The notes under the pieces were generated by a model, which saw nothing but the letters and a program-made list of their open reading frames with translations, had not been told where the DNA came from and searched no databases. A stretch of 56,055 nucleotides of DNA from a virus (taxonomy: Duplodnaviria > Caudoviricetes): positions 1 to 56,055 of the IMG/VR virus record IMGVR_UViG_3300030107_004870; one strand, written 5' to 3'. Positions within the stretch are counted from its first letter, which is position 1. Each line of letters begins with the position of its first letter. Positions 1-56,055 of the stretch are shown piece by piece. A program made the position numbers and the translations under genes.

Positions 1-405
1 GCATAGGATTTGGCTTGTGCCAGATAATATCTTGTCGCAAATACCAACCATCTTGCTGTAAAGCAAACGCTACTCGCCAAGGTATGCCAACTAGGTCTTT
101 AGATTTAAGACCTTCTACTTTATTATTCAAAGCTACTTTCTGTCCGCTTCTGCCTTCTTTATGTTTCGGGTCTGTATGGTTTCCTTTATTTCCTGTGCCA
201 CAATAACTATCACCTAAATTAAGCCAAACTGTGCCATCGTCTCGCAACACTCGTTTTACATCTCTAAACACTCGAACTAAGTTTTCAACAAACTTTTCTG
301 GCGTATCTTCCATGCCAAGTTGTCTATCTTTTCTGACTGCACCGCATTTAGGACAATTTTTTTTTGCTTGATGTCCAGCACTTGCTTTATTACTTTTTTG
401 CTTTT
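1..405. repeat. Imperfect terminal repeat, copy 1 (matches 55657-56055)
   Basis: 327-405 is identical to 55977-56055 (79 bp); the rest is similar apart from a non-homologous central block. Confidence 0.95.
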
Positions 406-586
406 CGCTTACAGGTCTTTCAAATCTTCCTACCAAGTGGTCGCAATTCTCATCTCCACCTTCCCATTCAGCAGTTCCATAATCTCTCAAACCCCAATAA
501 GGTGGGCTTGTGATACAAGTATTGATTGATTGGTCTGGTAATTCTTTTAACTTATCCAAGCAATTACCTTGCAAAATTTTAATCAA
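1..586 (-). CDS. DNA N4-cytosine/N6-adenine methyltransferase (beta class), 5' part, allele A; runs off window start
   Basis: Manual translation from TTG at 586: MIKILQGNCLDKLKELPDQSINTCITSPPYWGLRDY...WLNLGDSY...DGWYLRQDIIWHKPNPM; SPPY catalytic motif; start overlaps primase stop; absent from ORF track. Confidence 0.9.
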   Translation of the reverse strand, partial: MIKILQGNCLDKLKELPDQSINTCITSPPYWGLRDYGTAEWEGGDENCDHLVGRFERPVSEKQKSNKASAGHQAKKNCPKCGAVRKDRQLGMEDTPEKFVENLVRVFRDVKRVLRDDGTVWLNLGDSYCGTGNKGNHTDPKHKEGRSGQKVALNNKVEGLKSKDLVGIPWRVAFALQQDGWYLRQDIIWHKPNPM

Positions 587-2753
587 AACTACTTCCTAAA
601 CCAAACTCCGAATTACCATTCCCATTACCTAAGTCTGGTGCTTCATAATCTAAATCATAGACCTTCTTACCATTACTCCTTCTGGGCTCGATGCCTCTTT
701 CATGTAAGACCCTAGCAGCGTCTTTAAAGTCAGGCATCCTTGGATTTTTTATACCTAAGTCTCGAAGCAACTTCGTCATCTGCACCGGTGCGGTGTGTTC
801 GGAGTTAAAGTCACAGTGCTCTAGTAAAAGGTCTTCAACCGAGCTCTGTGTTCGGTATGCCTCATTGCTATCCTGAAGCATTTCCCTTTCGTCTGGCGAG
901 AGAAACCAATTCTTTTGACCTTCTACATACAAGGTCTCTTTTACCTCTGCCCAGAGCTGTTGCATGTCGATACCATGATTAAATTTAATCTCTTTGACAG
1001 ATAAGGTCCAAAACCTTCGGTTTCCAGAACTATCTGTTAAGAACTCTCTGGCGTTTACTGAAGCGTAAAACGCTGTTCTTCTTTGATAAGTAGTGAACGC
1101 CCGGTCATAAGGCAATCGGAGTTCATCTGTTTTAGAGGTCACAAAGGCTTTCAGCTGGTCAATATCTGACTTCTTAAAGGTAGACTCTATCTCTCCTAAT
1201 TCGACTATCCAATGGCTTACAGCTCGCTTTACTGAGTCTTTATCACTAGGATTAAGTGTTGCACCTTCCAACAGCCAACCTTTGTTGTAATCGCATAATC
1301 TTTTAAACCAAAGTGTTTTTCCTAGACCTTGTGCTCCTTGAAAGACCAAGATACCTTCTAGTTCGACACCATTGGACTCATATACCGCTGCCACACAACT
1401 AATTAACCATTTCTTGAGCAACATTTCTTTCAGAGCTTGTGGTGTCGTTGTGGAGACTGTGTCGAGAAAATCTTGCAGTCTGGAGGTACCATCCCATGCT
1501 TGACTGTCTATCCATTCCGCTACCGGATTATATTCTCTTGCCAAAACCTTGAGGTAATCTCTGACCCTAGTGTGCGGCACGCCAAGCTTGATACAGCGGT
1601 CTTCTATTTCTACGAGTGAAGCCTCTTCTTTCATGTCAGCGATAAACTTCATGTGTGGGATGTCTATTTCCATTCGTTTCTTAATTACATTGTATTGGAC
1701 ATCTATAGAGTGCGTATTGATTACCGCTTGCACATTGTCTTTGGTGTTGAGCATTCTGCCCTTTTCAGACCTTTCAAAATCAACTTCCACCGGTATGTCT
1801 AAGATATTGAGCGTAGGCATCAGCTCTCCAGCAACTTGCTTGTGGTCATTGTAATCGCCTTTGGAAGTAGGCATTCTTACCTCTGCCATGCCACCAGCCT
1901 TAGTAATTATTGAGCAAGCTTTAAGAGCTTCTTTTTCTCCGGTCTTGCTTTCGTCATTGTCCGCAATAAAAATGTGTTTCCTGTCGGACAGCGTCTCGAA
2001 AATACCTTCGGCAACAGCGGACAGATTGTAAGCGTCAAAACAAACAAAGACCGGTGCTTCCATGTCTCGATAAATACTCGCAGCGGTAGCATAGCCTTCG
2101 GCATAATAAACAGTGTCACTGCTTTTTAATATTTCTTGTCCAAGAATAAAAAAGCTGCCGCTTTTTTTAGAACCGGTCAGGAATTTCTTAGTACCATCAT
2201 CGTTGATAAATTGTAGACCTACCACAGCTAAAGAAGCATCCAAGAGAGGTATCATCAGAAGACCTTTATCGTCTATTTTTAAGCCATAGGACAGAACTTC
2301 TTTCTTCTCTAAGTAAGTGTGTCGTTCACATTCTTTTCCAGCCTCCCACATTGTCTGTGCTCGTTTTGCGGACTTAGAATATTTTTCTGCTTTCTTAATC
2401 TCGACATCTTTACGCAGATTTTCAATTTCTTCTCGTTCTGCCTTCGTCATTGTTTGACGTTTCTTATTCTCTGGCTTCCATATCGCTGTGGGCTGGTCCA
2501 TTGAAACTCTATAGTCTCCAACTCTTCCAAAAGGAACTCCTTGATTTAACCATAGCTGGTACCAGCCCGACAACTTTCTTTCGCCTCCGAGATTGATGTA
2601 AGCACGCCCTATTTCGCCACCAACCACCAACCCCCTTCTAGAGTCTGGCTCCATACCATGCTCAGACATGAAGGCTATGAAATCGTTTGTATAATCTGCG
2701 GTAAAAGGTCTGTCAAAATTTTTCTTATTAGGGCGTTTGATTTTTAATGACAT
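579..2753 (-). CDS. Primase-helicase (Toprim domain + VirE-type P-loop NTPase)
   Basis: Toprim motifs AEGYATA and IADND; Walker A GAQGLGKT; VirE-like WIVELGEI, RLPYDR, DSSGNRRF. Confidence 0.9.
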   Translation of the reverse strand: MSLKIKRPNKKNFDRPFTADYTNDFIAFMSEHGMEPDSRRGLVVGGEIGRAYINLGGERKLSGWYQLWLNQGVPFGRVGDYRVSMDQPTAIWKPENKKRQTMTKAEREEIENLRKDVEIKKAEKYSKSAKRAQTMWEAGKECERHTYLEKKEVLSYGLKIDDKGLLMIPLLDASLAVVGLQFINDDGTKKFLTGSKKSGSFFILGQEILKSSDTVYYAEGYATAASIYRDMEAPVFVCFDAYNLSAVAEGIFETLSDRKHIFIADNDESKTGEKEALKACSIITKAGGMAEVRMPTSKGDYNDHKQVAGELMPTLNILDIPVEVDFERSEKGRMLNTKDNVQAVINTHSIDVQYNVIKKRMEIDIPHMKFIADMKEEASLVEIEDRCIKLGVPHTRVRDYLKVLAREYNPVAEWIDSQAWDGTSRLQDFLDTVSTTTPQALKEMLLKKWLISCVAAVYESNGVELEGILVFQGAQGLGKTLWFKRLCDYNKGWLLEGATLNPSDKDSVKRAVSHWIVELGEIESTFKKSDIDQLKAFVTSKTDELRLPYDRAFTTYQRRTAFYASVNAREFLTDSSGNRRFWTLSVKEIKFNHGIDMQQLWAEVKETLYVEGQKNWFLSPDEREMLQDSNEAYRTQSSVEDLLLEHCDFNSEHTAPVQMTKLLRDLGIKNPRMPDFKDAARVLHERGIEPRRSNGKKVYDLDYEAPDLGNGNGNSEFGLGSSFD

Positions 2754-2774
2754 TCTGATTTGCTTCCTATATTT

Positions 2775-2798
2775 ATTTGTGTATAATCATACACAAAT
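2775..2798. promoter_or_regulatory. Inverted repeat (operator-like) between divergent primase and SSB genes
   Basis: ATTTGTGTAT-AATC-ATACACAAAT, a perfect 10-bp inverted repeat overlapping a TATAAT. Confidence 0.55.
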
Positions 2799-2870
2799 TT
2801 ATAAACCAATCAAGAGGGTACTTATGAAAAATAAAAGAAATGATAGTAAATATGGAGGAGGTAAAAGAAA

Positions 2871-3527
2871 ATGTCTCTAATATTAAGTAAAGAAGAGTCA
2901 AACTTTACTCCTATTGATGAAGGTCAATATGAGGGAGTTTGCTTCCGAGTCGTAGACTTGGGAACAAGGGAAGAGCAATGGAAAGATAGTCCACCTAAAA
3001 AAAGGACTATCTTACATGTCAGTTGGGAAATACAGGGCGACACCAAAATGGAAAATGGTGAGCCTTATGTTTTAGGTAAAACTTATACAGCATCGCTAAA
3101 TGAAAACTCTGCATTGTTTAAAGATTTAAAACTTTGGAGAGGCAAACCTTTTACTGATGATGAGCTTGCAGAGTTTGATGTATCAAAAATGATTGGTGCA
3201 CCAGCTATGTTGGTTGTTAAGCATACTGATGATAATAAAGCCAAGATTGCAGATTTATTCAGACCTGACGAATTTAAAATCAAACCAACTAAAAATGAAA
3301 GTTTGGTTTTTGATTTGACTGAATACTGCGAGGAAGCGTCTGGAGAATTGAAGTCTGACAAAATGACCAAAGCTTTTGATAATCTTCCAGAGTGGCAACA
3401 GGGCTTAATAAAAGAAAGTTTTGAATTTGAAGCAGCTGCTGATAATCGCTCTGATGATGATGATAGTCATAAACAAAGTTTGAAGGACATCGTTGATGCA
3501 GAAGTCGAAGATGATGTGCCATTCTAA
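2871..3527 (+). CDS. Putative phage single-stranded DNA-binding protein
   Basis: VVDLGT motif, acidic tail ending DDVPF, strong SD GGAGG, adjacent to exonuclease. Confidence 0.65.
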   Translation: MSLILSKEESNFTPIDEGQYEGVCFRVVDLGTREEQWKDSPPKKRTILHVSWEIQGDTKMENGEPYVLGKTYTASLNENSALFKDLKLWRGKPFTDDELAEFDVSKMIGAPAMLVVKHTDDNKAKIADLFRPDEFKIKPTKNESLVFDLTEYCEEASGELKSDKMTKAFDNLPEWQQGLIKESFEFEAAADNRSDDDDSHKQSLKDIVDAEVEDDVPF

Positions 3528-3537
3528 ATAACTTTAT

Positions 3538-3608
3538 GGAAGAGGGCGGGTCTATTGTTTTTTTTTGTTTCCAAAATCCTCCCCAAGCAATATGTTTGTC
3601 TTCTTCCA
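3538..3608 (+). promoter_or_regulatory. Long G-U-rich intergenic RNA hairpin with C-rich loop
   Basis: GGAAGAGGGCGGG..TATTGTTT pairs with AAGCAATA..TTTGTCTTCTTCC only on the + strand (G-U wobbles); loop contains ATCCTCCCC. Confidence 0.5.
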
Positions 3609-3619
3609 CCCATTAAGAT

Positions 3620-4393
3620 ATGAAATTTAAAAAAGGAATATACGAAAATTTACCATACGATGACTACGCTAAAATTGAAGCTTTTAGGTCTCATGATTTA
3701 ACCAGCATAGATAAGTGTGCTTATACATGGAAACATCAAAAAGGTTTACAACCAACACCAGCTTTATTAGAAGGCAGGGTTCAACATACTGTATTTTTAG
3801 AACATCATAACTTTGATAAAGAATTTGTTATTGAGCCTGATGTTGATAAAAGGACTACTACCGGGAAGCAAACCTATCGAGAATTTTTAGATGGCGTAGG
3901 CAACAGAACGCCAATAACTTCAGAGCTTTATGAGGTCTGCATGGATAGAAGAGATGTGGTAGCGGATTACATCCCAAGCAAATTAGACAAAGTAGAATTA
4001 ACATTGTGCTACGAGTGGTGCGGTCATCCTTTCAAGTCAAGACTTGATTGGTATGATGGGGAATTAGTTTGGGATTTAAAAACTTGTCGTGATGCTTCGC
4101 CAAGAGGATTTAAGAATGCTATTAATGGTTTTAGGTATCACATGCAAGCTGCATTATATGTTGAAGCATGCAGAGCTTTAGACCTTAGAGCCGATGGTTT
4201 TAATTTCTTAGCACAAGAAAAAGTACATCCTTATCCTTATGCCATATATTCTCTTTCTAAAGAAGCTTTAAAATATGCTGCATCAAGAAACGAAAGAGCA
4301 TTTCAAACTTTATTAAAATCTAAAAAAGAAAATAAATTTAAGCCTTATAACATTGAAGGCATACAGACAGTAGAGCTGGGAGATTTATGGTAA
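3620..4393 (+). CDS. RecE/exonuclease VIII-like PD-(D/E)xK nuclease (DUF3799-like)
   Basis: G-R-V-Q-H-T-V-F-L-E, KSRLD, WDLKT, YHMQAALY motifs. Confidence 0.85.
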   Translation: MKFKKGIYENLPYDDYAKIEAFRSHDLTSIDKCAYTWKHQKGLQPTPALLEGRVQHTVFLEHHNFDKEFVIEPDVDKRTTTGKQTYREFLDGVGNRTPITSELYEVCMDRRDVVADYIPSKLDKVELTLCYEWCGHPFKSRLDWYDGELVWDLKTCRDASPRGFKNAINGFRYHMQAALYVEACRALDLRADGFNFLAQEKVHPYPYAIYSLSKEALKYAASRNERAFQTLLKSKKENKFKPYNIEGIQTVELGDLW

Positions 4394-5110
4394 GCCACAA
4401 TCTATCAACCTTTTAACTCTGCTTTTATCATAAAGCCAAAAAACTAAAAGATAACGATTACCAAATTCAACCGGCAAGCCTCTGTGCATATTGGTAAAGC
4501 TGGGAAAGATTAAAGCGTGTCCTGATGGCAAAGGGCTAATACTGCCATAATTATGAAACTCTGTTCCTCCGCCCTTATAATCCCCGGTGTTGAGTGGTAC
4601 CACCACACTTATATCAGCAGATGCGTCATGATGCCAAGCACCTTGTTTTTTATCTTTTAAATTATAATTAGCTATTTGTATCGAGCTAATCCCATAGCAC
4701 TCTCTTTGCCAGATAGAATAAAATATTGGATTTAAAACAGACCGAACCACAAACCACATGTTCTCATAAATCTCAGGCATTTCTGTTTTCAAAACTATTT
4801 CTGGAATTTGTCTGAGCTCATCTTCATCTGGATTGACAGAAAAACCTTTTTTCTTATTATAATTTTCTATTTCGTTTACTAACAGTTTGCAAAACTTTCT
4901 TCTAAACAAAGGCACCTTGTATATGTCTGGATAAATCTTTGATAGATGTTTATGTATAAAATTTTTTTGCATTTTTTCTACACCGCCACCGGCTGCATGT
5001 TTAGCTAAGTCCGGCAAACTTTCTTGCACTGATTTATATAGTGGTTGTGAAATGTGCCAATGCGATTGCATGGCAAGTAAATAATTTTTAATTTTATATT
5101 GTTCGTTCAC
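4385..5110 (-). CDS. 2OG-Fe(II) oxygenase, lysyl-hydroxylase (PLOD/OGFOD2)-like
   Basis: HHD...DYKGGGTEF...HRGLPV...RYLLV; HxD..H iron triad plus 2OG-binding Arg; likely GTG start at 5110, 7 nt after TGTTAAAAT. Confidence 0.85.
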   Translation of the reverse strand: MNEQYKIKNYLLAMQSHWHISQPLYKSVQESLPDLAKHAAGGGVEKMQKNFIHKHLSKIYPDIYKVPLFRRKFCKLLVNEIENYNKKKGFSVNPDEDELRQIPEIVLKTEMPEIYENMWFVVRSVLNPIFYSIWQRECYGISSIQIANYNLKDKKQGAWHHDASADISVVVPLNTGDYKGGGTEFHNYGSISPLPSGHALIFPSFTNMHRGLPVEFGNRYLLVFWLYDKSRVKRLIDCGLP

Positions 5111-5128
5111 GAACAAGATTTTAACATG

Positions 5129-5300
5129 TACTAATCAGGTTTGACTCTTTTTTGAGCTAGTTTTGGTATAAGCTAACTCTTGATTAATTTTGCATTGGAT
5201 TTCAAAATCAGACTCTGGAAATTTATCCACAGCCTTCATTTCGTCCAAATGTTTCATTAATTCATTCATAATTTACTAATCAGGTTTGACTCTTTTTTGA
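5129..5300. repeat. 27-bp exact direct repeat (5129-5155 and 5274-5300)
   Basis: TACTAATCAGGTTTGACTCTTTTTTGA occurs twice, 145 bp apart. Confidence 0.95.
5135..5269 (-). CDS. Small hypothetical protein (44 aa)
   Basis: Manual ORF MNELMKHLDEMKAVDKFPESDFEIQCKINQELAYTKTSSKKSQT. Confidence 0.45.
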   Translation of the reverse strand: MNELMKHLDEMKAVDKFPESDFEIQCKINQELAYTKTSSKKSQT

Positions 5301-5398
5301 TAAATCTGTTCTTTCATGTAATCGTACATATCTTCACAGAATTTTTGTTTTTGCAGCTCTACCTCAGATTGAGATAGAGCTGCTTTTTTCTCAGACAT
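5276..5398 (-). CDS. Small hypothetical protein (40 aa)
   Basis: Manual ORF MSEKKAALSQSEVELQKQKFCEDMYDYMKEQIYQKRVKPD starting right after the upstream stop. Confidence 0.45.
   Translation of the reverse strand: MSEKKAALSQSEVELQKQKFCEDMYDYMKEQIYQKRVKPD
5353..5389 (+). terminator. Rho-independent terminator-like hairpin
   Basis: GCAGCTCTA...TAGAGCTGC followed by a T-run on the + strand. Confidence 0.5.
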
Positions 5399-5399
5399 A

Positions 5400-5822
5400 T
5401 TAGAAGCTTGGGTCTCTGTATTTTTCTTTCATACCGAAAACGATAGGATATTTATTCTTGTTATTAACCAAGACATAATTACCCTTTTCGTTTTTATAAA
5501 CTTCTTCGTAAACTCTGCCTTTGAGAACGCCATCTTCGTAGACATCAACCTCTCTAACATAGTAAACAGCACCATCAGGGTTTTCGCTATAAACGTATTC
5601 TTGACCTTCGCTTAGCATACTACCAGAGACTAATTTAGCATTGTCTTCTTGAAGCTTTAATATTCTGCTTAAAGCCTTTTTGCCAACTTTGAAATCAGCA
5701 ACAACAGATAATGGGTATCTGTCAGAATAAGCCATATAAGTTGCACCATCACCAACTTTTGGCTCATTGCCAAGCAGATAACCCTTTCTACTCATTAGCC
5801 TGTTTAGAACACTTCCACCCAT
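5400..5822 (-). CDS. Hypothetical early phage protein
   Basis: ORF with GDGAT..YSDRYP and C-terminal YRDPSF; ATG 5822 preceded by AGGAGGT. Confidence 0.8.
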   Translation of the reverse strand: MGGSVLNRLMSRKGYLLGNEPKVGDGATYMAYSDRYPLSVVADFKVGKKALSRILKLQEDNAKLVSGSMLSEGQEYVYSENPDGAVYYVREVDVYEDGVLKGRVYEEVYKNEKGNYVLVNNKNKYPIVFGMKEKYRDPSF

Positions 5823-6004
5823 GATTAACACCTCCTTTTATTTAGTTTTAAATTAATCATATAGTTATATTACACTATTTGTAATTATTTGCAACTATTT
5901 ACAAACATTTATTTTTATTTATTTATGTATAAATAGTTGTACATTTGTGCAAAAACATGTAATATGTATATGTAATGATTAAATATAAAAAGGAGGAAAA
6001 ATGA
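5820..6004. promoter_or_regulatory. Back-to-back early sigma70-type promoters with AUG-starting leaders
   Basis: Minus: TTGCAA-16-TAATAT-AACTAT-ATGATTAA; plus: TTGTAC-17-TAATAT; both followed by AGGAGG. Confidence 0.8.
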
Positions 6005-6156
6005 GTGTTGCCACTTTAAATGAGTCTCTTGCTGTGTACGACAGAATGTTCGATGAGCAAGATAGAAGAGAGTATTTTGTGGCTATAGAAAATTTGTTCT
6101 TATACACTTGTTTAGTCACTACTATTGGTTGTCTTTACTTTTACTTAAACTTTTAA
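6001..6156 (+). CDS. Small protein with C-terminal hydrophobic segment (51 aa)
   Basis: Manual ORF MSVATLNESLAVYDRMF...TTIGCLYFYLNF with SD AGGAGG. Confidence 0.65.
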   Translation: MSVATLNESLAVYDRMFDEQDRREYFVAIENLFLYTCLVTTIGCLYFYLNF

Positions 6157-6166
6157 AGGAGGAGCC

Positions 6167-6487
6167 ATGAAGCTCATAACTAAAGAGATAGAGAAAAAAC
6201 TATCTAAAAACAAAGGCGATGGTCAGGACAAGCCATACCTAAAATTGTTCAGCCCGACAGGTGGTTCCACTTGGCTTATCACTAAAAAAGATGGCGACCT
6301 TTTGTTTGGTCTTTGCGACTTAGGACAAGGCTGCCCGGAAGTAGGTTATGTAAGTCTCAAAGAGCTTGAAGCCATCAAGCTGCCTTACAATTTAAAAATT
6401 GAAAGAGATAAGTGGTTTGAGCCAAAGATGAGTCTTTCAGAATATGCTGACAAAGCTAGAGCTGAGGGAGGTATCTATGCTTACTAA
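6167..6487 (+). CDS. DUF2958-like protein
   Basis: KLFSPTGGSTWLIT...LFGLCDLGQGCPEVGYVSLKEL...IERD signature. Confidence 0.8.
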   Translation: MKLITKEIEKKLSKNKGDGQDKPYLKLFSPTGGSTWLITKKDGDLLFGLCDLGQGCPEVGYVSLKELEAIKLPYNLKIERDKWFEPKMSLSEYADKARAEGGIYAY

Positions 6488-6737
6488 GAAAACATCAGAT
6501 GCTGTCATTAAAGAAATAGTTCCCAAACTATTAGAAGCTGTAAAGCAAACTGCTTTTGTCAAAGATTATAAAGCCTCTGACGAGGAAGCTTTGGGTCTTA
6601 TTATTAGCAAGTATCTTAAATGGGATGGTGTCGCCATAAGCGAAGCATTTACCGAAGCTTTAGAAGATGCGAACTATCACAAATTAAATGAAAAAGTTAA
6701 AAATTTATTAGACATAGAGTTTAATAAAGAATTGTAA
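6477..6737 (+). CDS. Hypothetical protein
   Basis: ATG 6477 preceded by GGGAGGT; overlaps upstream gene. Confidence 0.7.
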   Translation: MLTKKTSDAVIKEIVPKLLEAVKQTAFVKDYKASDEEALGLIISKYLKWDGVAISEAFTEALEDANYHKLNEKVKNLLDIEFNKEL

Positions 6738-6770
6738 ATCTTTATATTTTTATATACAATGTACGACATT

Positions 6771-6935
6771 ATGGATGAAAATATACAAAATATTAAATAC
6801 CCAAAAGGCAGAAAAACTTTGGCTGTTGATGTAGACACTTATAATTTATTGCAAGACATTTGTAATAAACAAAGACGTTCAAAAATTGACCAATTAAAAA
6901 TATTAATTGAAAAAGCTCATAACGAACAAGTTTAA
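6771..6935 (+). CDS. Putative ribbon-helix-helix DNA-binding protein (54 aa)
   Basis: Manual ORF ...RKTLAVDVDTYNLLQDICNKQRRSKIDQLKILIE, a strand-helix-helix pattern. Confidence 0.55.
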   Translation: MDENIQNIKYPKGRKTLAVDVDTYNLLQDICNKQRRSKIDQLKILIEKAHNEQV

Positions 6936-6937
6936 TT

Positions 6938-7204
6938 ATGTTTGGTATTATAAAAAGAAAACCAAAAAATTTACCTGAGTCTTATGAGATAAAAGACCCG
7001 AAGGAAATTATTGATATATTTACTAAGCTAAACTTACATCATCAAGTAGCTTTACTTAGATTAATTTCAAGAAATATACTATTTGAAATTGATGATAAAA
7101 CTTTTATTGGTTTAGAGTTTGAATATGATGTGGATGGAGCTTTGATTAAAATTTCAAATAAGCTAGATTTTATTCCTTTAGACCAAACTTCCGATACCTT
7201 GTGA
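6938..7204 (+). CDS. Hypothetical protein
   Basis: ORF track; starts 2 nt after upstream stop. Confidence 0.65.
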   Translation: MFGIIKRKPKNLPESYEIKDPKEIIDIFTKLNLHHQVALLRLISRNILFEIDDKTFIGLEFEYDVDGALIKISNKLDFIPLDQTSDTL

Positions 7205-9424
7205 TACATCCCGAATAGCTATTTCTCTGTCTTTTTCATTAGGCAAAATACTTGGCGACATTCTTTCTGTTGAATTTATTTCCGGAACATCAAAGATAGG
7301 CACATTAACTTGTGGTGCCATGTTTATTGATTGTTGATTTTCTAAAGCTTCTAGCTCTTCTCTGACCTCATTTTTAATTCGCTCATCTCGATAATTAACA
7401 TCATCATCATCACTTATATAATCAACTGCTTCATCAGCTCCTCTGATAAGCCCTTGTGCTTTTGTATAGCCATAAGTGTCAAAGACCTTTATAACATCTT
7501 CGATTGGCTGACCTGTAAGCAAGTAATCTGCTAATTTATTGTAATAAACCTCGTTTTGTCTCAACGCAATACTTTGTGCTATGTCATCACCCATGTTTAA
7601 AGTGACCACATTTCTTAAAAATCTTTGTATTGCAGTTCCTGCTTCTAAACCGCCTCTGAGTAATCCTTTTGGAACTTCGTTAGCTAACTCTACACCCATC
7701 GCAAAAAATGGTTGAGTAGGTGAACCACCTTTTTGTATAGAAAAAGCTTTGCCTAAATAATCATTTAGCTTATAAAACGAAGCAAATTCTTCAGGCTCTA
7801 ACATGACCTTCATAGCATCTTTTACATTTTTTTGTGAAAAGTGAGCCTGAAACCTTGGCAAGCCACCTTCTAATTGAGCTTCTTTACTAAACCTTGTAAG
7901 TTGTGATAATAAAAAATCTTTTTTTGCCAACTTATAAAGCTCTGGGTCTACTGCTTGTAAAATTCTTTTAGTGTTTCGTAAACTTCTTGCACTAACATTT
8001 GGGTCAAAAACATCTTTCAAAGCATTAGCAGCTTTTTTATCAGTCACAAACTTTGCATATTTACCTATTGCACTTTTGGCAACAAGTTGTAAAGCTGGTT
8101 TGTTAGGGTCATAAATTCTTCTTGCTAAGTTGTATAAAGGCTCTGTTTCATCCATAAGATGAGCTAAATCATCCATTATGCCAAACATAGCCGCACCATC
8201 TCCTGTGCCAGCCTTAGTTAATTTAGAAGCAAGCTTTCTCATTTCTGTTGTACGTCTTGCGTCTAAAGACATCAAATCATCAACTAACTTGCCATCTGCG
8301 TTATAAAACATTTTTTTAAACTTTTCGAAATTCTTAATAGTATCTGCTGATGGGCTTTTTACTGAACTCATAGCATCATCAATTTGTTTGACAATGTTTT
8401 CTATTCCATCGACTTTGATATAACCAGCATCTTTTAACTTGTTGTAAAATTTTCCTGCTCTAGTTTTTCTTCTTTTTGTAAGCTCTTCTACAACTTCGCC
8501 CATTTTGTTTGCTACAGCAGTTGGCGTATCACCAAAAACTTTACCAGAGCCACCTATTTTATCTGCAAATACTTCAATAGCTTCTTTTACCTGTGAAGCC
8601 CTATCAGCATAAAACTTACTAAACTTTTCAATAGTAGGTTGCTCTGCTAAAAATCTTTGTATTTTTCCTGCTCTGCTTCCTATTTCACCTGCTTCAGCAA
8701 CAGTCAAATCTATACCAAATTGTTTTTTTGCGTCTTGAATAATTTTATCTACGTCACCTTTAAGTTTTGTTAAATAAGTTAAAGAGTCTTCTTTGCCTCG
8801 AAACTTATTTATCAAGCCTCTGGTAGCTCCTTGACCAAAAGGTATAGCACCAAAGAGAGACGATACTTCTAAATCATCCATCATAGCTGATAGCTCTTCT
8901 GGAGGTGTGTTGTAAAACGTATTAATTAAACCTTCTCTACCAAGTCTTGCAGTGCCGCCAGATAAAAATGTACCAATAAGACCACCTAAACCTGTAGTCA
9001 CAAGAGTAGCTCCACCCTTAACAATAGGATTAGGTATAGGCAAATTTTGACCAATTTGAAAACCTTTTTTTGCTCCATACATACCACCACCTACATCAGC
9101 TGCAAACGTAGCAGCAGGAACTAAATTAGGAGCTACAGTGCCTTTAAAAAAACCGACCACATCGTTATCAGGAAATTCTTTTTGGAATTTACCATAATCA
9201 TCCATGTAAAACAAAGTTCCATCCTGATTGAAATATCTATCGGTTGGTTTATCTTCGTTTGGAAATCTTTGATTAGCTAAAAATTGAACTCTGGTTTCGT
9301 CATCAAAAAAAAGATTGCTTCTAATTTTTCTTAATGTGTAGTCATCAGTTTCTCTATCATAAGCTTCTTTTTGAGCTCCCAAAACTTCAGCTTCTTTTTG
9401 CAACTCATCTAAAGTCATAGACAT
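7178..9424 (-). CDS. Putative internal virion/ejection protein
   Basis: Large helical protein with Gly-rich hydrophobic segments, last gene of virion module; ends GIGSLV. Confidence 0.65.
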   Translation of the reverse strand: MSMTLDELQKEAEVLGAQKEAYDRETDDYTLRKIRSNLFFDDETRVQFLANQRFPNEDKPTDRYFNQDGTLFYMDDYGKFQKEFPDNDVVGFFKGTVAPNLVPAATFAADVGGGMYGAKKGFQIGQNLPIPNPIVKGGATLVTTGLGGLIGTFLSGGTARLGREGLINTFYNTPPEELSAMMDDLEVSSLFGAIPFGQGATRGLINKFRGKEDSLTYLTKLKGDVDKIIQDAKKQFGIDLTVAEAGEIGSRAGKIQRFLAEQPTIEKFSKFYADRASQVKEAIEVFADKIGGSGKVFGDTPTAVANKMGEVVEELTKRRKTRAGKFYNKLKDAGYIKVDGIENIVKQIDDAMSSVKSPSADTIKNFEKFKKMFYNADGKLVDDLMSLDARRTTEMRKLASKLTKAGTGDGAAMFGIMDDLAHLMDETEPLYNLARRIYDPNKPALQLVAKSAIGKYAKFVTDKKAANALKDVFDPNVSARSLRNTKRILQAVDPELYKLAKKDFLLSQLTRFSKEAQLEGGLPRFQAHFSQKNVKDAMKVMLEPEEFASFYKLNDYLGKAFSIQKGGSPTQPFFAMGVELANEVPKGLLRGGLEAGTAIQRFLRNVVTLNMGDDIAQSIALRQNEVYYNKLADYLLTGQPIEDVIKVFDTYGYTKAQGLIRGADEAVDYISDDDDVNYRDERIKNEVREELEALENQQSINMAPQVNVPIFDVPEINSTERMSPSILPNEKDREIAIRDVSQGIGSLV

Positions 9425-9430
9425 TTTTAA

Positions 9431-10861
9431 TTAATCCTCTTTTAACTTTTTTTTAAGTTTTTCTTCAATTATTCGCCTTGCTATTTCCTTGGTTGTTTCA
9501 TCTTTATCTTCGTTGCCATCTGAAAGCCATTTTTGATAAAGCTCTTCTCCTTTTTGAGTAAAAATGTCTGTGTTTCTTGGCTCTGCATTACCGCCTTTTG
9601 CAGCTTCTGCTCTTTTTTTATCTTCTATTTCTTTTTTGTAAGCATCTATGTCAAAGCCTTCGGCTAAAGCATCTTTATTAGCAATAGCATCGTCTATAAT
9701 TTTTTTGTCATTTTCATCAAACAATGGAAAGTTTTTTTGAAAATTTAATTCAAACTCTGCCATTAAAGCAGATATTTCAGTTGACTGTTTACCTTCTTTA
9801 TTTAACTTATCTAATTCTTTCATGTATTCTGTATAGAACTGTGCGTCTCTTCTAGCTAATTTATCTAAAAGCCTAAGTTGTTCTATAAAACCATCGTAAG
9901 TTGAACCAAGTGTAGGAGCTGCTTGAATGAATAATTCCATCTCTTTGTTAGATATAGCTCCTTTGGTTTGTGAAACAATACCCATAGTAAAGTTCATAGA
10001 AAGTTGATTTAAGGCTGTTTTCATTCCTAAATCAGTTGGGTCAATGTTAAAAAGTTCGCCAAGACCTAACTCTGTAGCAAATTGTCTCATACCCAAAAAA
10101 GCTCTTTGTGTAGGTCCAAAATTTTCTGGTCCAAGTTTATCCGCCAAATAATTTGCATAATCTACTTGTTCTATTGTTGCTTTTGCTGCTATTGCTTTTT
10201 CACTATAAGCTTCAACATTCTTTCCTATGTTTTTAATTATTTCTTCATCAATCGGAGTGACCCCACCTATCTCTTGTCTGATTTGTATAGGCTTAACTTC
10301 TTTTCCTTGAAAGTTTGAAATCAAATTATTTATTTCTTCTGCGTTTGCGTTTGTGTCAGCAAGTCTTGTGGTTTGTTTATTGCCATCTGCATCAATATAT
10401 TCAATCGTGACATAATCTAATTTTTTATTAGCATTTTCAATTACTTTCATGTTGTAATCGTTAAGATACTTTTCTGCTAATCTTTCATCTTCCATAGCTA
10501 ATTCCATAGCTTTCATAGCCACTTGTTGTCTTTCTTGTCTTGCTGTTTCTTCTCTGCGTCTTGACTCGTCTACTATATTGTTGAAACCAGCAGCTAATCC
10601 GGTAAATGCAGAAGCACCTCCGGTGTTAGGAGTTTGCAATAAACCTTTGCCTAATTGTGATGCAGCCTCATAAATATCCATTGGCTGTTGAGGCTCTATC
10701 ATTCCGCCTAAGCGGTCTTCATACTTAGCTTTATTGGTATCGAAATCTTGTTTTTGTTGAATTAATCTTGCTAATTCTTGTAAACCAATATCAGTAGAGT
10801 TAGGTGCTCCACCCTCTTTGTAAAACATTTGCTGAGGTATGTTTTCTCTGCTTATCGTCAT
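9431..10861 (-). CDS. Putative ejection (DNA transfer) protein
   Basis: Coiled-coil; KGAISNKEM motif typical of podovirus DNA-transfer proteins; N-term MTISR..YKEGG. Confidence 0.65.
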   Translation of the reverse strand: MTISRENIPQQMFYKEGGAPNSTDIGLQELARLIQQKQDFDTNKAKYEDRLGGMIEPQQPMDIYEAASQLGKGLLQTPNTGGASAFTGLAAGFNNIVDESRRREETARQERQQVAMKAMELAMEDERLAEKYLNDYNMKVIENANKKLDYVTIEYIDADGNKQTTRLADTNANAEEINNLISNFQGKEVKPIQIRQEIGGVTPIDEEIIKNIGKNVEAYSEKAIAAKATIEQVDYANYLADKLGPENFGPTQRAFLGMRQFATELGLGELFNIDPTDLGMKTALNQLSMNFTMGIVSQTKGAISNKEMELFIQAAPTLGSTYDGFIEQLRLLDKLARRDAQFYTEYMKELDKLNKEGKQSTEISALMAEFELNFQKNFPLFDENDKKIIDDAIANKDALAEGFDIDAYKKEIEDKKRAEAAKGGNAEPRNTDIFTQKGEELYQKWLSDGNEDKDETTKEIARRIIEEKLKKKLKED

Positions 10862-12042
10862 ATTCCAAAAATAGGTCCGGGTAATAAATTCAAGTCTAAA
10901 TTAGTGCTTGAAGGATTAAAAGTTGCATTGCTGCTTGGAGCTTGCTGTCCAAAAATAGGTCCTACTGCTGTGTTTGGATTAAAAGGCGTAAACATGTTTG
11001 TAGGCGTTGGACTGCCAAAAGTTGATGGAACAAAAGCTGGGCTTGTACTAAGAGCTGGATTATTAAAATCTACATTATAATTTGAAGCCACAGCTGGATA
11101 ACTTTGAGTTTGAGGAGTTTGAGTTTGAGTGCGAGAGCCATAGTTATAATTTGTTTGAGCACCGGGCTTTAACAAGCTACCAATACCTCCAAAAGCACTA
11201 AGTCCGGTGCCAAGAGCCGCTTGCAAAGCACTTGGTTTAGGAGCAAAGCCTGTTGTTGTTTGTGTTCTTGAAGTTGGCACAGTCTGTATAAAAGGCAACA
11301 ACGATTGATACTGCATCAAAGGAGTTTGTTGTCTTTGCAACGCATTCCTTCTTTGAGCATCTAAAACATTTTGTGCTTGTTGCTGTTGTACTAATCCAGA
11401 AGTTAAACCATATTGACCTAAATTCATTAAACTACCAACACCAAATCTTTTAGCCTCTTGTTGTCTAGCAAAATCTTGCATGCCTAATCTTTGAGCTTCG
11501 CCAAAACCTCTGCTTCTAATTCCGCTAATTGCTTTGCCCAAACCTCGACCTATGGCTTCTGCTCTATCAACGCCACCGAGCCTAGCTCTTGAGCCAAAAG
11601 CAGCTAATCCGCCTCTGCCAATATCTCTAGCTCTTGCACGAATATCAGCTAAGTCGCCTTGTTCTAAAATATCGCTTATGGTTTGCTGTACTACAGCATC
11701 TTCATAAGGGTCCATAAATTGTTGAGTTCTTCCTTGGTCGTAAGCTCCATAAGTATCTCTTAATAAACCTAACGACTCTAAGCCTCTGTCAGAAGCAGCT
11801 AATTGTTCTGGAGTTAGTTCTGCGACTTGCTCATCAATTACTACAGGCTTGCCTTCTTCATCATAAAAAGTTCTTTCTGCGGCTCGCATAACACCGGGTA
11901 TAAATCCACCTCTACCGCCCAAACCAAAAAATAATTGTTTGCTTACAGGGTCAAGCTCTCCGGTTAATCTACTAATACCAGATATGTAGGGCATAGGTGC
12001 TCCACCGGCTTGCATTTTTATAGGATTAAATTGGCTGGGCAT
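10858..12042 (-). CDS. Putative ejection/pilot protein
   Basis: FMDPYEDAVV and GLAAFGSRA motifs, Gln/Gly-rich, in ejection cluster. Confidence 0.65.
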   Translation of the reverse strand: MPSQFNPIKMQAGGAPMPYISGISRLTGELDPVSKQLFFGLGGRGGFIPGVMRAAERTFYDEEGKPVVIDEQVAELTPEQLAASDRGLESLGLLRDTYGAYDQGRTQQFMDPYEDAVVQQTISDILEQGDLADIRARARDIGRGGLAAFGSRARLGGVDRAEAIGRGLGKAISGIRSRGFGEAQRLGMQDFARQQEAKRFGVGSLMNLGQYGLTSGLVQQQQAQNVLDAQRRNALQRQQTPLMQYQSLLPFIQTVPTSRTQTTTGFAPKPSALQAALGTGLSAFGGIGSLLKPGAQTNYNYGSRTQTQTPQTQSYPAVASNYNVDFNNPALSTSPAFVPSTFGSPTPTNMFTPFNPNTAVGPIFGQQAPSSNATFNPSSTNLDLNLLPGPIFGI

Positions 12043-13705
12043 AATTACTAAACTCGCTCATCATTTGATACATTAAATCTGTACCTCGTTCTCTGTCTTC
12101 TTCTAAAGAAGGTACCAAAGTAATTATTCCGCCTTCGTCTTTTTTCATATCAAAAGCTCCAGCTCCTCTTACGCTTTGACCTGTCATTACAAATTCGCCA
12201 TCACTTAACATAGCAGGAATATTGTCACTTGTTTCTGTGCCTTCTCCATTAATGTCTCCAGACATTCTTTCAAAATCTTCTAAGGCTACATCTCCGCCTT
12301 CGGCAAAAGCCATTACAGGACCGCCATAAGCTTTTCTTTCAATAGGAGCTCCACCAGATAATTCTGGCAACTCAGGTAATAAACCAAACTCAACAGGATT
12401 AGGTTGTTCTTTGCCCATTCTCCTAGCTATCTCTGCTTCTATATTGTATCTGCCCAATGAATCAAATTGAGTTAGTGGAGTCATTGGTACTCCATAATCT
12501 TTTTTGGTTTCATCGTAAGCTTTTTTAGCAAGGAATGCAGCAGGTAAACCAGCAGCCAAAAGACCGCCAATACCAAGTCCGCCACCTAAGCCTCCACCTA
12601 AACCGCCTTGTTGTCCACCGCCCATTAGACTTCCTAGACCGCCACCGCCACCGCCTAATCCTAAAAGACTGCCTAGACCGCCACCGCCACCGCCTAAACT
12701 TCCAAGACCTTTCATAGCACCAGAAATTTTTGCTCCAGCACCTTTAAGAGCTGGCAACAAACCGCCAGAGCCTTTAATAGCAGAAGCTGTAAGACCTAAT
12801 TTACCTAAAGCAGAACCAGCACCAAAACCGCTTAGTGCACCGAGAGCAGCTCCTTTTAATCCTTTACCGGCTAATAAATTTCCGCCAGCACCAACCAAAG
12901 CTGGAAGTAATCCTACTGATAAGCCACCTGTAAATGGAGCTGCTATTAGTCCTGCATAAGGTGCTACTTTCTTAACAACCTTTTTTATGCTTTTAAACAA
13001 ACCAAATTCTTCTAATCCTGTGTTCGGGTTTAAAGATGCAATTCCGACACCAGCAATACGACTTGCTGGGTCTACGCCAGCCATTGTCATTCTTTCTTCT
13101 AAAATGTCAGCTAATATTGGGTCATTCTCTAAAACATCTGGAGGAATTACAACGTCTCCGGGTTCTAAATGTGCAAGCTCAGTGTCTGGACCTCTTCCCA
13201 TTTGGGATAAAGCTTCCGCTTCTGGCATTACCATTACTTCGTCAAATTCTGTGCCGGTTGCATCGTACATTGGCTCTAAGCCAAGTCTTTGTCTCAAGTC
13301 CATTAAATCTAAACCGCCTTCACCTTCAAACTGATAGTCTCTGCCATCAATATCTACATCATAATTTCTTCTTTCTCTATCTAATTTTCTCGATAACTCC
13401 ATGCCTTCAATATCTCTTGGAGACATTCTTTCTGCTGGGCTTGCTAAAGAGCCTCCTAATGCCTCAATTTGTTCCATGAGTTGCATAGCTCCCACTCTAT
13501 CTGTATCAGGATTTTCTCGTCTTATATCTGGCAAGAGTTTCATTCCTTCTTGCCTTGGAGGTATGAGCCCATCACGTCTAATGTCTGGCATAAGTTGCAT
13601 TCCTTTGTCTGAGGCTATATAAGGCGGTTCTCTACGAATAGGTTGATTAACTTTACCAACACTTTCGGCAAAATTTTCTATTCTTTGTCTTAATCTTTCG
13701 TTCAT
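12026..13705 (-). CDS. Putative ejection protein, Gly-rich
   Basis: GRGPDTELAH..NPNTGLEEF and GEGTETSDNIPAMLSDGEFV motifs; Gly-rich repeats. Confidence 0.65.
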   Translation of the reverse strand: MNERLRQRIENFAESVGKVNQPIRREPPYIASDKGMQLMPDIRRDGLIPPRQEGMKLLPDIRRENPDTDRVGAMQLMEQIEALGGSLASPAERMSPRDIEGMELSRKLDRERRNYDVDIDGRDYQFEGEGGLDLMDLRQRLGLEPMYDATGTEFDEVMVMPEAEALSQMGRGPDTELAHLEPGDVVIPPDVLENDPILADILEERMTMAGVDPASRIAGVGIASLNPNTGLEEFGLFKSIKKVVKKVAPYAGLIAAPFTGGLSVGLLPALVGAGGNLLAGKGLKGAALGALSGFGAGSALGKLGLTASAIKGSGGLLPALKGAGAKISGAMKGLGSLGGGGGGLGSLLGLGGGGGGLGSLMGGGQQGGLGGGLGGGLGIGGLLAAGLPAAFLAKKAYDETKKDYGVPMTPLTQFDSLGRYNIEAEIARRMGKEQPNPVEFGLLPELPELSGGAPIERKAYGGPVMAFAEGGDVALEDFERMSGDINGEGTETSDNIPAMLSDGEFVMTGQSVRGAGAFDMKKDEGGIITLVPSLEEDRERGTDLMYQMMSEFSNYAQPI

Positions 13706-13709
13706 GTCA

Positions 13710-14018
13710 TTAACTTGTAGTGACGCTTACTGCACCTAAGCTTATTGTACCACTAATTCCAGAAGTTAAAGCTTCAGATGAGTATAAATTTCTTAGTCTA
13801 GTGCCATCAAAAGCTTGATGTATTGCGTTTGTAGTATTAAAAATTATTGCTCCTGTAGCAAAATTTAAAACCTCAACCTCTGCTTGTGTAAAAGATGGTA
13901 TTTTTTCTGGGTCTACAGCAGATAAGTTTATTTCTAAAATTCTTACCAATCTGTTAAATAATTCTGGAGTGACTTCATTAGCTGCTATAGGCAAATTGGT
14001 TTCTAATATTTTAGACAT
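13710..14018 (-). CDS. Small virion protein
   Basis: Coupled to nozzle gene; GAIIFNTT motif. Confidence 0.6.
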   Translation of the reverse strand: MSKILETNLPIAANEVTPELFNRLVRILEINLSAVDPEKIPSFTQAEVEVLNFATGAIIFNTTNAIHQAFDGTRLRNLYSSEALTSGISGTISLGAVSVTTS

Positions 14019-15928
14019 TACCTACGCCCTGATGGGTTTACATCTAATCTTGTAGCTCCTAATCTCCATTTAAAATCTTTTTGTCTTGCTGTTGGCGACA
14101 AATCATCGTCAGACTCAAAACGTAAAACAAATTGTCTACCTCTTGTTCTGACATCATTTCTTGATGTTGTGTTCTCTATTTGAGAAGTAGAGTCAGTAGT
14201 AAGACTGTCGCCCGGACTATTTCTTTTTTTCAAAACAACATTAATTGCAGGATTAGGAGATGTGCCTAAATCTGATAAAAAGTTTATGTCTGGAATAATT
14301 TTTTTTATAAAAGCAAATTGTTCGCCATCGGCTACATCAAAATCTCCGGACTCAATAAAAACATTTGACATTGGGCTTTCATCATCGTTTGAACCGCTTT
14401 CATGGTCATACAAAAAATTATTAGAGCTTACTATGCCAGAAGCTATAGGATTAGAATTATCGTAATCATCTAACCAAGCGTATCTTGTTAGAGAGCCAAG
14501 GCTCCAAACATTTTCTTCGTAGTTATAAATAACATATTTAGAAATTTCTCCACTGCCTTCTGAGAGCGATGGATAAAAAAACCACACTTCTGAAAATTGA
14601 GCGTTCAATCCGGCATAACATTTATAGGCTTGAGACACATCTAAGTCATCAAAAACATGGTTTTGTAATGTACAAGGTATTTTGTTTACCACACCATTGT
14701 AAATGTAAAACCCAGATTGACTCATAAAAAACACGCCACCACTAGAATTTACAAAACCTTTTGGAGAAATTAAACCAACACCTTCGTTGATTAAATTCAA
14801 TGAGAAAGTAAGAGGTGGACCAATAAACTGCATACTATAAATAGCTGTGTCTGTCCAAATGACAACTTCTTGTCTAGTTTTTGTACCAGCAATAATTTCA
14901 GAACCACTTGAAAGCCTTAAACTTCCAGCTGTATTAGTAGTTTTTGGTTCAAACTCTAATAAATTTTCTTGGTCAGAAAAAGCAATGAACATGGCATCTG
15001 CTTGACCTGTTCTTGCTGTGCCAGCATCGTTTAAAGTGTCAGCTCCCAAAACAATTAAGTGTCTATCAGTTTCAGAAGTTAAAACTTGTAAACCTTTAGT
15101 AGGAACTAAATTTGCACCAGAAGTAGTTGATAAATCTACAGCTCTAGCATTTAAACCATCTGACTCAACCCATCTGTATATGCTTCCAGCTCTAGGATTT
15201 ATAATTAAGTCTTCGCCATAGTTGTCATGTGACCAAAGCCTTAATTGATTACTTGCTGATAAAGAAGAGGTGCTACCAAAAGTTCCTTCTCCCCAGCCAT
15301 TTACACTCCAACCTGTTCCAGACAAAAAAGTATCTGTGCCAATATTTAATTGATACTTTCCAACTACACTTGAGCCGCCATTGCCAGAGTCGTTTGCATT
15401 TGCTGTGACTGTAGAGCCGCTGGTATCTTTAGCTGTAATAGTGTATGAATTAACAGAAGCAATAGTTGCTATTTCATATTCTTGATTTAAAACAGCAGCG
15501 GTAATATTTCCGCTTCCACCTAAAGCGGCAGCTCCGCTAAAAGTCACAAAATCTCCTGCGGCAGCACCATGATTTGTGTCTGTCACAGTTAAAGTCGAAG
15601 AGCCATTACTTGCCGCAAAAGTGACATCTCCCGCAGCTGTTGTTAGCCTTAAAGGAGTAATATCGTTGTAAGCATTTCCTTCTTTTATATAATATTTTGT
15701 TGTAGTGCCAATACCTAAATATTTAGTACCTTCAACAGAAGTCCATGCAATTAAAGCTCTAGCTTTTCCCAAAAAACTATTTGCTGAGTTTTTAATCCAG
15801 CCGCCTATTTTTTCTACTTTGTTTTTTCTAAACCTTATAAAATTACCATCAACCCAGCCGCTTTCGTTAGAAAGTTCTGTTTCTTCTTTGTTGATACCAG
15901 CTTTAAAATTGAATTTTGTAAGAGCCAT
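14018..15928 (-). CDS. Tail nozzle/head-stabilisation protein (tail tubular B/P22 gp10-like position)
   Basis: Beta-rich 636 aa with WSHDNYGEDL, FSDQE, EVWFFYPS motifs; position before ejection genes. Confidence 0.7.
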   Translation of the reverse strand: MALTKFNFKAGINKEETELSNESGWVDGNFIRFRKNKVEKIGGWIKNSANSFLGKARALIAWTSVEGTKYLGIGTTTKYYIKEGNAYNDITPLRLTTAAGDVTFAASNGSSTLTVTDTNHGAAAGDFVTFSGAAALGGSGNITAAVLNQEYEIATIASVNSYTITAKDTSGSTVTANANDSGNGGSSVVGKYQLNIGTDTFLSGTGWSVNGWGEGTFGSTSSLSASNQLRLWSHDNYGEDLIINPRAGSIYRWVESDGLNARAVDLSTTSGANLVPTKGLQVLTSETDRHLIVLGADTLNDAGTARTGQADAMFIAFSDQENLLEFEPKTTNTAGSLRLSSGSEIIAGTKTRQEVVIWTDTAIYSMQFIGPPLTFSLNLINEGVGLISPKGFVNSSGGVFFMSQSGFYIYNGVVNKIPCTLQNHVFDDLDVSQAYKCYAGLNAQFSEVWFFYPSLSEGSGEISKYVIYNYEENVWSLGSLTRYAWLDDYDNSNPIASGIVSSNNFLYDHESGSNDDESPMSNVFIESGDFDVADGEQFAFIKKIIPDINFLSDLGTSPNPAINVVLKKRNSPGDSLTTDSTSQIENTTSRNDVRTRGRQFVLRFESDDDLSPTARQKDFKWRLGATRLDVNPSGRR

Positions 15929-15974
15929 AAAAATAAACTTCTAAAATAAGAAGTTTAACACAATAACCTAAAAC

Positions 15975-16403
15975 TTAGGCTAGTCTAATTATTGCACCTG
16001 TCGCTGTAGGTGCAGGGAATACAACAGTAAAATCTCCAGCAGTTGATGTTTTATCTCCGCCAAAGTCTATTGCACAAACAGCTTTATCAGATTGAGTGTC
16101 GTTATAAATTAAACAACCTCTAGCTGTGACTGTAGCTGTTCCAAAAGTCAAATCTGCAAAATCACAAACTGCTGTAGTTCCTGACGTTGATGGAGTCACA
16201 CTAGTTAAAGCAGCTCCTCCAGCAGTATAATTTGTTCCGGAAGCTTGTCCTGTTGTCACATAGGCTGTTGTGCCAGCACCTAAAGTAGCACTACTTGTAT
16301 ATAAAGCTAATTTAAAACTATTACCAGAACTAGCAGTAAAATTATGAGTTCCGACTAAAAGCTCTTGTTTAAAACTTGTAGCTATTGCTGATGTTATTGC
16401 CAT
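15975..16403 (-). CDS. Virion structural (tail-associated) protein
   Basis: MAITSAIATSFKQELL..FKLALYT..ARGCLIYN; SD GGAG. Confidence 0.65.
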   Translation of the reverse strand: MAITSAIATSFKQELLVGTHNFTASSGNSFKLALYTSSATLGAGTTAYVTTGQASGTNYTAGGAALTSVTPSTSGTTAVCDFADLTFGTATVTARGCLIYNDTQSDKAVCAIDFGGDKTSTAGDFTVVFPAPTATGAIIRLA

Positions 16404-16404
16404 A

Positions 16405-16689
16405 TCAAAGCTCCTTAATAATTTTAGCCATGTCTTCATGACCTTGTTTTCTGAGTAAGTTTACCACAGTTGTTCTATCCGAAGATATACTGTTTTTTAT
16501 GGTCATAAGAATTACAGTATAAACATGATTGCGAAAAGCGTAAGCTTGTTGTTTTACATGCTCTGGAGCATTTTCAGAAATTTCACATATTTTTTTAGTT
16601 GCTTGCTCTGCCCAAAACTCCGGAGCATGACCACGATTTTGAGTTGTATGGACACTAATTTTTCCTAATTCAAAAAGAGAGTCTGACAT
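16405..16689 (-). CDS. Hypothetical protein
   Basis: ORF track; coupled in operon. Confidence 0.7.
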   Translation of the reverse strand: MSDSLFELGKISVHTTQNRGHAPEFWAEQATKKICEISENAPEHVKQQAYAFRNHVYTVILMTIKNSISSDRTTVVNLLRKQGHEDMAKIIKEL

Positions 16690-17408
16690 TATCCTTTATA
16701 AGGTTCTGGCGGTGTTTCTTCTTCTATGACAGCTATATTTTCTTTTTTTAAAACATCTCTTATTTTGCTATTAGGCTCTATTACCCATTGATTGTTATGC
16801 GGTACTGCAACTATCGGGTCAGCTAATCTATGATAGCCATAAAGTCTTTCTTTTAAAGGAACACTTGCATCAAGCAGAGAACTTCTTGGGCTAACACCAA
16901 TCATCATGCCGCCTTCCATTACTTTTGAGCACCAAAATTCTACACATGCTCTGCCAGCCTCTGCAAAGTGCATGTCGCCTTTATAAGAAAAATCTATACC
17001 ATACAATTCTAATGTGCCTACTTCATGATAGTAAGCAAAAGCAATGGCATAAGCCACTGTATTATTAAAATAAGCACTTTTTGTATAATTACAAACTGCT
17101 TCTATTGGATATAATTCAGCACTTGGAACTCTGTCGTCTAGTTCGCAAGTGTAAACAGGCACAGATAAATCAGGCAAAACTCTTCTCATTACATGAGTTT
17201 GCTTGCCTGCATCTTCGCTGTCTAAAAATCTACTTGGTGGGTCCATCATAAAAACTCTACTGCAATTAAACACACCGCAAGCAGAATTTATACCCCAAAC
17301 TTCATCCCATTCTTTGCTGTTTTCAGCACCGATTACAAAATCTATTTGTGATATACCAAGCCCTAGTAAGGCAACTCTTGCACCTTTTAAACTTTCAATT
17401 TTTTGCAT
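16689..17408 (-). CDS. Putative nucleotide-sugar transferase-like protein (DUF115/CstII-like motif pattern)
   Basis: VALLGLGISQ, WGINS, TVAYAIAFA, LYGIDF motif order. Confidence 0.45.
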   Translation of the reverse strand: MQKIESLKGARVALLGLGISQIDFVIGAENSKEWDEVWGINSACGVFNCSRVFMMDPPSRFLDSEDAGKQTHVMRRVLPDLSVPVYTCELDDRVPSAELYPIEAVCNYTKSAYFNNTVAYAIAFAYYHEVGTLELYGIDFSYKGDMHFAEAGRACVEFWCSKVMEGGMMIGVSPRSSLLDASVPLKERLYGYHRLADPIVAVPHNNQWVIEPNSKIRDVLKKENIAVIEEETPPEPYKG

Positions 17409-18055
17409 TAAGATACTCCAATCCGAAGACTGTCGTATCTGTATTCATCTTTAACTTTTCTACCTTCCGAAAGATTTTTCATTCTAGCAACAGCCTCTTT
17501 AAATCTCGTTTCAAATGTAGCAATAACATCTGGAGACTCTTTAAGGAATATTGCTCCTTCTGCAAGACAGCCGCTAAGTAAAGCGTCTGGATAATCTTTT
17601 GAAAGAGTTGTTTGTCCACTATCACTACCATCTGCCAACGAATTTGGTTTAAATAAGTAGTGTAATTCTATACTAAAGTTTGCATTTGGAACAGGCGTAA
17701 TCGTAAAAGACTCGTCTGAAAAAATAGCATAATATTTTGGTGTGCCTGTCACTGTAGTGTCTGGAGAATATTCTTTTAAAAAAGAAGCATGTTTAAAATC
17801 TAAGTATGTATAAACATTACTTGAAATTATAGCCAAACTCATAGGTGCAAAAAAATCACTAGGCGTAGCTAAAAACCTACTTCCAGAAGATAAAGTTCCT
17901 GTGACATTTTTTCTTTGTTCCGGGAGCTGTACAAATTCAAAAATTCTATCTTCTGCTGATTTAATAATGTTATCTAAATTATTTACAAAAGTAGTTTCGC
18001 TTGACTCTAAATAATCTTGTATTGCTGTTTTTAATGTTGCCTTAGTGAAACTCAT
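17408..18055 (-). CDS. Head-tail adaptor-like virion protein
   Basis: GTPKYYA, PVPN, YPDALL motifs; position in virion module. Confidence 0.65.
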   Translation of the reverse strand: MSFTKATLKTAIQDYLESSETTFVNNLDNIIKSAEDRIFEFVQLPEQRKNVTGTLSSGSRFLATPSDFFAPMSLAIISSNVYTYLDFKHASFLKEYSPDTTVTGTPKYYAIFSDESFTITPVPNANFSIELHYLFKPNSLADGSDSGQTTLSKDYPDALLSGCLAEGAIFLKESPDVIATFETRFKEAVARMKNLSEGRKVKDEYRYDSLRIGVS

Positions 18056-18075
18056 AATAAAGATTATACAACAGT

Positions 18076-18390
18076 TTAAGTTGTAATTTGTATTGTGCCC
18101 AAACCGCTTGTCACAGCAAAAGTAGTTAGTTCTTTTCCAAGTTTTCCTTTGCCTGTATTTGTATAAACAGAAAAAAAGTTATTATCATCACTTAAATCAG
18201 GTCTTGCATTTTTTAATGCTTGTGCGTCCACTACTACAGGTCGTCTATCTAATTGTGGATGTTTTGGGTCAAATTGGTCTGGTCCAACCATTAGACCATC
18301 CCAAGTCATTCTCATATCTTTTAATTTATATCTAAAACCAGATACATCACAAATTCCATAAGCGTTTTTATTGCTGGCAAATTTGCTCAT
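18076..18390 (-). CDS. Conserved small virion-module protein
   Basis: GICDVSGFRY..FDPKHPQL. Confidence 0.65.
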   Translation of the reverse strand: MSKFASNKNAYGICDVSGFRYKLKDMRMTWDGLMVGPDQFDPKHPQLDRRPVVVDAQALKNARPDLSDDNNFFSVYTNTGKGKLGKELTTFAVTSGLGTIQITT

Positions 18391-19085
18391 CTTGCTGAAT
18401 TATAACTTCTTAAATCTGGTGCAATATTATATGAAGACCTGTCTTGGTCTTGTGAAGTAGCTCTTTCAAACTCTTCTTCGTAAATTTGTTTTAACAAAAC
18501 TGTTCTTTCTGGAGCTCTTTTCATAGAAATGTAGTAAGCAAGACCAGCTGCTAAACAAGGATAAAACCTAAAAGGCATTTCTAATGTATTTGCTCCTGCA
18601 TCAGCATCATCCATTCTAGTAAGCACATTTAAATGTAAAGTGTATGTAGTAGATTTATCCGGAGTAGGATATAAAGTAATTTTTGGAGAAAGCTGTTTAT
18701 CCACAAAATATTGTGAAGGCTTTCCTGATGTGCCTTTGTTAGCTAAACCAGCATATTGCGACCTACTAATTTTTGCCAAAGGCAAATCAGTATTTTCGCT
18801 ATTTACTGTTTCTCTAACAAAAGCATCCAAAACATCAATAGTTGCAGTACCATCTACAGAGTCAATGGTGTAAGTTTCAGTATCTTTTACCAAAGTAATA
18901 GTTTTTTCTGCAACTGTCCATTGGTTTAAGCCTCTGTTAGCCCATTCTGCTAAAAGCAAATTTAAGCTTCGTCTAGCGGTTTTTAAATCATAACCTGTTC
19001 TGAGTTCTAAGCCACAGCGTTCAAACGCTTCTTCTACAAACTCGCCTACGTCAGGTTCAAAATTTTTACTATTTGATACTGCCAA
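18387..19085 (-). CDS. Head-tail adaptor/tail tubular protein A-like
   Basis: EEAFERCG..ARRSLNLL.EWANRGLN, PFRFYPCLAAGLAYY. Confidence 0.7.
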   Translation of the reverse strand: MAVSNSKNFEPDVGEFVEEAFERCGLELRTGYDLKTARRSLNLLLAEWANRGLNQWTVAEKTITLVKDTETYTIDSVDGTATIDVLDAFVRETVNSENTDLPLAKISRSQYAGLANKGTSGKPSQYFVDKQLSPKITLYPTPDKSTTYTLHLNVLTRMDDADAGANTLEMPFRFYPCLAAGLAYYISMKRAPERTVLLKQIYEEEFERATSQDQDRSSYNIAPDLRSYNSAR

Positions 19086-19090
19086 TTTTA

Positions 19091-19492
19091 TTAATATTTT
19101 TTAATCAGTTCTAAAATTACCATGTAGCTATCGCCACTTGAATGACCTGTTGTTGTAAAGTCAATGTCGCCTGTTTTTCCGGAACCAGCATTATTAGGTA
19201 TTGCTGAAAAATTATCGTAATACTCATCTCCTGTTGAATCAGCAGGTAAACCTATTGCTAAAACATTAGTAGATGCGTCAAATTCAATTTTTACAGACAT
19301 GCCTACAGTAGCCCAATATATTCTTTGTATATGTACTTCTGTGCATTCCTTTCCTGCTGAGTTTTTTGCCAAAGCAGAAACATCAACTTTTTTGACAGCA
19401 GACTCGCCACTGCCATCGCTGACATTGGTAAATCTCATTACAGCTGTTCTTTCGCCATCTTGTATGGTTTGTGATAATACTGTGTCTGCCAT
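19091..19492 (-). CDS. Virion structural protein
   Basis: Beta-rich ORF in head-tail operon. Confidence 0.6.
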   Translation of the reverse strand: MADTVLSQTIQDGERTAVMRFTNVSDGSGESAVKKVDVSALAKNSAGKECTEVHIQRIYWATVGMSVKIEFDASTNVLAIGLPADSTGDEYYDNFSAIPNNAGSGKTGDIDFTTTGHSSGDSYMVILELIKKY

Positions 19493-19505
19493 ATTTTACC
19501 TCGAA

Positions 19506-19988
19506 TTATGCAGTTGGAGAGTCAGAAGAAATTCCAAAGAATTTTAATGCAATAACTCCACCAGCACCTGCTGTTCCAGATATTACGACTTCTACTTCAT
19601 CAGCTGTTTCAGTAGCGGCAGTAGTAGTACCACCAGACATACCTAAAACACCATTACAAGGAAAGAAACCTTTAAATCCTGTTGAATTTATAGCAGATGA
19701 AATACCATCTATAAAACCATCAGTATCTGCGTCAGTTCCTACATCAACCAAGTTTACTGCGTTAGCAGCAGCACTTGTCACAGTCACAGCACAAGCCATA
19801 GGAATAAAGTTTGAAGGTATTCCAATAGAAGCTTCTTTGTGGGAAGTACCTGTAGCAGCTACTGTAATAGAAGTGCTATATGTACTCATTGTCATTTCGT
19901 TTGTTAAAGCACCTGTAGTTGAGTTTTTAATAATGGTTTTATAACCATTTTCAGAACGCACAGGACCATTAAATGTTGTGTTTGCCAT
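19506..19988 (-). CDS. Putative capsid decoration/minor head protein
   Basis: Starts MANTTFNGPVRSENG; SD AGGAGG; Ala/Thr/Gly-rich. Confidence 0.6.
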   Translation of the reverse strand: MANTTFNGPVRSENGYKTIIKNSTTGALTNEMTMSTYSTSITVAATGTSHKEASIGIPSNFIPMACAVTVTSAAANAVNLVDVGTDADTDGFIDGISSAINSTGFKGFFPCNGVLGMSGGTTTAATETADEVEVVISGTAGAGGVIALKFFGISSDSPTA

Positions 19989-19991
19989 GTT

Positions 19992-20070
19992 ATCCTCCTT
20001 GAGGAAAGACTTTATCATCTTGGCTTGTCTGCTAGGTCAGTTGATAAAGTTGTTAATAAATACCTAGATT
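19992..20070 (-). ncRNA. Structured cis-regulatory leader (pseudoknot-like) plus SD-sequestering hairpin
   Basis: 9-bp stem ACUUUAUCA/UGAUAAAGU enclosing CUG-ACCUAG-CAG, whose loop is complementary to upstream CUAGGU; UCCUC-AAG-GAGGA over the SD; TGATATAAT promoter just upstream. Confidence 0.55.
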
Positions 20071-20111
20071 GACATGATTATATCATTTTTGGTCAAAATT
20101 AAAGTAAATAT

Positions 20112-20194
20112 TTGTTTGTAAATAGTTGCAAAAGTTTGTAAATAGTGTACTATAACTATATGATTAATAAAAAATTATGGAGGAAATAATCATG
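20112..20194 (+). promoter_or_regulatory. Early promoter with tandem TTTGTAAATAGT boxes and leaderless uORF
   Basis: TTGCAA-16-TACTAT-AACTAT-ATG (20160-20189, MINKKLWRK*), SD GGAGG, main ATG 20192. Confidence 0.8.
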
Positions 20195-20461
20195 AAATTA
20201 ACTAAAGCAGAAATAGTAAAGAAGACTGAAGATTTTAACGATGAAATAACAGTTTTGTTAAACAATGCAAAAAAAACTAAAAGATGGATAGATGACGCTG
20301 TTTGGTGTGATTTCGACAATCCGAAGTGTGTATTGGTTGCAGAGATGATAAAAATGGAGAAAAAATTCAGTCAAGAAATCAAAGCAGCAGAAAACAAAAT
20401 GTCGGAGTTTAGGAAGTTCCAAGAAGAAAATCCATTTGATGATGCACCTATGGCGACATGA
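20192..20461 (+). CDS. Hypothetical protein, first gene of helicase moron
   Basis: ORF with SD GGAGG. Confidence 0.75.
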   Translation: MKLTKAEIVKKTEDFNDEITVLLNNAKKTKRWIDDAVWCDFDNPKCVLVAEMIKMEKKFSQEIKAAENKMSEFRKFQEENPFDDAPMAT

Positions 20462-20476
20462 TTGACGTGAGAGAAA

Positions 20477-22399
20477 ATGGATAACTTCGATTTAGATTGG
20501 TCTCCAAAGCAAAAACTACCTGATGGCAGGTATGTAGAAGAAGCAGAGCTTAATAAAAATAACAGTGAGCTTTTTTGGTCTGTCTGGAGAGAAGAAAAAA
20601 TTGCTCTTAAAAAGTCAGGGTATGCTGTGTCAAAAGATAATGACGATGTTTGGATTGTTAAAAGATACTCTGATGATTTAAACATTTTAGAAAAATCACA
20701 AGCTGTAGACTCTGATAAAAGTTATCCGGTGCCAGCTGGTCTTGATTACTATGGTTATCAAAAAGCCGGCATTGAGTATTGCTTAGACAAAGATAACATT
20801 TTGATTGGCGATGAAATGGGCTTGGGCAAAACTGTTCAAGCTATTGGCGTTATCAACGTCAATAAACCAAAAAATGTTTTAATTGTTTCGCCAGCTTCTT
20901 TAAAGCTTAATTGGAAAAAAGAATTAGAAACTTGGTTGGTAGACCAAAGAGATATTCAAGTTATCATGTCTGGTAAAGACAGCCTTAATGATAAGCAAGA
21001 TATTGTAATTATCAATTATGATGTCTTGCAAAAGTATCAAGATTTGCTTGATAAGAAATGGAGTCTTGTCATTATGGATGAGGTTCACTATCTAAAAAAT
21101 CCTGATGCCCAAAGAACTAAAGCAGCTTTAAGCGTTCAAGCAGACAAAAAAATTATGCTGACAGGAACTCCTATTCCTAACAGACCTATTGAGATACAAG
21201 CAGTAGCTGGCTATTTAGACAACAAATCATTTGGTAATAGATTTGGGTTTGGTAAAAGATATGCTGGATTACACAAAAAAAGAGTCAGCAGAACTAGAGA
21301 GGTTTGGGATTGGAGTGGAGCTTCTAATTTAGATGAGTTGCAAAGAAGACTTAGACAAAGCTTCATGATAAGAAGAAAAAAAGATGAGGTTTTAAAAGAC
21401 TTACCAGCTAAAGTAAAACAAATTATTGAACTGCCTTACGAGCTTTACAAAAAAGAAATCAAAGCAGAGTATTCAGCTTTTGAAGATTACAACAAAAAAA
21501 ACCAAAATCCTAATGTAGACCCTTACAGTCTGGATGCAGAACAATTTTCTTCTAAAGTAGATTTTATAAGCATGTCATCTGAAAGAAGAGCAACTGCTGA
21601 GAAAAAAGTTAAAGCGGTTGTTGAACACCTTGAGTCATTCAATGAGCCGGTTGTTGTAATGGCACACCACAGAGATGTTATTGCTCAGTTAGAAATAGAA
21701 CTTAAAAAGCAAGATAAAAAAGTTGTGGTGCTTACCGGAGAAAAAAATCAAGTAGAAAGAAATGAAGCAGTTGAGGCTTTTCAAAATGGTCAAGCTGATG
21801 TCTTCATTGGCAGCATTAAAGCTGCTGGTGTTGGTCTTACTCTAACCAGAGCATCTAAAATGGTTTTTGCAGAGCTTGATTGGGTGCCATCTGACATAGC
21901 TCAAGCAGAAGACAGAATACACAGAATTGGTCAAGAGTCTTCTGTCTTAATACAATATATTGTTGTTGAAGGCTCTCTTGATGCAGTCTTCGCTAAAAAG
22001 ATTGTTGATAAAACCAAAGTAGCTGCTAGAGCTCTTGATAATGTAGTGGTTGAGAAAAAAATCGAGATACCAGAGCTTATCGAAGAAAACAAAGAGCTTA
22101 ACAAGGTAATCAAAAAAGCTAGAGTAAAAGTCAAAGCCAATCAAATAGCTGAGTCTTTATCATTAGAAAAAGTAGAGTTGCTTCAAAAATTCATGAAGTT
22201 TCTTTCTTCAAGATGTGATGGTGCCCTAGCACAAGATGGTGTTGGCTTTAATGGTGTTGATAAAGACTTCGGTGCTTCTTTAGCAAGACAAAATAGCTGG
22301 AGCATGGCTCAACAAAAAATTGCTTACAAAATGCTTAAAAAATACAAAAGACAATTAGATGAGCTTGATGATGAAGGTTATAACATTCTTTACAATTAA
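20477..22399 (+). CDS. SNF2-family (SMARCAL1/HARP-like) helicase/translocase
   Basis: GDEMGLGKT, MDEVH, LTGTP, GVGLTL, QAEDRIHRIGQ motifs. Confidence 0.92.
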   Translation: MDNFDLDWSPKQKLPDGRYVEEAELNKNNSELFWSVWREEKIALKKSGYAVSKDNDDVWIVKRYSDDLNILEKSQAVDSDKSYPVPAGLDYYGYQKAGIEYCLDKDNILIGDEMGLGKTVQAIGVINVNKPKNVLIVSPASLKLNWKKELETWLVDQRDIQVIMSGKDSLNDKQDIVIINYDVLQKYQDLLDKKWSLVIMDEVHYLKNPDAQRTKAALSVQADKKIMLTGTPIPNRPIEIQAVAGYLDNKSFGNRFGFGKRYAGLHKKRVSRTREVWDWSGASNLDELQRRLRQSFMIRRKKDEVLKDLPAKVKQIIELPYELYKKEIKAEYSAFEDYNKKNQNPNVDPYSLDAEQFSSKVDFISMSSERRATAEKKVKAVVEHLESFNEPVVVMAHHRDVIAQLEIELKKQDKKVVVLTGEKNQVERNEAVEAFQNGQADVFIGSIKAAGVGLTLTRASKMVFAELDWVPSDIAQAEDRIHRIGQESSVLIQYIVVEGSLDAVFAKKIVDKTKVAARALDNVVVEKKIEIPELIEENKELNKVIKKARVKVKANQIAESLSLEKVELLQKFMKFLSSRCDGALAQDGVGFNGVDKDFGASLARQNSWSMAQQKIAYKMLKKYKRQLDELDDEGYNILYN

Positions 22400-22467
22400 G
22401 AAGGGCACCCTGATTAGAGTGCCCTATAATTTATAAACAATATTTAGGGGGGAGTAAATATGAATAT
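22398..22467 (-). ncRNA. Candidate small RNA with C-rich loop
   Basis: TTTACC-17-TATAAT promoter (22502-22474); hairpin AUAUUUA-CUCCCCCC-UAAAUAU; terminal hairpin GGGCACUCU/AGGGUGCCC+UUCUU that pairs fully only on the minus strand. Confidence 0.45.
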
Positions 22468-22482
22468 GGAATAATTATAAGG

Positions 22483-22516
22483 AAAAAGAAAGGGCAGGTA
22501 AATACCTGCCCTTCTT
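22483..22516 (-). terminator. Terminator after major capsid gene
   Basis: AAGGGCAGGTA-(T)-TACCTGCCCTT followed by TCTTTTT on the minus strand. Confidence 0.8.
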
Positions 22517-22553
22517 TATAATAGTTGAATAATAAACCCTATTATTGGTTCAT

Positions 22554-23471
22554 TTAAGCTCCTTGGGAACCATAGATACCTCTCCAATTAGAGAAGCCAA
22601 AAGAATATCTTTCTCTAGCTTTGTATCTAATGTTGCCTGTACTAAAGTCAGGCTCCATGTTGGTTTCCATTCCGGTTCTTTGGAACATTTTTAGACCTTC
22701 TCCTTGCTCTGTAATAGAAGTCAATAAGAAGAAAGCGTCTGGGTCATTAAGGTAATGATTTACTGTGTAGCCACCGGGTAATACACCTGTATTTTTGATA
22801 GCGTTTAAATCATTATCCGCAGTACCGACTCTTTGTGGAGAGTTCAATATTCTGTCAGCAACAAAAGTTAATTGTGGTGGTATCACCAATTTTGTTGCAT
22901 TCACAGAAATAGTTAAACCTCTGTCGTCTGTAAATGTAGATATATCAATTAAAGCATCCTCTAATGAAGTTTCATTTAAGTCAGCCATAGTGCTAGCTCT
23001 ATTAGCAGCAGTTCCACCACCTGCTAAGGGGTGGGCTGTGTTAATTAGAGAAACACCATCTCCGCCTGTAAATGAAGAACTAAACGCATTGTTTAATACG
23101 TTTGCTCCTTTTACTTCTTTAGTGTTAGCCATACTTCTAGCTAATGCTTTAGTATATCTTTTACCAAGTGAGTCATATAAATTATCCTCAACAGCTTCTT
23201 CTGTCAAAGCAAAAGCCAACGCAATAGTATCATGCGTGTATCTTGCAGTGTAAGACTCAGAAGCGTTGTCGAATACAACTCCTTGCCCTTCGGATTTATC
23301 CGGAGCCGAACCAAAACCAACGATTAATACTTCTTCCTCGAAAGCTCTTGAAGAGTCTTCAATAGAAAAAATTTCAGCATATTCTTGGTCGTAAGTATCA
23401 TACTCCATACCAAAAAGTGCGTTTAAACCCGGTTCTAATTCAGCTGCTAGTTGTGCTCTTGAAATTGCCAT
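22554..23471 (-). CDS. Major capsid protein (Mu gpT-like, HK97 fold)
   Basis: MAISRAQLAAELEPGLNALFG...RYKARERYSFG..WRGIYGS; size and position; terminator downstream. Confidence 0.88.
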   Translation of the reverse strand: MAISRAQLAAELEPGLNALFGMEYDTYDQEYAEIFSIEDSSRAFEEEVLIVGFGSAPDKSEGQGVVFDNASESYTARYTHDTIALAFALTEEAVEDNLYDSLGKRYTKALARSMANTKEVKGANVLNNAFSSSFTGGDGVSLINTAHPLAGGGTAANRASTMADLNETSLEDALIDISTFTDDRGLTISVNATKLVIPPQLTFVADRILNSPQRVGTADNDLNAIKNTGVLPGGYTVNHYLNDPDAFFLLTSITEQGEGLKMFQRTGMETNMEPDFSTGNIRYKARERYSFGFSNWRGIYGSQGA

Positions 23472-23487
23472 TATTTAATACCTCTCA

Positions 23488-24075
23488 TTAAGCTAAACCA
23501 GCACCTTTCTGACCCATAATGTGATTTTGTATCACACATAGGACATTGGTGTTAGCTGTTGCAACGTCTGAATTATCGGGGTCCTGTGAAATATCAATCG
23601 CTTTTAGTGGAAGCGTAGCTGTAGTAGCTCCGGTTGTCACGTCTAACTCAGTGTTAGAACGTCCGGATTTTTCATCTCCTACATCTGCATTATCCACTAT
23701 GTCGAAATTTCCAAACAAGTCAGCGACAGGAAAAGTGTCATCTGCTTGTACTTCAAAGACAACATTTGGGTCGTCAATCACAGAAGCTATAATATCCGAA
23801 GCAGAAATACTACCCGGATAGTAGTTTTTAAAGACTTGTTCGCCTGTAGTTGGGTCTGTGTACGAAACACCATTGAAAACACCAACGATGGGTACAGTTC
23901 CTGATGCCGCATGTCTTCCTAACACACCGGCAGTAAGCTGAGTGACTATATCTCCTTGATATATAGGAGTTGTAGCACCACTTGCTATTCTATATCTGGA
24001 TTGACCTCCAGAATAGGGAGCACCACCCATCATGCGAACAGGCTTTAAGCCAAAGGCAGCGTCTTTGTTCGCCAT
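23488..24075 (-). CDS. Capsid-associated (cement/decoration) protein
   Basis: MANKDAAFGLKPV..GVFNG..DDPNVVFEVQAD, immediately upstream of capsid gene. Confidence 0.65.
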   Translation of the reverse strand: MANKDAAFGLKPVRMMGGAPYSGGQSRYRIASGATTPIYQGDIVTQLTAGVLGRHAASGTVPIVGVFNGVSYTDPTTGEQVFKNYYPGSISASDIIASVIDDPNVVFEVQADDTFPVADLFGNFDIVDNADVGDEKSGRSNTELDVTTGATTATLPLKAIDISQDPDNSDVATANTNVLCVIQNHIMGQKGAGLA

Positions 24076-24106
24076 AATAGTTTACCTCTTAAAAATTAAA
24101 TTAAGT

Positions 24107-24589
24107 CTACTTTTTTCCAAAAGTGACTTGAGACTCTCTTTTGCTATCGTACTTAACGTATCTGCTATCTTTGTTAGAGTCATTAAACATTGTGTTATCT
24201 AATGCCTCGTTAGCTTTAGAAGTTTTACTTTCGTAATAAGCTCTTCTTTCTGCAATAGTTTCTACCGGTATTTTAGCTAAAAACAGTCCTTCATTATGTA
24301 CTACTCCAGCCAATCGACCTCTATCTTCGCCAAGTGCAGGCAAATCCCATCCATCAGGTAAAGATGATGCTTGGACAAATTCCCAGCCTTCTCTCATTCT
24401 ATATGAAATGTTATTTGCATCTTCTTGACCAAGGAACGAACCTCTTATCCATCTGTACTCATAACCATCAGGAGGAGGAGGTGTGTCTAGTTTCTTGACA
24501 GGAGACCAAGGTTTTCTACGAGTTGTATTATCGTGAGACTCGGTTTCACGCTGGTTTCTCATGGTGTTTAACTCTTTCTTTTCAGCCAT
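24107..24589 (-). CDS. Conserved head-module protein
   Basis: PPPDGYEYRWIR..MREGWEFV motif. Confidence 0.65.
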   Translation of the reverse strand: MAEKKELNTMRNQRETESHDNTTRRKPWSPVKKLDTPPPPDGYEYRWIRGSFLGQEDANNISYRMREGWEFVQASSLPDGWDLPALGEDRGRLAGVVHNEGLFLAKIPVETIAERRAYYESKTSKANEALDNTMFNDSNKDSRYVKYDSKRESQVTFGKK

Positions 24590-25524
24590 TAGCTTGCCTC
24601 TCTTTGTTGTATTTTTTGCTTTTGTTTAGCAACCTGTTTCAACCAATCTTCTTCAGACATGTTGTAAGGTTTCAACCCTAGGACACGCTCTTTTTCAGAC
24701 TTTGAAAAAGTTATTCCACTTTTGTTGCCTTGTGTTTTTTGCCTACTTCCTACAGAAGCAGAAGCGACTCTTTGCACAGTGGGTCTCACTTCTTTTTCCT
24801 CGGCATTTGTTTCATTCATTAAATCTGGATATACATTATACACCCTTTTATCTAATTCATTGTAATACTCATCTGAGTCAGCTTCAAAGCCCTCATTAAT
24901 AAGATTAATATGTGTAAAGTTTGCATATTGAGTAGCTGCTACATTATTGGTATCTGAGTCTACACCATACCAAGGATTTTTGCTTTTCCACAACAAAGCT
25001 TCTTCTGTAGGGACAACAACTTGTTGCCCTTCTGTTTGCTCAGGCTGAACTTGTTGTGTTTGTTGAACTTGTTCTTGTTGTATAGCCCTGTTTTTAGCCA
25101 ACCTTATTTGTTCTTTTTGTATTTGAATTTCGCCTTTTAAAGTATCTGCCTTAGAAATTAACTCAGCATCATTTGCTTCGTAAGCTTTTTTAAACAGCTC
25201 GTTAGCCTGTCTTTCTTTTGCTTCAACTGCTTGTTCTTCTGCACTTAAAACACTTGTATTAAGTTGCTGAGTTTGACTTTCTAAGTCTTTAATTCTTTGT
25301 TCTCTTTGTTGAGCAAGTTGTTCTGCTTGTTGAGCCCTAGTTTCTGCTTCTCTAGCTCTTGCATTTAACTTGTTAATTCTTTTTGATACGCCTTTAGTGT
25401 ATTCACTAAGTTCATCATCAGAAGAGATTTCTTGTTGTTTTTGCTCTTCTTCTATGACAGCATCATCAACAACTTCAATTTTTATTTCTTCTTCTTGTTC
25501 TATTTTGTTTTCTGTTTCGCTCAT
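24589..25524 (-). CDS. Putative capsid scaffolding protein
   Basis: Acidic coiled-coil between portal and capsid genes; W..KNPWY motif. Confidence 0.7.
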   Translation of the reverse strand: MSETENKIEQEEEIKIEVVDDAVIEEEQKQQEISSDDELSEYTKGVSKRINKLNARAREAETRAQQAEQLAQQREQRIKDLESQTQQLNTSVLSAEEQAVEAKERQANELFKKAYEANDAELISKADTLKGEIQIQKEQIRLAKNRAIQQEQVQQTQQVQPEQTEGQQVVVPTEEALLWKSKNPWYGVDSDTNNVAATQYANFTHINLINEGFEADSDEYYNELDKRVYNVYPDLMNETNAEEKEVRPTVQRVASASVGSRQKTQGNKSGITFSKSEKERVLGLKPYNMSEEDWLKQVAKQKQKIQQREAS

Positions 25525-25970
25525 TATAAACTCACTATATCATCTGGATTTAGAATTGTTGCAATGATTTCATCATCGTTAATAATTCTTACTTCCGCAC
25601 CATCTTCTAATTTAAACCTAGCTCCAGCATATCTTCCAATCAACACCCATTGACCTTCTTTACACCAAGGTTCGCCATACTTGCCCTGCTCTGAATAACA
25701 AAGAGGACCCATTTTTACAACATAAGCAACTACAGTAGCCAGACTTTCTCTGTCTACAGTTTCTTTTGTCATAATAATTCCACCCTTACTTTTGCCTTTA
25801 CCTCTGTAAGGTAAAACTAAAATTTTCCAACCTGTAGGAGTGGGCATTCTTTCGACCAAAGAAGCTTCCAGCTTTTCTGGGTCCAAGAATATTTCTTCTG
25901 GCTCCACATAAGCGGATTGAATTATATTCTTTTCTTCTTCTTTTTTTGCTGGCTCACTCATTTTTGTCAA
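25524..25970 (-). CDS. groES: Phage GroES-like co-chaperonin
   Basis: PTGWKILV..KSKGGII..RYAG..RIINDDEIIA. Confidence 0.85.
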   Translation of the reverse strand: MTKMSEPAKKEEEKNIIQSAYVEPEEIFLDPEKLEASLVERMPTPTGWKILVLPYRGKGKSKGGIIMTKETVDRESLATVVAYVVKMGPLCYSEQGKYGEPWCKEGQWVLIGRYAGARFKLEDGAEVRIINDDEIIATILNPDDIVSL

Positions 25971-26142
25971 AATAATTTTTTATAAAATCTTGCATATTAT
26001 AAAGGGCATTTAACTGTCCTTGCAAATATTTATAATGTTCCATGTCTTTTAAATTTCCAGACATTAAAGTTTCTTCTATATCTTTCAATTTAGTATTAAT
26101 TTCTTTTTGTAGATTTTCTATAAAATCAATAACGTCTGCCAT
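25954..26142 (-). CDS. Small conserved head-module protein
   Basis: ORF track; YKYLQGQLNAL helix. Confidence 0.65.
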   Translation of the reverse strand: MADVIDFIENLQKEINTKLKDIEETLMSGNLKDMEHYKYLQGQLNALYNMQDFIKNYFDKNE

Positions 26143-26145
26143 AAA

Positions 26146-26472
26146 TTATTTTTTCTTTTTTCTAGTAATTTTTGTTTTTTTTGTAGTTTTTTTACTGATA
26201 TTGGCAGGCTTTAAAACAACTTTTTTTGTATCAATTTGTTCTTCAATCTTTGACTCAATTTTTACTTCTTTTACAGGCTTTGGTTGAGTTTTTTCTACAA
26301 CTTTTTTGCCTGATATTCTTGCCATTTTTTTTGAAATTCTTTCAATACTTGCAATTTCTTTTGCTTTTTTAGCTGCTTCTGTTTTTTCTCTTTCAGCTAT
26401 TTCTTTTGCCCTTTCAAGTTTTTTATTTTTTCTTAACTCTGCAAGTTTTTCTTTTATATAAGATGTCGTCAT
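26146..26472 (-). CDS. Lys-rich hypothetical protein
   Basis: Overlaps portal stop; very basic. Confidence 0.55.
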   Translation of the reverse strand: MTTSYIKEKLAELRKNKKLERAKEIAEREKTEAAKKAKEIASIERISKKMARISGKKVVEKTQPKPVKEVKIESKIEEQIDTKKVVLKPANISKKTTKKTKITRKKKK

Positions 26473-28949
26473 GATTTCCTCATTTTAGCTTGTAATTCTG
26501 TAATTTTTAATTCAGCTTGTTGTTTCATTCTATCTATAGCTAATTGCAGTTTATCATCTGCTATAGCTTTTTGCACATCAATCCTTTGTTGTTGCAGCTG
26601 TGACTCAACCATTTTGTTTTCTTGATTTTGTTCAAGCTTGGTTTCAAATTGTTGTTGCTCCATATCAAGCTCTTTATCTTTTAAATCAAGTTCTTGTTTT
26701 CTGATTTCTACTAATGGGTCTCCAGATGGTTGCTGAATACTTGCTAAAAACTGTTGAGTTAGTTGAGCCATAATTGGAGAACTAATTTGGTCTAACATCA
26801 TTTGCATTTGTTGTTGTAAAGTCTTAGCTTCTTCTGGAGAAGATTGCTGCATAGCCATCTGCATTTGTTCAAACTGTTGTTGTAATTCTGGAGGAATTTG
26901 TTGTTGTGCTAACTGTGCTGACAAAAACTGCAAGTGTTGCATAACATGAGAAACTATTAAAGACTGAATACCTTGATTTTCTTGAACTGTTTTTAATAAA
27001 AACAAACTTTGATGAGCCGCTACATGTGCTTCATGATTTTGTTCCGGAAAAGCTTGAGCTGGCTGCCCTAATAATAAACTACTATTTTCTAATCCAGCAT
27101 CTACCGGCATAGGTGTCATATCTGGAGGTGGTTGTAGCAGGCTTTCAACATTATCTACTCCTAAAGCTGCATACATTCTTTTGTAAGCCTCATAAATACC
27201 TACAGGACCATGAACATCAGGATTGGTTGTGACCATTTGTAAAAGCTCTTGTGCCATTGTAATTCTTTGGCTTTGTGAAAATATATTAGGGTCAGATATA
27301 GGAACAATATCAATTCTATCGTCAAAGTCTGATAATTTAATTTGTCTTGGACCAGAACCTGTTTCAAAGTCATATTCTGGAGGCAAATATTCAGCAAATA
27401 CGCCCGCTAATAAACTAAACTCTAATCTTTGTGAGTAATGTAATCTCTTATGAATTGCAGACATTACTTTTGTACCTCTCTCTAACAAGGCAACTGTTGT
27501 GCCTACAGGCATAGCTTGGTTCATATCTCCTACGTTCATGTCTGAAATAGCAGCAAATCTTTTACCAGAGTCTACTAAAAGACCAAGCAGCTGCATCAAT
27601 ACATTACTAGGTTCTTTTATAGGAAGAGGTATTAAGTTTTCTCTAAGACTACCTCCGGTAGTGTCTATATCTCTAAACTCACCGGGCTGTAAAGGCTCTG
27701 CTTCATCTCTAATCCTCATGCCTCTAGCTTTAAAACCGGCTGGTAAATTAGCTAAAGTTCCTGCATCTATTAATTGTCTTAAAATAGATGTAGAAGCCTT
27801 AGATAAGCCACCAATCATGTGTGAAAGACCTAAGCCATAAAATCCTAATCCCGGTAAAAATTTATATTGTATGAAAAAATTAATTTTGTTTTTTAAAGGG
27901 TCATTAGGATTGTAATTTCTTCTTATAGATAAAACTTTGTAGGCATCTCTATCTATAGTGACTATGTAAGGAAGTTTAAGACCGGTTGGCTCGCCCATTT
28001 CGTCTACATCTTCAAAACCTTCTAAATCTAAAATTGTGTGAACTTCGTAAATTGTTCTGTTTCTATCCTCAGCATAACTTGGTTCTATACCTTGTATGTC
28101 ATCAACTTCTTTTTCAACTTCTGTTTGTTCTCCATATATATCGTCTGGTAAATCTATATTTGAATAAAAGCCGGAAAGTTGTTGTTTTTTAATTTCATTT
28201 TTTGACATGCTTATTGCATGCGTAATTCTTTCTGCACTTGTTAAATCAGCTGCTTCGTAAGGAACTATTAAATCCTCTGGAGGAACAAACTTAGATACAG
28301 CTCTATTTAAAACAAAATCAAAATAAACTTTTTTAAAAGCAGAGCCTGCAAGAGGCAAATAAAATAAAAGCTGGTCAAGTTCTGGGTCGTATTCTTTCAT
28401 TACATTCATGATGTAATAATTCATAAACTCTTTTACTCTGTCAGCTTGTGACTCAGTATCTGCGTTTCTTAGACCTAATATTTGTGTTTTAACAGGTCCT
28501 TTTGCAGGTAATAATTCTTTATATGCTTGAGCTTGAAATTGTGTGACAGCTTCTGCCAATATTGGATGGATTACTCCAGAGCTACCTTCAAAAGGTTGCG
28601 ACCTTGACTCGTCAAATTTCATTCCTAAATATTTAAGACCATCTGTATAGGTGTCTTCCCAATCTTTTCTTGACTCTAAATCATTTTTAATTGAACCAAT
28701 TAAATCTGTTGCTAATTTAGATAATATGTCGGAATTTAAAAAGTCTGCTAAATTAGCATTAAAATCAGTTTGCACAGTTTCTTCTTGTGCAAAAATTTCT
28801 TCATCTGCCAAGACTCCTTCTTCTGTCACAAGAATTTCAGCAGCTTCTTTAATAAGCTCTCCTCTTGGCTTATCTACTTCTACCGATGTAATGTTATTAG
28901 ACTCAATAACATTTAGGTCATCTTCTGTGCCTAGTTTTTTTTCAATCAT
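26469..28949 (-). CDS. Portal protein
   Basis: 826 aa after TerL; HPILAEA, GSAFKKVY, FLPGLGFYGLG, RQLIDAGTL; Gln-rich C-terminal barrel. Confidence 0.9.
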   Translation of the reverse strand: MIEKKLGTEDDLNVIESNNITSVEVDKPRGELIKEAAEILVTEEGVLADEEIFAQEETVQTDFNANLADFLNSDILSKLATDLIGSIKNDLESRKDWEDTYTDGLKYLGMKFDESRSQPFEGSSGVIHPILAEAVTQFQAQAYKELLPAKGPVKTQILGLRNADTESQADRVKEFMNYYIMNVMKEYDPELDQLLFYLPLAGSAFKKVYFDFVLNRAVSKFVPPEDLIVPYEAADLTSAERITHAISMSKNEIKKQQLSGFYSNIDLPDDIYGEQTEVEKEVDDIQGIEPSYAEDRNRTIYEVHTILDLEGFEDVDEMGEPTGLKLPYIVTIDRDAYKVLSIRRNYNPNDPLKNKINFFIQYKFLPGLGFYGLGLSHMIGGLSKASTSILRQLIDAGTLANLPAGFKARGMRIRDEAEPLQPGEFRDIDTTGGSLRENLIPLPIKEPSNVLMQLLGLLVDSGKRFAAISDMNVGDMNQAMPVGTTVALLERGTKVMSAIHKRLHYSQRLEFSLLAGVFAEYLPPEYDFETGSGPRQIKLSDFDDRIDIVPISDPNIFSQSQRITMAQELLQMVTTNPDVHGPVGIYEAYKRMYAALGVDNVESLLQPPPDMTPMPVDAGLENSSLLLGQPAQAFPEQNHEAHVAAHQSLFLLKTVQENQGIQSLIVSHVMQHLQFLSAQLAQQQIPPELQQQFEQMQMAMQQSSPEEAKTLQQQMQMMLDQISSPIMAQLTQQFLASIQQPSGDPLVEIRKQELDLKDKELDMEQQQFETKLEQNQENKMVESQLQQQRIDVQKAIADDKLQLAIDRMKQQAELKITELQAKMRKS

Positions 28950-28953
28950 TTAA

Positions 28954-29166
28954 TTAATGCAAGACTCTTTGTTTTTGTTCAATAGCAAAAGCAATTATAC
29001 TTTCTTCTAAATATTTGTCAGTTTCTATAGTATCAATTATTTCTCCATCAATAAACAAACCTTGTGCGTCTGCTATACCTTGTGCTTTTTCTAAATTTTC
29101 AGCATAAATACTAGGTCCTTCGTAAGCAACTCCATCATGTAAAAAGCTGGTTAAGAAAATTTTCAT
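28954..29166 (-). CDS. Hypothetical protein
   Basis: ORF between TerL and portal. Confidence 0.65.
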   Translation of the reverse strand: MKIFLTSFLHDGVAYEGPSIYAENLEKAQGIADAQGLFIDGEIIDTIETDKYLEESIIAFAIEQKQRVLH

Positions 29167-29167
29167 T

Positions 29168-30655
29168 TTAGTAGTATATCATTCTATCTTTTCTCAAGCC
29201 CTGCATTTCTTCTTGATAATCTTCATGCAAAGATACAAAGCCTCCTTGTCTAAATCTCATTAAAGCCATAGTAGAGCTATCGCAAAAATCATCATAGTCG
29301 CCAAAAGGAAAGGAAGCCATTTCTTCTATTACATCTTCTGCAAATTTTTCTTCTGGTGCCCAAACCATGCCAGATTCAAAAATAGGTGCAACGCTGTTCA
29401 TTCTGGCTATTTTGTCTTGTCCTTTGCTAGGAGAGTATGATGTGACAGGTATGCCCATCCTTCTAAGCTCTTGAGCTAAAGGCGTTCCGGAAGCTTTAGC
29501 TTCAATCAATACACAATCTGGTTCCCAATATTTATATTCTTCGTAGGCTTGTTTTTTTAACTCAGGAAAATCAACTCTAAATCTTTTTGCGTCAAGTAAA
29601 ATAATATTTGAAGAGCCATCATCTTCGCTTTCAAAAACTGCCCATGTAGTTATGGCACTATAGTCAGCAGTTTCTTTTTTTGAAAAAGCAGTATCATAAC
29701 TTTGTATTACATAGCTGTATGGCGGAACTCTTTCTCCATGCCATGTTCTCCACCACTCTCTTTTTACTATACTACCTTCTTCTGCTGTAGGATTTTGTAG
29801 CCATTGAGAGTTCCATTTGCTGATAGGCAGAGATGCTTTAACACCAAGTAATTCTTCTTTTTTCCAAAACTCTCCCCACAAAGGATTGTTTGTTTTAGGC
29901 ATTAAAGCTGGAAATTCAACTATATCCCATTGGTCAGCGTTTTCTTCTCCTTGTTTTTTTAAAAGTTTACCAACTAAATCTTTAGTGCTCCATCTGGTCA
30001 TAACTATAATAATAGTTCCGCCCGGCTGTAATCTTTGTCTTGGACCAGATGTGTACCAATCATAACAAGACTCCAAAGCTTTTGGAGACAAAGCATCTTG
30101 CTCAGAATGAGGGTCGTCAATTATTAATAAATCAGCACCACGACCTGTAATTGCTCCGCCAACACCAGCATAGAAAGCTTCGCCTTCTTGATTGGTTGTC
30201 CATCGACCAGCACTTTTATTATCAGCTTGCAAGCTGAGGTTAGGAAATATAAATTTGTAATCTTCGCTATCAATTAAGTTTCTTACTTTTCTGCCAAACC
30301 TTACAGCCAATTCTGCTGTGTGAGTACATTGTATTATTTTTAAACTGCCATTTAAGCCCATCAACCAAGCTGGTAAAAAAGTAGAAGCAAATTCTGACTT
30401 AGAGTGTCTTGGCGGTAAACAAACAATTAATCTTTTAAGTTTGCCCTGTGCAATTCTGTTAAATTTTTCTGCAATTATTTTGTGATGTTTGCCTTGTATA
30501 AAAGCATCACCCCACATGTGTTTTACAAATTTTAAAAAATCTTTTTGACAACCATCTTGTTTATCTATTTGTTCGTATCTTGATAAAAGAGTCATTGCCT
30601 CTTCTTTTTCTGAGGGAGATAAAATATCAAAGTCTTTAAACGATATATCTTTCAT
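29168..30655 (-). CDS. terL: Terminase large subunit
   Basis: Walker A-like PPRHSKS, Walker B LLIIDDP, nuclease SYDTA, IEAKASG and YDDFCD. Confidence 0.95.
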   Translation of the reverse strand: MKDISFKDFDILSPSEKEEAMTLLSRYEQIDKQDGCQKDFLKFVKHMWGDAFIQGKHHKIIAEKFNRIAQGKLKRLIVCLPPRHSKSEFASTFLPAWLMGLNGSLKIIQCTHTAELAVRFGRKVRNLIDSEDYKFIFPNLSLQADNKSAGRWTTNQEGEAFYAGVGGAITGRGADLLIIDDPHSEQDALSPKALESCYDWYTSGPRQRLQPGGTIIIVMTRWSTKDLVGKLLKKQGEENADQWDIVEFPALMPKTNNPLWGEFWKKEELLGVKASLPISKWNSQWLQNPTAEEGSIVKREWWRTWHGERVPPYSYVIQSYDTAFSKKETADYSAITTWAVFESEDDGSSNIILLDAKRFRVDFPELKKQAYEEYKYWEPDCVLIEAKASGTPLAQELRRMGIPVTSYSPSKGQDKIARMNSVAPIFESGMVWAPEEKFAEDVIEEMASFPFGDYDDFCDSSTMALMRFRQGGFVSLHEDYQEEMQGLRKDRMIYY

Positions 30656-30663
30656 TTTTTAAC

Positions 30664-30736
30664 GAGCAAGGAAGTTGATAGTGAACGCTTGATACTTCCT
30701 TGCTCTAGTCGTGTATGGACAACTAGATATAGTATA
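30664..30736 (-). promoter_or_regulatory. TerL promoter and double-hairpin 5' leader
   Basis: TATACT -10, small CUAGU..ACUAG hairpin, perfect 12-bp stem GAGCAAGGAAGU/ACUUCCUUGCUC ending ~8 nt before the ATG. Confidence 0.6.
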
Positions 30737-30742
30737 AATCAT

Positions 30743-31180
30743 TTAGTACCACTTTTTGCCTTCAAACAACAAAGCTTCTGCCTCTCTTCTGTTTACTAAA
30801 CCTTGTAAAACCTGTCCTGCTGATTTATTCCATCTTTTGATTTCTCTTGGTACATCCTCAAAGCTCTCTTGGTTTAAGACTTTCAGTAAAGTTGATGATT
30901 TTAAGTTTGTAGGTCCAAGGTTGTAGACCCAGCTACACAAAGCATCAAATTGGCTTTGATTGAGCTCGATATCTACAAAGTGATTTATATAACCCTCATA
31001 CTCTGGCATTTCTTCTTTAAGCCATTCATCAGCTTGTTCTTGAGTACAAGTATCACCTTCTTTAACTTTTTTTGTTCTACCATAACCTATTGTCCAAACA
31101 CCAGCCGGACACAGATAAGCTTCTAATTCACAGCCTTCAAATTTTTTAATTAAGGCTACCCCTTCTTGTGATATGTGCAT
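30743..31180 (-). CDS. Endolysin, phage lysozyme (GH24)
   Basis: FEGCELEAYLCPAGVWTIGYG, QFDAL, GLVNRREAE. Confidence 0.92.
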   Translation of the reverse strand: MHISQEGVALIKKFEGCELEAYLCPAGVWTIGYGRTKKVKEGDTCTQEQADEWLKEEMPEYEGYINHFVDIELNQSQFDALCSWVYNLGPTNLKSSTLLKVLNQESFEDVPREIKRWNKSAGQVLQGLVNRREAEALLFEGKKWY

Positions 31181-31181
31181 A

Positions 31182-31523
31182 TTACTCCACTTCTGTAATA
31201 GTCCTGTAATAAACAACAACTTCTTTAAGTTCGCTTATGTACCTTTTCAATTCTTGCATGTTATAAGACATTAGTTCGTAATCAGGAACAGACATGGCTA
31301 AAAAAACCACTGTACCATTTTGTTTTTTCATTTCTTCTACAAACTCATCAAAGTTTTTTTTAGACACTACATACCAAAAAGGCTCTTTCAAATCTAAAGC
31401 AGTTGGCAAGTTTGGATGAATTATTTTTCTCTCCAGAGGAGAAGAAATCATTTCAACTTTATTTGGTATCAGACTGCAACTTAAAGTCATCAGCACTATC
31501 AATAATCCTGCTAATTTCTTCAA
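31182..31523 (-). CDS. Outer-membrane spanin (lipoprotein)
   Basis: TTG start, KK + hydrophobic stretch + lipobox-like TLSC; overlaps end of i-spanin. Confidence 0.7.
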   Translation of the reverse strand: MKKLAGLLIVLMTLSCSLIPNKVEMISSPLERKIIHPNLPTALDLKEPFWYVVSKKNFDEFVEEMKKQNGTVVFLAMSVPDYELMSYNMQELKRYISELKEVVVYYRTITEVE

Positions 31524-31851
31524 TGTTGTTAAACACTTGTTTTGTTCCATTGTTTACCCTTGTTTGTATTAAATTTGGTTTTGCTATCGCAAGTTTTGTT
31601 AAATTATGCCTTCTAAAAATAGCCAAATAATTATCCATTTCTTTTTGGATTTTTTGGTTTTTTGCTTGTAAATTTAATAAGCTTTTTGATTGCAAAGCAA
31701 AGTCTTTTTGTAATTTGTCTAAGGTTTGTTTTTGTTGTGCGTCTCTTGTTTCGTATGCGATATTTAATTTTTTTAAATTTTGATTTTCATACCACATATA
31801 CGAAAGACCAACACTCATAACAAAAATAATTCCAAATAAAAATTTACTCAT
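31459..31851 (-). CDS. Inner-membrane spanin
   Basis: N-terminal TM helix then coiled coil, in lysis cassette. Confidence 0.7.
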   Translation of the reverse strand: MSKFLFGIIFVMSVGLSYMWYENQNLKKLNIAYETRDAQQKQTLDKLQKDFALQSKSLLNLQAKNQKIQKEMDNYLAIFRRHNLTKLAIAKPNLIQTRVNNGTKQVFNNIEEISRIIDSADDFKLQSDTK

Positions 31852-31928
31852 AAAAATACTTTAACATAATTTTATAATTTTTAGTAAATTTATGTTGCAT
31901 ATAGTAAAAAATTGTGTAGTATAGTAAT

Positions 31929-32031
31929 TGATATTTAATGACCTCGTTATTTTTAAATATCATACTCGTGTTTCTTACACTAGGAAACGTCAGGTTTTTT
32001 CAATTAATTTTCTCTGGCGTTTCCTTTTTTT
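31929..32031 (+). ncRNA. Candidate three-hairpin small RNA, opposite to lysis operon
   Basis: Promoter TTGCAT-16-TAGTAT (31895-31922); 10-bp stem UGAUAUUUAA/UUAAAUAUCA at predicted +1; GUGU/ACAC; terminator GGAAACGUCAG/CUGGCGUUUCC+U7. Confidence 0.65.
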
Positions 32032-32052
32032 GCAATAACTATAAATATTTCT

Positions 32053-32382
32053 TTAATCATATTCTTTTATTTTGGTTTTTCCGCCTCCTGTTCCGGCATA
32101 CAGTCCAAACCATGCAGCTCCTGCTCCGACAACAACAGAAACAAATCCACTTTGTTCTAAATTAGGCGTTTCTAATTGCATAAACCAAACACAAGTTTTG
32201 TAAAGTAATACAATATAAATTGTAATAAATAATCTTGGAAAAATACGCCAAGAGTCAATAGCAACCGCTAAATCAATCCAGCTTTTAAATTTATTTGGTT
32301 CGTATTTTTTTTGAGTTGTGTCTAGTTCTAGTTCTAGTTTTACTGTTTTTTTGGGCTTTTCAATAGTAATATTTTCTTCCAT
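32053..32382 (-). CDS. Holin-like two-TM membrane protein
   Basis: DSWRIFPR + two hydrophobic helices, upstream of spanins/lysozyme. Confidence 0.55.
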   Translation of the reverse strand: MEENITIEKPKKTVKLELELDTTQKKYEPNKFKSWIDLAVAIDSWRIFPRLFITIYIVLLYKTCVWFMQLETPNLEQSGFVSVVVGAGAAWFGLYAGTGGGKTKIKEYD

Positions 32383-32408
32383 GACGCTTCCATTTTTTTT
32401 TATCACTA

Positions 32409-32633
32409 TCAATTAATATATGTTAAATTTATTACTAAATTTAAAAAATATCCAACTACTCCTAATAAAGTAATAACCATAAAAACCAACACTCCTCTTA
32501 TTGACTTGTTTACAGACTTTACTGCTGTTTCAATAGAGTCAAGTCTGCGATAATTTTCTTTCCAGCGTTGTTCGCATGCAGCTTCGTGTGCACTTAGTCT
32601 TTTATCTATTTCTTGTATTTTAACGTCTGACAT
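32409..32633 (-). CDS. Coiled-coil + TM small protein (XhlA/holin-like)
   Basis: HEAACEQRW coiled coil and C-terminal TM helix. Confidence 0.55.
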   Translation of the reverse strand: MSDVKIQEIDKRLSAHEAACEQRWKENYRRLDSIETAVKSVNKSIRGVLVFMVITLLGVVGYFLNLVINLTYIN

Positions 32634-32776
32634 TAAAAATAATTTTTTAAACTATTCCAATATTTTTTTAAAAATAAAATAATTTTATCGTAAAGACTAG
32701 TGTGGTTTACTTTTAAATATTGATTAGCAAAGACTCCAAGTATTGCTATTATTACTATCCATCCTAATGTTTCCAT
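32633..32776 (-). CDS. Small membrane protein (47 aa)
   Basis: Manual ORF METLGWIVIIAILGVFANQYL..., SD GAGG, TAATG coupling. Confidence 0.6.
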   Translation of the reverse strand: METLGWIVIIAILGVFANQYLKVNHTSLYDKIILFLKKYWNSLKNYF

Positions 32777-32785
32777 AATTAACCT

Positions 32786-34009
32786 CTATGCTGTTCTTTT
32801 CCACATATATACGACTATATAGGGTTGTAAGTTATTGTGAGCTGAACCACTACCTGTAGAACCTGACGCTCTAGTTCCTTGAGAAGTTGAACCAGAAGAA
32901 CCTAGTGGAAATGTTCCATTAACTCCAGAAGATACTTTAGTTTCTACTGTATGCGTGTGTGCTGGTAGTTCGCTTGTTGTAAGTGTATGAGTTTTAGCAC
33001 CACCTGTTTCTTCTGCGGTATCAAAATCTGAATCAGATGAATCAATACCTACAGGAACTTTACCTGCACCAAAAGCTGCCCATGTTCCAAAACCTAATAA
33101 AGTACCGGGATTAGTGTTGTTTGTTGCATTTATATAAATTGAGCCGACAGGATATACAGCAGCTAAAGTTGTTTTGGTATCTATTTGAGTTTGTATAGCA
33201 GAAGTCACACCATCTAAATATCCTAATTCTGTTGAAGTCACATCGCTAACTGAAACATCACCACTACCATCAGAAACCAAAGCTCTTGCTGTAGTAAGGT
33301 CAGCCATTTTACTAAAAGCAATAGCAGCACTTGCAGAAACGCTTGCATTTACCACAGCGTTGCTTGCTAATTGGTCTGCACCTACAGCATCATCTGCAAT
33401 CATAGCCTGTTCTACTGCATCATTAGCAATGGTTATGGCACCATTAGCTGCAATAGTAGCGTCTCCACTCATTGCCACAGGATTGTAGTTTGTGCCATCT
33501 GCTACTAAAACATGACCGCTTGTATTTGTGCCCATTTTTAAATCATCGCCTTCTATTGTTAAATCTCCAGATAAAGACAGGTTATTAAAAGCGTCATAAA
33601 CAACAGCACCAGAGCCTCCGCCATCAAGCATTAAAACTTTTGTGTTGCCATTTGCTACTGTAATAGATGCTCCAGAGCCCTGCGAAATTGTAATACTTTG
33701 ACTTCCAGACGTAGCATTTTCTATTATTATTATTTTTGAAATAGTGTTAGGAGCTATAGTCAAAGTTCTAGTAGCTGACAAGCTTACGCCAGAAGTCACT
33801 TTTACATAAATAGCTCTATATTTATCACTTGTGCCATCTGCTACAGTCGCTGTCACATCAGCATCGCTTGAAAACGTAGCTTCTGTTTGATATGAAAAAG
33901 CATCTGTTATAAGGCTTAAATTTGTATTTGTAGTGACACCCCAAGTACCAGATTGGTCTCCTGTGCCCATTTCATTTAGTCTTAAATTATTATTATATGT
34001 ACTTGCCAT
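32786..34009 (-). CDS. Tail fibre protein with collar/gp10-like C-terminus
   Basis: MASTY..GTWG.TTN N-terminus; YPVGSIY, GGAKTHTLT..ELPAH, HNNLQPYIVVYMWKRTA. Confidence 0.8.
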   Translation of the reverse strand: MASTYNNNLRLNEMGTGDQSGTWGVTTNTNLSLITDAFSYQTEATFSSDADVTATVADGTSDKYRAIYVKVTSGVSLSATRTLTIAPNTISKIIIIENATSGSQSITISQGSGASITVANGNTKVLMLDGGGSGAVVYDAFNNLSLSGDLTIEGDDLKMGTNTSGHVLVADGTNYNPVAMSGDATIAANGAITIANDAVEQAMIADDAVGADQLASNAVVNASVSASAAIAFSKMADLTTARALVSDGSGDVSVSDVTSTELGYLDGVTSAIQTQIDTKTTLAAVYPVGSIYINATNNTNPGTLLGFGTWAAFGAGKVPVGIDSSDSDFDTAEETGGAKTHTLTTSELPAHTHTVETKVSSGVNGTFPLGSSGSTSQGTRASGSTGSGSAHNNLQPYIVVYMWKRTA

Positions 34010-34043
34010 AATCTTTTATAAATCTATACCAGCATTATATACT

Positions 34044-35009
34044 TTATGCTACTTCTTCGTAAGCAGGATTTTGTGTTTCGTTTATGTCTGAGTAGTTAGG
34101 AGTCTGGCTTTCGTCTATGCTTGAATAGCCAGAAGACTGTGACTCATCAATATCCGCATAAGATGGCGATTGAGTTTCGTTTATTTCTGAAAAACTAGGG
34201 CTTTGACTTTCATCAATTTTTCCATAAACCAAAACATTTGCTAGTTCAACAGATGTTGAAACAGAGTCTGAGCTCACATTTGCTTTTCCAAGAATTACAA
34301 CATTGCCGGTAGCAAAAGTTGCTTCCAATCCAGAAACAGAAACTGTGTTTTGTGTTCTTACAGAAATATCTCCTTGTGTAAAACTTGCACCTTGACCAGA
34401 TACAGAAATGTCAGCCTTAGCATTAGTAGACACATCTCCTAATCCAGATGTTGCAGATACTCCGGAAACAGAAGTATTTGCTTTGGCTGCTGGTGTGATG
34501 CTTCCTACGCCAGATGTTATTGCCTGACCTGTCGGAGATATATTAGCTTTTCCAATTAAATTAAGGCTGCCCAACCCTGATGTAGCAGCAATTCCAGAAA
34601 CACTAGCATTTGCTTCTGCATCAATAGCAACAATAGAAACAGTTCCTACTCCAGAATTTAAACTTGGAGTGGAAGCAATAGCTTGAGCGTTTACAGCAGC
34701 TGTACCAATGCCACTTGTAGCAACTTGTGTTGCTGGCGTTATATTTGCTTTACCTGTAATAGAGCTTAAAGTTCCTAATGCAGATGTAGAAGCTTGTCCG
34801 GCTACAGACGTGTTGGCTTTTGCATTTGTTGTTATAGAGCCTGTGCCAGAAGTAGTGACTTGCGTTGCTGGTGTTATATTTGCTTTACCACTTGTAGAAA
34901 GCGAGCCTAAGCCAGAAGTTGTTGCAAGACCTGTGACACTTACACTAACACTAACAGAAGCATCTCCAGCTGAAAATGGAGCTTCTGAAAATGCACTTAT
35001 ACCAAACAT
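34044..35009 (-). CDS. Repetitive Ser/Thr/Gly-rich tail protein
   Basis: MFGISAFSEAPFS start; ~26-aa internal repeats; five C-terminal 11-aa I(D/N)E(S/T)Q repeats. Confidence 0.7.
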   Translation of the reverse strand: MFGISAFSEAPFSAGDASVSVSVSVTGLATTSGLGSLSTSGKANITPATQVTTSGTGSITTNAKANTSVAGQASTSALGTLSSITGKANITPATQVATSGIGTAAVNAQAIASTPSLNSGVGTVSIVAIDAEANASVSGIAATSGLGSLNLIGKANISPTGQAITSGVGSITPAAKANTSVSGVSATSGLGDVSTNAKADISVSGQGASFTQGDISVRTQNTVSVSGLEATFATGNVVILGKANVSSDSVSTSVELANVLVYGKIDESQSPSFSEINETQSPSYADIDESQSSGYSSIDESQTPNYSDINETQNPAYEEVA

Positions 35010-35088
35010 AATTAATTATAAAATTTTATTTTAAATTCTTTATATAATTTTTTTTTAAAACTTATAGCACCTAAGCTTAGAGTAGCTA

Positions 35089-35274
35089 TTATTTATTTCT
35101 AGAATGTTTACCATTCCCTTTGTTATTTCCTGAGTCGTATTGCGTTAATTCTTTGAAATAATATTTTCTTATAGTATTAACCTTGTACCAAAAAATATTC
35201 ATACCTCTAGGATTAGAAAGTTCTCCTATCATAATTACTATACAAGCTAGTAAAGGTATAAATATAAGTTCCAT
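35089..35274 (-). CDS. Small membrane protein
   Basis: N-terminal hydrophobic segment. Confidence 0.5.
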   Translation of the reverse strand: MELIFIPLLACIVIMIGELSNPRGMNIFWYKVNTIRKYYFKELTQYDSGNNKGNGKHSRNK

Positions 35275-35275
35275 T

Positions 35276-36586
35276 TTATTCTTCTATTGGTTTAAGTGGT
35301 TCAATTATTACTTTTCCATTTTCATCAGTCCAACTTGTATCAATCATGTGTTGGTCTTGTCTTTCACCAATTACCATCCAAGATACAGTTGCAGTTGATT
35401 CTGAATTTTGTGATTCAATGGTAAGTACATTACCTGAAATACTTCCTTTGACTGCATCCCAGCTTGATTCGTTTGAAGTAAAACATTGAACATCTGTATT
35501 TAAAGCTACAAAAGTTCCTTCAGTCATACCTGCTACAGTATCAATATTAATTGTTGCTGTACCATTTATTAAATCTACTTTACCTCTATAAATATTATCT
35601 GCTTGTGGACCTTCTACAAAAGAATGAATTAAATAATGTGTATCTTTTTTAGCTTCTAATGGATGGTCAATTTTAAATGACCCAGAACCTTTTGACAAAG
35701 AACCAGAAATACTAACATTTCCAGAATTATTTACAGTTAAACCACTTGAACCTGAATTACCTAAACAAATTGTGTTGTCTCCTGAAGCCGAACCTGCATT
35801 ACCATAAAGACCTTGTGTAGATATAGTTCCATTATTAGCTTTTACTTTAAGTTGGACCGGTACTGTATCGCCATTTCCATTAGCTTCAAATATTGATGCA
35901 ACTGAGCCTGTATGACCATCCACAGTCATTGGTTTATTGAATGTAGCAGCACCAGCTTCGGAACTATCTATAGTAAGTGCTGTAATACTTGAGCCACCAT
36001 CATTGACTTTAAAAAGCATATCGGCATCTGACCTTTCACTTTTTACAATAAAGTTTGTGCCATCATTTTCTAAAGAACCAAATTGTGTGCCATCATCTTG
36101 TAAATTTATATCTCCACCACCACAATCTAAAACAATATCTCCTGCAACATCAATAGTTAAATTGCCACTAGATAAATCTATTTCTGTACCATCAATAGTA
36201 ATGTTGTCTACAGTAATACCACCATCGACATCTAGTGTTCCCGGAAGTGTGACATTACCACTAGCATCTTCATGCACAGCTTTACTTGCAGGCATGGTAC
36301 AAAATACATCTTTAGTTCCTGAAGAAAAATTAACTGCGGAGTCTGAGTTAGAACTGCTTATGACTGTAGTTCTAGCCAATGTGTCTGGAGAAGCATCGGT
36401 CACTGTGCCTAAACCAACTTCAAATTCTGCTGCTGTTTGATGAGCGATTGCGTAGTAAGTAGTATTAGAATTACCAATTCCTGCTACAAAAGTTTCAAAG
36501 CCGGTTTCGGCTCCAGCTAAATTAACTGTGCCTGTTCCGGTTGTAGTAGTGGTTTCTTTTACTCTGTCGTTTAATACTAATGCCAT
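35276..36586 (-). CDS. Tail fibre/spike with C-terminal intramolecular chaperone-like domain
   Basis: MALVLNDRVKET..EVGLGT N-terminus; GSFKIDHPL..LIHSFVEGP..YRG C-terminus. Confidence 0.8.
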   Translation of the reverse strand: MALVLNDRVKETTTTTGTGTVNLAGAETGFETFVAGIGNSNTTYYAIAHQTAAEFEVGLGTVTDASPDTLARTTVISSSNSDSAVNFSSGTKDVFCTMPASKAVHEDASGNVTLPGTLDVDGGITVDNITIDGTEIDLSSGNLTIDVAGDIVLDCGGGDINLQDDGTQFGSLENDGTNFIVKSERSDADMLFKVNDGGSSITALTIDSSEAGAATFNKPMTVDGHTGSVASIFEANGNGDTVPVQLKVKANNGTISTQGLYGNAGSASGDNTICLGNSGSSGLTVNNSGNVSISGSLSKGSGSFKIDHPLEAKKDTHYLIHSFVEGPQADNIYRGKVDLINGTATINIDTVAGMTEGTFVALNTDVQCFTSNESSWDAVKGSISGNVLTIESQNSESTATVSWMVIGERQDQHMIDTSWTDENGKVIIEPLKPIEE

Positions 36587-36628
36587 AGTCTTGTGTAAAG
36601 TTTATGCTTTGTATTATATACTTAATTA

Positions 36629-36880
36629 ATGGAGTACATAATTGAAAAGTTTTTTGAGTGGGAAAATGGTCCTGCTGTGGTAGCAGTCAATGAGCAAGAA
36701 GATTATATGGTGGGTTTTTTTATACCTTACGATAGTGTCACTGACGATTGGGTTGTTGCTGATGGTGCTCAACTTTATGATTTTTATATAGATGGTATGC
36801 AGCTTACTGAGGGAGAATTTGAAGCTGAATTTGGCATTATTGGGGAAGATTTGCCTGAGCTACCTATGGACAAAGTTTAG
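36629..36880 (+). CDS. Highly acidic small protein (candidate immunity/antitoxin or DNA mimic)
   Basis: 21 Asp/Glu vs 2 Lys in 83 aa; ATG 6 nt after TATACT, no SD; stop overlaps stop of convergent effector gene. Confidence 0.65.
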   Translation: MEYIIEKFFEWENGPAVVAVNEQEDYMVGFFIPYDSVTDDWVVADGAQLYDFYIDGMQLTEGEFEAEFGIIGEDLPELPMDKV

Positions 36881-38700
36881 TATTTTTCAAAATAATTTTT
36901 CCAAGAAGGATGTATTTTTTCTTCTGCTTCGCCAAATCTTTTTTGCATAATTTCTACTAATTCATTTAAAATTTTTCTATCAGAAGCTTTTACTCTTTTT
37001 TGACCTTTTACTTTTGTTTGAAGTTCTCTCCAAGCTTCATAAAAATGATGATTCTCTTCTGAGGCTTTTTGCATTTGGCTAGGACCTATAGAAATTTCTG
37101 CAACTATACTTTTTCCAGCATTCGGTCCTTTTTTAGCTTCAAAAACTATATTAAGTTTTCTATCTATGTAGCCATGTGGATTTTTTTGAAAGCCAGAGTC
37201 TATAACTTTATAATTTTTATGCAGCTCTTGAACAATTAAATCCGCAGAAGCAGTGTCTTCCGCAATAACTCTGGTTCTTAATAAATCTGTAATTCTGCCA
37301 ATATTATCATTGTATTTTTGACCAGCCTTTTCAACCATTCTAGGAATTTGTTTAATTACTCCCTTTTGTATTTCTGGATATTCTACATCAAATTCAAGTT
37401 TTATTGACTCGCCCGGATTGACTGTGTATTCAAAAAGCTCATCCTTTTTGCCTTTGTAGTTTTCAAAATATTTATCAGTGACTCTTTTTCCTACAGCTTC
37501 TATTTCATCTACATATTCTTTTGCCATGCTGCCAGCAATTTTTCTTGCTTCGTTTGCAACTAACTCTACATCGTCTATAGTAGAAAATAATCCAGCATTG
37601 TTATTTCGAGTAAAAACATTTGCTACTTCATATTCAAGTTTTGGGCTTATTTGTCTAAGAGGTGGCTCAAAAGTTGGGTTGCCGATTTTGGGTTGTACTT
37701 TTGTTGCGTCTTCAACTCTTTTTTGATTTTTTAGTTTTTTTCTTTCAAAGTCATAAATTTTAAAATTGTCTTTTGAATTAAAAACTTTAACCGGAACTTC
37801 ATCTACATTGCCTCTGGAGCTTAATGCTTCAAAAGAAGATTTTCCACCAAGCAAGGTATAAGTATCATCTGGATTTTTTAAAACTTCTAAAGGCTGTCTA
37901 GGGTTGGCAGATACTCCTTTGTAAGTAAAACCTTCCTCTCCAATTTTTAAAAGTCTATCTGCTAAGTTAATTCTGTCTGGGTCATTTGACATTATAGGCT
38001 TGCCACCAACTCCAACATCAAACTTAATTTTGCTTAAAGGTAAATTAAAATCAGAGCCTTTTGTATCTATACCGGAAACGTTTGGTTGTGGTTTTGAGTC
38101 TACGTTGCCAATTTTTCCTGCTTTATAGGCTCTTCTTAGCATAGGTATCATGGTTAATGCTTCAAAAGGAGCTTTAATTAATGTGCCTGCGGCTGAAACT
38201 ATAGGAGCAGCTGGACCTGATAAACCTATTGCTCCAAGCAATGCAGTATCAAATAAACTGCCTATGCCTTGAAAAGTAGCATCAAGATAATTACCTTCAC
38301 GCAAATTTTCTGGCAAAGATGGATATTTTTCTGCATCTACCATGTATTGTGGTAAATCAGCCATTGTGACAGTTTTATCTGGAAATACAGCCATTTGTCC
38401 TGCTGTATCTGGATAACTAGCACCCGGAAGAACATTTAGCCCTATATAAGTTTTTTGTGGACCGGTCATATTATACAAAGCGGATGCTACATCTGTTGTA
38501 ATGTCTGTTGCTGCTTTTTGTTTTTGAAAATTTTGCATAGCTCTGTCCATTTGGAATTGAGCTAAATTACCAAAAAAAGATGGCTTTTCTTGGTAGTTTT
38601 CTTTTTTTATTTCAGCTGATGGTTTTATTTCAGTTGGTGGAGCAAAAGCTGGGCTTGTACTAAGAAAAGGCTGTTCTGCAAATATGTCTCGTTCTGCCAT
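36877..38700 (-). CDS. Multidomain effector: low-complexity/hydrophobic N-terminus, ParB-like domain, C-terminal RelA/SpoT-like nucleotidyltransferase
   Basis: PLEV..DDTYTLLGG...VPVKV (ParB/Srx pattern); K..RMVEK..Y..ITDLLRTR..GYIDRKLNI..AEISI..HHFYE (RelA_SpoT pattern). Confidence 0.7.
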   Translation of the reverse strand: MAERDIFAEQPFLSTSPAFAPPTEIKPSAEIKKENYQEKPSFFGNLAQFQMDRAMQNFQKQKAATDITTDVASALYNMTGPQKTYIGLNVLPGASYPDTAGQMAVFPDKTVTMADLPQYMVDAEKYPSLPENLREGNYLDATFQGIGSLFDTALLGAIGLSGPAAPIVSAAGTLIKAPFEALTMIPMLRRAYKAGKIGNVDSKPQPNVSGIDTKGSDFNLPLSKIKFDVGVGGKPIMSNDPDRINLADRLLKIGEEGFTYKGVSANPRQPLEVLKNPDDTYTLLGGKSSFEALSSRGNVDEVPVKVFNSKDNFKIYDFERKKLKNQKRVEDATKVQPKIGNPTFEPPLRQISPKLEYEVANVFTRNNNAGLFSTIDDVELVANEARKIAGSMAKEYVDEIEAVGKRVTDKYFENYKGKKDELFEYTVNPGESIKLEFDVEYPEIQKGVIKQIPRMVEKAGQKYNDNIGRITDLLRTRVIAEDTASADLIVQELHKNYKVIDSGFQKNPHGYIDRKLNIVFEAKKGPNAGKSIVAEISIGPSQMQKASEENHHFYEAWRELQTKVKGQKRVKASDRKILNELVEIMQKRFGEAEEKIHPSWKNYFEKY

Positions 38701-38715
38701 GTGGCATTATAACAA

Positions 38716-39513
38716 TTAATGTAAGCCTTGTACTTTTCTGTTTAAGATAGCTTTTACTCTGTGATTAGGAAAGCTGCCTTTGTATTGCGGAAAATATTCT
38801 TCAAGCTGCTTGGCTATTTTTCTGTAGCCTAAGCCTCTGTCTCTTAGTTTGTAAATAACTTCCAATACTTTTTGTTCTTCTTCGTTTGGTATAAGTTTCA
38901 TTCTTCTTTTAATTCTGTTTCCGGACTTAACTTTTTCTTCTACCTTGTCATAACCAAAAGGAGTAGAGCCACCAATGGAATAGCCTTTAGGTGCCCAAGC
39001 TAATTTGCCTTCTTTGAATTTGTCTACAGTAGAGCCATGTTCTATTTCTGCTACTGCTGATAAAACCATAACCATAATCTTATTAACCATCTCATTCATA
39101 TCAAACTTAGAGTGCAAGCTCGACTTGTTTTTTTTCTTAGGATAAGAAATTGGCATGTCGCCAAATTGCTCACAAAGATAATAAGTTATTCCGGTCTCTT
39201 CAAAAATAGGTATGGTTTGCAATAAATCTCCAGAGCTTCTTGATAATCTATCAAGCCTAGTTGAAACAATAATGTCGTGCTCATCCATTACATCAGTAAG
39301 TTCTCTTGAGCCTTTTCTTTCGGTTATTGGTACAGTGCCTGATACTCCAGCATCAATAAAAAACTTATCAACTTGTTTGTTAAATTTATTCATAACAAAC
39401 TCATTGATTAATTGTTTTTGTGTATCTATAGAAATACCATTTACTGCTTGCTCTGTAGTAGAAACTCTTACATAGCCATAAATGTTGTTTATTTGTTTAT
39501 TAGGACCAATCAT
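38716..39513 (-). CDS. Serine recombinase (resolvase domain + short recombinase-type C-terminus)
   Basis: YGYVRVST catalytic Ser, DAGVSG, RLDRLSR, GGSTPFGY. Confidence 0.92.
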   Translation of the reverse strand: MIGPNKQINNIYGYVRVSTTEQAVNGISIDTQKQLINEFVMNKFNKQVDKFFIDAGVSGTVPITERKGSRELTDVMDEHDIIVSTRLDRLSRSSGDLLQTIPIFEETGITYYLCEQFGDMPISYPKKKNKSSLHSKFDMNEMVNKIMVMVLSAVAEIEHGSTVDKFKEGKLAWAPKGYSIGGSTPFGYDKVEEKVKSGNRIKRRMKLIPNEEEQKVLEVIYKLRDRGLGYRKIAKQLEEYFPQYKGSFPNHRVKAILNRKVQGLH

Positions 39514-39540
39514 TTTGTGTACTTTACAGCATAAATAAAT

Positions 39541-39628
39541 GTTTGTAAATACTTGTAATAATTTGTAAATAGTGTATTATGACTATATGATTAATTATAA
39601 AAACAAAGGAGGTGTTAATCATGGCTGA
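39541..39628 (+). promoter_or_regulatory. Early promoter with tandem TTTGTAAATA boxes and leaderless uORF
   Basis: TTGTAA-16-TATTAT-GACTAT-ATG (39587-39628), AAGGAGGTGTTAATC-ATG 39621. Confidence 0.8.
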
Positions 39629-39839
39629 AAAAGCTAGAAAATATAAAATTCCACTTAATGTAAATGCTAAGCTGGGTGCTGATAAGGCAGCTAGCTTAAT
39701 TAAAGACAGCTTAGAAGTTTACCAAAGAGCACAAAAAAATAACCCAAAAGACCCAAAGGGTAATTATGATGCTCTTGAGCTTGATTATTTAGTTTGGGCT
39801 CTTAAGAAAGTTCTTAAACAAGTTGAAGGAGGTGCTTAA
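39621..39839 (+). CDS. Hypothetical early protein
   Basis: Strong SD, first gene of early operon. Confidence 0.75.
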   Translation: MAEKARKYKIPLNVNAKLGADKAASLIKDSLEVYQRAQKNNPKDPKGNYDALELDYLVWALKKVLKQVEGGA

Positions 39840-39841
39840 TC

Positions 39842-40135
39842 ATGAATGAAGAAAAGAAAGTGAAACAGTTTAGTAATTTAGGAATATGGGTACAACATCC
39901 TAGTAAAAGAAAACAGTTAATTTGGGAAAAGTTAGTAGAAGGCGATGTTTTAGAAGATAAAGATTTGATTAACAAAGTTAAAGAACTATCGCAAAAATCA
40001 CCACCTTATAAAATATGGAAAGCAGGTAGATTAGCGTCTGGTTCAAAAAATTGTTTTGAAGATTATAAACAACGTACTAACAAAATTTTTCAACAAAAAG
40101 AAAAAGATATAGTGGATAAAGGAGAATATAAATGA
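39842..40135 (+). CDS. Hypothetical early protein
   Basis: SD GGAGG. Confidence 0.7.
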   Translation: MNEEKKVKQFSNLGIWVQHPSKRKQLIWEKLVEGDVLEDKDLINKVKELSQKSPPYKIWKAGRLASGSKNCFEDYKQRTNKIFQQKEKDIVDKGEYK

Positions 40136-40455
40136 CAACGAAATTAACTAAAAAAGTATATTCAGATAGAGAAGATAGTCTTGCGTCTATTAAGATAATA
40201 GAGCCAAAGGAGGAGATAGAAACTAGCATACACAAACAAGCAGAAAAACTTTGGTATGACACTTGGGTTAAACAAGGTAAAAAAGATATTGGCACTTGTA
40301 CTTTGGGCACTCACATAATTACTTCGGTTGGGATAAGAATACAAGCTCCACCGGTGCAAGGTGCTATGTCTAAATTTTATTCATCAGAGCCTGTGCTACA
40401 GTTTTTAGCAGAGCATGGGATAAGTGCAAAATACGAAGATGGGAGAATTGATTGA
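40132..40455 (+). CDS. Hypothetical early protein
   Basis: SD AGGAG, ATGA overlap. Confidence 0.7.
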   Translation: MTTKLTKKVYSDREDSLASIKIIEPKEEIETSIHKQAEKLWYDTWVKQGKKDIGTCTLGTHIITSVGIRIQAPPVQGAMSKFYSSEPVLQFLAEHGISAKYEDGRID

Positions 40456-40580
40456 TGGAAGGTTATAAAAAAGGCACGTTGCTGCAAGAGTATTTTTTAA
40501 ATCCTCATTTCAAACCAACTGAGGAAGAGAGAAAAGAATTAGAAAAATTATTTTTAAAAGGCAAGGAGACAGAAATATGA
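40455..40580 (+). CDS. Small hypothetical protein (41 aa)
   Basis: Manual ORF MEGYKKGTLLQEYFLNPHF...; coupled on both sides. Confidence 0.6.
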   Translation: MEGYKKGTLLQEYFLNPHFKPTEEERKELEKLFLKGKETEI

Positions 40581-40816
40581 GTGAACTTACTATAAAGCAG
40601 TTAAGAATGCCGGTTGGTTTAAAAGTAGGCGGCTACGAAATGACTAACTGTTGTGGCGGCAAAATAAAAGAACCAAAAAATTGTTCTGTTTGTGGCAGAG
40701 AACTATTTGAAGTTTATGGTTTGAAAGACGAAATTGAATTTAGGTCAAAAGGTTTTTCATCTCATAAACTCATGAGTCAATATGCCAAAGGCAGAGAAGG
40801 TAGGGAGTGGACATGA
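40577..40816 (+). CDS. Small Cys-containing (Zn-ribbon-like) protein
   Basis: CC...CSVC; SD AGGAG. Confidence 0.65.
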   Translation: MSELTIKQLRMPVGLKVGGYEMTNCCGGKIKEPKNCSVCGRELFEVYGLKDEIEFRSKGFSSHKLMSQYAKGREGREWT

Positions 40817-41043
40817 GCGTGCATGAAAACGAAGTTTTGTGGGAGCAAGTTTACGATGAGGTAAACGATATGACCATGAAAGAAAAAATAAATTACTGTG
40901 TGAAGTTTGATTTGTACATAAATTTTTCAGCAGGTGCAAAATACTTTAAAAGTTATTTGGACGATTTAATAGCTTCAGAAATTTATGCCAGCCGGGAAAG
41001 TTTAAGAAACTCTATAAAGGAGGTTGTAAACAATGGAGACTAA
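40813..41043 (+). CDS. Hypothetical early protein
   Basis: SD GGGAG; ATGA overlap. Confidence 0.65.
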   Translation: MSVHENEVLWEQVYDEVNDMTMKEKINYCVKFDLYINFSAGAKYFKSYLDDLIASEIYASRESLRNSIKEVVNNGD

Positions 41044-41155
41044 AGAAGCTTTGGATTTAATTTACAACGAGCTTTACAGCAATGGTAAAAACAGAAGAAA
41101 CAAAAAACTAGATGCAGCAATGGATGTTATTACTGAAAAATGTATGAGTAAATAG
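41033..41155 (+). CDS. Small hypothetical protein (40 aa)
   Basis: Manual ORF METKEALDLIYNELYS..., SD AGGAGG. Confidence 0.6.
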   Translation: METKEALDLIYNELYSNGKNRRNKKLDAAMDVITEKCMSK

Positions 41156-41231
41156 TTGCACATTTTTGTAAAAACATGTAATATGACTATATGATTAATT
41201 CAAAAAACAAAAAAGGGAGGTGTTAATCATG
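41150..41231 (+). promoter_or_regulatory. Early promoter with leaderless uORF
   Basis: TTGCAC-17-TAATAT-GACTAT-ATG (41191-41226, MINSKNKKGRC*), GGGAGGTGTTAATC-ATG 41229. Confidence 0.8.
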
Positions 41232-41624
41232 AATGACTATGTTATCTATCACGCCAATAATCTTGGCACTGCTGCTGATGGGTTTACTAAAGTAGCTGTG
41301 GTATCAGCTCACAGCTTGGGCGAGGCTTTCAGACTTTCAAACAATATTGAGGAAAGCTGGGTTGATAATTGCGATGTATTTTCTGTCAATGATGAGCTGC
41401 TATTTAGTGTGAATGGGCTTAGGTCTACTTCTTCCGGAGATGTCATATTTGACTCTAACGAAGGTAAGTTCTACTTCTTAGTTCCGATGGGCTATGAAAA
41501 CGATGGAGATACTATTCCGGTTGATGACTTCAATATCAAAGGTTTCTTGGATTTTTATTCTAATGGCGTTCTCTTCAAAGAAGATGGTTTCTACGAAGAG
41601 AGATTAAAAAAGGAGGTGCTGTAA
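41229..41624 (+). CDS. Acidic hypothetical protein with RSTSSGDV motif (YodL-like)
   Basis: R-S-x-S-x-G-D-V motif; strong SD. Confidence 0.6.
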   Translation: MNDYVIYHANNLGTAADGFTKVAVVSAHSLGEAFRLSNNIEESWVDNCDVFSVNDELLFSVNGLRSTSSGDVIFDSNEGKFYFLVPMGYENDGDTIPVDDFNIKGFLDFYSNGVLFKEDGFYEERLKKEVL

Positions 41625-42088
41625 TGGCTGAATATATTAGAACCGGCTCTCTCTTCGCAGAAGAGGAAGCCAAACAAAAAAGCTATGTAAGTGTTTTAGA
41701 TGCTTACTTCGATAAAATGTTTAAGGCGGCTAAAAAAGCAGCACAAAAGGCAGCTGACGAATGTGTGCCTAATCCGGTTGCTTTTCAAGCCAACAGCAAT
41801 TTGTTGGAAGATGTTTTCGATGAGTCAAAGCCTTATGATGTTTGCCTAGATGGTCAATGTGGTGGTGCTTATCTTAGAGTGATAGGTCCTAGCAAAAACA
41901 TGATGGTCAAGGAGCTCAAGAAAAAAGGCTTAATCAGTGGAGACTATTACATGGGTTATTCTCTTAGTGTTAAATATGACAGCAAGGGAAGTCAGAGTGC
42001 TGACAGAGCTGAGGCAGCAGCCAACGCTTACAGCAAGGTAATTAGAAAATATGGCATTCCTAATCAGGTTGTCACTTACTTAACTTAG
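41624..42088 (+). CDS. Conserved hypothetical phage protein
   Basis: CGGAYL..SQSADRAEAAANAY pattern; SD AGGAGG. Confidence 0.7.
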   Translation: MAEYIRTGSLFAEEEAKQKSYVSVLDAYFDKMFKAAKKAAQKAADECVPNPVAFQANSNLLEDVFDESKPYDVCLDGQCGGAYLRVIGPSKNMMVKELKKKGLISGDYYMGYSLSVKYDSKGSQSADRAEAAANAYSKVIRKYGIPNQVVTYLT

Positions 42089-42098
42089 GAGGGAAATA

Positions 42099-43655
42099 AT
42101 GGAAGAATTAACATTAGAAGAAAAGCAATATTTATATGGCTTATTAGAAGACGCTTTGTTTAAGCATAAAAAATATCTTGAAACGCAAGGAGAATATCCT
42201 GATGGAGAAACGTCTGCGTCAGGCTATAAGCTACCGAGTCAGTCAAAGCTTATTAGTATTTTTAAATCAATTTACGCTAAGGTTTAAGGAGTGGAGAAAG
42301 AAATGAAAGACGTTATGAATGAATACAGAATGCTATATCGTTCTGATAAATTTGAAGGCTTGCATAAGGTTTTTATACTCGCTAAAAATCATCATGAAGC
42401 TGAGGATATAGTAATGAATACTTTTGAAGTGCCTAAACAATGGATAGTAAATATTTCTACTCAAAGATTAAATGTAGATGTATTAGTTGAAGGTGGTAAT
42501 GTAAATGAAATATATAAAAAGGAGGTAGCATGAAAAAATTTAAAAGATATTTTAGATTAATGAACTTGTTGTTTGACTCTAATTGGCAGCACAGTTCTCC
42601 GGAAAAAATGAAAAAAATCTTAATGCAACACATAGGTCGAGCTATTGTTGCAGATAACGATTGGATTTCATTTAACTCGGTATATAAAGCTTGGAAGTTT
42701 TATAAAACCAAAACTTTTGACTCTAAGAAAAAAAATTATCTAGCCATGATGGAGATTGTCTAATGGAGCTTATTATTTGGAACAAAGGCGTACAAGGTAT
42801 TAAGTATTTATGCGATAAGTGCTCAAAAAATGTTAGCGAATCAGAAGGTCTCTGGGTCGTTGGCACTTGGTTAGAAAATGGCACTTGGTTAGAAAATAAA
42901 TCAGTTTGTTTTAGTTGCATGAAAGATGAGAGGAAAAAGAAGAGAAGAGGTGAAGAATGTTAAAAACATTAAGTATTACAAACGAAGATTATATAAATTT
43001 TCTTGAAACAAAGGATGGAAAATATCTTAATAAACTTAGCAATATACTTTCAGATGGCTATGTAAATATGCAAACTCATCCGACTAAAAAGCCTCAAGAA
43101 GTAGTTCCTCATATCTTTTTGCTTATGGCTCTAAGAGATAGTAGTAAATTATTGCAAAAACATATTTCAAAAAAATATGGAAACAAAAATCAAATGCTTT
43201 ATATAGAAAAGGTGAAGAATGAAAACTAAAATTAAATATGCAGGAAAACTTACTGCCAAAACTTTAGAAGATTTAAACAGAAACCTAAACAGGAGAAAAA
43301 AAATGAAAAAAGAAAGAATATCTATACCGCCAAACAATGAAAAGCTTTGGAGATATATGACAGAAGGATTATCAGGGAGAGCGAAAGCAGATACTTTGCC
43401 CTCTTATCCTGAAAGGATAAAAAGATTAGGAACATAATTGAAAAGAATAATATGGAGCGTGATAAAGAATTTGCAAATAATGTTTATCTAATGATTTCTG
43501 GATTCATGGATAAAATAAGTTCTGTTGAAGATTTAGAAGAATATTATTTAATAAATAAAAAAGCAATCTCAACAATGAAAGAACATGATATTAATTGTTA
43601 TGATAAGTTGATAGATGATTTTAAAAAAAGAAAAAACGAAATAAATAGGAAATAA
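42099..43655 (+). CDS. Run of small hypothetical early genes (42099-42287, 42291-42533, 42530-42763, 42763-42963, 42957-43229, 43219-43437, 43452-43655)
   Basis: Abutting or overlapping ORFs, most with purine-rich SD; 42763-42963 has CxxC..CxxC and an 18-bp tandem duplication at 42861-42896. Confidence 0.65.
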
Positions 43656-43685
43656 AATGAAAAGATAGAATGATATACTACTAAA

Positions 43686-44618
43686 ATGAAAAGAGGATTA
43701 ATTTTAGTAGCAGGATTATTACTAGCATACAATATTCAAGCAGCTCAAACAGGAGATTGTAGTGCTGGACAACAGTATTGTGAACAAAACAGTTTAAACA
43801 CTACGAACACTACTACTACTAATAATACTAATACGAATACTAACACCAATAATAATACTAATACCAATACCAATACCAATACCAATACTAGCACTAACAC
43901 TAACACTAATACTAGTACAGCTACGAACACTAATACTAATACTTCAACAGTAAGTTCTACTTCAACTCAAACTGCTACAAACAATAACACAAATAACAAC
44001 ACTAATACTAATAACAACACTAGCAACAGTACATCTAATGTCACAACAGCTAACTCAAATACAAACACTAATAGCAGCACTAACACTAATAATAACAACA
44101 ATACCTCTAGCTCAACACAAACCATAGAGCAAGACATTAAATCTCCTCCAGCCTCTGCGATTGCTCCTAGTATCATGTCTTACTCACAAGACCTTTGCAC
44201 CACAGGCGTGTCAGGTGCATTTCAAGGACAACTTTTTGGTTTTTCTACCGGTAAATCTGTACGAGATGAAAATTGTGAACGCTTAAAACTTTCTAAATAC
44301 TTATACGATTCTGGCATGAAAGTAGCTGCTGTATCTATTCTTTGTCAAGACCCTAGAGTATTTAAAGCTATGCGTATGGCAGGTACTCCTTGTCCTTTCT
44401 TTGGTAAAGTTGGTGATGAAGCTGCAAAAGCATGGGCTTATAGTCCAGAAAAAATGCCTACTTATGAATTAGATAAAAAAGAATTTTTTAAAGTTTGTAC
44501 AAAAACTAGATGGAAAAATGGCAAGTATCAAGGCATACCTAAAAGCAGAGCTTCTTGTCAAAAAGAACATTACGCTTTACTAGAAGCGGAAAGAGCAAAG
44601 TATAAAAACGATGGTTAA
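43686..44618 (+). CDS. Secreted Cys-rich protein with Asn/Thr low-complexity repeat
   Basis: Signal peptide MKRGLILVAGLLLAYNIQA; ~110-aa (NT)n tract; PPASAIAPS..DLC..CERLKL..CQDPRV..GTPCP domain. Confidence 0.8.
   Translation: MKRGLILVAGLLLAYNIQAAQTGDCSAGQQYCEQNSLNTTNTTTTNNTNTNTNTNNNTNTNTNTNTNTSTNTNTNTSTATNTNTNTSTVSSTSTQTATNNNTNNNTNTNNNTSNSTSNVTTANSNTNTNSSTNTNNNNNTSSSTQTIEQDIKSPPASAIAPSIMSYSQDLCTTGVSGAFQGQLFGFSTGKSVRDENCERLKLSKYLYDSGMKVAAVSILCQDPRVFKAMRMAGTPCPFFGKVGDEAAKAWAYSPEKMPTYELDKKEFFKVCTKTRWKNGKYQGIPKSRASCQKEHYALLEAERAKYKNDG
43797..44120 (+). repeat. Degenerate hexamer microsatellite (AAYACN)n encoding NT repeats
   Basis: aatacc/aatact/aacact arrays in frame. Confidence 0.85.
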
Positions 44619-46636
44619 TGAAAAAATTAAGCATAGCTTTAATCTTTTTTAGTAGTTTATTAAGTTCAACTTACATTTACGAATCTAATCAAAGTTTATT
44701 TAACTTAACTAATCAAGCAAGTACCACTAATCTTAATAGTGGTGATGACCAATTATCAGCAGCGTTTAATTTAGATTTTACTTTTGATTTTTATGGCTCT
44801 GGCTATAGCTCTGCTCGTATGGCAACTAATGGCTGTTTACATTTTGGTTTAGGTACAGGTAATATTAATTACAATAACTATTGTGGTGATTACACGCCAG
44901 ACCCTTTGCCTCAATACACTAACACTTTATTTCCATTTTGGACTGACTTAATTAGAGATAATAACTCTAAAATGTTAGCTAAAAACTTTTCTGATAAAAC
45001 TGTCTTTGGTTGGTACAACATGAGAGAGTACAACCGCAGTGGTTCAGATAATAGTTTTGAAGTAGTGTTGTGGACCAATGATACTTTTGAATTTAGATAT
45101 GGTGGCTTGAATATAAACAAACACGATGTCTTGATAGGAGAACAAGGAAGTTCTTCTCAAACATATACTTATCTTTTCTATGATGAATGTAGTACCGGCA
45201 CAACAAATATTTCTAATGCATGTTCTTCGGTTGATTGGAACAATAGTATTCAAAACAATTTATTAGAAAATGGTGGTTCTTTATATGGTGTTGGTAGTGG
45301 TAATGGTACTGATTGTAGTGACCCACTGAATGACTCTAGTTGTTCTGGCTATGCAGCAGCGTATTTAAGCCAACAATGTAATATTGATGCTTTGTATAGT
45401 GAATCGTGTCCATTTTATTGGGATGCGTTTGATGACCAACAGTGTGATTTAGACCCACAATACGCACCTTTTTGTGCTGGTTATAGGTTTGAACAAGATG
45501 TAGGTTATTTTTTAGAAGAAGAAGAATTTGATTATGGTTTTGTTGATGAGCAAGAACTAATGGCTACCGGTGTTTTTGTTGAAGAAGAATACCAACCGGA
45601 AATAATTTTTTATACAGACCCTACTCGTTTAACTTTTCAAGGGTTAGAAGAACCAGAACCTTTCCAAGATATATTTTTAGAAACAGATACTTTGCCAGAA
45701 CTATATCCAGAAGAACTTATAGCACTTATAGAGTTTCAAGACCCTATAGATATATTATTAAGACCTGAAATAACTTTTGAAGTTATAGAAGAACCACCAG
45801 AAGAAGTTTTAATATTTGAATCTATAGAAGAACTAGAAGCATTTATTGAAGAAGAAACTGTACCTTTTATTGTGGAAGAACTAAGAGAAGAAATAAGACA
45901 AGAAGAAAGAATAGAAGCAGAAGAAGAACGAGTAGCTGAAACAGAAGAATTGTTTGAAGAAATATTTGAAGAAGAGTTAGAACTAGAACCAGAAGATATT
46001 ACTGAAGCTGTTGTTGGGGTTGCTACTATAAATGAAAAATCTGGTATAACTAAAACTCAACTTAATGTAGTTGCTTTAACTATGAGCGTTGCTAAAAATA
46101 GTGTCTCAGGTACAAATGCAGGTACAGATGTAAATGCTACAGGTACAAACTCTAACTCTGGTAATGTGTCTATGTCTAATCAAATACAAACTAATATGTC
46201 TTTAAATATAGACATGGGCTTAACTAATACAACATTATCTACTAATAATATAAAAACTGAGCCAACAAATAGCACTACTAATAATACAAGTACAGAAAAT
46301 AGTATAGATGTAGATAGTAATAAATCAGAAGCTGATACTATAGCTGATAATATAGTTGCTAAAAATTTAGAACAACAAGCAGAAGAAACTATGGAAGAAC
46401 GCAATTCTGGAAGTTTAGAATATGGCAATGAAGAAAAAATTATAGCTTATATAAACTTTGTTCCCGGATTTAGTAATTATTCTAAGCTTAAATTACCTAA
46501 TAAAAAAGATTGGTATGCACCAAAAAGTATTTATATTGGTAATAAATTAAACGATAATAATAATGGCTTTAATACTTTAACATTGCAAAGTATTCAAACT
46601 TTAAATAAATTGAAATTATTACAACCAAATTTATAG
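44618..46636 (+). CDS. Secreted NIDO-like domain protein with Cys repeats and Glu-rich stalk
   Basis: Signal peptide; GDD..F.FDFYG..Y..TNG, PFWTDL, FEVVL..FEFRY; C..D(P/A)L/Q Cys repeats; Glu-rich then Asn/Thr-rich region. Confidence 0.7.
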   Translation: MKKLSIALIFFSSLLSSTYIYESNQSLFNLTNQASTTNLNSGDDQLSAAFNLDFTFDFYGSGYSSARMATNGCLHFGLGTGNINYNNYCGDYTPDPLPQYTNTLFPFWTDLIRDNNSKMLAKNFSDKTVFGWYNMREYNRSGSDNSFEVVLWTNDTFEFRYGGLNINKHDVLIGEQGSSSQTYTYLFYDECSTGTTNISNACSSVDWNNSIQNNLLENGGSLYGVGSGNGTDCSDPLNDSSCSGYAAAYLSQQCNIDALYSESCPFYWDAFDDQQCDLDPQYAPFCAGYRFEQDVGYFLEEEEFDYGFVDEQELMATGVFVEEEYQPEIIFYTDPTRLTFQGLEEPEPFQDIFLETDTLPELYPEELIALIEFQDPIDILLRPEITFEVIEEPPEEVLIFESIEELEAFIEEETVPFIVEELREEIRQEERIEAEEERVAETEELFEEIFEEELELEPEDITEAVVGVATINEKSGITKTQLNVVALTMSVAKNSVSGTNAGTDVNATGTNSNSGNVSMSNQIQTNMSLNIDMGLTNTTLSTNNIKTEPTNSTTNNTSTENSIDVDSNKSEADTIADNIVAKNLEQQAEETMEERNSGSLEYGNEEKIIAYINFVPGFSNYSKLKLPNKKDWYAPKSIYIGNKLNDNNNGFNTLTLQSIQTLNKLKLLQPNL

Positions 46637-46645
46637 GAGTATATT

Positions 46646-46963
46646 ATGGATTGGATGAAAGAAAATTTAAACAAACTAATAGCTACTGTTGCTTTAGTAT
46701 CTACTATTAGTGGATTTGGCTACGCAGGAGCAGAACTAATGGGTAGATTAAAAGCTGTTGAAACAAAAGTTTCAGCTATATCTTCAACTAAAAATTCAGT
46801 AGTTGAAATGGAAAAACGCTTTGAAGGAATTGAAGTTAAAATAATTAACTTGAAAGAAGGATTAGATAAGCTCGATAATAAATCTATTATTATTGATTTA
46901 GCTAAGTTAAAAACAGAAGTTGAAGGATTAAAGAAAAAATCTGGAAATCCTTTAGTACAATGA
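46646..46963 (+). CDS. Membrane-anchored coiled-coil protein
   Basis: N-terminal TM, heptad repeats, ends NPLVQ; SD AGGAG. Confidence 0.7.
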   Translation: MDWMKENLNKLIATVALVSTISGFGYAGAELMGRLKAVETKVSAISSTKNSVVEMEKRFEGIEVKIINLKEGLDKLDNKSIIIDLAKLKTEVEGLKKKSGNPLVQ

Positions 46964-46980
46964 ACAAACGAAATAAATAA

Positions 46981-47103
46981 TTGAGAAAATCAAAATTACA
47001 AACTCCCAAGATAATAAGAAAGCCTAAAAAGACTTCGATTGGTCGAAGAAATTTATCCACTAGCACAATGAACAAACATAAGCGAAGAATTAAAGGAATA
47101 TAG
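46981..47103 (+). CDS. Small basic protein (possibly truncated)
   Basis: Manual ORF (TTG) RKSKLQTPKIIRKPKKTSIGRRNLSTSTMNKHKRRIKGI. Confidence 0.4.
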   Translation: MRKSKLQTPKIIRKPKKTSIGRRNLSTSTMNKHKRRIKGI

Positions 47104-47105
47104 TT

Positions 47106-47351
47106 TTATTTTTTAGCTATCCCTTTATGCAAGCCATGTTTTGCGTACTGTTTACCTTTTTTAGTAGCAGCTCTTTTTTTTCTATTAGCTGCTGCTAGTT
47201 TAGCTTTACCTTTTTTAGTAGATTTAAGACTTTTAAGTTTAGCTGTTGGTACATAAACCTCTCCTGTTTCAGATGATTTTTTACCGCTTGGTGTACGCCA
47301 CTTTTGTTTAGTCCATCTCTTTAAAGATTTTTGTGTTTTTTTAAGAGCCAT
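47106..47351 (-). CDS. Small basic protein
   Basis: WTKQKWRT.SGK.S..TGE motif, Lys-rich. Confidence 0.7.
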   Translation of the reverse strand: MALKKTQKSLKRWTKQKWRTPSGKKSSETGEVYVPTAKLKSLKSTKKGKAKLAAANRKKRAATKKGKQYAKHGLHKGIAKK

Positions 47352-47353
47352 AA

Positions 47354-48028
47354 TTAATCTTCGTATAGATTATCAAAAGTTATGGCTGGGTCAAGATAAC
47401 TTTCATGTTCTTCTGCTGAGTGTGTCCATTGAGAAGGTTTAAAGTCTGGAGCTCCATCGCCTGTGACCCATAAGGCAGGACTAGTCGCTCTTACTCTATT
47501 ATTTGGTAGAGCTACAAAATTGCCTTTCCATTCGCAATCTTCTGTTATGTAAAGCACATGAGACTGTTTATGTTGTGCACTATCGTCAGCAATGTCTGAG
47601 TCAGTATAATCAACAGTAAACAAATATCTACCTTTAAAAAATTCGCCATCTAGTTTGCATAGCCAAGGTGATGAGCTTACTCTATCCAAAACAACTACAC
47701 TGTGGTTTCTTGACTCGCAATCCCAAGGTTGAGCTATATGGTCTTCCATTGGTTTTGGGAAGTCATCCATTGGTATATCTGCAACTAGAGCTTGTATTGG
47801 CATTCTTGCCCACATAGCTCCGCCATGAATATTTGGCTCGTTGTTATCTTCACAATCTGACTCACAACCGGTAAAAACTACTTGAAAAGATAAAGACCTA
47901 TCTGGAATTGTATTTACTGCTATTGCTAAAGCATGTATATACTCATCATGATATTTTTCGTGATTGTGAGTAAATTCCCTGCGTACCCAACATTTAAAAT
48001 GCGGGATATTACTTATTAAGTATGCCAC
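47354..48028 (-). CDS. Conserved hypothetical phage protein
   Basis: GGAMWARMPI, QPWDC, YLFTVDY, QHKQSH, ALPNNR. Confidence 0.8.
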   Translation of the reverse strand: MAYLISNIPHFKCWVRREFTHNHEKYHDEYIHALAIAVNTIPDRSLSFQVVFTGCESDCEDNNEPNIHGGAMWARMPIQALVADIPMDDFPKPMEDHIAQPWDCESRNHSVVVLDRVSSSPWLCKLDGEFFKGRYLFTVDYTDSDIADDSAQHKQSHVLYITEDCEWKGNFVALPNNRVRATSPALWVTGDGAPDFKPSQWTHSAEEHESYLDPAITFDNLYED

Positions 48029-48053
48029 TATCTATTAAATCTTTGAGATATAT

Positions 48054-48215
48054 TTATCTTCTTTTTTTTGCTTTAGATTTTTTTTTGATGCTTCCACCTT
48101 TAGACTTCTTCATCATCATACCGCCTTTAGACTTCTTCATCATCATGCCACCCTTAGACTTCTTCATGATTTTTCCGCCTTTGGATTTTTTTATAGGTAA
48201 TCTACTTTGTTTCAT
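48054..48215 (-). CDS. Basic 53-aa protein with four KKSKGG repeats (27-bp tandem repeat)
   Basis: Manual ORF MKQSRLPIKKSKGGKIMKKSKGGMMMKKSKGGMMMKKSKGGSIKKKSKAKKRR. Confidence 0.7.
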   Translation of the reverse strand: MKQSRLPIKKSKGGKIMKKSKGGMMMKKSKGGMMMKKSKGGSIKKKSKAKKRR

Positions 48216-48217
48216 AG

Positions 48218-48376
48218 TTATCTCATTTTAGTTGTTTTAATTCTATCTTTCATTACCTTGCCTTGTCCATTAGAAACTACTGCACCACCTTTTTTCATGT
48301 AGCCCATTTTGTTTCTAACTTGTTTTGGTAGTTGAGGTAATCCTTTATTATCAGCTGGTATTTTTTTTAACGACAT
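48218..48376 (-). CDS. Small basic protein (52 aa)
   Basis: Manual ORF MSLKKIPADNKGLPQLPKQVRNKMGYMKKGGAV...; TAATG coupling. Confidence 0.7.
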   Translation of the reverse strand: MSLKKIPADNKGLPQLPKQVRNKMGYMKKGGAVVSNGQGKVMKDRIKTTKMR

Positions 48377-48681
48377 TACTTATATCCTCCGCCTTTAGCT
48401 TTGTATTGTTTGGCTAACATTTGTGCTTTGCGACCAGACCATTGACCGGGCTTGCCACCTTTACTGCCAGCTTTAATTTTATTAAATAAATTCTTACGCA
48501 TTGTAGGCTTTGTATAATTACCTGCTTCATTGACTCTGCTTTTGCTTTTTTTAGCAGAACCACCTTTTTTAAGTTTTAACGATGACAAAGCTTTAGCTTG
48601 TTGAGCGTGAGTCTTGCTTGCTTTTTTTAAGCCTTTGACTACTTTTCTAACAGTTTTTTTTGTTTTTGTTTTTGCTACCAT
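48376..48681 (-). CDS. Small basic protein
   Basis: VNEAGNYTKP..GSKGGKPGQWSGRKAQ..YKAKGGGY. Confidence 0.75.
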   Translation of the reverse strand: MVAKTKTKKTVRKVVKGLKKASKTHAQQAKALSSLKLKKGGSAKKSKSRVNEAGNYTKPTMRKNLFNKIKAGSKGGKPGQWSGRKAQMLAKQYKAKGGGYK

Positions 48682-48962
48682 TTTACTTTGTTTGCCCAAT
48701 ATGCTGCTGACATTTTACCTTTTTTGATGTTTTTTGCATGCCTTGCTTTAAAAGATTTTCTTCTAGCTGTTTGTTTTTTTGACTCGCCCATTTTAGGTTT
48801 GCCTGCGGTTTTTACACCTTGCTGTCCAAATCTAATTGTTTTTATTTTATCACCTTCTTTGGCAACTACAATATGTGATTTTTTTGGATGATTAGGAGTT
48901 CGCTTAGGTTTATTAAATCCTGATACTCCTGCTCTTTTTAATCGAGAGTCAGGTTTTTTCAT
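48675..48962 (-). CDS. Small basic protein
   Basis: IRFGQQG..RRKSFKARH..SAAYWA. Confidence 0.75.
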   Translation of the reverse strand: MKKPDSRLKRAGVSGFNKPKRTPNHPKKSHIVVAKEGDKIKTIRFGQQGVKTAGKPKMGESKKQTARRKSFKARHAKNIKKGKMSAAYWANKVKW

Positions 48963-49234
48963 TTAACCATTTTAACTAAAACAGGTTTTGGTCGCCAGCC
49001 TTTAGGAACTTTTTGTCGTATGGAAAAACCATCTTGACTGTTTCTAATGTTAATGAGCTTCTTTTCTGTTTCGGTATAGGATGTCCAGCTATTCACTTCG
49101 GTAGCTAGTCTTCCACAGCCTTTGCATCTGTCATCCCCAAACTGTCTAGTTGTGCACCAACCAACGCAAGGATTATCTGCTAGGCTTTCACATTCGCCAT
49201 TAATATTCATTTTATTATTTCGAATATGCTTCAT
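48959..49234 (-). CDS. DUF1289-like Cys-rich (Fe-S/Zn) protein
   Basis: PCVGWC..DDRCKGCGR..EV..W. Confidence 0.7.
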   Translation of the reverse strand: MKHIRNNKMNINGECESLADNPCVGWCTTRQFGDDRCKGCGRLATEVNSWTSYTETEKKLINIRNSQDGFSIRQKVPKGWRPKPVLVKMVK

Positions 49235-49266
49235 ATTTTATACTAATTTATATAGATTTACGAAAT

Positions 49267-51969
49267 TTAAGCTAATCCAGCAATTCCTTTAAATTGCTCT
49301 GGAACACTATAGCTAGATAATAAATCATCTAGTTCTGTTTTTTTAGGGTCAAATTCTGCATCACTTCTTCTGATATTTTTAGGGTCAAAAATGACTGTTT
49401 CATCGCCAACCTTTATGCCATCGTAGCCGGCTTCGATTGCTTTATTGGTTAATTTTTCTGGTCCTACGCCACCAAATCTAACAAATTGGTCTAAATGAAA
49501 AAGAGTATTTTGCATGGGAAATATAGATGATATTCCTTGTGACATTTGAGGCGTGTGTTGTGCACTAAAAATTAAACTTTCTTTTAAATCTTCTATTGCA
49601 TCTTCTTTTGTTAAAGGAAAAGGTCTTTCTGGTATGCCTCTAACAGGGCTGTCAAAAATTTCTCCTTTAATTGCTGGGTGCGGTACCCTTGCCATAAATC
49701 CTTCTGTGTCATCATAATTTTTTGCTTTTATAAACTTTACATTTTTTTCAATGTAGTCATCAATTTTATCTAAAGATGCTAAACCTTGTTTTGTTGGCTC
49801 ATCTAAAGCTCCTATTTTGTCTAGTTTAGCAGCCCAAGATTTGAATTTTTCAGTTGTATCTAACGATGTAGGTGTTAAGTCTAATAGCTTGCCTCTAGTA
49901 AAATATTCTTCAACTTTCGGTCCATAATAACTTGCTTCTCCCGGTGTTCTTGCAAAATAATGACCTCTACCAAAAAAACCTTCGTCTAAGTTAGTTCCTA
50001 TAAATCTGTCATCAAATTTTTTTAAATCTTCATAAGTTCCATGATAAACAGGCTTATCAACTCGGAAACCTAGTTTCTCTGCTCTTTCTAGTTTTGGGTT
50101 TTTTTTTATAACATCTTCTACAGTATCTGCTGCTTTAATAATTCCACCAAGTTTTTTACTTTTAACGCCTAAAGTAGCTTTTAATGTTTTTGGTTGCTTT
50201 TTAGGGTCGTTGTAAGTTTTAGCTGTGACTTTATCGTAAACCGGATGTTTTTTTCCTCTTACGCTAATTTCGCCAACTTGTTCTCCTTTGATAACTTCTC
50301 CTTTAAGTGTAGGTTTAAGTCTAGGCTCTGATTTGCTTTGATATTTTTTAAGTTCTACGCCCTCTGGAAAATCAGTTTTTAGCGTATAAATATGCTTGCC
50401 TCCTGTTTCTACAGATATTATTGGAAAGCTGCCAGCAGGATTAGGGTCATAACCTTCCGGAACTTTTGTCCACTCCCAACCTCTTTGTTTTTTAAAAAGG
50501 TTTGTTTTAATTATCTTACCATCTGCGGATGGTAATTCATCATAGGTTTGTGAAGATACTCTAAATTGTGCTTTGCCATCAGGACCAATACTAATTTGAC
50601 CTGTTGCAGGCTTAGTACCAGAAATGTCTGCACCTGTGCCAACATCAATAAAAGCTCCTTCTTTGCCTTCATCCATTAGTCTTTGTGGTTTAGGAAATAC
50701 TTGCCTGTCTAAAAATAATCCAGAAAGAGATGTCAAACCTCTTGGCTTTGTTTCTTTGCCGACAATTTGTCCATAAGTTTTGTACATGTCGTCAAGCTGT
50801 TGTTTTGCATCAACGAGCTCTGGAACATCTTGTATTTTTCTTTTGCCTTGAAAATATTCTCTCAACACATTGTCTGTATAACCACCTGTTGTAGGGTCAT
50901 AACTTTGCAAAGTAAATCTTTTATCTCCTTTGCCTAGTCCTAATTCTTCAAAAGTTCTTTTTTTTGATTGGATGGCTCTTTTTAGAATACCTTCTGGTGT
51001 ACTGCCTTTTTCAAACTGACCGAGAGCTCCTAAAAATACTTTTGGTCTACTTACTCTTTTATCGTCAAAAAAGTTTTTTGAAAGCTTTGCGTCATAGCCC
51101 ATATCTAAATCTACAGGGTTTACTCTTGGATTGTTGTAAATATACTTTTCGTTAAAAGGAACTTTATAAACAGAACTAGGAGGTATATCTGTAAGGTCTA
51201 CTAAAACTTCTCCTTCTGTTAAGCCAGCATCAACTATGTAATCTACATCTTTTCTTTGTCTTGTACGACTTGGCACTTGTTTTAGCAAAGATGGTACAAA
51301 AGCCTGTACTTTTTCTAAGGGAACATCGTATCTGTAAACAGATGCTGGTCGTTTTAAGGTTTTGCCGAAATTAGGAGAGTTGATGCCTGCTGCCATTAGT
51401 TTCATGTCTTGACCAATAGCCATAACAGGGTCTAATCTTAAAGAAGTAGACCTTATGCCTTTTTCTGGAACAAATTCTTTGTCCTCTGCAATGTTTAAAA
51501 CTCGATATAAAGATAAAGTGCCATCAGGATTAATTTCATTTTTTAATTCATCTAAAGATAATTGCCTTAGCTCAGGTCTGTTTTCTACTATTTCATCTAT
51601 ACCTGTAAATCTAGCAAACTCATCTCCTCCTTTTTTTCCACCGATGCCTTTGATATGTGCAAAAAGTTTTTCTGAGTCTTCTTTTGTTAATTTTTTTACT
51701 TCCTTTACTGCTTCTGCTGCTTTTACCAAGCCACCAAATTTCATTTCTGGCACTTCTGCATTTGTTTTGGTTGTTTTTTCATCCATATCCATCAAGATAC
51801 CTGCTGCCAAAGGCACAGGAATAGCAAATCTTTCTGCAATAGAGATAATTCTAGGGTCTAAAATCACATAATTGTTTTTTTCTCCATCTGTGTATCTAAT
51901 TCCTTTTTGGTCTTTGACAAGACCACCAACTTTATATTGCGGAATAGAAAAAATATCGACATCAGACAT
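49267..51969 (-). CDS. Polyvalent protein with two ADP-ribosyltransferase-like domains
   Basis: R-S-E ART pattern LYR..STS..EGEV; ART-PolyVal pattern YHGT..GRGHYF..GYDGI..ETVIFDP..I; N-terminal ART remnant GIRY.DG..NYVILD. Confidence 0.75.
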   Translation of the reverse strand: MSDVDIFSIPQYKVGGLVKDQKGIRYTDGEKNNYVILDPRIISIAERFAIPVPLAAGILMDMDEKTTKTNAEVPEMKFGGLVKAAEAVKEVKKLTKEDSEKLFAHIKGIGGKKGGDEFARFTGIDEIVENRPELRQLSLDELKNEINPDGTLSLYRVLNIAEDKEFVPEKGIRSTSLRLDPVMAIGQDMKLMAAGINSPNFGKTLKRPASVYRYDVPLEKVQAFVPSLLKQVPSRTRQRKDVDYIVDAGLTEGEVLVDLTDIPPSSVYKVPFNEKYIYNNPRVNPVDLDMGYDAKLSKNFFDDKRVSRPKVFLGALGQFEKGSTPEGILKRAIQSKKRTFEELGLGKGDKRFTLQSYDPTTGGYTDNVLREYFQGKRKIQDVPELVDAKQQLDDMYKTYGQIVGKETKPRGLTSLSGLFLDRQVFPKPQRLMDEGKEGAFIDVGTGADISGTKPATGQISIGPDGKAQFRVSSQTYDELPSADGKIIKTNLFKKQRGWEWTKVPEGYDPNPAGSFPIISVETGGKHIYTLKTDFPEGVELKKYQSKSEPRLKPTLKGEVIKGEQVGEISVRGKKHPVYDKVTAKTYNDPKKQPKTLKATLGVKSKKLGGIIKAADTVEDVIKKNPKLERAEKLGFRVDKPVYHGTYEDLKKFDDRFIGTNLDEGFFGRGHYFARTPGEASYYGPKVEEYFTRGKLLDLTPTSLDTTEKFKSWAAKLDKIGALDEPTKQGLASLDKIDDYIEKNVKFIKAKNYDDTEGFMARVPHPAIKGEIFDSPVRGIPERPFPLTKEDAIEDLKESLIFSAQHTPQMSQGISSIFPMQNTLFHLDQFVRFGGVGPEKLTNKAIEAGYDGIKVGDETVIFDPKNIRRSDAEFDPKKTELDDLLSSYSVPEQFKGIAGLA

Positions 51970-51988
51970 GACGACAATTTTATATCTT

Positions 51989-52477
51989 TTAAGGATTGTT
52001 TAAAACTATATTTTTACACCACCAAAGCAACATATCAGCAGACATAGTGTGCTTCATAATATTTACTCTATGGCAAACCAACTGTATGTTTTCTTTGTTA
52101 TAACCAAAATCCGGATTAATTCTATCAAGTGAAGCATTAAATTCTTTTTTACCAGAACCATCTTTAGCAGTGGTCATTAAAATTCCGGAAATAGCACACT
52201 TACCATTTTGCTCATCCCACAGAGCCAACAAATCTTCTTTTTCTATTTCCCAAGGCAGCTCCGGATTATCTTTTTTTCTCGAATACTTTAGCTGCGAAAA
52301 AATTAACTTTAAATACTTCGCTGGCTCACTAGCACGACTTTTGTTTCTGGACATTGCTCGACATTGACGACATTTGCGACTGCGAGAAATCTTGCCTGCT
52401 TTATTAATGTTAGTCTCAAAAAAGTTAAGTGGTTTTTCTTTGCGGCAAGAAGCACAAACTCTGGAAGGTTGTAGCAT
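51989..52477 (-). CDS. Zn-binding HNH-like endonuclease
   Basis: CxxC..CxxC, QNGKCAISG, SLDRI..GY...NIQLVC..VN. Confidence 0.75.
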   Translation of the reverse strand: MLQPSRVCASCRKEKPLNFFETNINKAGKISRSRKCRQCRAMSRNKSRASEPAKYLKLIFSQLKYSRKKDNPELPWEIEKEDLLALWDEQNGKCAISGILMTTAKDGSGKKEFNASLDRINPDFGYNKENIQLVCHRVNIMKHTMSADMLLWWCKNIVLNNP

Positions 52478-52517
52478 GCAAAACATTATAAAGAAAAAAT
52501 TATAAAAAAAAACAATA

Positions 52518-52593
52518 TATACATTTTTGTAAAAGTGTGGTAAAATGTACAAATGGCAAAAATTTAACAAAATTTAAGGAGGTCAAAAAAATG
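52518..52593 (+). promoter_or_regulatory. Early promoter with leaderless uORF
   Basis: TATACA-17-TAAAAT with extended TG; ATG 6 nt later (52553-52567, MAKI*); SD AGGAGG before 52591. Confidence 0.65.
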
Positions 52594-52830
52594 ATACAAA
52601 CATTTTATTTTTACCATGACGACATAAAAACCGGATTACGTGGCGAAGGCTGTGGCTACCGAAAATGTTATGTCAAGAGTATAGGACCCAAGTGGGTCAG
52701 ACTAAAATTTTCTAAGCATGGCAACTTTAGAAAGATTGCCCGCAGAAAATGGGATGCGATAAAGCAACAAAAAGTCTTCATGACTTGGGATGAACATGTC
52801 CAAAAGGTAAAGGAGGCTGCTAATGGCTAG
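52591..52830 (+). CDS. Hypothetical protein
   Basis: SD AGGAGG; LRGEGCGYR. Confidence 0.7.
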   Translation: MIQTFYFYHDDIKTGLRGEGCGYRKCYVKSIGPKWVRLKFSKHGNFRKIARRKWDAIKQQKVFMTWDEHVQKVKEAANG

Positions 52831-53320
52831 AGATAAACAAAAAAGCAAAGTCTATAAGTGGGAAAGAACTTTCTATAAATGGGATAGACTGTTTAGAAAA
52901 AATTGTATTGTCAAACAGCACAAGCGTTTAAATAAAAAGTTTTTTCGTTCTTATGGTAGAGGAGTCACTCTGAACATAACCAATGGTTATTATGGGTGTC
53001 ATGCTGTGCCCTCAGAAAGAGTCATAACATTAAGAAATCAACATGGTTTGAACTATGCAATTTTACTTCATGAGTGGTCTCACATACTAGCTTACGAATA
53101 CTATGATAAAAACCATAGTCTAGAATGTCATGGTCCTGAGTTCGTTTCGATTTATATGAATTTATTAAATACATACCTAGGTATAGATATGAAAGAACTG
53201 ACTCGAAAAGCCAGAGAAATGAATATTGACTTTATTAGCCCGGCAAAAACCAAATCCAAATTGAAGTTAAATAAAAACAATAATACTTTTAGCCCTATTG
53301 ATAGAGATTTGTTAAAATAG
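52823..53320 (+). CDS. Zincin-like metallopeptidase (SprT-like)
   Basis: LLHEWSH plus HGPEF. Confidence 0.75.
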   Translation: MARDKQKSKVYKWERTFYKWDRLFRKNCIVKQHKRLNKKFFRSYGRGVTLNITNGYYGCHAVPSERVITLRNQHGLNYAILLHEWSHILAYEYYDKNHSLECHGPEFVSIYMNLLNTYLGIDMKELTRKAREMNIDFISPAKTKSKLKLNKNNNTFSPIDRDLLK

Positions 53321-53335
53321 GCACATAAGTATTAT

Positions 53336-53372
53336 GGCTCCACAAGGTTTCTCCGATTTGCCTTGTGGAGTT
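53336..53372 (+). terminator. Stem-loop after peptidase gene
   Basis: GGCTCCACAAGG/CCTTGTGGAGTT 12-bp stem; no strong T-run. Confidence 0.5.
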
Positions 53373-53399
53373 CAATTCAAATATCATCAAATTTTTTTA

Positions 53400-53680
53400 G
53401 AAATTTCTGTATCTAACTTAGTTAAAGCTATAACTATATGTGTATATATATTTTTGGGGGGTACCCCCTAAGTTAATCCGCAAATCCCTATAAAAAAGGC
53501 GTTTCAATAGGGTTCCTTCAAGCATGGGAGTGCTCTGCACACAGCAGACTATTTTATCCTTGATTTAAAAGGCTTTCAGATGACTCGTAAGCTATTGATT
53601 TTATTAATCTTTTTTGAAAAACTTTTTTTATTTGAAAAAATAAATTAAAAAGCGGGAAGCGGCTCCCACTTAGTTATTTA
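53400..53680. other. Non-coding region downstream of terS, candidate packaging site
   Basis: Palindrome GGGGGTACCCCC (53457-53468); IHF-consensus match AATCAATAGCTTA (53588-53600, minus). Confidence 0.4.
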
Positions 53681-53681
53681 A

Positions 53682-54185
53682 CTACATATCTTTATTGTCG
53701 TAAGTCTCTGTATTTGCTCCTAACAGCTTGCTTATTCTTTCCTTAATATCTTCTTTAGACATGCTATTTACATTAGCATTGATATTAAGATTTTGAGTTT
53801 TAGTGACAGATAAACCAGCTAATTGATTAAGCTCTTTAATTGCTGATACAGCTGCATTGAACTGCCCAGACTCGAATGACTCTTCTGCTATCTTCCACAA
53901 CATAGTGCCTGTCTTCTGCGGAGTAATAGCATACTTCTCAGCTAACTCATCTTGTTTAATCTTTATAGCCTTCGTGACATGTGGGAAGTCTTTACCATTC
54001 AGCATTTTATTAGCAGCTACCGCTGGAAACTCGTAGCCTGCTTTCCTTGCTGCTTCTGTTTGCGAACAAGCTCCCTCAGTATAATGCCAGACAAACGCAT
54101 TCTGCATTTCAGTAAGACCTTGCTCTGCGTCTTTCTCGAATTGGTTCTTAACTTCTACTAATGGCTTCTTTGGCTTTCTTGGCAT
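53682..54185 (-). CDS. terS: Terminase small subunit
   Basis: LTEMQNAFV..Y..SQTEAARKAGY HTH; AAVSAIKEL..LAGL. Confidence 0.85.
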   Translation of the reverse strand: MPRKPKKPLVEVKNQFEKDAEQGLTEMQNAFVWHYTEGACSQTEAARKAGYEFPAVAANKMLNGKDFPHVTKAIKIKQDELAEKYAITPQKTGTMLWKIAEESFESGQFNAAVSAIKELNQLAGLSVTKTQNLNINANVNSMSKEDIKERISKLLGANTETYDNKDM

Positions 54186-54199
54186 ATCAGTATTTTAAA

Positions 54200-54420
54200 C
54201 CACTAACAGGGTAGAGTGTAGAGTGTATGGTCGTATTACTTATACCTAATATATAACCAGCATAAATATACATTGTTATGCTTATACTATATATAAAATA
54301 ATAATAATAATAAAGTATATACCTAACACTACCTATAGCATAAAACCACTGATATATAGGGATTTTTGGACAGGGCGGCATATTATTAGCTATACACTGT
54401 TTTATTGAGCTATACACTAT
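54200..54420. other. Candidate replication origin (iteron-like repeats around AT-rich core)
   Basis: AGTGTA x2 facing GCTATACACT x2, TATACCTAA x2, (AAT)n core. Confidence 0.4.
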
Positions 54421-54569
54421 CTTTTCTGATGGTAAACCAAAGTCATAGCATGACAGTCAGGGCATGATAGGTTGGTCACTATTTCAAATTCTTGGTCATC
54501 AGCATCTTCCGGAATGTCGTGGTCTGCTCCCCAGATTAATTTACCGCCACAGGCATAACATTTATTCAT
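54417..54569 (-). CDS. Small Zn-ribbon protein (50 aa)
   Basis: Manual ORF MNKCYACGGKLIWGADHD...TNLSCPDC; SD GGAG. Confidence 0.7.
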   Translation of the reverse strand: MNKCYACGGKLIWGADHDIPEDADDQEFEIVTNLSCPDCHAMTLVYHQKR

Positions 54570-54584
54570 TTTATACACTCCATT

Positions 54585-55157
54585 CTATTTTATATTGGTT
54601 ATTAATATTAATTTTTTATTTTCGCCTGTGGGTTTAACATATCTTTCTGTAATTTCCTCTTTATTATTCCATTTCATAGAAACGCTTTTATTTCGTTTAG
54701 GTAGTCCTGCTGTTTCTCCAATTACCTTCCAATTATCGGCAAGATAAACAGAACCATTTTTATCATTACCAACTGTAGTAAGAATAGCTTTTAAATTATT
54801 TCCATATTTATTAAACCAATCTGCTTTTGCTCTTTTACGAATACGAGATAATATTTGACTACCTAAATTAGATATAGGATTTTCTTTAATACAAAATCTT
54901 TTGTTATCTGCAACTTCGTTAAAAATTTTATCATATTCTTTTTGTGAAACTTTAAAATAATTTAATATTGCTTTGGGTGTCGGTTTAAATCCACTTCCTA
55001 ACCAAAAAGTTGCAATATCTTTATTATCATATGAGATAACATATTTTATACATCTTCCTACAACTTTTGGTGTATTAACATAAGAATGAAAATCTACAAC
55101 AATTTTGTTTGCAATATTTTTATCTTCGTCTTTTTCTGCAATTCTTATGTCAATCAT
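54585..55157 (-). CDS. Mom-like/DUF4338-type GNAT-fold DNA modification protein
   Basis: FHSY..VGR, RF..NLGSQILS, W..KYG, GSVYLADNW..IGET; coupled to methyltransferase. Confidence 0.6.
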   Translation of the reverse strand: MIDIRIAEKDEDKNIANKIVVDFHSYVNTPKVVGRCIKYVISYDNKDIATFWLGSGFKPTPKAILNYFKVSQKEYDKIFNEVADNKRFCIKENPISNLGSQILSRIRKRAKADWFNKYGNNLKAILTTVGNDKNGSVYLADNWKVIGETAGLPKRNKSVSMKWNNKEEITERYVKPTGENKKLILITNIK

Positions 55158-56055
55158 ACTTTATCTTCTACTATTTCATAATCACAAAATAAATTACCTT
55201 GTTCTTCTATCCTTTTTCTTGCTATTTCAATATATTCTGTATTCAATTCTATTAAAACTGCCTTACGATTATGACTATTAGCAACAATGCCTGTTGTCCC
55301 AGAACCCCCAAAGGGGTCTAAAACTGTGCCATTTTCAGGACAACCAGCCAACACACATGGCTCGATTAAATCCATTGGAAATGTTGCGAAGTGTGCTCCC
55401 TTAAAAGGTTTAGTAGTGACTGTCCAGACTGAACGCTTGTTTCTTTTTGCTGGAGTCACATAGGTTTTTGCAGGTCTTGTCACTAATCCTTGTTTAACAT
55501 ATTCTTCGGCTTTATTACCTTCTTTATGCACATGAACACTTCCTTCTGTTTTACTATCCTCTTTGATTGCTTCATTATCAAAATAATATTTAGGACTCTT
55601 ACTCAATAAAAATATGTACTCATGTGCTTTTGTACATCTATCTCTTACACTCTCTGGCATAGGATTTGGCTTGTGCCAAATAATATCTTGTCGCAAATAC
55701 CAACCATCTTGTTGTAGTGCTAGTGCTACTCGCCAAGGAATACCGATTAAATCCTTTGGCTTTATGCCTTTACTTGGTTTTGGTCTTGTCACTCCATAAT
55801 CTTTATCGCCACGCAAAGTTTGATTGGTTGTTGTAGTTCTACCACCACTTGAATAACTATCACCTAAATTAAGCCAAACAGTACCATCATCTCGCAAAAC
55901 TCGTTTAACTTCTCTAAACACTTGTACTAAGTTTTCAACAAATTCTTCTGGTGTATCTTCCATCCCAAGTTGTTTGTCTTTTCTGACTGCACCGCATTTA
56001 GGACAATTTTTTTTTGCTTGATGTCCAGCACTTGCTTTATTACTTTTTTGCTTTT
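55154..56055 (-). CDS. DNA methyltransferase (beta class), 3' part, allele B; 5' end off window
   Basis: Open to window end; HFATFP, VLDPFGGSGTT SAM-binding motif; same gene as 1-586. Confidence 0.92.
   Translation of the reverse strand, partial: KQKSNKASAGHQAKKNCPKCGAVRKDKQLGMEDTPEEFVENLVQVFREVKRVLRDDGTVWLNLGDSYSSGGRTTTTNQTLRGDKDYGVTRPKPSKGIKPKDLIGIPWRVALALQQDGWYLRQDIIWHKPNPMPESVRDRCTKAHEYIFLLSKSPKYYFDNEAIKEDSKTEGSVHVHKEGNKAEEYVKQGLVTRPAKTYVTPAKRNKRSVWTVTTKPFKGAHFATFPMDLIEPCVLAGCPENGTVLDPFGGSGTTGIVANSHNRKAVLIELNTEYIEIARKRIEEQGNLFCDYEIVEDKV
55657..56055. repeat. Imperfect terminal repeat, copy 2
   Basis: Aligns to 1-405 with a 6-bp length difference in the central variable block. Confidence 0.95.

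Follow-up and report, generated by a model that had tools for sequence, protein, structure and literature searches.

Promoter/leader loci of the window

The phage DNA analyzed here (the window; the whole stretch of 56,055 nt) contains six loci at which a promoter is followed, at or near the predicted transcription start site (TSS; +1), by a short ORF (mini-ORF) and then by a Shine-Dalgarno (SD)-led gene (Table 1); at five of these, an ATG lies at the predicted +1 itself. The loci at 5860(-), 20160(+), 39587(+), and 41191(+) are copies of a single sigma-70-type promoter/leader cassette of ~60 to 70 bp, whereas a variant fifth copy lies at 5975(+) and the 52553(+) locus has an extended -10 promoter unrelated to the cassette. 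The cassettes emerge as repeats D7 (70 nt, 86%), D10 (71 nt, 76%), I1 (82 nt, 82%), I2 (69 nt, 84%), and I3 (55 nt, 87%). The four main copies share the exact 13-mer CTATATGATTAAT, which occurs four times in the window, at 5852 to 5864(-), 20156, 39583, and 41187, and being copies of one repeat they do not represent independent occurrences. A reversed control pattern of the 13-mer had no matches in the window. When up to two mismatches were allowed, the seven matches recovered did not exceed those in shuffled sequences (mean, 4.09; seven reached in 15 of 100), and therefore only the exact copies carry weight.

An initial annotation of this sequence had placed an ATG 6 nt past the -10 box at 5860(-), 20160, 39587, 41191, and 52553, and both coordinates and peptides were verified. 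Its description of five of six upstream ORFs as running across the SD and stopping 2 nt before, or overlapping, the real start codon also proved accurate, the exception being MAKI* at 52553. At its sixth locus, the 7th base after the -10 box is G5972, so that the ATG-TAA at 5970 straddles the predicted start and ATGATTAAA would fall at +4. The 52553 locus, including its in-frame stop after four codons, is retained in one relative (L143). Searches for context in databases recovered no phage record nearly identical to the window, distant protein matches (32 to 38%) or none and thus no cultured relative with TSS data, single chance matches in a 14-base scan of viral contigs, 0 Rfam matches, and 0 tRNAs.

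Table 1. Promoters, predicted leaders, mini-ORFs, and a gene-gene junction of the window
Feature	Position	Strand	Details
Cassette copy 1, promoter	5867..5900	-	AAATAG plus -35 TTGCAA 5894-5889; 16-nt spacer; -10 TAATAT 5872-5867
Copy 1, predicted leader	5820..5860	-	Predicted +1 A 5860; real ATG 5822-5820
Copy 1, mini-ORF	5860-5825	-	MINLKLNKRRC*; TAA 2 nt upstream of real ATG
Variant copy, promoter	5931..5965	+	-35 TTGTAC 5937-5942; 17-nt spacer; -10 TAATAT 5960-5965; repeats D10, D14
Variant copy, leader	5970..6004	+	ATG-TAA at 5970, 4 nt past -10; 7th base is G5972
Variant copy, mini-ORF	5975-6004	+	MIKYKKEEK*; ATGA overlap with real ATG 6001; 0 kcal/mol, no hairpin
Cassette copy 2, promoter	20120..20153	+	-35 TTGCAA 20126-20131; 16-nt spacer; -10 TACTAT 20148-20153
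Copy 2, predicted leader	20160..20194	+	Mini-ORF MINKKLWRK* 20160-20189; TAA 2 nt before real ATG 20192
Cassette copy 3, promoter	39547..39580	+	-35 TTGTAA 39553-39558; 16-nt spacer; -10 TATTAT 39575-39580
Copy 3, predicted leader	39587..39628	+	Mini-ORF MINYKNKGGVNHG* 39587-39628, ends 8 nt into gene; real ATG 39621
Cassette copy 4, promoter	41150..41184	+	-35 TTGCAC 41156-41161; 17-nt spacer; -10 TAATAT 41179-41184
Copy 4, predicted leader	41191..41231	+	Mini-ORF MINSKNKKGRC* 41191-41226; TAA 2 nt before real ATG 41229
Separate promoter	52538..52593	+	Extended -10 TGgTAAAAT 52538-52546; 6 nt; ATG 52553; SD; real ATG 52591
52553 mini-ORF	stop 52565-52567	+	MAKI*; ends 25 nt upstream of SD; no 5'-end stem
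TTAATCATG gene-gene junction	39836..39844	+	TAA 39837-39839 ends ORF 39621-39839; ATG 39842 starts next ORF

Promoter architecture and predicted start site

The four main copies have the layout of a sigma-70-type promoter, with a -35 box of TTGCAA, TTGTAA, or TTGCAC, a spacer of 16 to 17 nt, and a -10 box of TAATAT, TACTAT, or TATTAT, followed by 6 nt and the ATG. The consensus of the module is AAATAGTTGCAA, 16 to 17 nt, TG, TAWTAT, 6 nt, RTG. Its promoter columns are conserved over 41 to 69 unique cassettes, and although the -10 box takes several forms (TAATAT, TACTAT, TATTAT, CATAAT, and TATATT), A-2 and T-6 are kept and RTG is always the 7th to 9th base after it. The block tat/RTGA is conserved together with the promoter across cassettes. 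In the window at large, extended -10 boxes of any kind show no enrichment of ATG at offset 6 (four sites versus 0 to 7 at other offsets). TTGTAAATAG is present twice around the copy 2 promoter, at 20116 and 20136, and an upstream register found only at 20116, TTGTAA-17-TAAATA, was rejected as not conserved.

Against the textbook consensus, this register scores 8/12, under the threshold of a generic promoter scan, which at three of the four loci instead reports TTGTAA-17/18-TATGAT with the ATG inside the -10 box (5885-5856(-), 20136-20164, and 41166-41195; 9/12 each). If this higher-scoring promoter were used, transcription would begin ~7 nt further down; in a related reading, the block and its inverted repeat would be DNA sites for a regulator, and indeed the 10-bp AAATAGTTGY repeats in and upstream of the -35 box resemble protein sites and ATTAAT is palindromic. 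We regard a start elsewhere than at the ATG as very improbable. A G at +1, seen in 8 of 18 distinct leaders, converts TATGAT to TGTGAT and removes its key A; because relatives with GTG thus lose this -10 box, the register of the initial annotation is the conserved one, and the TATGAT register was rejected. The 5975 copy and the leaders of GTGAGA type (see below) have no second promoter. The operator interpretation was likewise rejected, given that the arms of the inverted repeat are separated by a variable 15 to 23 nt, unlike those of a dimer operator, and that A-to-G changes in them preserve RNA pairing but not DNA palindromy.

Relatives, the codon at +1, and a predicted leaderless ArdC gene

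A motif search in related phages, which the initial annotation had suggested as a check, found the cassette to be common to many uncultured marine phage contigs. An unbiased scan that did not demand an ATG yielded 41 unique cassettes, of which 16 have GTG at the predicted +1, 11 have ATG, and 14 have another codon (RTG in 27/41). As a background, the promoter pattern had 111 chance matches in bacterial genomes, of which 6 carry RTG at this offset. These 111 matches are scattered across phyla, none with the flanks of the cassette, and give no pointer to a host; a search for the WhiB family found it absent and hence gave no pointer to an actinobacterial host.

The leaders of relatives include a window type, resembling the four main copies, and a GTGAGA type. 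Among 18 distinct window-type leaders, +1 is occupied by ATG in 10 and by GTG in 8, with A and G alternating in orthologous promoters, so a specific need for an AUG is not supported. In all 23 leaders of the other type, GTGAGA is invariant over its 6 nt, which suggests, from sequence comparison, a constraint at the nucleic acid level beyond that on a start codon. Among relatives, one leader type precedes different genes, and one gene follows different leaders.

In three relatives (L127, L128, and L132), the same geometry precedes a full-length gene: a 299-aa ORF without an SD begins at an ATG 6 nt after TATTAT. Its residues 2 to 296 align with profile positions 2 to 309 of PHROG 7245 (anti-restriction; E = 6e-60), and it additionally matches the Pfam ArdcN and MPTase-PolyVal domains. 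As the profile aligns from residue 2, this ArdC gene is predicted to be expressed from a leaderless mRNA. A second full-length SD-less ORF at the predicted +1 occurs in L159. The window itself has SD-less ORFs at 43686, 29166, and 31851 that start directly at a -10 box.

Predicted pairing of the 5' end with the start-codon region

In window-type leaders, a weak pairing is predicted between the first 7 to 9 nt and ..UUAAUCAU at the real AUG. The initial annotation had drawn such a hairpin at four loci, and it is the minimum free energy (MFE) fold of all four (-5.7, -2.2, -5.2, and -5.0 kcal/mol and z = -2.27, -0.83, -2.14, and -1.99 for copies 1 to 4, respectively). The stem is 9 bp long in copies 1, 3, and 4 and 7 bp long in copy 2; the partner of base 1 is the U of the real AUG, and the loop contains the SD. 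Since the stem takes up C-1 and the first two bases of the start codon but leaves the SD free, it is not a duplex that sequesters the ribosome-binding site (RBS). If the predicted TSS holds, 23 of the 24 window-type leaders have this stem, with base 1 paired, as their MFE fold, and 155 of 162 arm cells are paired, compared with 24 to 65% when the partner is slid; the z score can be as poor as -0.7. None of the seven consensus pairs shows a compensatory double change (covariation term, -0.16), so that covariation lends the stem no support; the changes in the arms are all A to G opposite U, one sided and G-U compatible, and pairing is kept. TAATCATG stands behind the SD in 4/4 first genes of the cassette versus 1/61 other crude SD-led ORFs. 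A stem between the 5' end and the start codon is missing from the 5975 and 52553 loci and from most GTGAGA-type leaders despite their RTG at or near +1, although in a GTGAGA-type subset (L151, L158, and L179) 5' end and start codon pair through different bases. In the window-type leader of L137, the 3' arm of the stem is lost, while the mini-ORF stop overlapping the start (TAATG) is kept.

Much of this could be explained if the selected feature were the 5'-terminal stem alone (bases 1 to 9 with the start-codon region), protecting the 5' end from decay that depends on it and/or tuning initiation; the 5' AUG would then exist solely to pair with the CAU formed by C-1 together with the first two bases of the real AUG, and translation of the mini-ORF would be without effect. 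The near-universal MFE stem and its specificity under sliding, the pairing-compatible arm changes together with the A/G alternation at +1, the TAATCATG bias, and the alternative pairing in L151, L158, and L179 are consistent with this, as are the requirement of RppH for at least two unpaired 5' nucleotides and the stabilization of mRNAs by 5' stem-loops (PMC3997798 and works cited in it). We consider it unlikely, given the 0 compensatory changes, the low stabilities, the RTGs that occur without any stem, the loss of the stem in L137, and a stop-free +1 frame (see below) that it leaves unexplained.

The initial annotation had proposed a switch in which translation of the mini-ORF opens the hairpin and delivers ribosomes; in its obligatory form, the hairpin would keep the real start closed unless the mini-ORF is translated. 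The presence of the AU of the real AUG in the stem fits such a device, and there are precedents: ribosomes on a mycobacterial leaderless short ORF (sORF) block a structure that sequesters the next RBS (bioRxiv 10.1101/834739), and the 5'-terminal AUG of ptrB is needed for downstream 30S binding (PMC4965119). Yet the stems, at -2 to -6 kcal/mol, do not take in the SD; the SDs are strong (7 bases of GGAGGTG) and sit in the open loop, the changes are wobble only, frame and start codon vary among close relatives, and there is no stem at 5975, 52553, or in L137, where the stop persisted without it. An obligatory hairpin is thus quite improbable; the proposal finds partial support in the start codon at the predicted +1, the SD-less ArdC gene, the stop-free +1 frame, and the shared stop/start junction.

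Frame and termination of the mini-ORFs

In the 37 leaders scored, the variable part contains no stop codons in the +1 frame, compared with ~9% in the other two frames. In window-type leaders, the counts are 0/125 codons in the +1 frame and 7/113 and 13/112 in the others; in GTGAGA-type leaders, they are 0/168 versus 15/162 and 15/150; overall, SD-led leaders have 0 +1-frame stops in 125, 168, and 19 codons. Binomial estimates give P = 4e-3 at the event level and P = 2e-4 at the cluster level, with artefacts left in, and the most conservative hand count (five independent leader families) gives ~0.03; these values are post hoc and concern leaders related by descent, and they run from ~0.03 to 2e-4 according to which leaders are taken as independent. 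The comparison of relatives suggests that selection keeps the +1 frame open.

The frame relation to the first gene takes several forms. GTGAGA-type leaders of relatives can continue in frame into the gene, and the register that reads into the gene out of frame is the rarest (5/18 window-type and 5/23 GTGAGA-type leaders). The TAA-TC-ATG junction at which mini-ORFs end is also the one that joins two real genes in the window. Close relatives differ in mini-ORF frame through single-nucleotide poly-A indels (38 versus 37, 38 versus 39, and 32 versus 31 nt), so that a fixed frame is not supported; in the 5975-type leader of L137, a 6-nt insertion leaves the frame intact. The peptides show no conservation beyond that dictated by the DNA and differ between leader types; they are rich in K, N, and R, as the A-rich leader and SD dictate, with at most one terminal Cys (MINLKLNKRRC and MINSKNKKGRC).

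This variability invites an account in which the module arose before leaderless genes such as that for ArdC and spreads by recombination to positions before SD-led genes, the RTG and following bases persisting as the initial transcribed sequence of the promoter and the mini-ORFs being by-products. Conservation of tat/RTGA with the promoter, the invariance of GTGAGA in 23/23 leaders, the reshuffling of leaders and genes, the frame flips, and an A:G ratio at +1 of 10:8, without an excess of A, all agree with it. Nevertheless, we judge it unlikely, because leaders of differing sequence show stop avoidance in their variable part as well, the read-into-gene register is underrepresented, and the insertion in L137 preserves frame.

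A proposed portable module with a start codon at the predicted TSS

The reading that we favor, at a probability of roughly 40%, is that the cassette is a portable sigma-70-type early promoter/leader module of an uncultured marine phage clade that places a start codon, putatively translated, at the predicted TSS. From the geometry, and from the SD-less ArdC ORF that opens at the corresponding base, transcription is predicted to begin at the purine 7 nt past the -10 box, which would be the first base of ATG in the window and of GTG in many relatives. The host would evidently translate 5'-terminal start codons, because the same geometry precedes full-length SD-less genes. On SD-led transcripts, the +1 frame would be held free of stops across the A-rich leader, ending 2 nt before or overlapping the start of the first gene in the window type and running in frame into the gene in the GTGAGA type. 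Ribosomes entering at the 5' end in the leaderless mode would read across the SD and then either terminate and reinitiate or produce an extended isoform, such loading adding to ordinary SD-driven initiation. The 5' end of window-type transcripts would be double stranded when free of ribosomes, which could protect or mask it; the stem would be an accessory feature and not an obligatory switch.

Several observations weigh against this module reading. A 5' RUG inside a stem should hinder 70S loading; the strong SDs in an open loop mean that coupling is not needed for expression; 1-nt indels shift the mini-ORF frame, and the peptides are not conserved beyond the DNA; and the 52553 locus has, as in L143, an in-frame stop after four codons. 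With GTG at the start of 8/18 window-type and all GTGAGA-type leaders, the model also needs a host that accepts GUG, which at the 5' end has <10% of the activity of AUG in Escherichia coli (PMC4633059). A broader version, in which all module-derived early transcripts are dual mode, with 70S ribosomes loading, independently of a leader, at the 5' AUG or GUG before a stop/start handover or in-frame read-through, is possible but doubtful; the module would then be a portable ribosome-loading device, used in a low-GC marine host without actinobacterial signs that employs both GUG and AUG in leaderless initiation.

Leaderless initiation on SD-bearing mRNAs is documented for individual cases in E. 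coli and on a genome-wide scale in mycobacteria. Here, one mobile promoter/leader module would put a start codon at the predicted TSS before many early genes in many phages. Efficient translation of leaderless mRNAs is thereby suggested for the host and perhaps for marine bacteria more widely. The relatives also provide a natural series of variants (AUG versus GUG, three frame relations, and stem kept or lost) that permits a direct test of 5'-terminal start codons. Leaderless starts further bear on gene calling in viromes, as the ArdC genes of relatives and the three SD-less ORFs of the window begin at the -10 box.

Comparison with known systems

Leaderless phage genes include lambda cI, transcribed from PRM. 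Its arrangement of -10 box, 6 nt, and ATG is shared by the ArdC gene of relatives and the window ORFs at 43686, 29166, and 31851, whereas the ATG of the module opens only 4 to 13 codons ahead of an SD-led gene. cI serves as the leaderless standard in PMC4965119. Our literature search on leaderless phage early promoters and upstream ORFs found no such phage module described, although published lists of 5'-terminal upstream AUGs (5'-uAUGs) and RTG sORFs might hold closer analogues, and a search with an 11-mer of the cassette returned unrelated papers only. The portion of the phiKZ differential RNA sequencing study considered here reports no leaderless phage transcript (PMC8244752), and the parts considered of the studies of AR9 (PMC5312081) and sk1 (PMC10986495) mention leaderless mRNAs in passing.

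In mycobacteria, an RTG at the TSS opens leaderless sORFs as the first cistron (PMC4633059; Canestrari et al. 2020, bioRxiv 10.1101/834739). As in the phage module, these sORFs end at a stop upstream of the next start, in an RTGA overlap, or by in-frame continuation, and ribosomes on them could open structure at the initiation region of the next gene. The phage module differs in recurring within a single genome as well as across phages, in low-GC DNA without a WhiB gene. Compared with the mycobacterial poly-Cys sORF attenuator, the phage mini-ORFs have no tract of a sensed amino acid, their stem joins the start codon to the 5' end with the SD outside it, and the phage TSS is a predicted one.

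The phage loci, whose 5' ends are predicted, resemble those SD-led mRNAs of E. coli that carry a 5'-uAUG (Beck, Fleming and Janssen 2016, PMC4965119) in combining a terminal AUG, an SD-led gene, and a short leader (26 nt in ptrB). Effects on downstream expression, including a standby or loading role, are proposed in the same source. The E. coli cases it presents are isolated ones, with effects that can be positive or negative; the phage loci instead represent one conserved module with frequent GTG and +1-frame stop avoidance. The 5' stem-loop stabilizers of ompA, papA, and aprE, as cited in PMC3997798, begin at the first base with the RBS close by, as the phage stems would at the predicted TSS. 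The phage stems are weak and AU rich, have a loop of 15 to 23 nt, and include part of the start codon.

Termination-reinitiation occurs at overlapping or abutting genes through junctions such as TAAnnATG, ATGA, and TAATG. The mini-ORFs end in junctions of exactly this kind, and TTAATCATG also joins real genes; however, the upstream cistron in the phage has only 9 to 13 codons and includes the SD of the gene that follows.

A promoter/leader cassette in the window and its relatives

Four copies of a ~60- to 70-bp sigma-70-type promoter/leader cassette, at 5860 (-), 20160 (+), 39587 (+), and 41191 (+), show 76 to 87% identity over 55 to 82 nt in a comparison of repeats within the window. The exact 13-mer CTATATGATTAAT occurs four times in the window, once in each copy, and a reversed control pattern does not occur there. 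The promoter is laid out as AAATAG, a -35 element (TTGCAA, TTGTAA, or TTGCAC), 16 to 17 nt, TG, and a -10 element (TAATAT, TACTAT, or TATTAT); the leader continues from the -10 with 6 nt, ATGATTAAT, an A-rich stretch, GGAGG(TG), and (T)TAATCATG. The locus at 5975 (+) is a variant copy, and that at 52553 (+) is a different promoter with an extended -10. The initial annotation had placed an ATG 6 nt after the -10, i.e., at the predicted transcription start (+1, the seventh base after the -10), opening a mini-ORF that runs toward the first gene; on re-checking, both the ATGs with their coordinates and the mini-ORFs with their ends agreed with the sequence. At the 5975 locus, the reported ATG-TAA at 5970 is present, but its placement had to be corrected: it straddles the predicted start, G5972. 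Units of 10 bp (AAATAGTTGY) lie in and upstream of the -35, at 20116 and 20136 in the window (20-bp spacing, TTGTAAATAG), and on the related contigs L126, L144, and L148, where they stand in tandem in up to three copies; these units might serve as a regulator site or an UP-like element.

Scans of viral and metagenome contigs with promoter-derived patterns, a check suggested at the outset, recovered the cassette on dozens of uncultured contigs (L numbers), ahead of many different genes. Among related contigs, a single leader type precedes different genes and a single gene follows different leaders. On these sequence comparisons, the cassette is a shared, portable promoter/leader module. The metagenome matches have record names in marine-survey style. 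One cassette class (L150, L152, L155, L167, L169, L194, and L202) keeps the promoter unchanged and lacks the RTG (ATG or GTG) at +1, reading cagcct followed by ATATCTAGGAACTTAATTATTTGCGCAGATTG; it has no SD-led gene within ~85 nt and may yield a noncoding RNA or long leader.

The window itself is a complete viral contig of 56,055 bp from IMG/VR (CheckV estimate, 100%) with a G+C content of ~35%. No near match was found among 50,697 phage records, and similarity of its proteins to those of cultured phages is distant at best and absent in some searches. The plus-strand clusters behind the promoters consist of small ORFs for which family matches are mostly absent; the serine recombinase gene and the 39587 promoter are transcribed divergently. 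The contig ends (1-405 and 55657-56055) form an imperfect mutual repeat (93% identity over 204 nt and 82% over 114 nt). Each end lies within minus-strand ORFs, and the repeat may reflect terminal redundancy or an assembly that merged two variants. Four 27-nt tandem repeats lie within a coding region at 48071-48205 (-).

Genes and SD-less ORFs of the window
Feature	Coordinates	Strand	Remark
Primase (VapE/Toprim)	579-2753	-	
SNF2 helicase	20477-22399	+	
Capsid	22554-23471	-	
SD-less ORF, 70 aa	29166-28954	-	Start in 34-nt repeat
Large terminase	29168-30655	-	
SD-less ORF, 130 aa	31459-31851	-	Preceded by TGtTAAAGT + 6 nt
Baseplate Gp10-like	32786-34009	-	
Small resolvase (265-aa serine recombinase)	38716-39513	-	Resolvase N-terminal domain, E = 4e-20
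SD-less ORF, 310 aa	43686-44618	+	Start in 34-nt repeat
Polyvalent ART protein	49267-51969	-	

A start codon at the predicted +1

An overlapping reading of the promoter, TTGTAA-17/18-TATGAT, puts the ATG within a -10 and scores higher in a generic promoter scan. We rejected this register: among the 18 distinct window-type leaders (those with an ATGATT-like start), 8 have G instead of A as the predicted +1 base, which would destroy TATGAT. The register originally proposed is therefore the conserved one, and A-2 and T-6 of its -10 hexamer column are kept in all cassettes. A and G are swapped at +1 between orthologous promoters, namely, 39587 (ATG) and L236 (GTG), L135 with L233 (ATG) and L225 (GTG), and L227 (ATG) and L120 (GTG). 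Independent support for the predicted +1 comes from L127, L128, and L132: in their copies of the cassette, an SD-less 299-aa ORF opens with an ATG located 6 nt past TATTAT. Its product matches PHROG 7245 (anti-restriction; E = 6e-60), with residue 2 aligned to profile position 2, and contains the Pfam domains ArdcN and MPTase-PolyVal. Another long ORF occupies the same position in L159; both of these long candidate leaderless genes start with ATG.

An unbiased sample of 41 unique cassettes, collected with a search pattern that excluded the start, has GTG in 16, ATG in 11, and other triplets in 14 at bases 7 to 9 after the -10; as background, bacterial genomes scanned with this pattern yielded 111 chance matches, 6 of them with RTG at those bases. 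Among relatives, the most frequent type (ctat-GTGAGA) departs from the window type (ctat-ATGATT) in the +1 base, and the "ATG-TGA" 4 nt after the -10 in GTGAGA-type relatives falls in the same alignment columns. Thus, the start codon at the predicted +1 holds for 27 of the 41 cassettes, but the family rule is RTG rather than a fixed ATG. A -10 plus GTGAGA start is also present on far larger viral contigs of 78 to 146 kb (L359, L365, L368, and L373 to L375), where GTGAGAATACTCTTGC follows, the +1 frame is open for 21 to 22 codons, and a nearby SD is absent.

Reading frame of the leaders

We scored 37 distinct RTG-initiated leaders with an SD-led start within ~75 nt, leaving out cassettes without these features, over their variable part, from base 10 to a point 5 nt short of the real start. 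The GTGAGA set was enlarged to 23 leaders; 26 further matches lacking an SD-led start in the first 80 nt were dropped, among them L357 and L358, whose frame closes at codon 3.

Stop codons per codons in the variable part of the leaders
Leader set	+1 frame	Second frame	Third frame
Window type	0/125	7/113	13/112
GTGAGA type	0/106	8/103	13/92
Other leaders	0/19	0/18	1/16
GTGAGA type, enlarged	0/168	15/162	15/150

With each stop triplet counted once per class and position, 55 leaders gave 38 events, of which 5 were in the +1 frame and 11 and 22 in the other two (binomial P = 4e-3); three of the five came from the mis-registered leader L175, one from L382 (a probable chance hit), and one from the 52553 type. 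Testing at the level of clusters (19, of which 3 are closed) gave P = 2e-4, and a hand count of only the five clearly independent leader families gave a probability of ~0.03. Given the post hoc nature of these tests and the common descent of the leaders, we grade stop avoidance in the +1 frame as a moderate signal.

The indirect sequence evidence on translation of this frame cuts both ways. In its favor are the stop-free variable part and frame relations that point the same way: among window-type leaders, the TAA of TTAATCATG is in frame in 12 of 18, with 5 reading into the gene and 1 in frame with it, and GTGAGA-type leaders are in frame with the gene in 12 of 23, end at or over its start in 6, and read into it in 5. 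At 39837-39844, the same TAA-TC-ATG junction links two genuine genes. Speaking against translation are the alternation of A and G at +1, one-nucleotide poly-A indels that switch the frame in close relatives (38/37, 38/39, and 32/31 nt), peptides that hold nothing beyond what an A-rich leader and SD encode, and the 52553 mini-ORF, which ends after 4 codons, as it does in L143.

Predicted pairing of the 5' end with the start codon

The claimed pairing of the 5' end with the start-codon region is found in the MFE folds of all four copies (-5.7, -2.2, -5.2, and -5.0 kcal/mol; z, -0.8 to -2.3). Base 1 pairs with the U of the real AUG in the MFE folds of 23 of 24 window-type leaders, and 155 of 162 cells are paired, versus 24 to 65% with the partner slid by 1 to 4 nt. 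The two arms belong together, since TAATCATG behind an SD is nearly confined to cassette-proximal genes (4/4 versus 1/61 other crude SD-led ORFs, the single case being the gene-gene junction at 39837-39844). Other evidence supports the stem only weakly, and an obligatory hairpin switch is not borne out: the energies are small, variation consists only of A-to-G changes opposite U, RNAalifold gave no compensatory changes over 7 pairs (covariation term, -0.16), and L137 has lost the 3' arm. By folding, the stem is absent at 5975 and 52553 and in most GTGAGA-type leaders; in a GTGAGA-type subset (L151, L158, and L179), GUGAG.CAU pairs with AUG.nCUUAC, again with the start codon inside a stem. The modeled stem is probably real but accessory, and its pairing requirement (with C-1 and the AU of the real start codon) accounts in part for the window-type 5' AUG.

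Other SD-less starts

A perfect 34-nt repeat occurs in inverted orientation at 29160-29193 (-) and 43659-43692 (+) and ends in an extended -10 (TGaTATACT), 6 nt, and the ATG of an ORF. Neither the 70-aa nor the 310-aa ORF has an SD, making them candidate leaderless genes; L121 and L122 retain this layout, once ahead of a different gene. The 310-aa product, with a hydrophobic N terminus ahead of a Thr/Asn-rich sequence encoded by a long run of 9- to 18-nt repeats (43781-44122), is possibly a surface or secreted protein. The start at 31851 (-) is another candidate, since it lacks an SD and lies 6 nt behind TGtTAAAGT. Many long, presumably late minus-strand structural genes also lack an SD (e.g., 36586, 34009, 35009, 30655, and 25524), in contrast to the plus-strand early genes with their strong GGAGG sites; a possible late promoter, AGTATATAAT, precedes the ATGs at 36586 and 34009 by ~25 nt.

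Proposed mechanism and comparison with known systems

We propose that transcription would begin at the R of the RTG, that ribosomes could load at this 5'-terminal codon in leaderless mode, and that, having crossed the SD, they would either be used again at the first gene or produce an extended version of it; without a bound ribosome, the stem would hold the 5' end paired. The leaderless and SD routes would have to alternate, because leaders of 31 to 39 nt cannot seat both ribosomes together, a co-occupancy problem that Beck et al. (PMC4965119) discuss for ptrB. Taken as a whole, the original interpretation is partly supported, by the RTG at the predicted +1, the SD-less genes starting there, the stop-free frame, and the junctions, but not as regards the switch.

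The idea is of a kind already known for 5'-terminal start codons and short ORFs. Shell et al. (PMC4633059) describe hundreds of short ORFs at transcript 5' ends, an overrepresentation of RTGA-coupled pairs, and GTG activity <10% of that of ATG in E. coli. According to Canestrari et al. 2020 (bioRxiv 10.1101/834739), ribosomes on 5'-end short ORFs can block a structure sequestering the RBS of the next gene, and Beck et al. 2016 report 70S binding to 5'-uAUGs of SD-led E. coli mRNAs, with varying downstream effects. Searches of openly accessible article texts turned up no account of a promoter module of this sort in a phage. Unlike in these systems, the feature is here built into a mobile phage promoter module of low-GC marine phages, accompanied by a stem joining the 5' end and start codon and by stop avoidance across the whole cassette family.

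Follow-up and report, generated by a model that had tools for sequence, protein, structure and literature searches.

This locus raises the question of what functional unit is formed by a gene for a long, multi-domain protein and a gene for a small, acidic protein that meet tail to tail on opposite strands of a phage genome. The window, meaning the whole 56,055-nt stretch of DNA analyzed here (IMGVR_UViG_3300030107_004870), is the complete 56-kb genome of a marine phage. It encodes TerL, portal, and capsid genes, and its TerL is 55-61% identical to those of pelagiphage-type podoviruses. Phage-borne RelA/SpoT-type toxins are known from MuF fusions of temperate phages and from defense modules. 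A preliminary description of the locus, made from the sequence alone, had interpreted the pair as a candidate virion-delivered toxin with its immunity protein.

Organization of the locus

Both ORFs, of 607 and 83 codons, were present as previously described, and their tail-to-tail arrangement with overlapping stop codons was confirmed: the TAA at 36877-36879 (minus strand) and the TAG at 36878-36880 (plus strand) overlap, and the ORFs share 4 nt. The features of the locus were as follows.

36877..38700, minus strand: gene of the 607-aa candidate effector, with an N-terminal module, a ParB/Srx-like domain, and a SAS/Tas1-like putative pyrophosphokinase domain (ORF, homologs, model)
38065..38532, minus strand: shared N-terminal module, aa ~57-212, helical, low confidence (profile search, pLDDT, hydropathy)
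37723..38064, minus strand: ParB/Srx-fold domain, aa 213-326, with the GGKSS motif (VIA, Foldseek)
36883..37578, minus strand: small-alarmone-synthetase/toxSAS-fold domain, aa 375-606 (VIA, Foldseek, PDB profile search, Pfam)
36629..36880, plus strand: gene of the 83-aa acidic partner, a candidate inhibitor/immunity protein (ORF, homologs, model)
36877..36880: 4 nt common to both convergent ORFs, with their overlapping stop codons (sequence)
36587..36628: 42-bp spacer from the start of the small ORF to the start of the divergent tail-fiber-like gene, holding TTTGTATTATA (sequence)
38716..39513, minus strand: serine recombinase/integrase gene, the immediate upstream neighbor of the effector gene (Pfam Resolvase, 4e-20; PHROG integrase, 3e-39)

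The serine recombinase/integrase also neighbors the effector gene in five related loci (L001, L003, L005, L015, and L019). The gene order in the AT-rich clade is recombinase, effector, and tail fiber, with the effector gene following the integrase-like gene at the head of a leftward gene block, and that in the GC-rich clade is TerL, effector, and portal; the effector/partner pair is thus placed within virion gene modules. The upstream serine recombinase suggested that the small ORF might lie on an invertible segment. The best inverted repeat at this ORF (36406-36428 and 36814-36836; 23 nt, 83%) did not stand out among the many pairs of this region. The same layout also occurs in the GC-rich clade, where there is no recombinase, and this idea was therefore rejected.

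Fold and conserved residues of the C-terminal domain

The 607-aa protein has nine close homologs, and a profile search with its family yielded 290 relatives at E<=1e-3. Its structural model reached a pLDDT of ~90 over aa 210-607. The RelA/SpoT pattern previously noticed in the C-terminal part, with AEISI at aa 534-538, was borne out by the nucleotidyltransferase/small-alarmone-synthetase (SAS) fold found there. The synthetase fold was defined as a five-stranded sheet between helices that spans the domain as a whole, and such a fold was found in full in aa 375-606. In the VIA comparison, 180 of 194 residues of RelQ (5ded_H) were aligned to aa 379-602 of the model (Z 13.6, rmsd 3.4), followed by CapRel (7ztb_B, Z 11.9) and Tas1 (6ox6_A, Z 10.5), and Foldseek gave E 4.8e-6 with a probability of 1.0. 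The fold was thereby established. At the sequence level, a PDB profile search with a 25-sequence alignment (members 24-88% identical to the first) ranked Tas1 first among solved chains (E 1.2e-6, 31 bits) and RelQ-type synthetases next (E 3.8e-4 to 5.7e-4), so that the nearest solved relative depends on the method: Tas1 by sequence profile, RelQ by fold. The Pfam family RelA_SpoT (PF04607) matched aa 449-552 at profile positions 3-105 of 113 with E 0.0022, below the gathering cut-off (18.7 vs 27 bits). It was found at E<=1 in 22 of the 25 family members and at E<=1e-3 in 14 of 51 wider relatives, two of which exceeded the cut-off (P0037, 29.2; P0072, 29.1).

The 25-sequence alignment also established the conservation of the catalytic residues. 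K450, K458, K462, D472, R475, D501, D513, R514, K515, and E535 were invariant, and an H551..Y motif was invariant or nearly so. In the alignments to RelQ and Tas1, D472 corresponds to the Mg-binding Asp, E535 to the catalytic Glu, H551..Y to the H..Y of SAS enzymes, and K450, K458, and K462 to basic positions of the triphosphate-binding helix. The canonical ExQ(I)RT motif was absent from the domain, which has AEISIGP at aa 534-540 with the Glu kept and the Gln replaced by Ser, and the first basic residue of the RxK motif was missing. Judging from the model and these residues, the domain is probably a catalytically intact pyrophosphokinase of the small-alarmone-synthetase/toxSAS fold. Relatives of this domain also occur in giant proteins of 1,000-3,700 aa together with LPD38 (two) or ddrB-ParB (three). 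Neither a (p)ppApp hydrolase (HD_4, Aph1-type) nor MazG was found in the window genome.

ParB/Srx-fold domain and N-terminal module

A degenerate ParB/Srx domain with GGKSS had also been proposed, and here the fold was established for aa 213-326 and the motif located at aa 283-289 (LLGGKSS). VIA aligned 78-97 residues of this range to Noc, ParB, KorB, sulfiredoxin, SerK, and SbnI at Z 7.2-8.5, values near the grey zone of the tool (Z ~8), yet obtained with many independent superfamily members over the same range. The matches included Noc (7ol9_A, Z 8.5, 82 aligned), ParB (7o0n_A, Z 8.4, 90 aligned), sulfiredoxin (Z 7.2-7.8), and free serine kinase (Z 7.8), and Foldseek returned ParB (7bnr_A) at E 9e-4. 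No ParB-type Pfam family matched the 607-aa protein or its family, and ddrB-ParB did not match the 607-aa protein. ParB and sulfiredoxin carry the nucleotide-binding motifs GERRxR and GCHR, respectively. No arginine-rich motif of this type was present in the domain, which has GGKSS instead; as LGGKS(S/T), this stretch has G286 and S288 invariant in eight sequences (30-55% identical to the first), and GGKS is invariant in the alignment of the 607-aa family (A1).

The N-terminus had been described as ejection-protein-like. The model of aa 1-205 was of low confidence, and a single Gly/Ala-rich stretch at aa ~141-190 was moderately hydrophobic (Kyte-Doolittle 19-residue maximum 1.55). This N-terminal module was matched separately in the profile search (profile positions ~40-195), and among the 39 scanned proteins that carry it other effector domains were present: Zeta_toxin in four, ART-PolyVal in seven (three above the cut-off), and PBECR5 in two. 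Since the module is common to proteins with other toxin-type heads, we infer that it serves in handling, packaging, or delivery. The only further hints as to the N-terminal part were language-model leads, which all scored below 0.9 (PT-TG, 0.82; P22 gp16, 0.79; LPD22, 0.76), and none was confirmed by HMM. In a PHROG scan of 17 proteins with the N-terminal module or the C-terminal domain, no virion-protein family covered the module, and no PHROG virion family matched the 607-aa protein. The MuF/SPP1 gp7 head-morphogenesis domain was found neither in the 607-aa protein (Pfam, PHROG) nor in the 25 family members (E<=1). Scans of both the 607-aa and 83-aa proteins against Pfam, PHROGs, and NCBIfam gave no family beyond the weak RelA_SpoT match, and a PDB sequence search with alignment A1 gave nothing relevant.

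The acidic partner protein

The 83-aa ORF encodes a genuine protein, 25% acidic as previously noted (21 acidic and 2 basic residues). It was judged more than a chance frame on three grounds: homologs of the same length (79-83 aa, 64-90% identical), an excess of third-position differences relative to the related locus L002 (26/19/45 by codon position), and a confident AlphaFold2 model (pLDDT 91.8, pTM 0.82) with the predicted topology beta-beta-beta-alpha-beta-alpha. Neither fused nor longer forms were found in the search, which is weak evidence on this point. With this model Foldseek found nothing in the PDB at E<=1e-3, and a PDB sequence search with the partner alignment (A4) gave at best an unrelated chain at E 0.55.

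Tas1 (Apk1) is the type VI secretion (p)ppApp-synthetase effector of Pseudomonas aeruginosa, and Tis1 is its immunity protein (PDB 6OX6). The likeness of the 83-aa protein to Tis1 appeared faint. Among 48,161 chains compared with the partner model, Tis1 (6ox6_B) came second, but its Z of 4.1 (rmsd 4.8, 62 aligned) lies within tool noise, the best match overall being the unrelated MalF (Z 4.5). A language-model search placed the Tis1_ImmP cluster at rank 13 (score 0.75), and Pfam Tis1_ImmP (PF24154) matched 0 of 34 partner homologs and nothing in the window genome at E<=10.

Complex prediction gave a result graded as weak support for the proposed pairing: with aa 370-607 and the partner, the median score was 0.60 against 0.00 for the best control, and the three runs scored 0.60, 0.68, and 0.00. 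Of 157 solved complexes, 116 attained the mark used, as did 2 of 215 mismatched pairs, and scores of at most 0.60 were those of 18 of these 157 complexes and of both mismatched pairs that passed. The runs agreed in at least 2% of contacts, with a partner pLDDT of at least 75. Direct binding of the partner to the synthetase-like domain is thus weakly supported, and such a pass might reflect memorization of the solved Tas1-Tis1 complex by the predictor.

The small gene had also been credited with a promoter of its own, which was not borne out, as a sigma-70 scan flagged no site upstream of 36629. The AT-rich motif TTTGTATTATA, which reads TATAAT on the opposite strand, lies directly upstream of the ATG of the small ORF and is common to the window and L002.

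Linkage and convergent arrangement of the two genes

The co-occurrence of the acidic gene with the synthetase-like domain was upheld in every assessable related locus, and always in convergent orientation. All 48 related viral loci found through the large protein contained a homolog of the partner, encoded on the strand opposite to the synthetase-like gene with the 3' ends of the two genes facing each other, and the partner was also present in the high-GC locus L051. In a reverse search, a DNA motif of the small protein matched 65 loci, of which 59 contained a true homolog. An SAS-like domain was encoded on the opposite strand in 55 of these 59, and the remaining four are cut off by the contig end on the side in question; the 3'-to-3' geometry thus held in 48/48 and 55/55 assessable loci. 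The linked large ORFs range from 411 to more than 1164 aa, and many match the 607-aa query solely in aa ~447-607, the partner tracking the SAS-like domain whatever its N-terminal context. Strict linkage and convergent geometry were thereby established.

Toxin-immunity and toxin-antitoxin pairs are co-directional as a rule. The convergent layout, called unusual in the preliminary description, proved to be a conserved feature that marks the family as a whole. Since the 3' end of the partner gene invariably meets that of the effector gene from the other strand, co-transcription with the effector is impossible, and the pair therefore departs from the type II toxin-antitoxin arrangement of one promoter and a shared transcript. 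The convergent position of the inhibitor gene, if such it is, runs counter to the usual toxin-immunity and toxin-antitoxin model.

With the window counted, members of the family occur in at least 78 viral genomes or contigs. A tblastn search of 50,697 GenBank phage records with the 607-aa protein and two partner proteins gave no match, so that GenBank phages contained no member at BLAST sensitivity. The A5 alignment patterns, run against 185,579 species genomes of bacteria and archaea, returned 35 stretches but no relative, at a sensitivity limited to those patterns.

Comparison with known systems

As summarized above, no solved chain came closer in sequence to the C-terminal domain than Tas1 (E 1.2e-6), which also matches it in fold (Z 10.5), and the two share the YxGDxxxIxDxxR and H..YE.WR stretches. 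Each system has a small single-domain partner, Tis1 being the second-ranked fold for that of the phage (Z 4.1). In contrast, Tas1 has a T6SS-linked N-terminus where the phage protein has the N-terminal module and the ParB/Srx domain, and the phage partner, encoded by a convergent or antisense gene, has no detectable sequence likeness to Tis1_ImmP. The Apk2 MuF toxins of temperate phages, as far as they are described in the relevant parts of PMC12226406, likewise combine a multi-domain architecture and a C-terminal RelA/SpoT-type pyrophosphokinase with an adjacent small cognate binder. They differ in that iapK and aph1 follow apk2 (same parts of PMC12226406), whereas the phage partner lies on the opposite strand in all loci; moreover, the 607-aa protein has a ParB/Srx domain and no MuF domain, and its genome has no Aph1-type hydrolase.

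An architectural parallel is offered by the polyvalent proteins (Iyer, Burroughs, Anand, de Souza, Aravind 2017, PMC5512222), which, in the sections of that paper concerned, unite several conflict-type domains in one polypeptide of phages with portal and terminase. The 607-aa protein has two such domains, the minimum number, as ParB/Srx and SAS folds in one chain of such a phage. RelA/SpoT and DdrB-like ParB are listed there among the domains restricted to phage-type polyvalent proteins, which are presumed packaged. Proteins of this group that join ParB-like and RelA/SpoT domains were already described, and such a fusion, regarded as unusual in the preliminary description, is hence less so than thought. 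The 607-aa protein differs in being small, with two recognizable domains and a ParB-like domain without a ddrB-ParB match in Pfam. The main text of PMC5512222 does not contain the term "immunity protein", and the obligatory partner gene thus falls outside that description, to the extent of this main text.

The toxSAS modules (FaRel, FaRel2, PhRel, PhRel2, and CapRel) share the toxSYNTH fold (CapRel, Z 11.9) and a small structured neutralizing partner, and are tied, in the portions of the literature that concern them, to phages and phage defense. Theirs are short proteins in bicistronic or fused form, as opposed to a long multi-domain protein in a virion gene block with a convergent partner. 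RelQ and RelP (SAS1/SAS2) provided the best fold matches (Z 13.4-13.6), which cover the complete domain, C-terminal helices and all, with the same Mg-binding Asp and catalytic Glu. Their identity to the C-terminal domain is 13-17%, and the latter, without the first basic residue of RxK and with Ser for the Q of ExQ, belongs to a phage-borne, fused protein with a partner.

Proposed function and alternative explanations

We consider it moderately probable that the pair consists of a toxSAS-type effector and a dedicated protein inhibitor in a phage polyvalent-protein architecture. The 607-aa protein would be a small "polyvalent"-type effector in three parts: the N-terminal module, which may act in handling, packaging, or delivery; the ParB/Srx-fold domain with its altered nucleotide-binding motif; and the C-terminal domain, which would use ATP to pyrophosphorylate a purine nucleotide at its 3' position. 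Given that no solved relative is nearer than Tas1, the product is most likely (p)ppApp, with (p)ppGpp or the tRNA 3' end as alternative product or acceptor. Some exported Tas1 relatives make (p)ppGpp and products vary among Tas1-like enzymes, according to the pertinent part of PMC12691689, so that the product cannot be read from likeness. Any of these products would shut down host metabolism or translation. By analogy, the 83-aa protein is most likely an inhibitor (immunity protein or antitoxin) that binds the synthetase domain at the acceptor site like Tis1 or IapK, and it would presumably be expressed on its own schedule, apart from the effector. Within the parts of these papers that treat inhibition, Tis1-like domains act at the acceptor site to block those toxSAS that make (pp)pApp (PMC11782079), and IapK blocks the phage Apk2 likewise (PMC12226406).

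The enzyme could instead stay inside the cell as a lysogeny- or early-expressed toxSAS-type defense module, an abortive-infection or superinfection-exclusion toxin-antitoxin system in which the small protein holds the enzyme until a competing phage releases it. A position beside an integrase is typical of lysogeny-expressed prophage morons, and in the AT-rich clade (the window and the five loci named above) the gene directly follows the serine recombinase/integrase at the head of the leftward block. A mycobacteriophage RelA/SpoT-like gene with an adjacent inhibitor reportedly defends lysogens. toxSAS toxin-antitoxin modules, of which CapRel matched in fold (Z 11.9), are known phage-defense systems in the corresponding parts of the literature. 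Nevertheless, this explanation seems fairly unlikely to us: the synthetase domain is fused to large N-terminal modules common to ART, PBECR, and Zeta polyvalent proteins, the gene lies between TerL and portal in the GC-rich clade, the two genes do not form a co-transcribed bicistron, and no relative was found in the 185,579 species genomes within the reach of the A5 patterns. The 83-aa protein might also be no inhibitor but a dedicated chaperone, packaging adaptor, or activating subunit of the synthetase-like domain. Strict linkage and the weak binding signal would fit any obligate partner, and the convergent layout, atypical for antitoxins, and the lack of a sequence relation to a known immunity family in our searches point the same way. 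We regard such a role as distinctly improbable, because the characterized stand-alone toxSAS/Apk partners covered by the parts of PMC11782079 and PMC12226406 used here are inhibitors or product hydrolases, and because the partner is small, acidic, and compact like many immunity proteins, with Tis1, weakly, among its nearest folds.

That the 83-aa ORF is no gene at all, being either a spacer frame that is merely open in antisense or a reflection of the large gene's C-terminal extension, was suggested by the 27 of 48 loci (one clade) in which the large ORF runs antisense through the entire small ORF over 276-321 nt. Public gene calls in this clade give the long form, and the extension motifs PNxFSNS and TAGPxSQEKY mirror motifs of the small protein. 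The small frame is open, however, in all 48+1 loci and in 59 of the 65 motif-derived loci, while the antisense frame is interrupted by 2-5 stops in 11 of 33 distinct sequences, among them that of the window. The small frame was also the better conserved in 114 of 136 pairs (BLOSUM62 per site, 2.84 vs 2.18), and the third-position excess occurs where there is no overlap, which together with the pLDDT of 91.8 makes this possibility extremely unlikely.

Antisense overlap and significance

The convergent overlap might itself be a control device, combined with true double-coding over ~300 nt in the one large clade, an idea that we rate as rather unlikely. Transcription of effector and partner would then collide or yield complementary 3' ends, and inhibitor and enzyme would be made at mutually exclusive times, the inhibitor early or in lysogeny and the enzyme late for virion loading. 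The effector ORF of the antisense clade would end in a Ser/Pro-rich tail encoded antisense to the gene of its own inhibitor. If true, this layout would be a previously undescribed toxin-immunity gene architecture, widespread in abundant marine phages.

The family described here extends RelA/SpoT-type phage toxins to uncultured, mostly marine phages related to pelagiphage-type podoviruses, and defines an unannotated partner protein family with a strictly conserved antisense gene layout. Were the effector injected, and were it to make (p)ppApp or a related nucleotide, abundant ocean phages would have a direct route for resetting the energy and nucleotide metabolism of their hosts. The pair offers a test bed for how a phage tolerates its own putative nucleotide-depleting enzyme, and the clade in which the effector ORF runs through the partner gene provides a natural test case for antisense overlapping genes.

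Conservation of the Convergent Gene Pair

The large protein, which consists of an N-module, a ParB/Srx-fold domain and a C-terminal domain resembling small alarmone synthetases (SAS-like, the toxSAS fold), is encoded convergently with a small acidic partner. The stop codons of the two ORFs were found to overlap, with 4 nt common to both, and the partner contains 21 acidic and 2 basic residues among its 83 aa. The motifs quoted in the preliminary description were located in the large protein as LLGGKSS (aa 283-289) and AEISI (aa 534-538). On the side of the small ORF, a tail-fibre-like gene on the minus strand starts 42 bp past it. The genes concerned are as follows.

The gene pair and the adjoining recombinase gene
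36629..36880 (+), partner ORF, 83 aa
36877..38700 (-), large-protein (effector) ORF, 607 aa
38716-39513 (-), serine recombinase gene, directly upstream of the effector gene on the same strand

To a scan of IMG/VR started from the large protein, 48 viral loci responded. A profile of the small protein detected a partner homologue in all of them (48/48, E 1e-9 to 1e-44), invariably located 3' of the synthetase-like ORF and on the other strand. A high-GC contig, L051, likewise encodes a 74-aa partner homologue convergent with a 788-aa protein ending in the synthetase-like domain. When loci were instead collected with a degenerate DNA motif of the small protein, 65 were matched, six of which were chance matches containing neither gene. 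In 55 of the 59 loci with a true partner homologue, the strand opposite to it encodes the synthetase-like domain, and the remaining four (L083, L094, L106 and L107) meet the contig edge on the side expected to hold that domain. Altogether, a hand count over the large-protein scan, L051 and the motif scan gave 77 contigs besides the window; tblastn searches of GenBank phage records with the 607-aa protein and two partner proteins turned up no cultured carrier. The convergent partner proposed in the preliminary description was thus borne out, and the 48/48 and 55/59 loci make the link far stronger than one genome could show. The length of the large proteins varies between 411 and more than 1,164 aa, and in many cases the C-domain is all that they have in common with the protein of the window; the partner therefore tracks the synthetase-like C-domain and not the rest of the large protein.

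Two variants of this layout were observed. In a GC-rich subgroup (L047/L048, L053/L105 and L107), the partner gene, still on the opposite strand and bearing a C-terminal extension of about 15 aa, lies 1,350 nt past the end of a 1,118-aa effector ORF, and the gap holds a 469-aa ORF that belongs to no known family. On four contigs of about 60 kb (L067, L068, L069 and L076), the large protein exceeds 1,164 aa and has its synthetase-like domain some 800 aa away from the C-terminus, with no Pfam domain found in its other parts; the partner gene still adjoins the 3' end of the large ORF, not the domain.

Antisense Overlap and Coding Frame of the Partner

The distance between the two genes was compared across the 48 loci of the large-protein scan. 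The stops lie 1-2 nt apart in 2 loci, the genes overlap by 3-49 nt in 17 and are separated by 1,350 nt in 2, and in the other 27 the large ORF runs antisense through the whole small gene for 276-321 nt (L003-L028 and L030; e.g., L003:5051-5348 and L005:6089-6392). The Ser/Pro-rich "C-terminal extension" that public gene calls give to the large protein, present as the long form in A3, our alignment of 25 family sequences, mirrors motifs of the small protein. Of 33 distinct sequences, 22 keep this antisense frame free of stops and 11 interrupt it with 2-5 of them; since synonymous shuffles left it open with a probability of 0.11-1.0 per sequence, its openness alone is no proof of coding. Third codon positions of both overlapping frames coincide, so that wobble analysis is unable to tell the coding frame. 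The small frame was better conserved than the antisense frame in 114 of 136 pairs, and the small gene is thus the primary coding frame in the overlap.

Homologues of the partner of equal length exist, and its differences from that of L002, by codon position, were 26/19/45, an excess at the third position that no overlap of frames could have distorted in this comparison. The partner was modelled with a beta-beta-beta-alpha-beta-alpha topology at a pLDDT of 91.8 and a pTM of 0.82. No family match was found in Pfam, PHROG or NCBIfam. By its homologues, codon-position differences and model, the 83-aa ORF encodes a real protein. Its previously suggested own promoter was not established, as a sigma-70 scan flagged no site upstream. 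Directly upstream of the small ORF lies the motif TTTGTATTATA, common to the window and L002 (a 52%-identical relative), which reads TATAAT on the opposite strand.

Between the EFEAEFG-coding part of the small ORF and the EFEVGLG-coding part of the neighbouring tail-fibre-like gene there is an inverted repeat of 23 nt (36406-36428 / 36814-36836, 83% complementary). It is probably due to chance, because equally good pairs occur elsewhere in the region.

Architecture and Predicted Activity of the Large Protein

The AlphaFold2 model of the large protein, built on 25 sequences, was confident over aa 210-607 and poor before aa 210. Foldseek placed small alarmone synthetases on top (E 5e-6), the (p)ppApp-synthetase toxin Tas1 at rank 14 and CTP-bound ParB at rank 49. 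In VIA comparisons, the synthetase domain matched RelQ with Z 13.6 (180/194 residues aligned to aa 379-602), CapRel with Z 11.9 and Tas1 with Z 10.5, and the middle domain (aa 213-326) matched ParB, Noc, KorB, sulfiredoxin and serine-kinase chains with Z 7.2-8.5 over 78-97 aligned residues. The earlier assignments of the two domains as ParB-like and RelA/SpoT-like proved right. In a sequence-profile search against solved chains, Tas1 was the best match (E 1.2e-6), followed by RelQ-type enzymes. The printed alignments equated D472 with the Mg-binding Asp, E535 with the catalytic Glu and H551 with the conserved His; these residues, together with K450, K458, K462, R475 and D513-R514-K515, were invariant among sequences whose identity to the window protein is 24-88%. 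Because of the fold matches, the best profile match to Tas1 and the invariant catalytic residues, we take the C-terminal domain to be a predicted active enzyme of the toxSAS/Apk kind. Its product is not deducible from this likeness, since, according to PMC12691689, (p)ppGpp is the product of some exported enzymes that resemble Tas1.

The sole Pfam match of the large protein was RelA_SpoT, sub-threshold yet spanning almost the whole profile. A profile of its nine close homologues retrieved 290 proteins at E<=1e-3 from 1.84 billion representative proteins, and its three parts were matched separately. Proteins containing the C-terminal part reach 3,735 aa in length; among 51 such relatives scanned, 14 showed RelA_SpoT at E<=1e-3 (2 above cut-off), LPD38 was present in 2 and ddrB-ParB in 3. 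Among 39 scanned relatives of the N-part, Zeta_toxin (4), ART-PolyVal (7; 3 above cut-off) and PBECR5 (2) were detected. Such a combination of a common handling module with interchangeable conflict domains is the syntax of phage "polyvalent proteins", and RelA/SpoT and DdrB-like ParB are both listed among phage-specific polyvalent-protein domains in PMC5512222.

The motif F/K-A/x-x-G-G-x-V is repeated in the 788-aa (L051:5186-7549(-)) and 860-aa (L051:2325-4907(-)) proteins of L051 and also occurs directly after the synthetase-like domain in many A3 relatives; a role as a signal in processing or assembly is possible.

Putative Function of the Partner

A complex of aa 370-607 with the partner, both supplied as alignments, was predicted with the verdict of "weak support". 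The three runs scored 0.60, 0.68 and 0.00 (median 0.60), and the best control 0.00. Of 157 solved complexes, 116 attained the mark, as did 2 of 215 mismatched pairs; only 18 of the 157 and both passing mismatches scored <=0.60. At least 2% of contacts agreed between runs and the pLDDT of the partner was at least 75. The output specified no interface, and the pass may reflect memory of the complex of Tas1 with its immunity protein, Tis1. In an all-against-representatives fold search with the partner, Tis1 (6ox6_B) ranked 2 of 48,161 chains with Z 4.1, which is within the noise range, and a language-model search placed the Tis1_ImmP cluster at rank 13 (score 0.75). HMM searches gave no link of the partner to Tis1_ImmP.

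As described in PMC11782079, Tis1-like domains neutralise those toxSAS that make (pp)pApp by occluding their acceptor site; PMC12226406 describes the neutralisation of phage Apk2 toxins by the immunity protein IapK, which occludes the acceptor site as Tis1-like domains do, and by the hydrolase Aph1. Searches of the window genome for HD_4 and MazG hydrolases found none. Our reading, mainly from linkage and analogy, with weak direct evidence, is that the partner would act as a dedicated binding inhibitor. The pair is best filed under the phage RelA/SpoT-toxin theme (polyvalent, Apk or toxSAS), to which the unannotated partner family and the conserved antisense layout are new.

Genomic Setting and Candidate Virion Delivery

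The window, an entire virus record of 56,055 bases, is rated 100% complete, with linear ends and a G+C content of about 35%. Besides the genes below, PHROG scans identified a major head protein, endolysin, spanins, primase/helicase and other replication genes. The closest TerL proteins were those of phage 023Pt_psg01 (61%) and Pelagibacter phages HTVC027P (58%) and HTVC023P (55%).

Further genes of the window from PHROG scans (the last three by PHROG name)
26469-28949, portal
29168-30655, TerL
32786-36586, tail-fibre-like genes
25524-25970 (-), GroES-like co-chaperonin gene, within the head gene block
4385-5116 (-), 2OG-Fe(II) oxygenase-like gene
47354-48028 (-), ferredoxin-family gene

The effector gene sits in structural gene blocks, in the order recombinase, effector, tail fibre or spike in the AT-rich clade (five loci and the window) and TerL, effector, portal in the GC-rich clade (L037 and L048; in L051 the 860-aa gene lies in between). 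This position, together with an N-module common to polyvalent-type proteins, is the entire support for virion delivery of the effector, which is a candidate reading; PHROG scans matched it to no virion-protein family. The main rival explanation is that the pair constitutes a defence module expressed during lysogeny, which the position of an integrase-like gene beside the effector gene fits equally well. A search of 185,579 species genomes with one set of patterns found no relative, which speaks to a limited degree against a common prophage state.

In all the AT-rich-clade loci that were inspected (window, L001, L003, L005, L015 and L019), the gene immediately ahead of the effector gene encodes a serine recombinase of about 262-271 aa (PHROG integrase / DNA invertase); in the GC-rich clade, TerL takes this upstream place. 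Large ORFs of 748, 476, 394, 559 and 900 aa at 7178-13705(-) and 49267-51969(-) matched no PHROG family at E<=1e-5; the first four, which are neighbours of virion genes, may encode internal or tail proteins in phages of this type.
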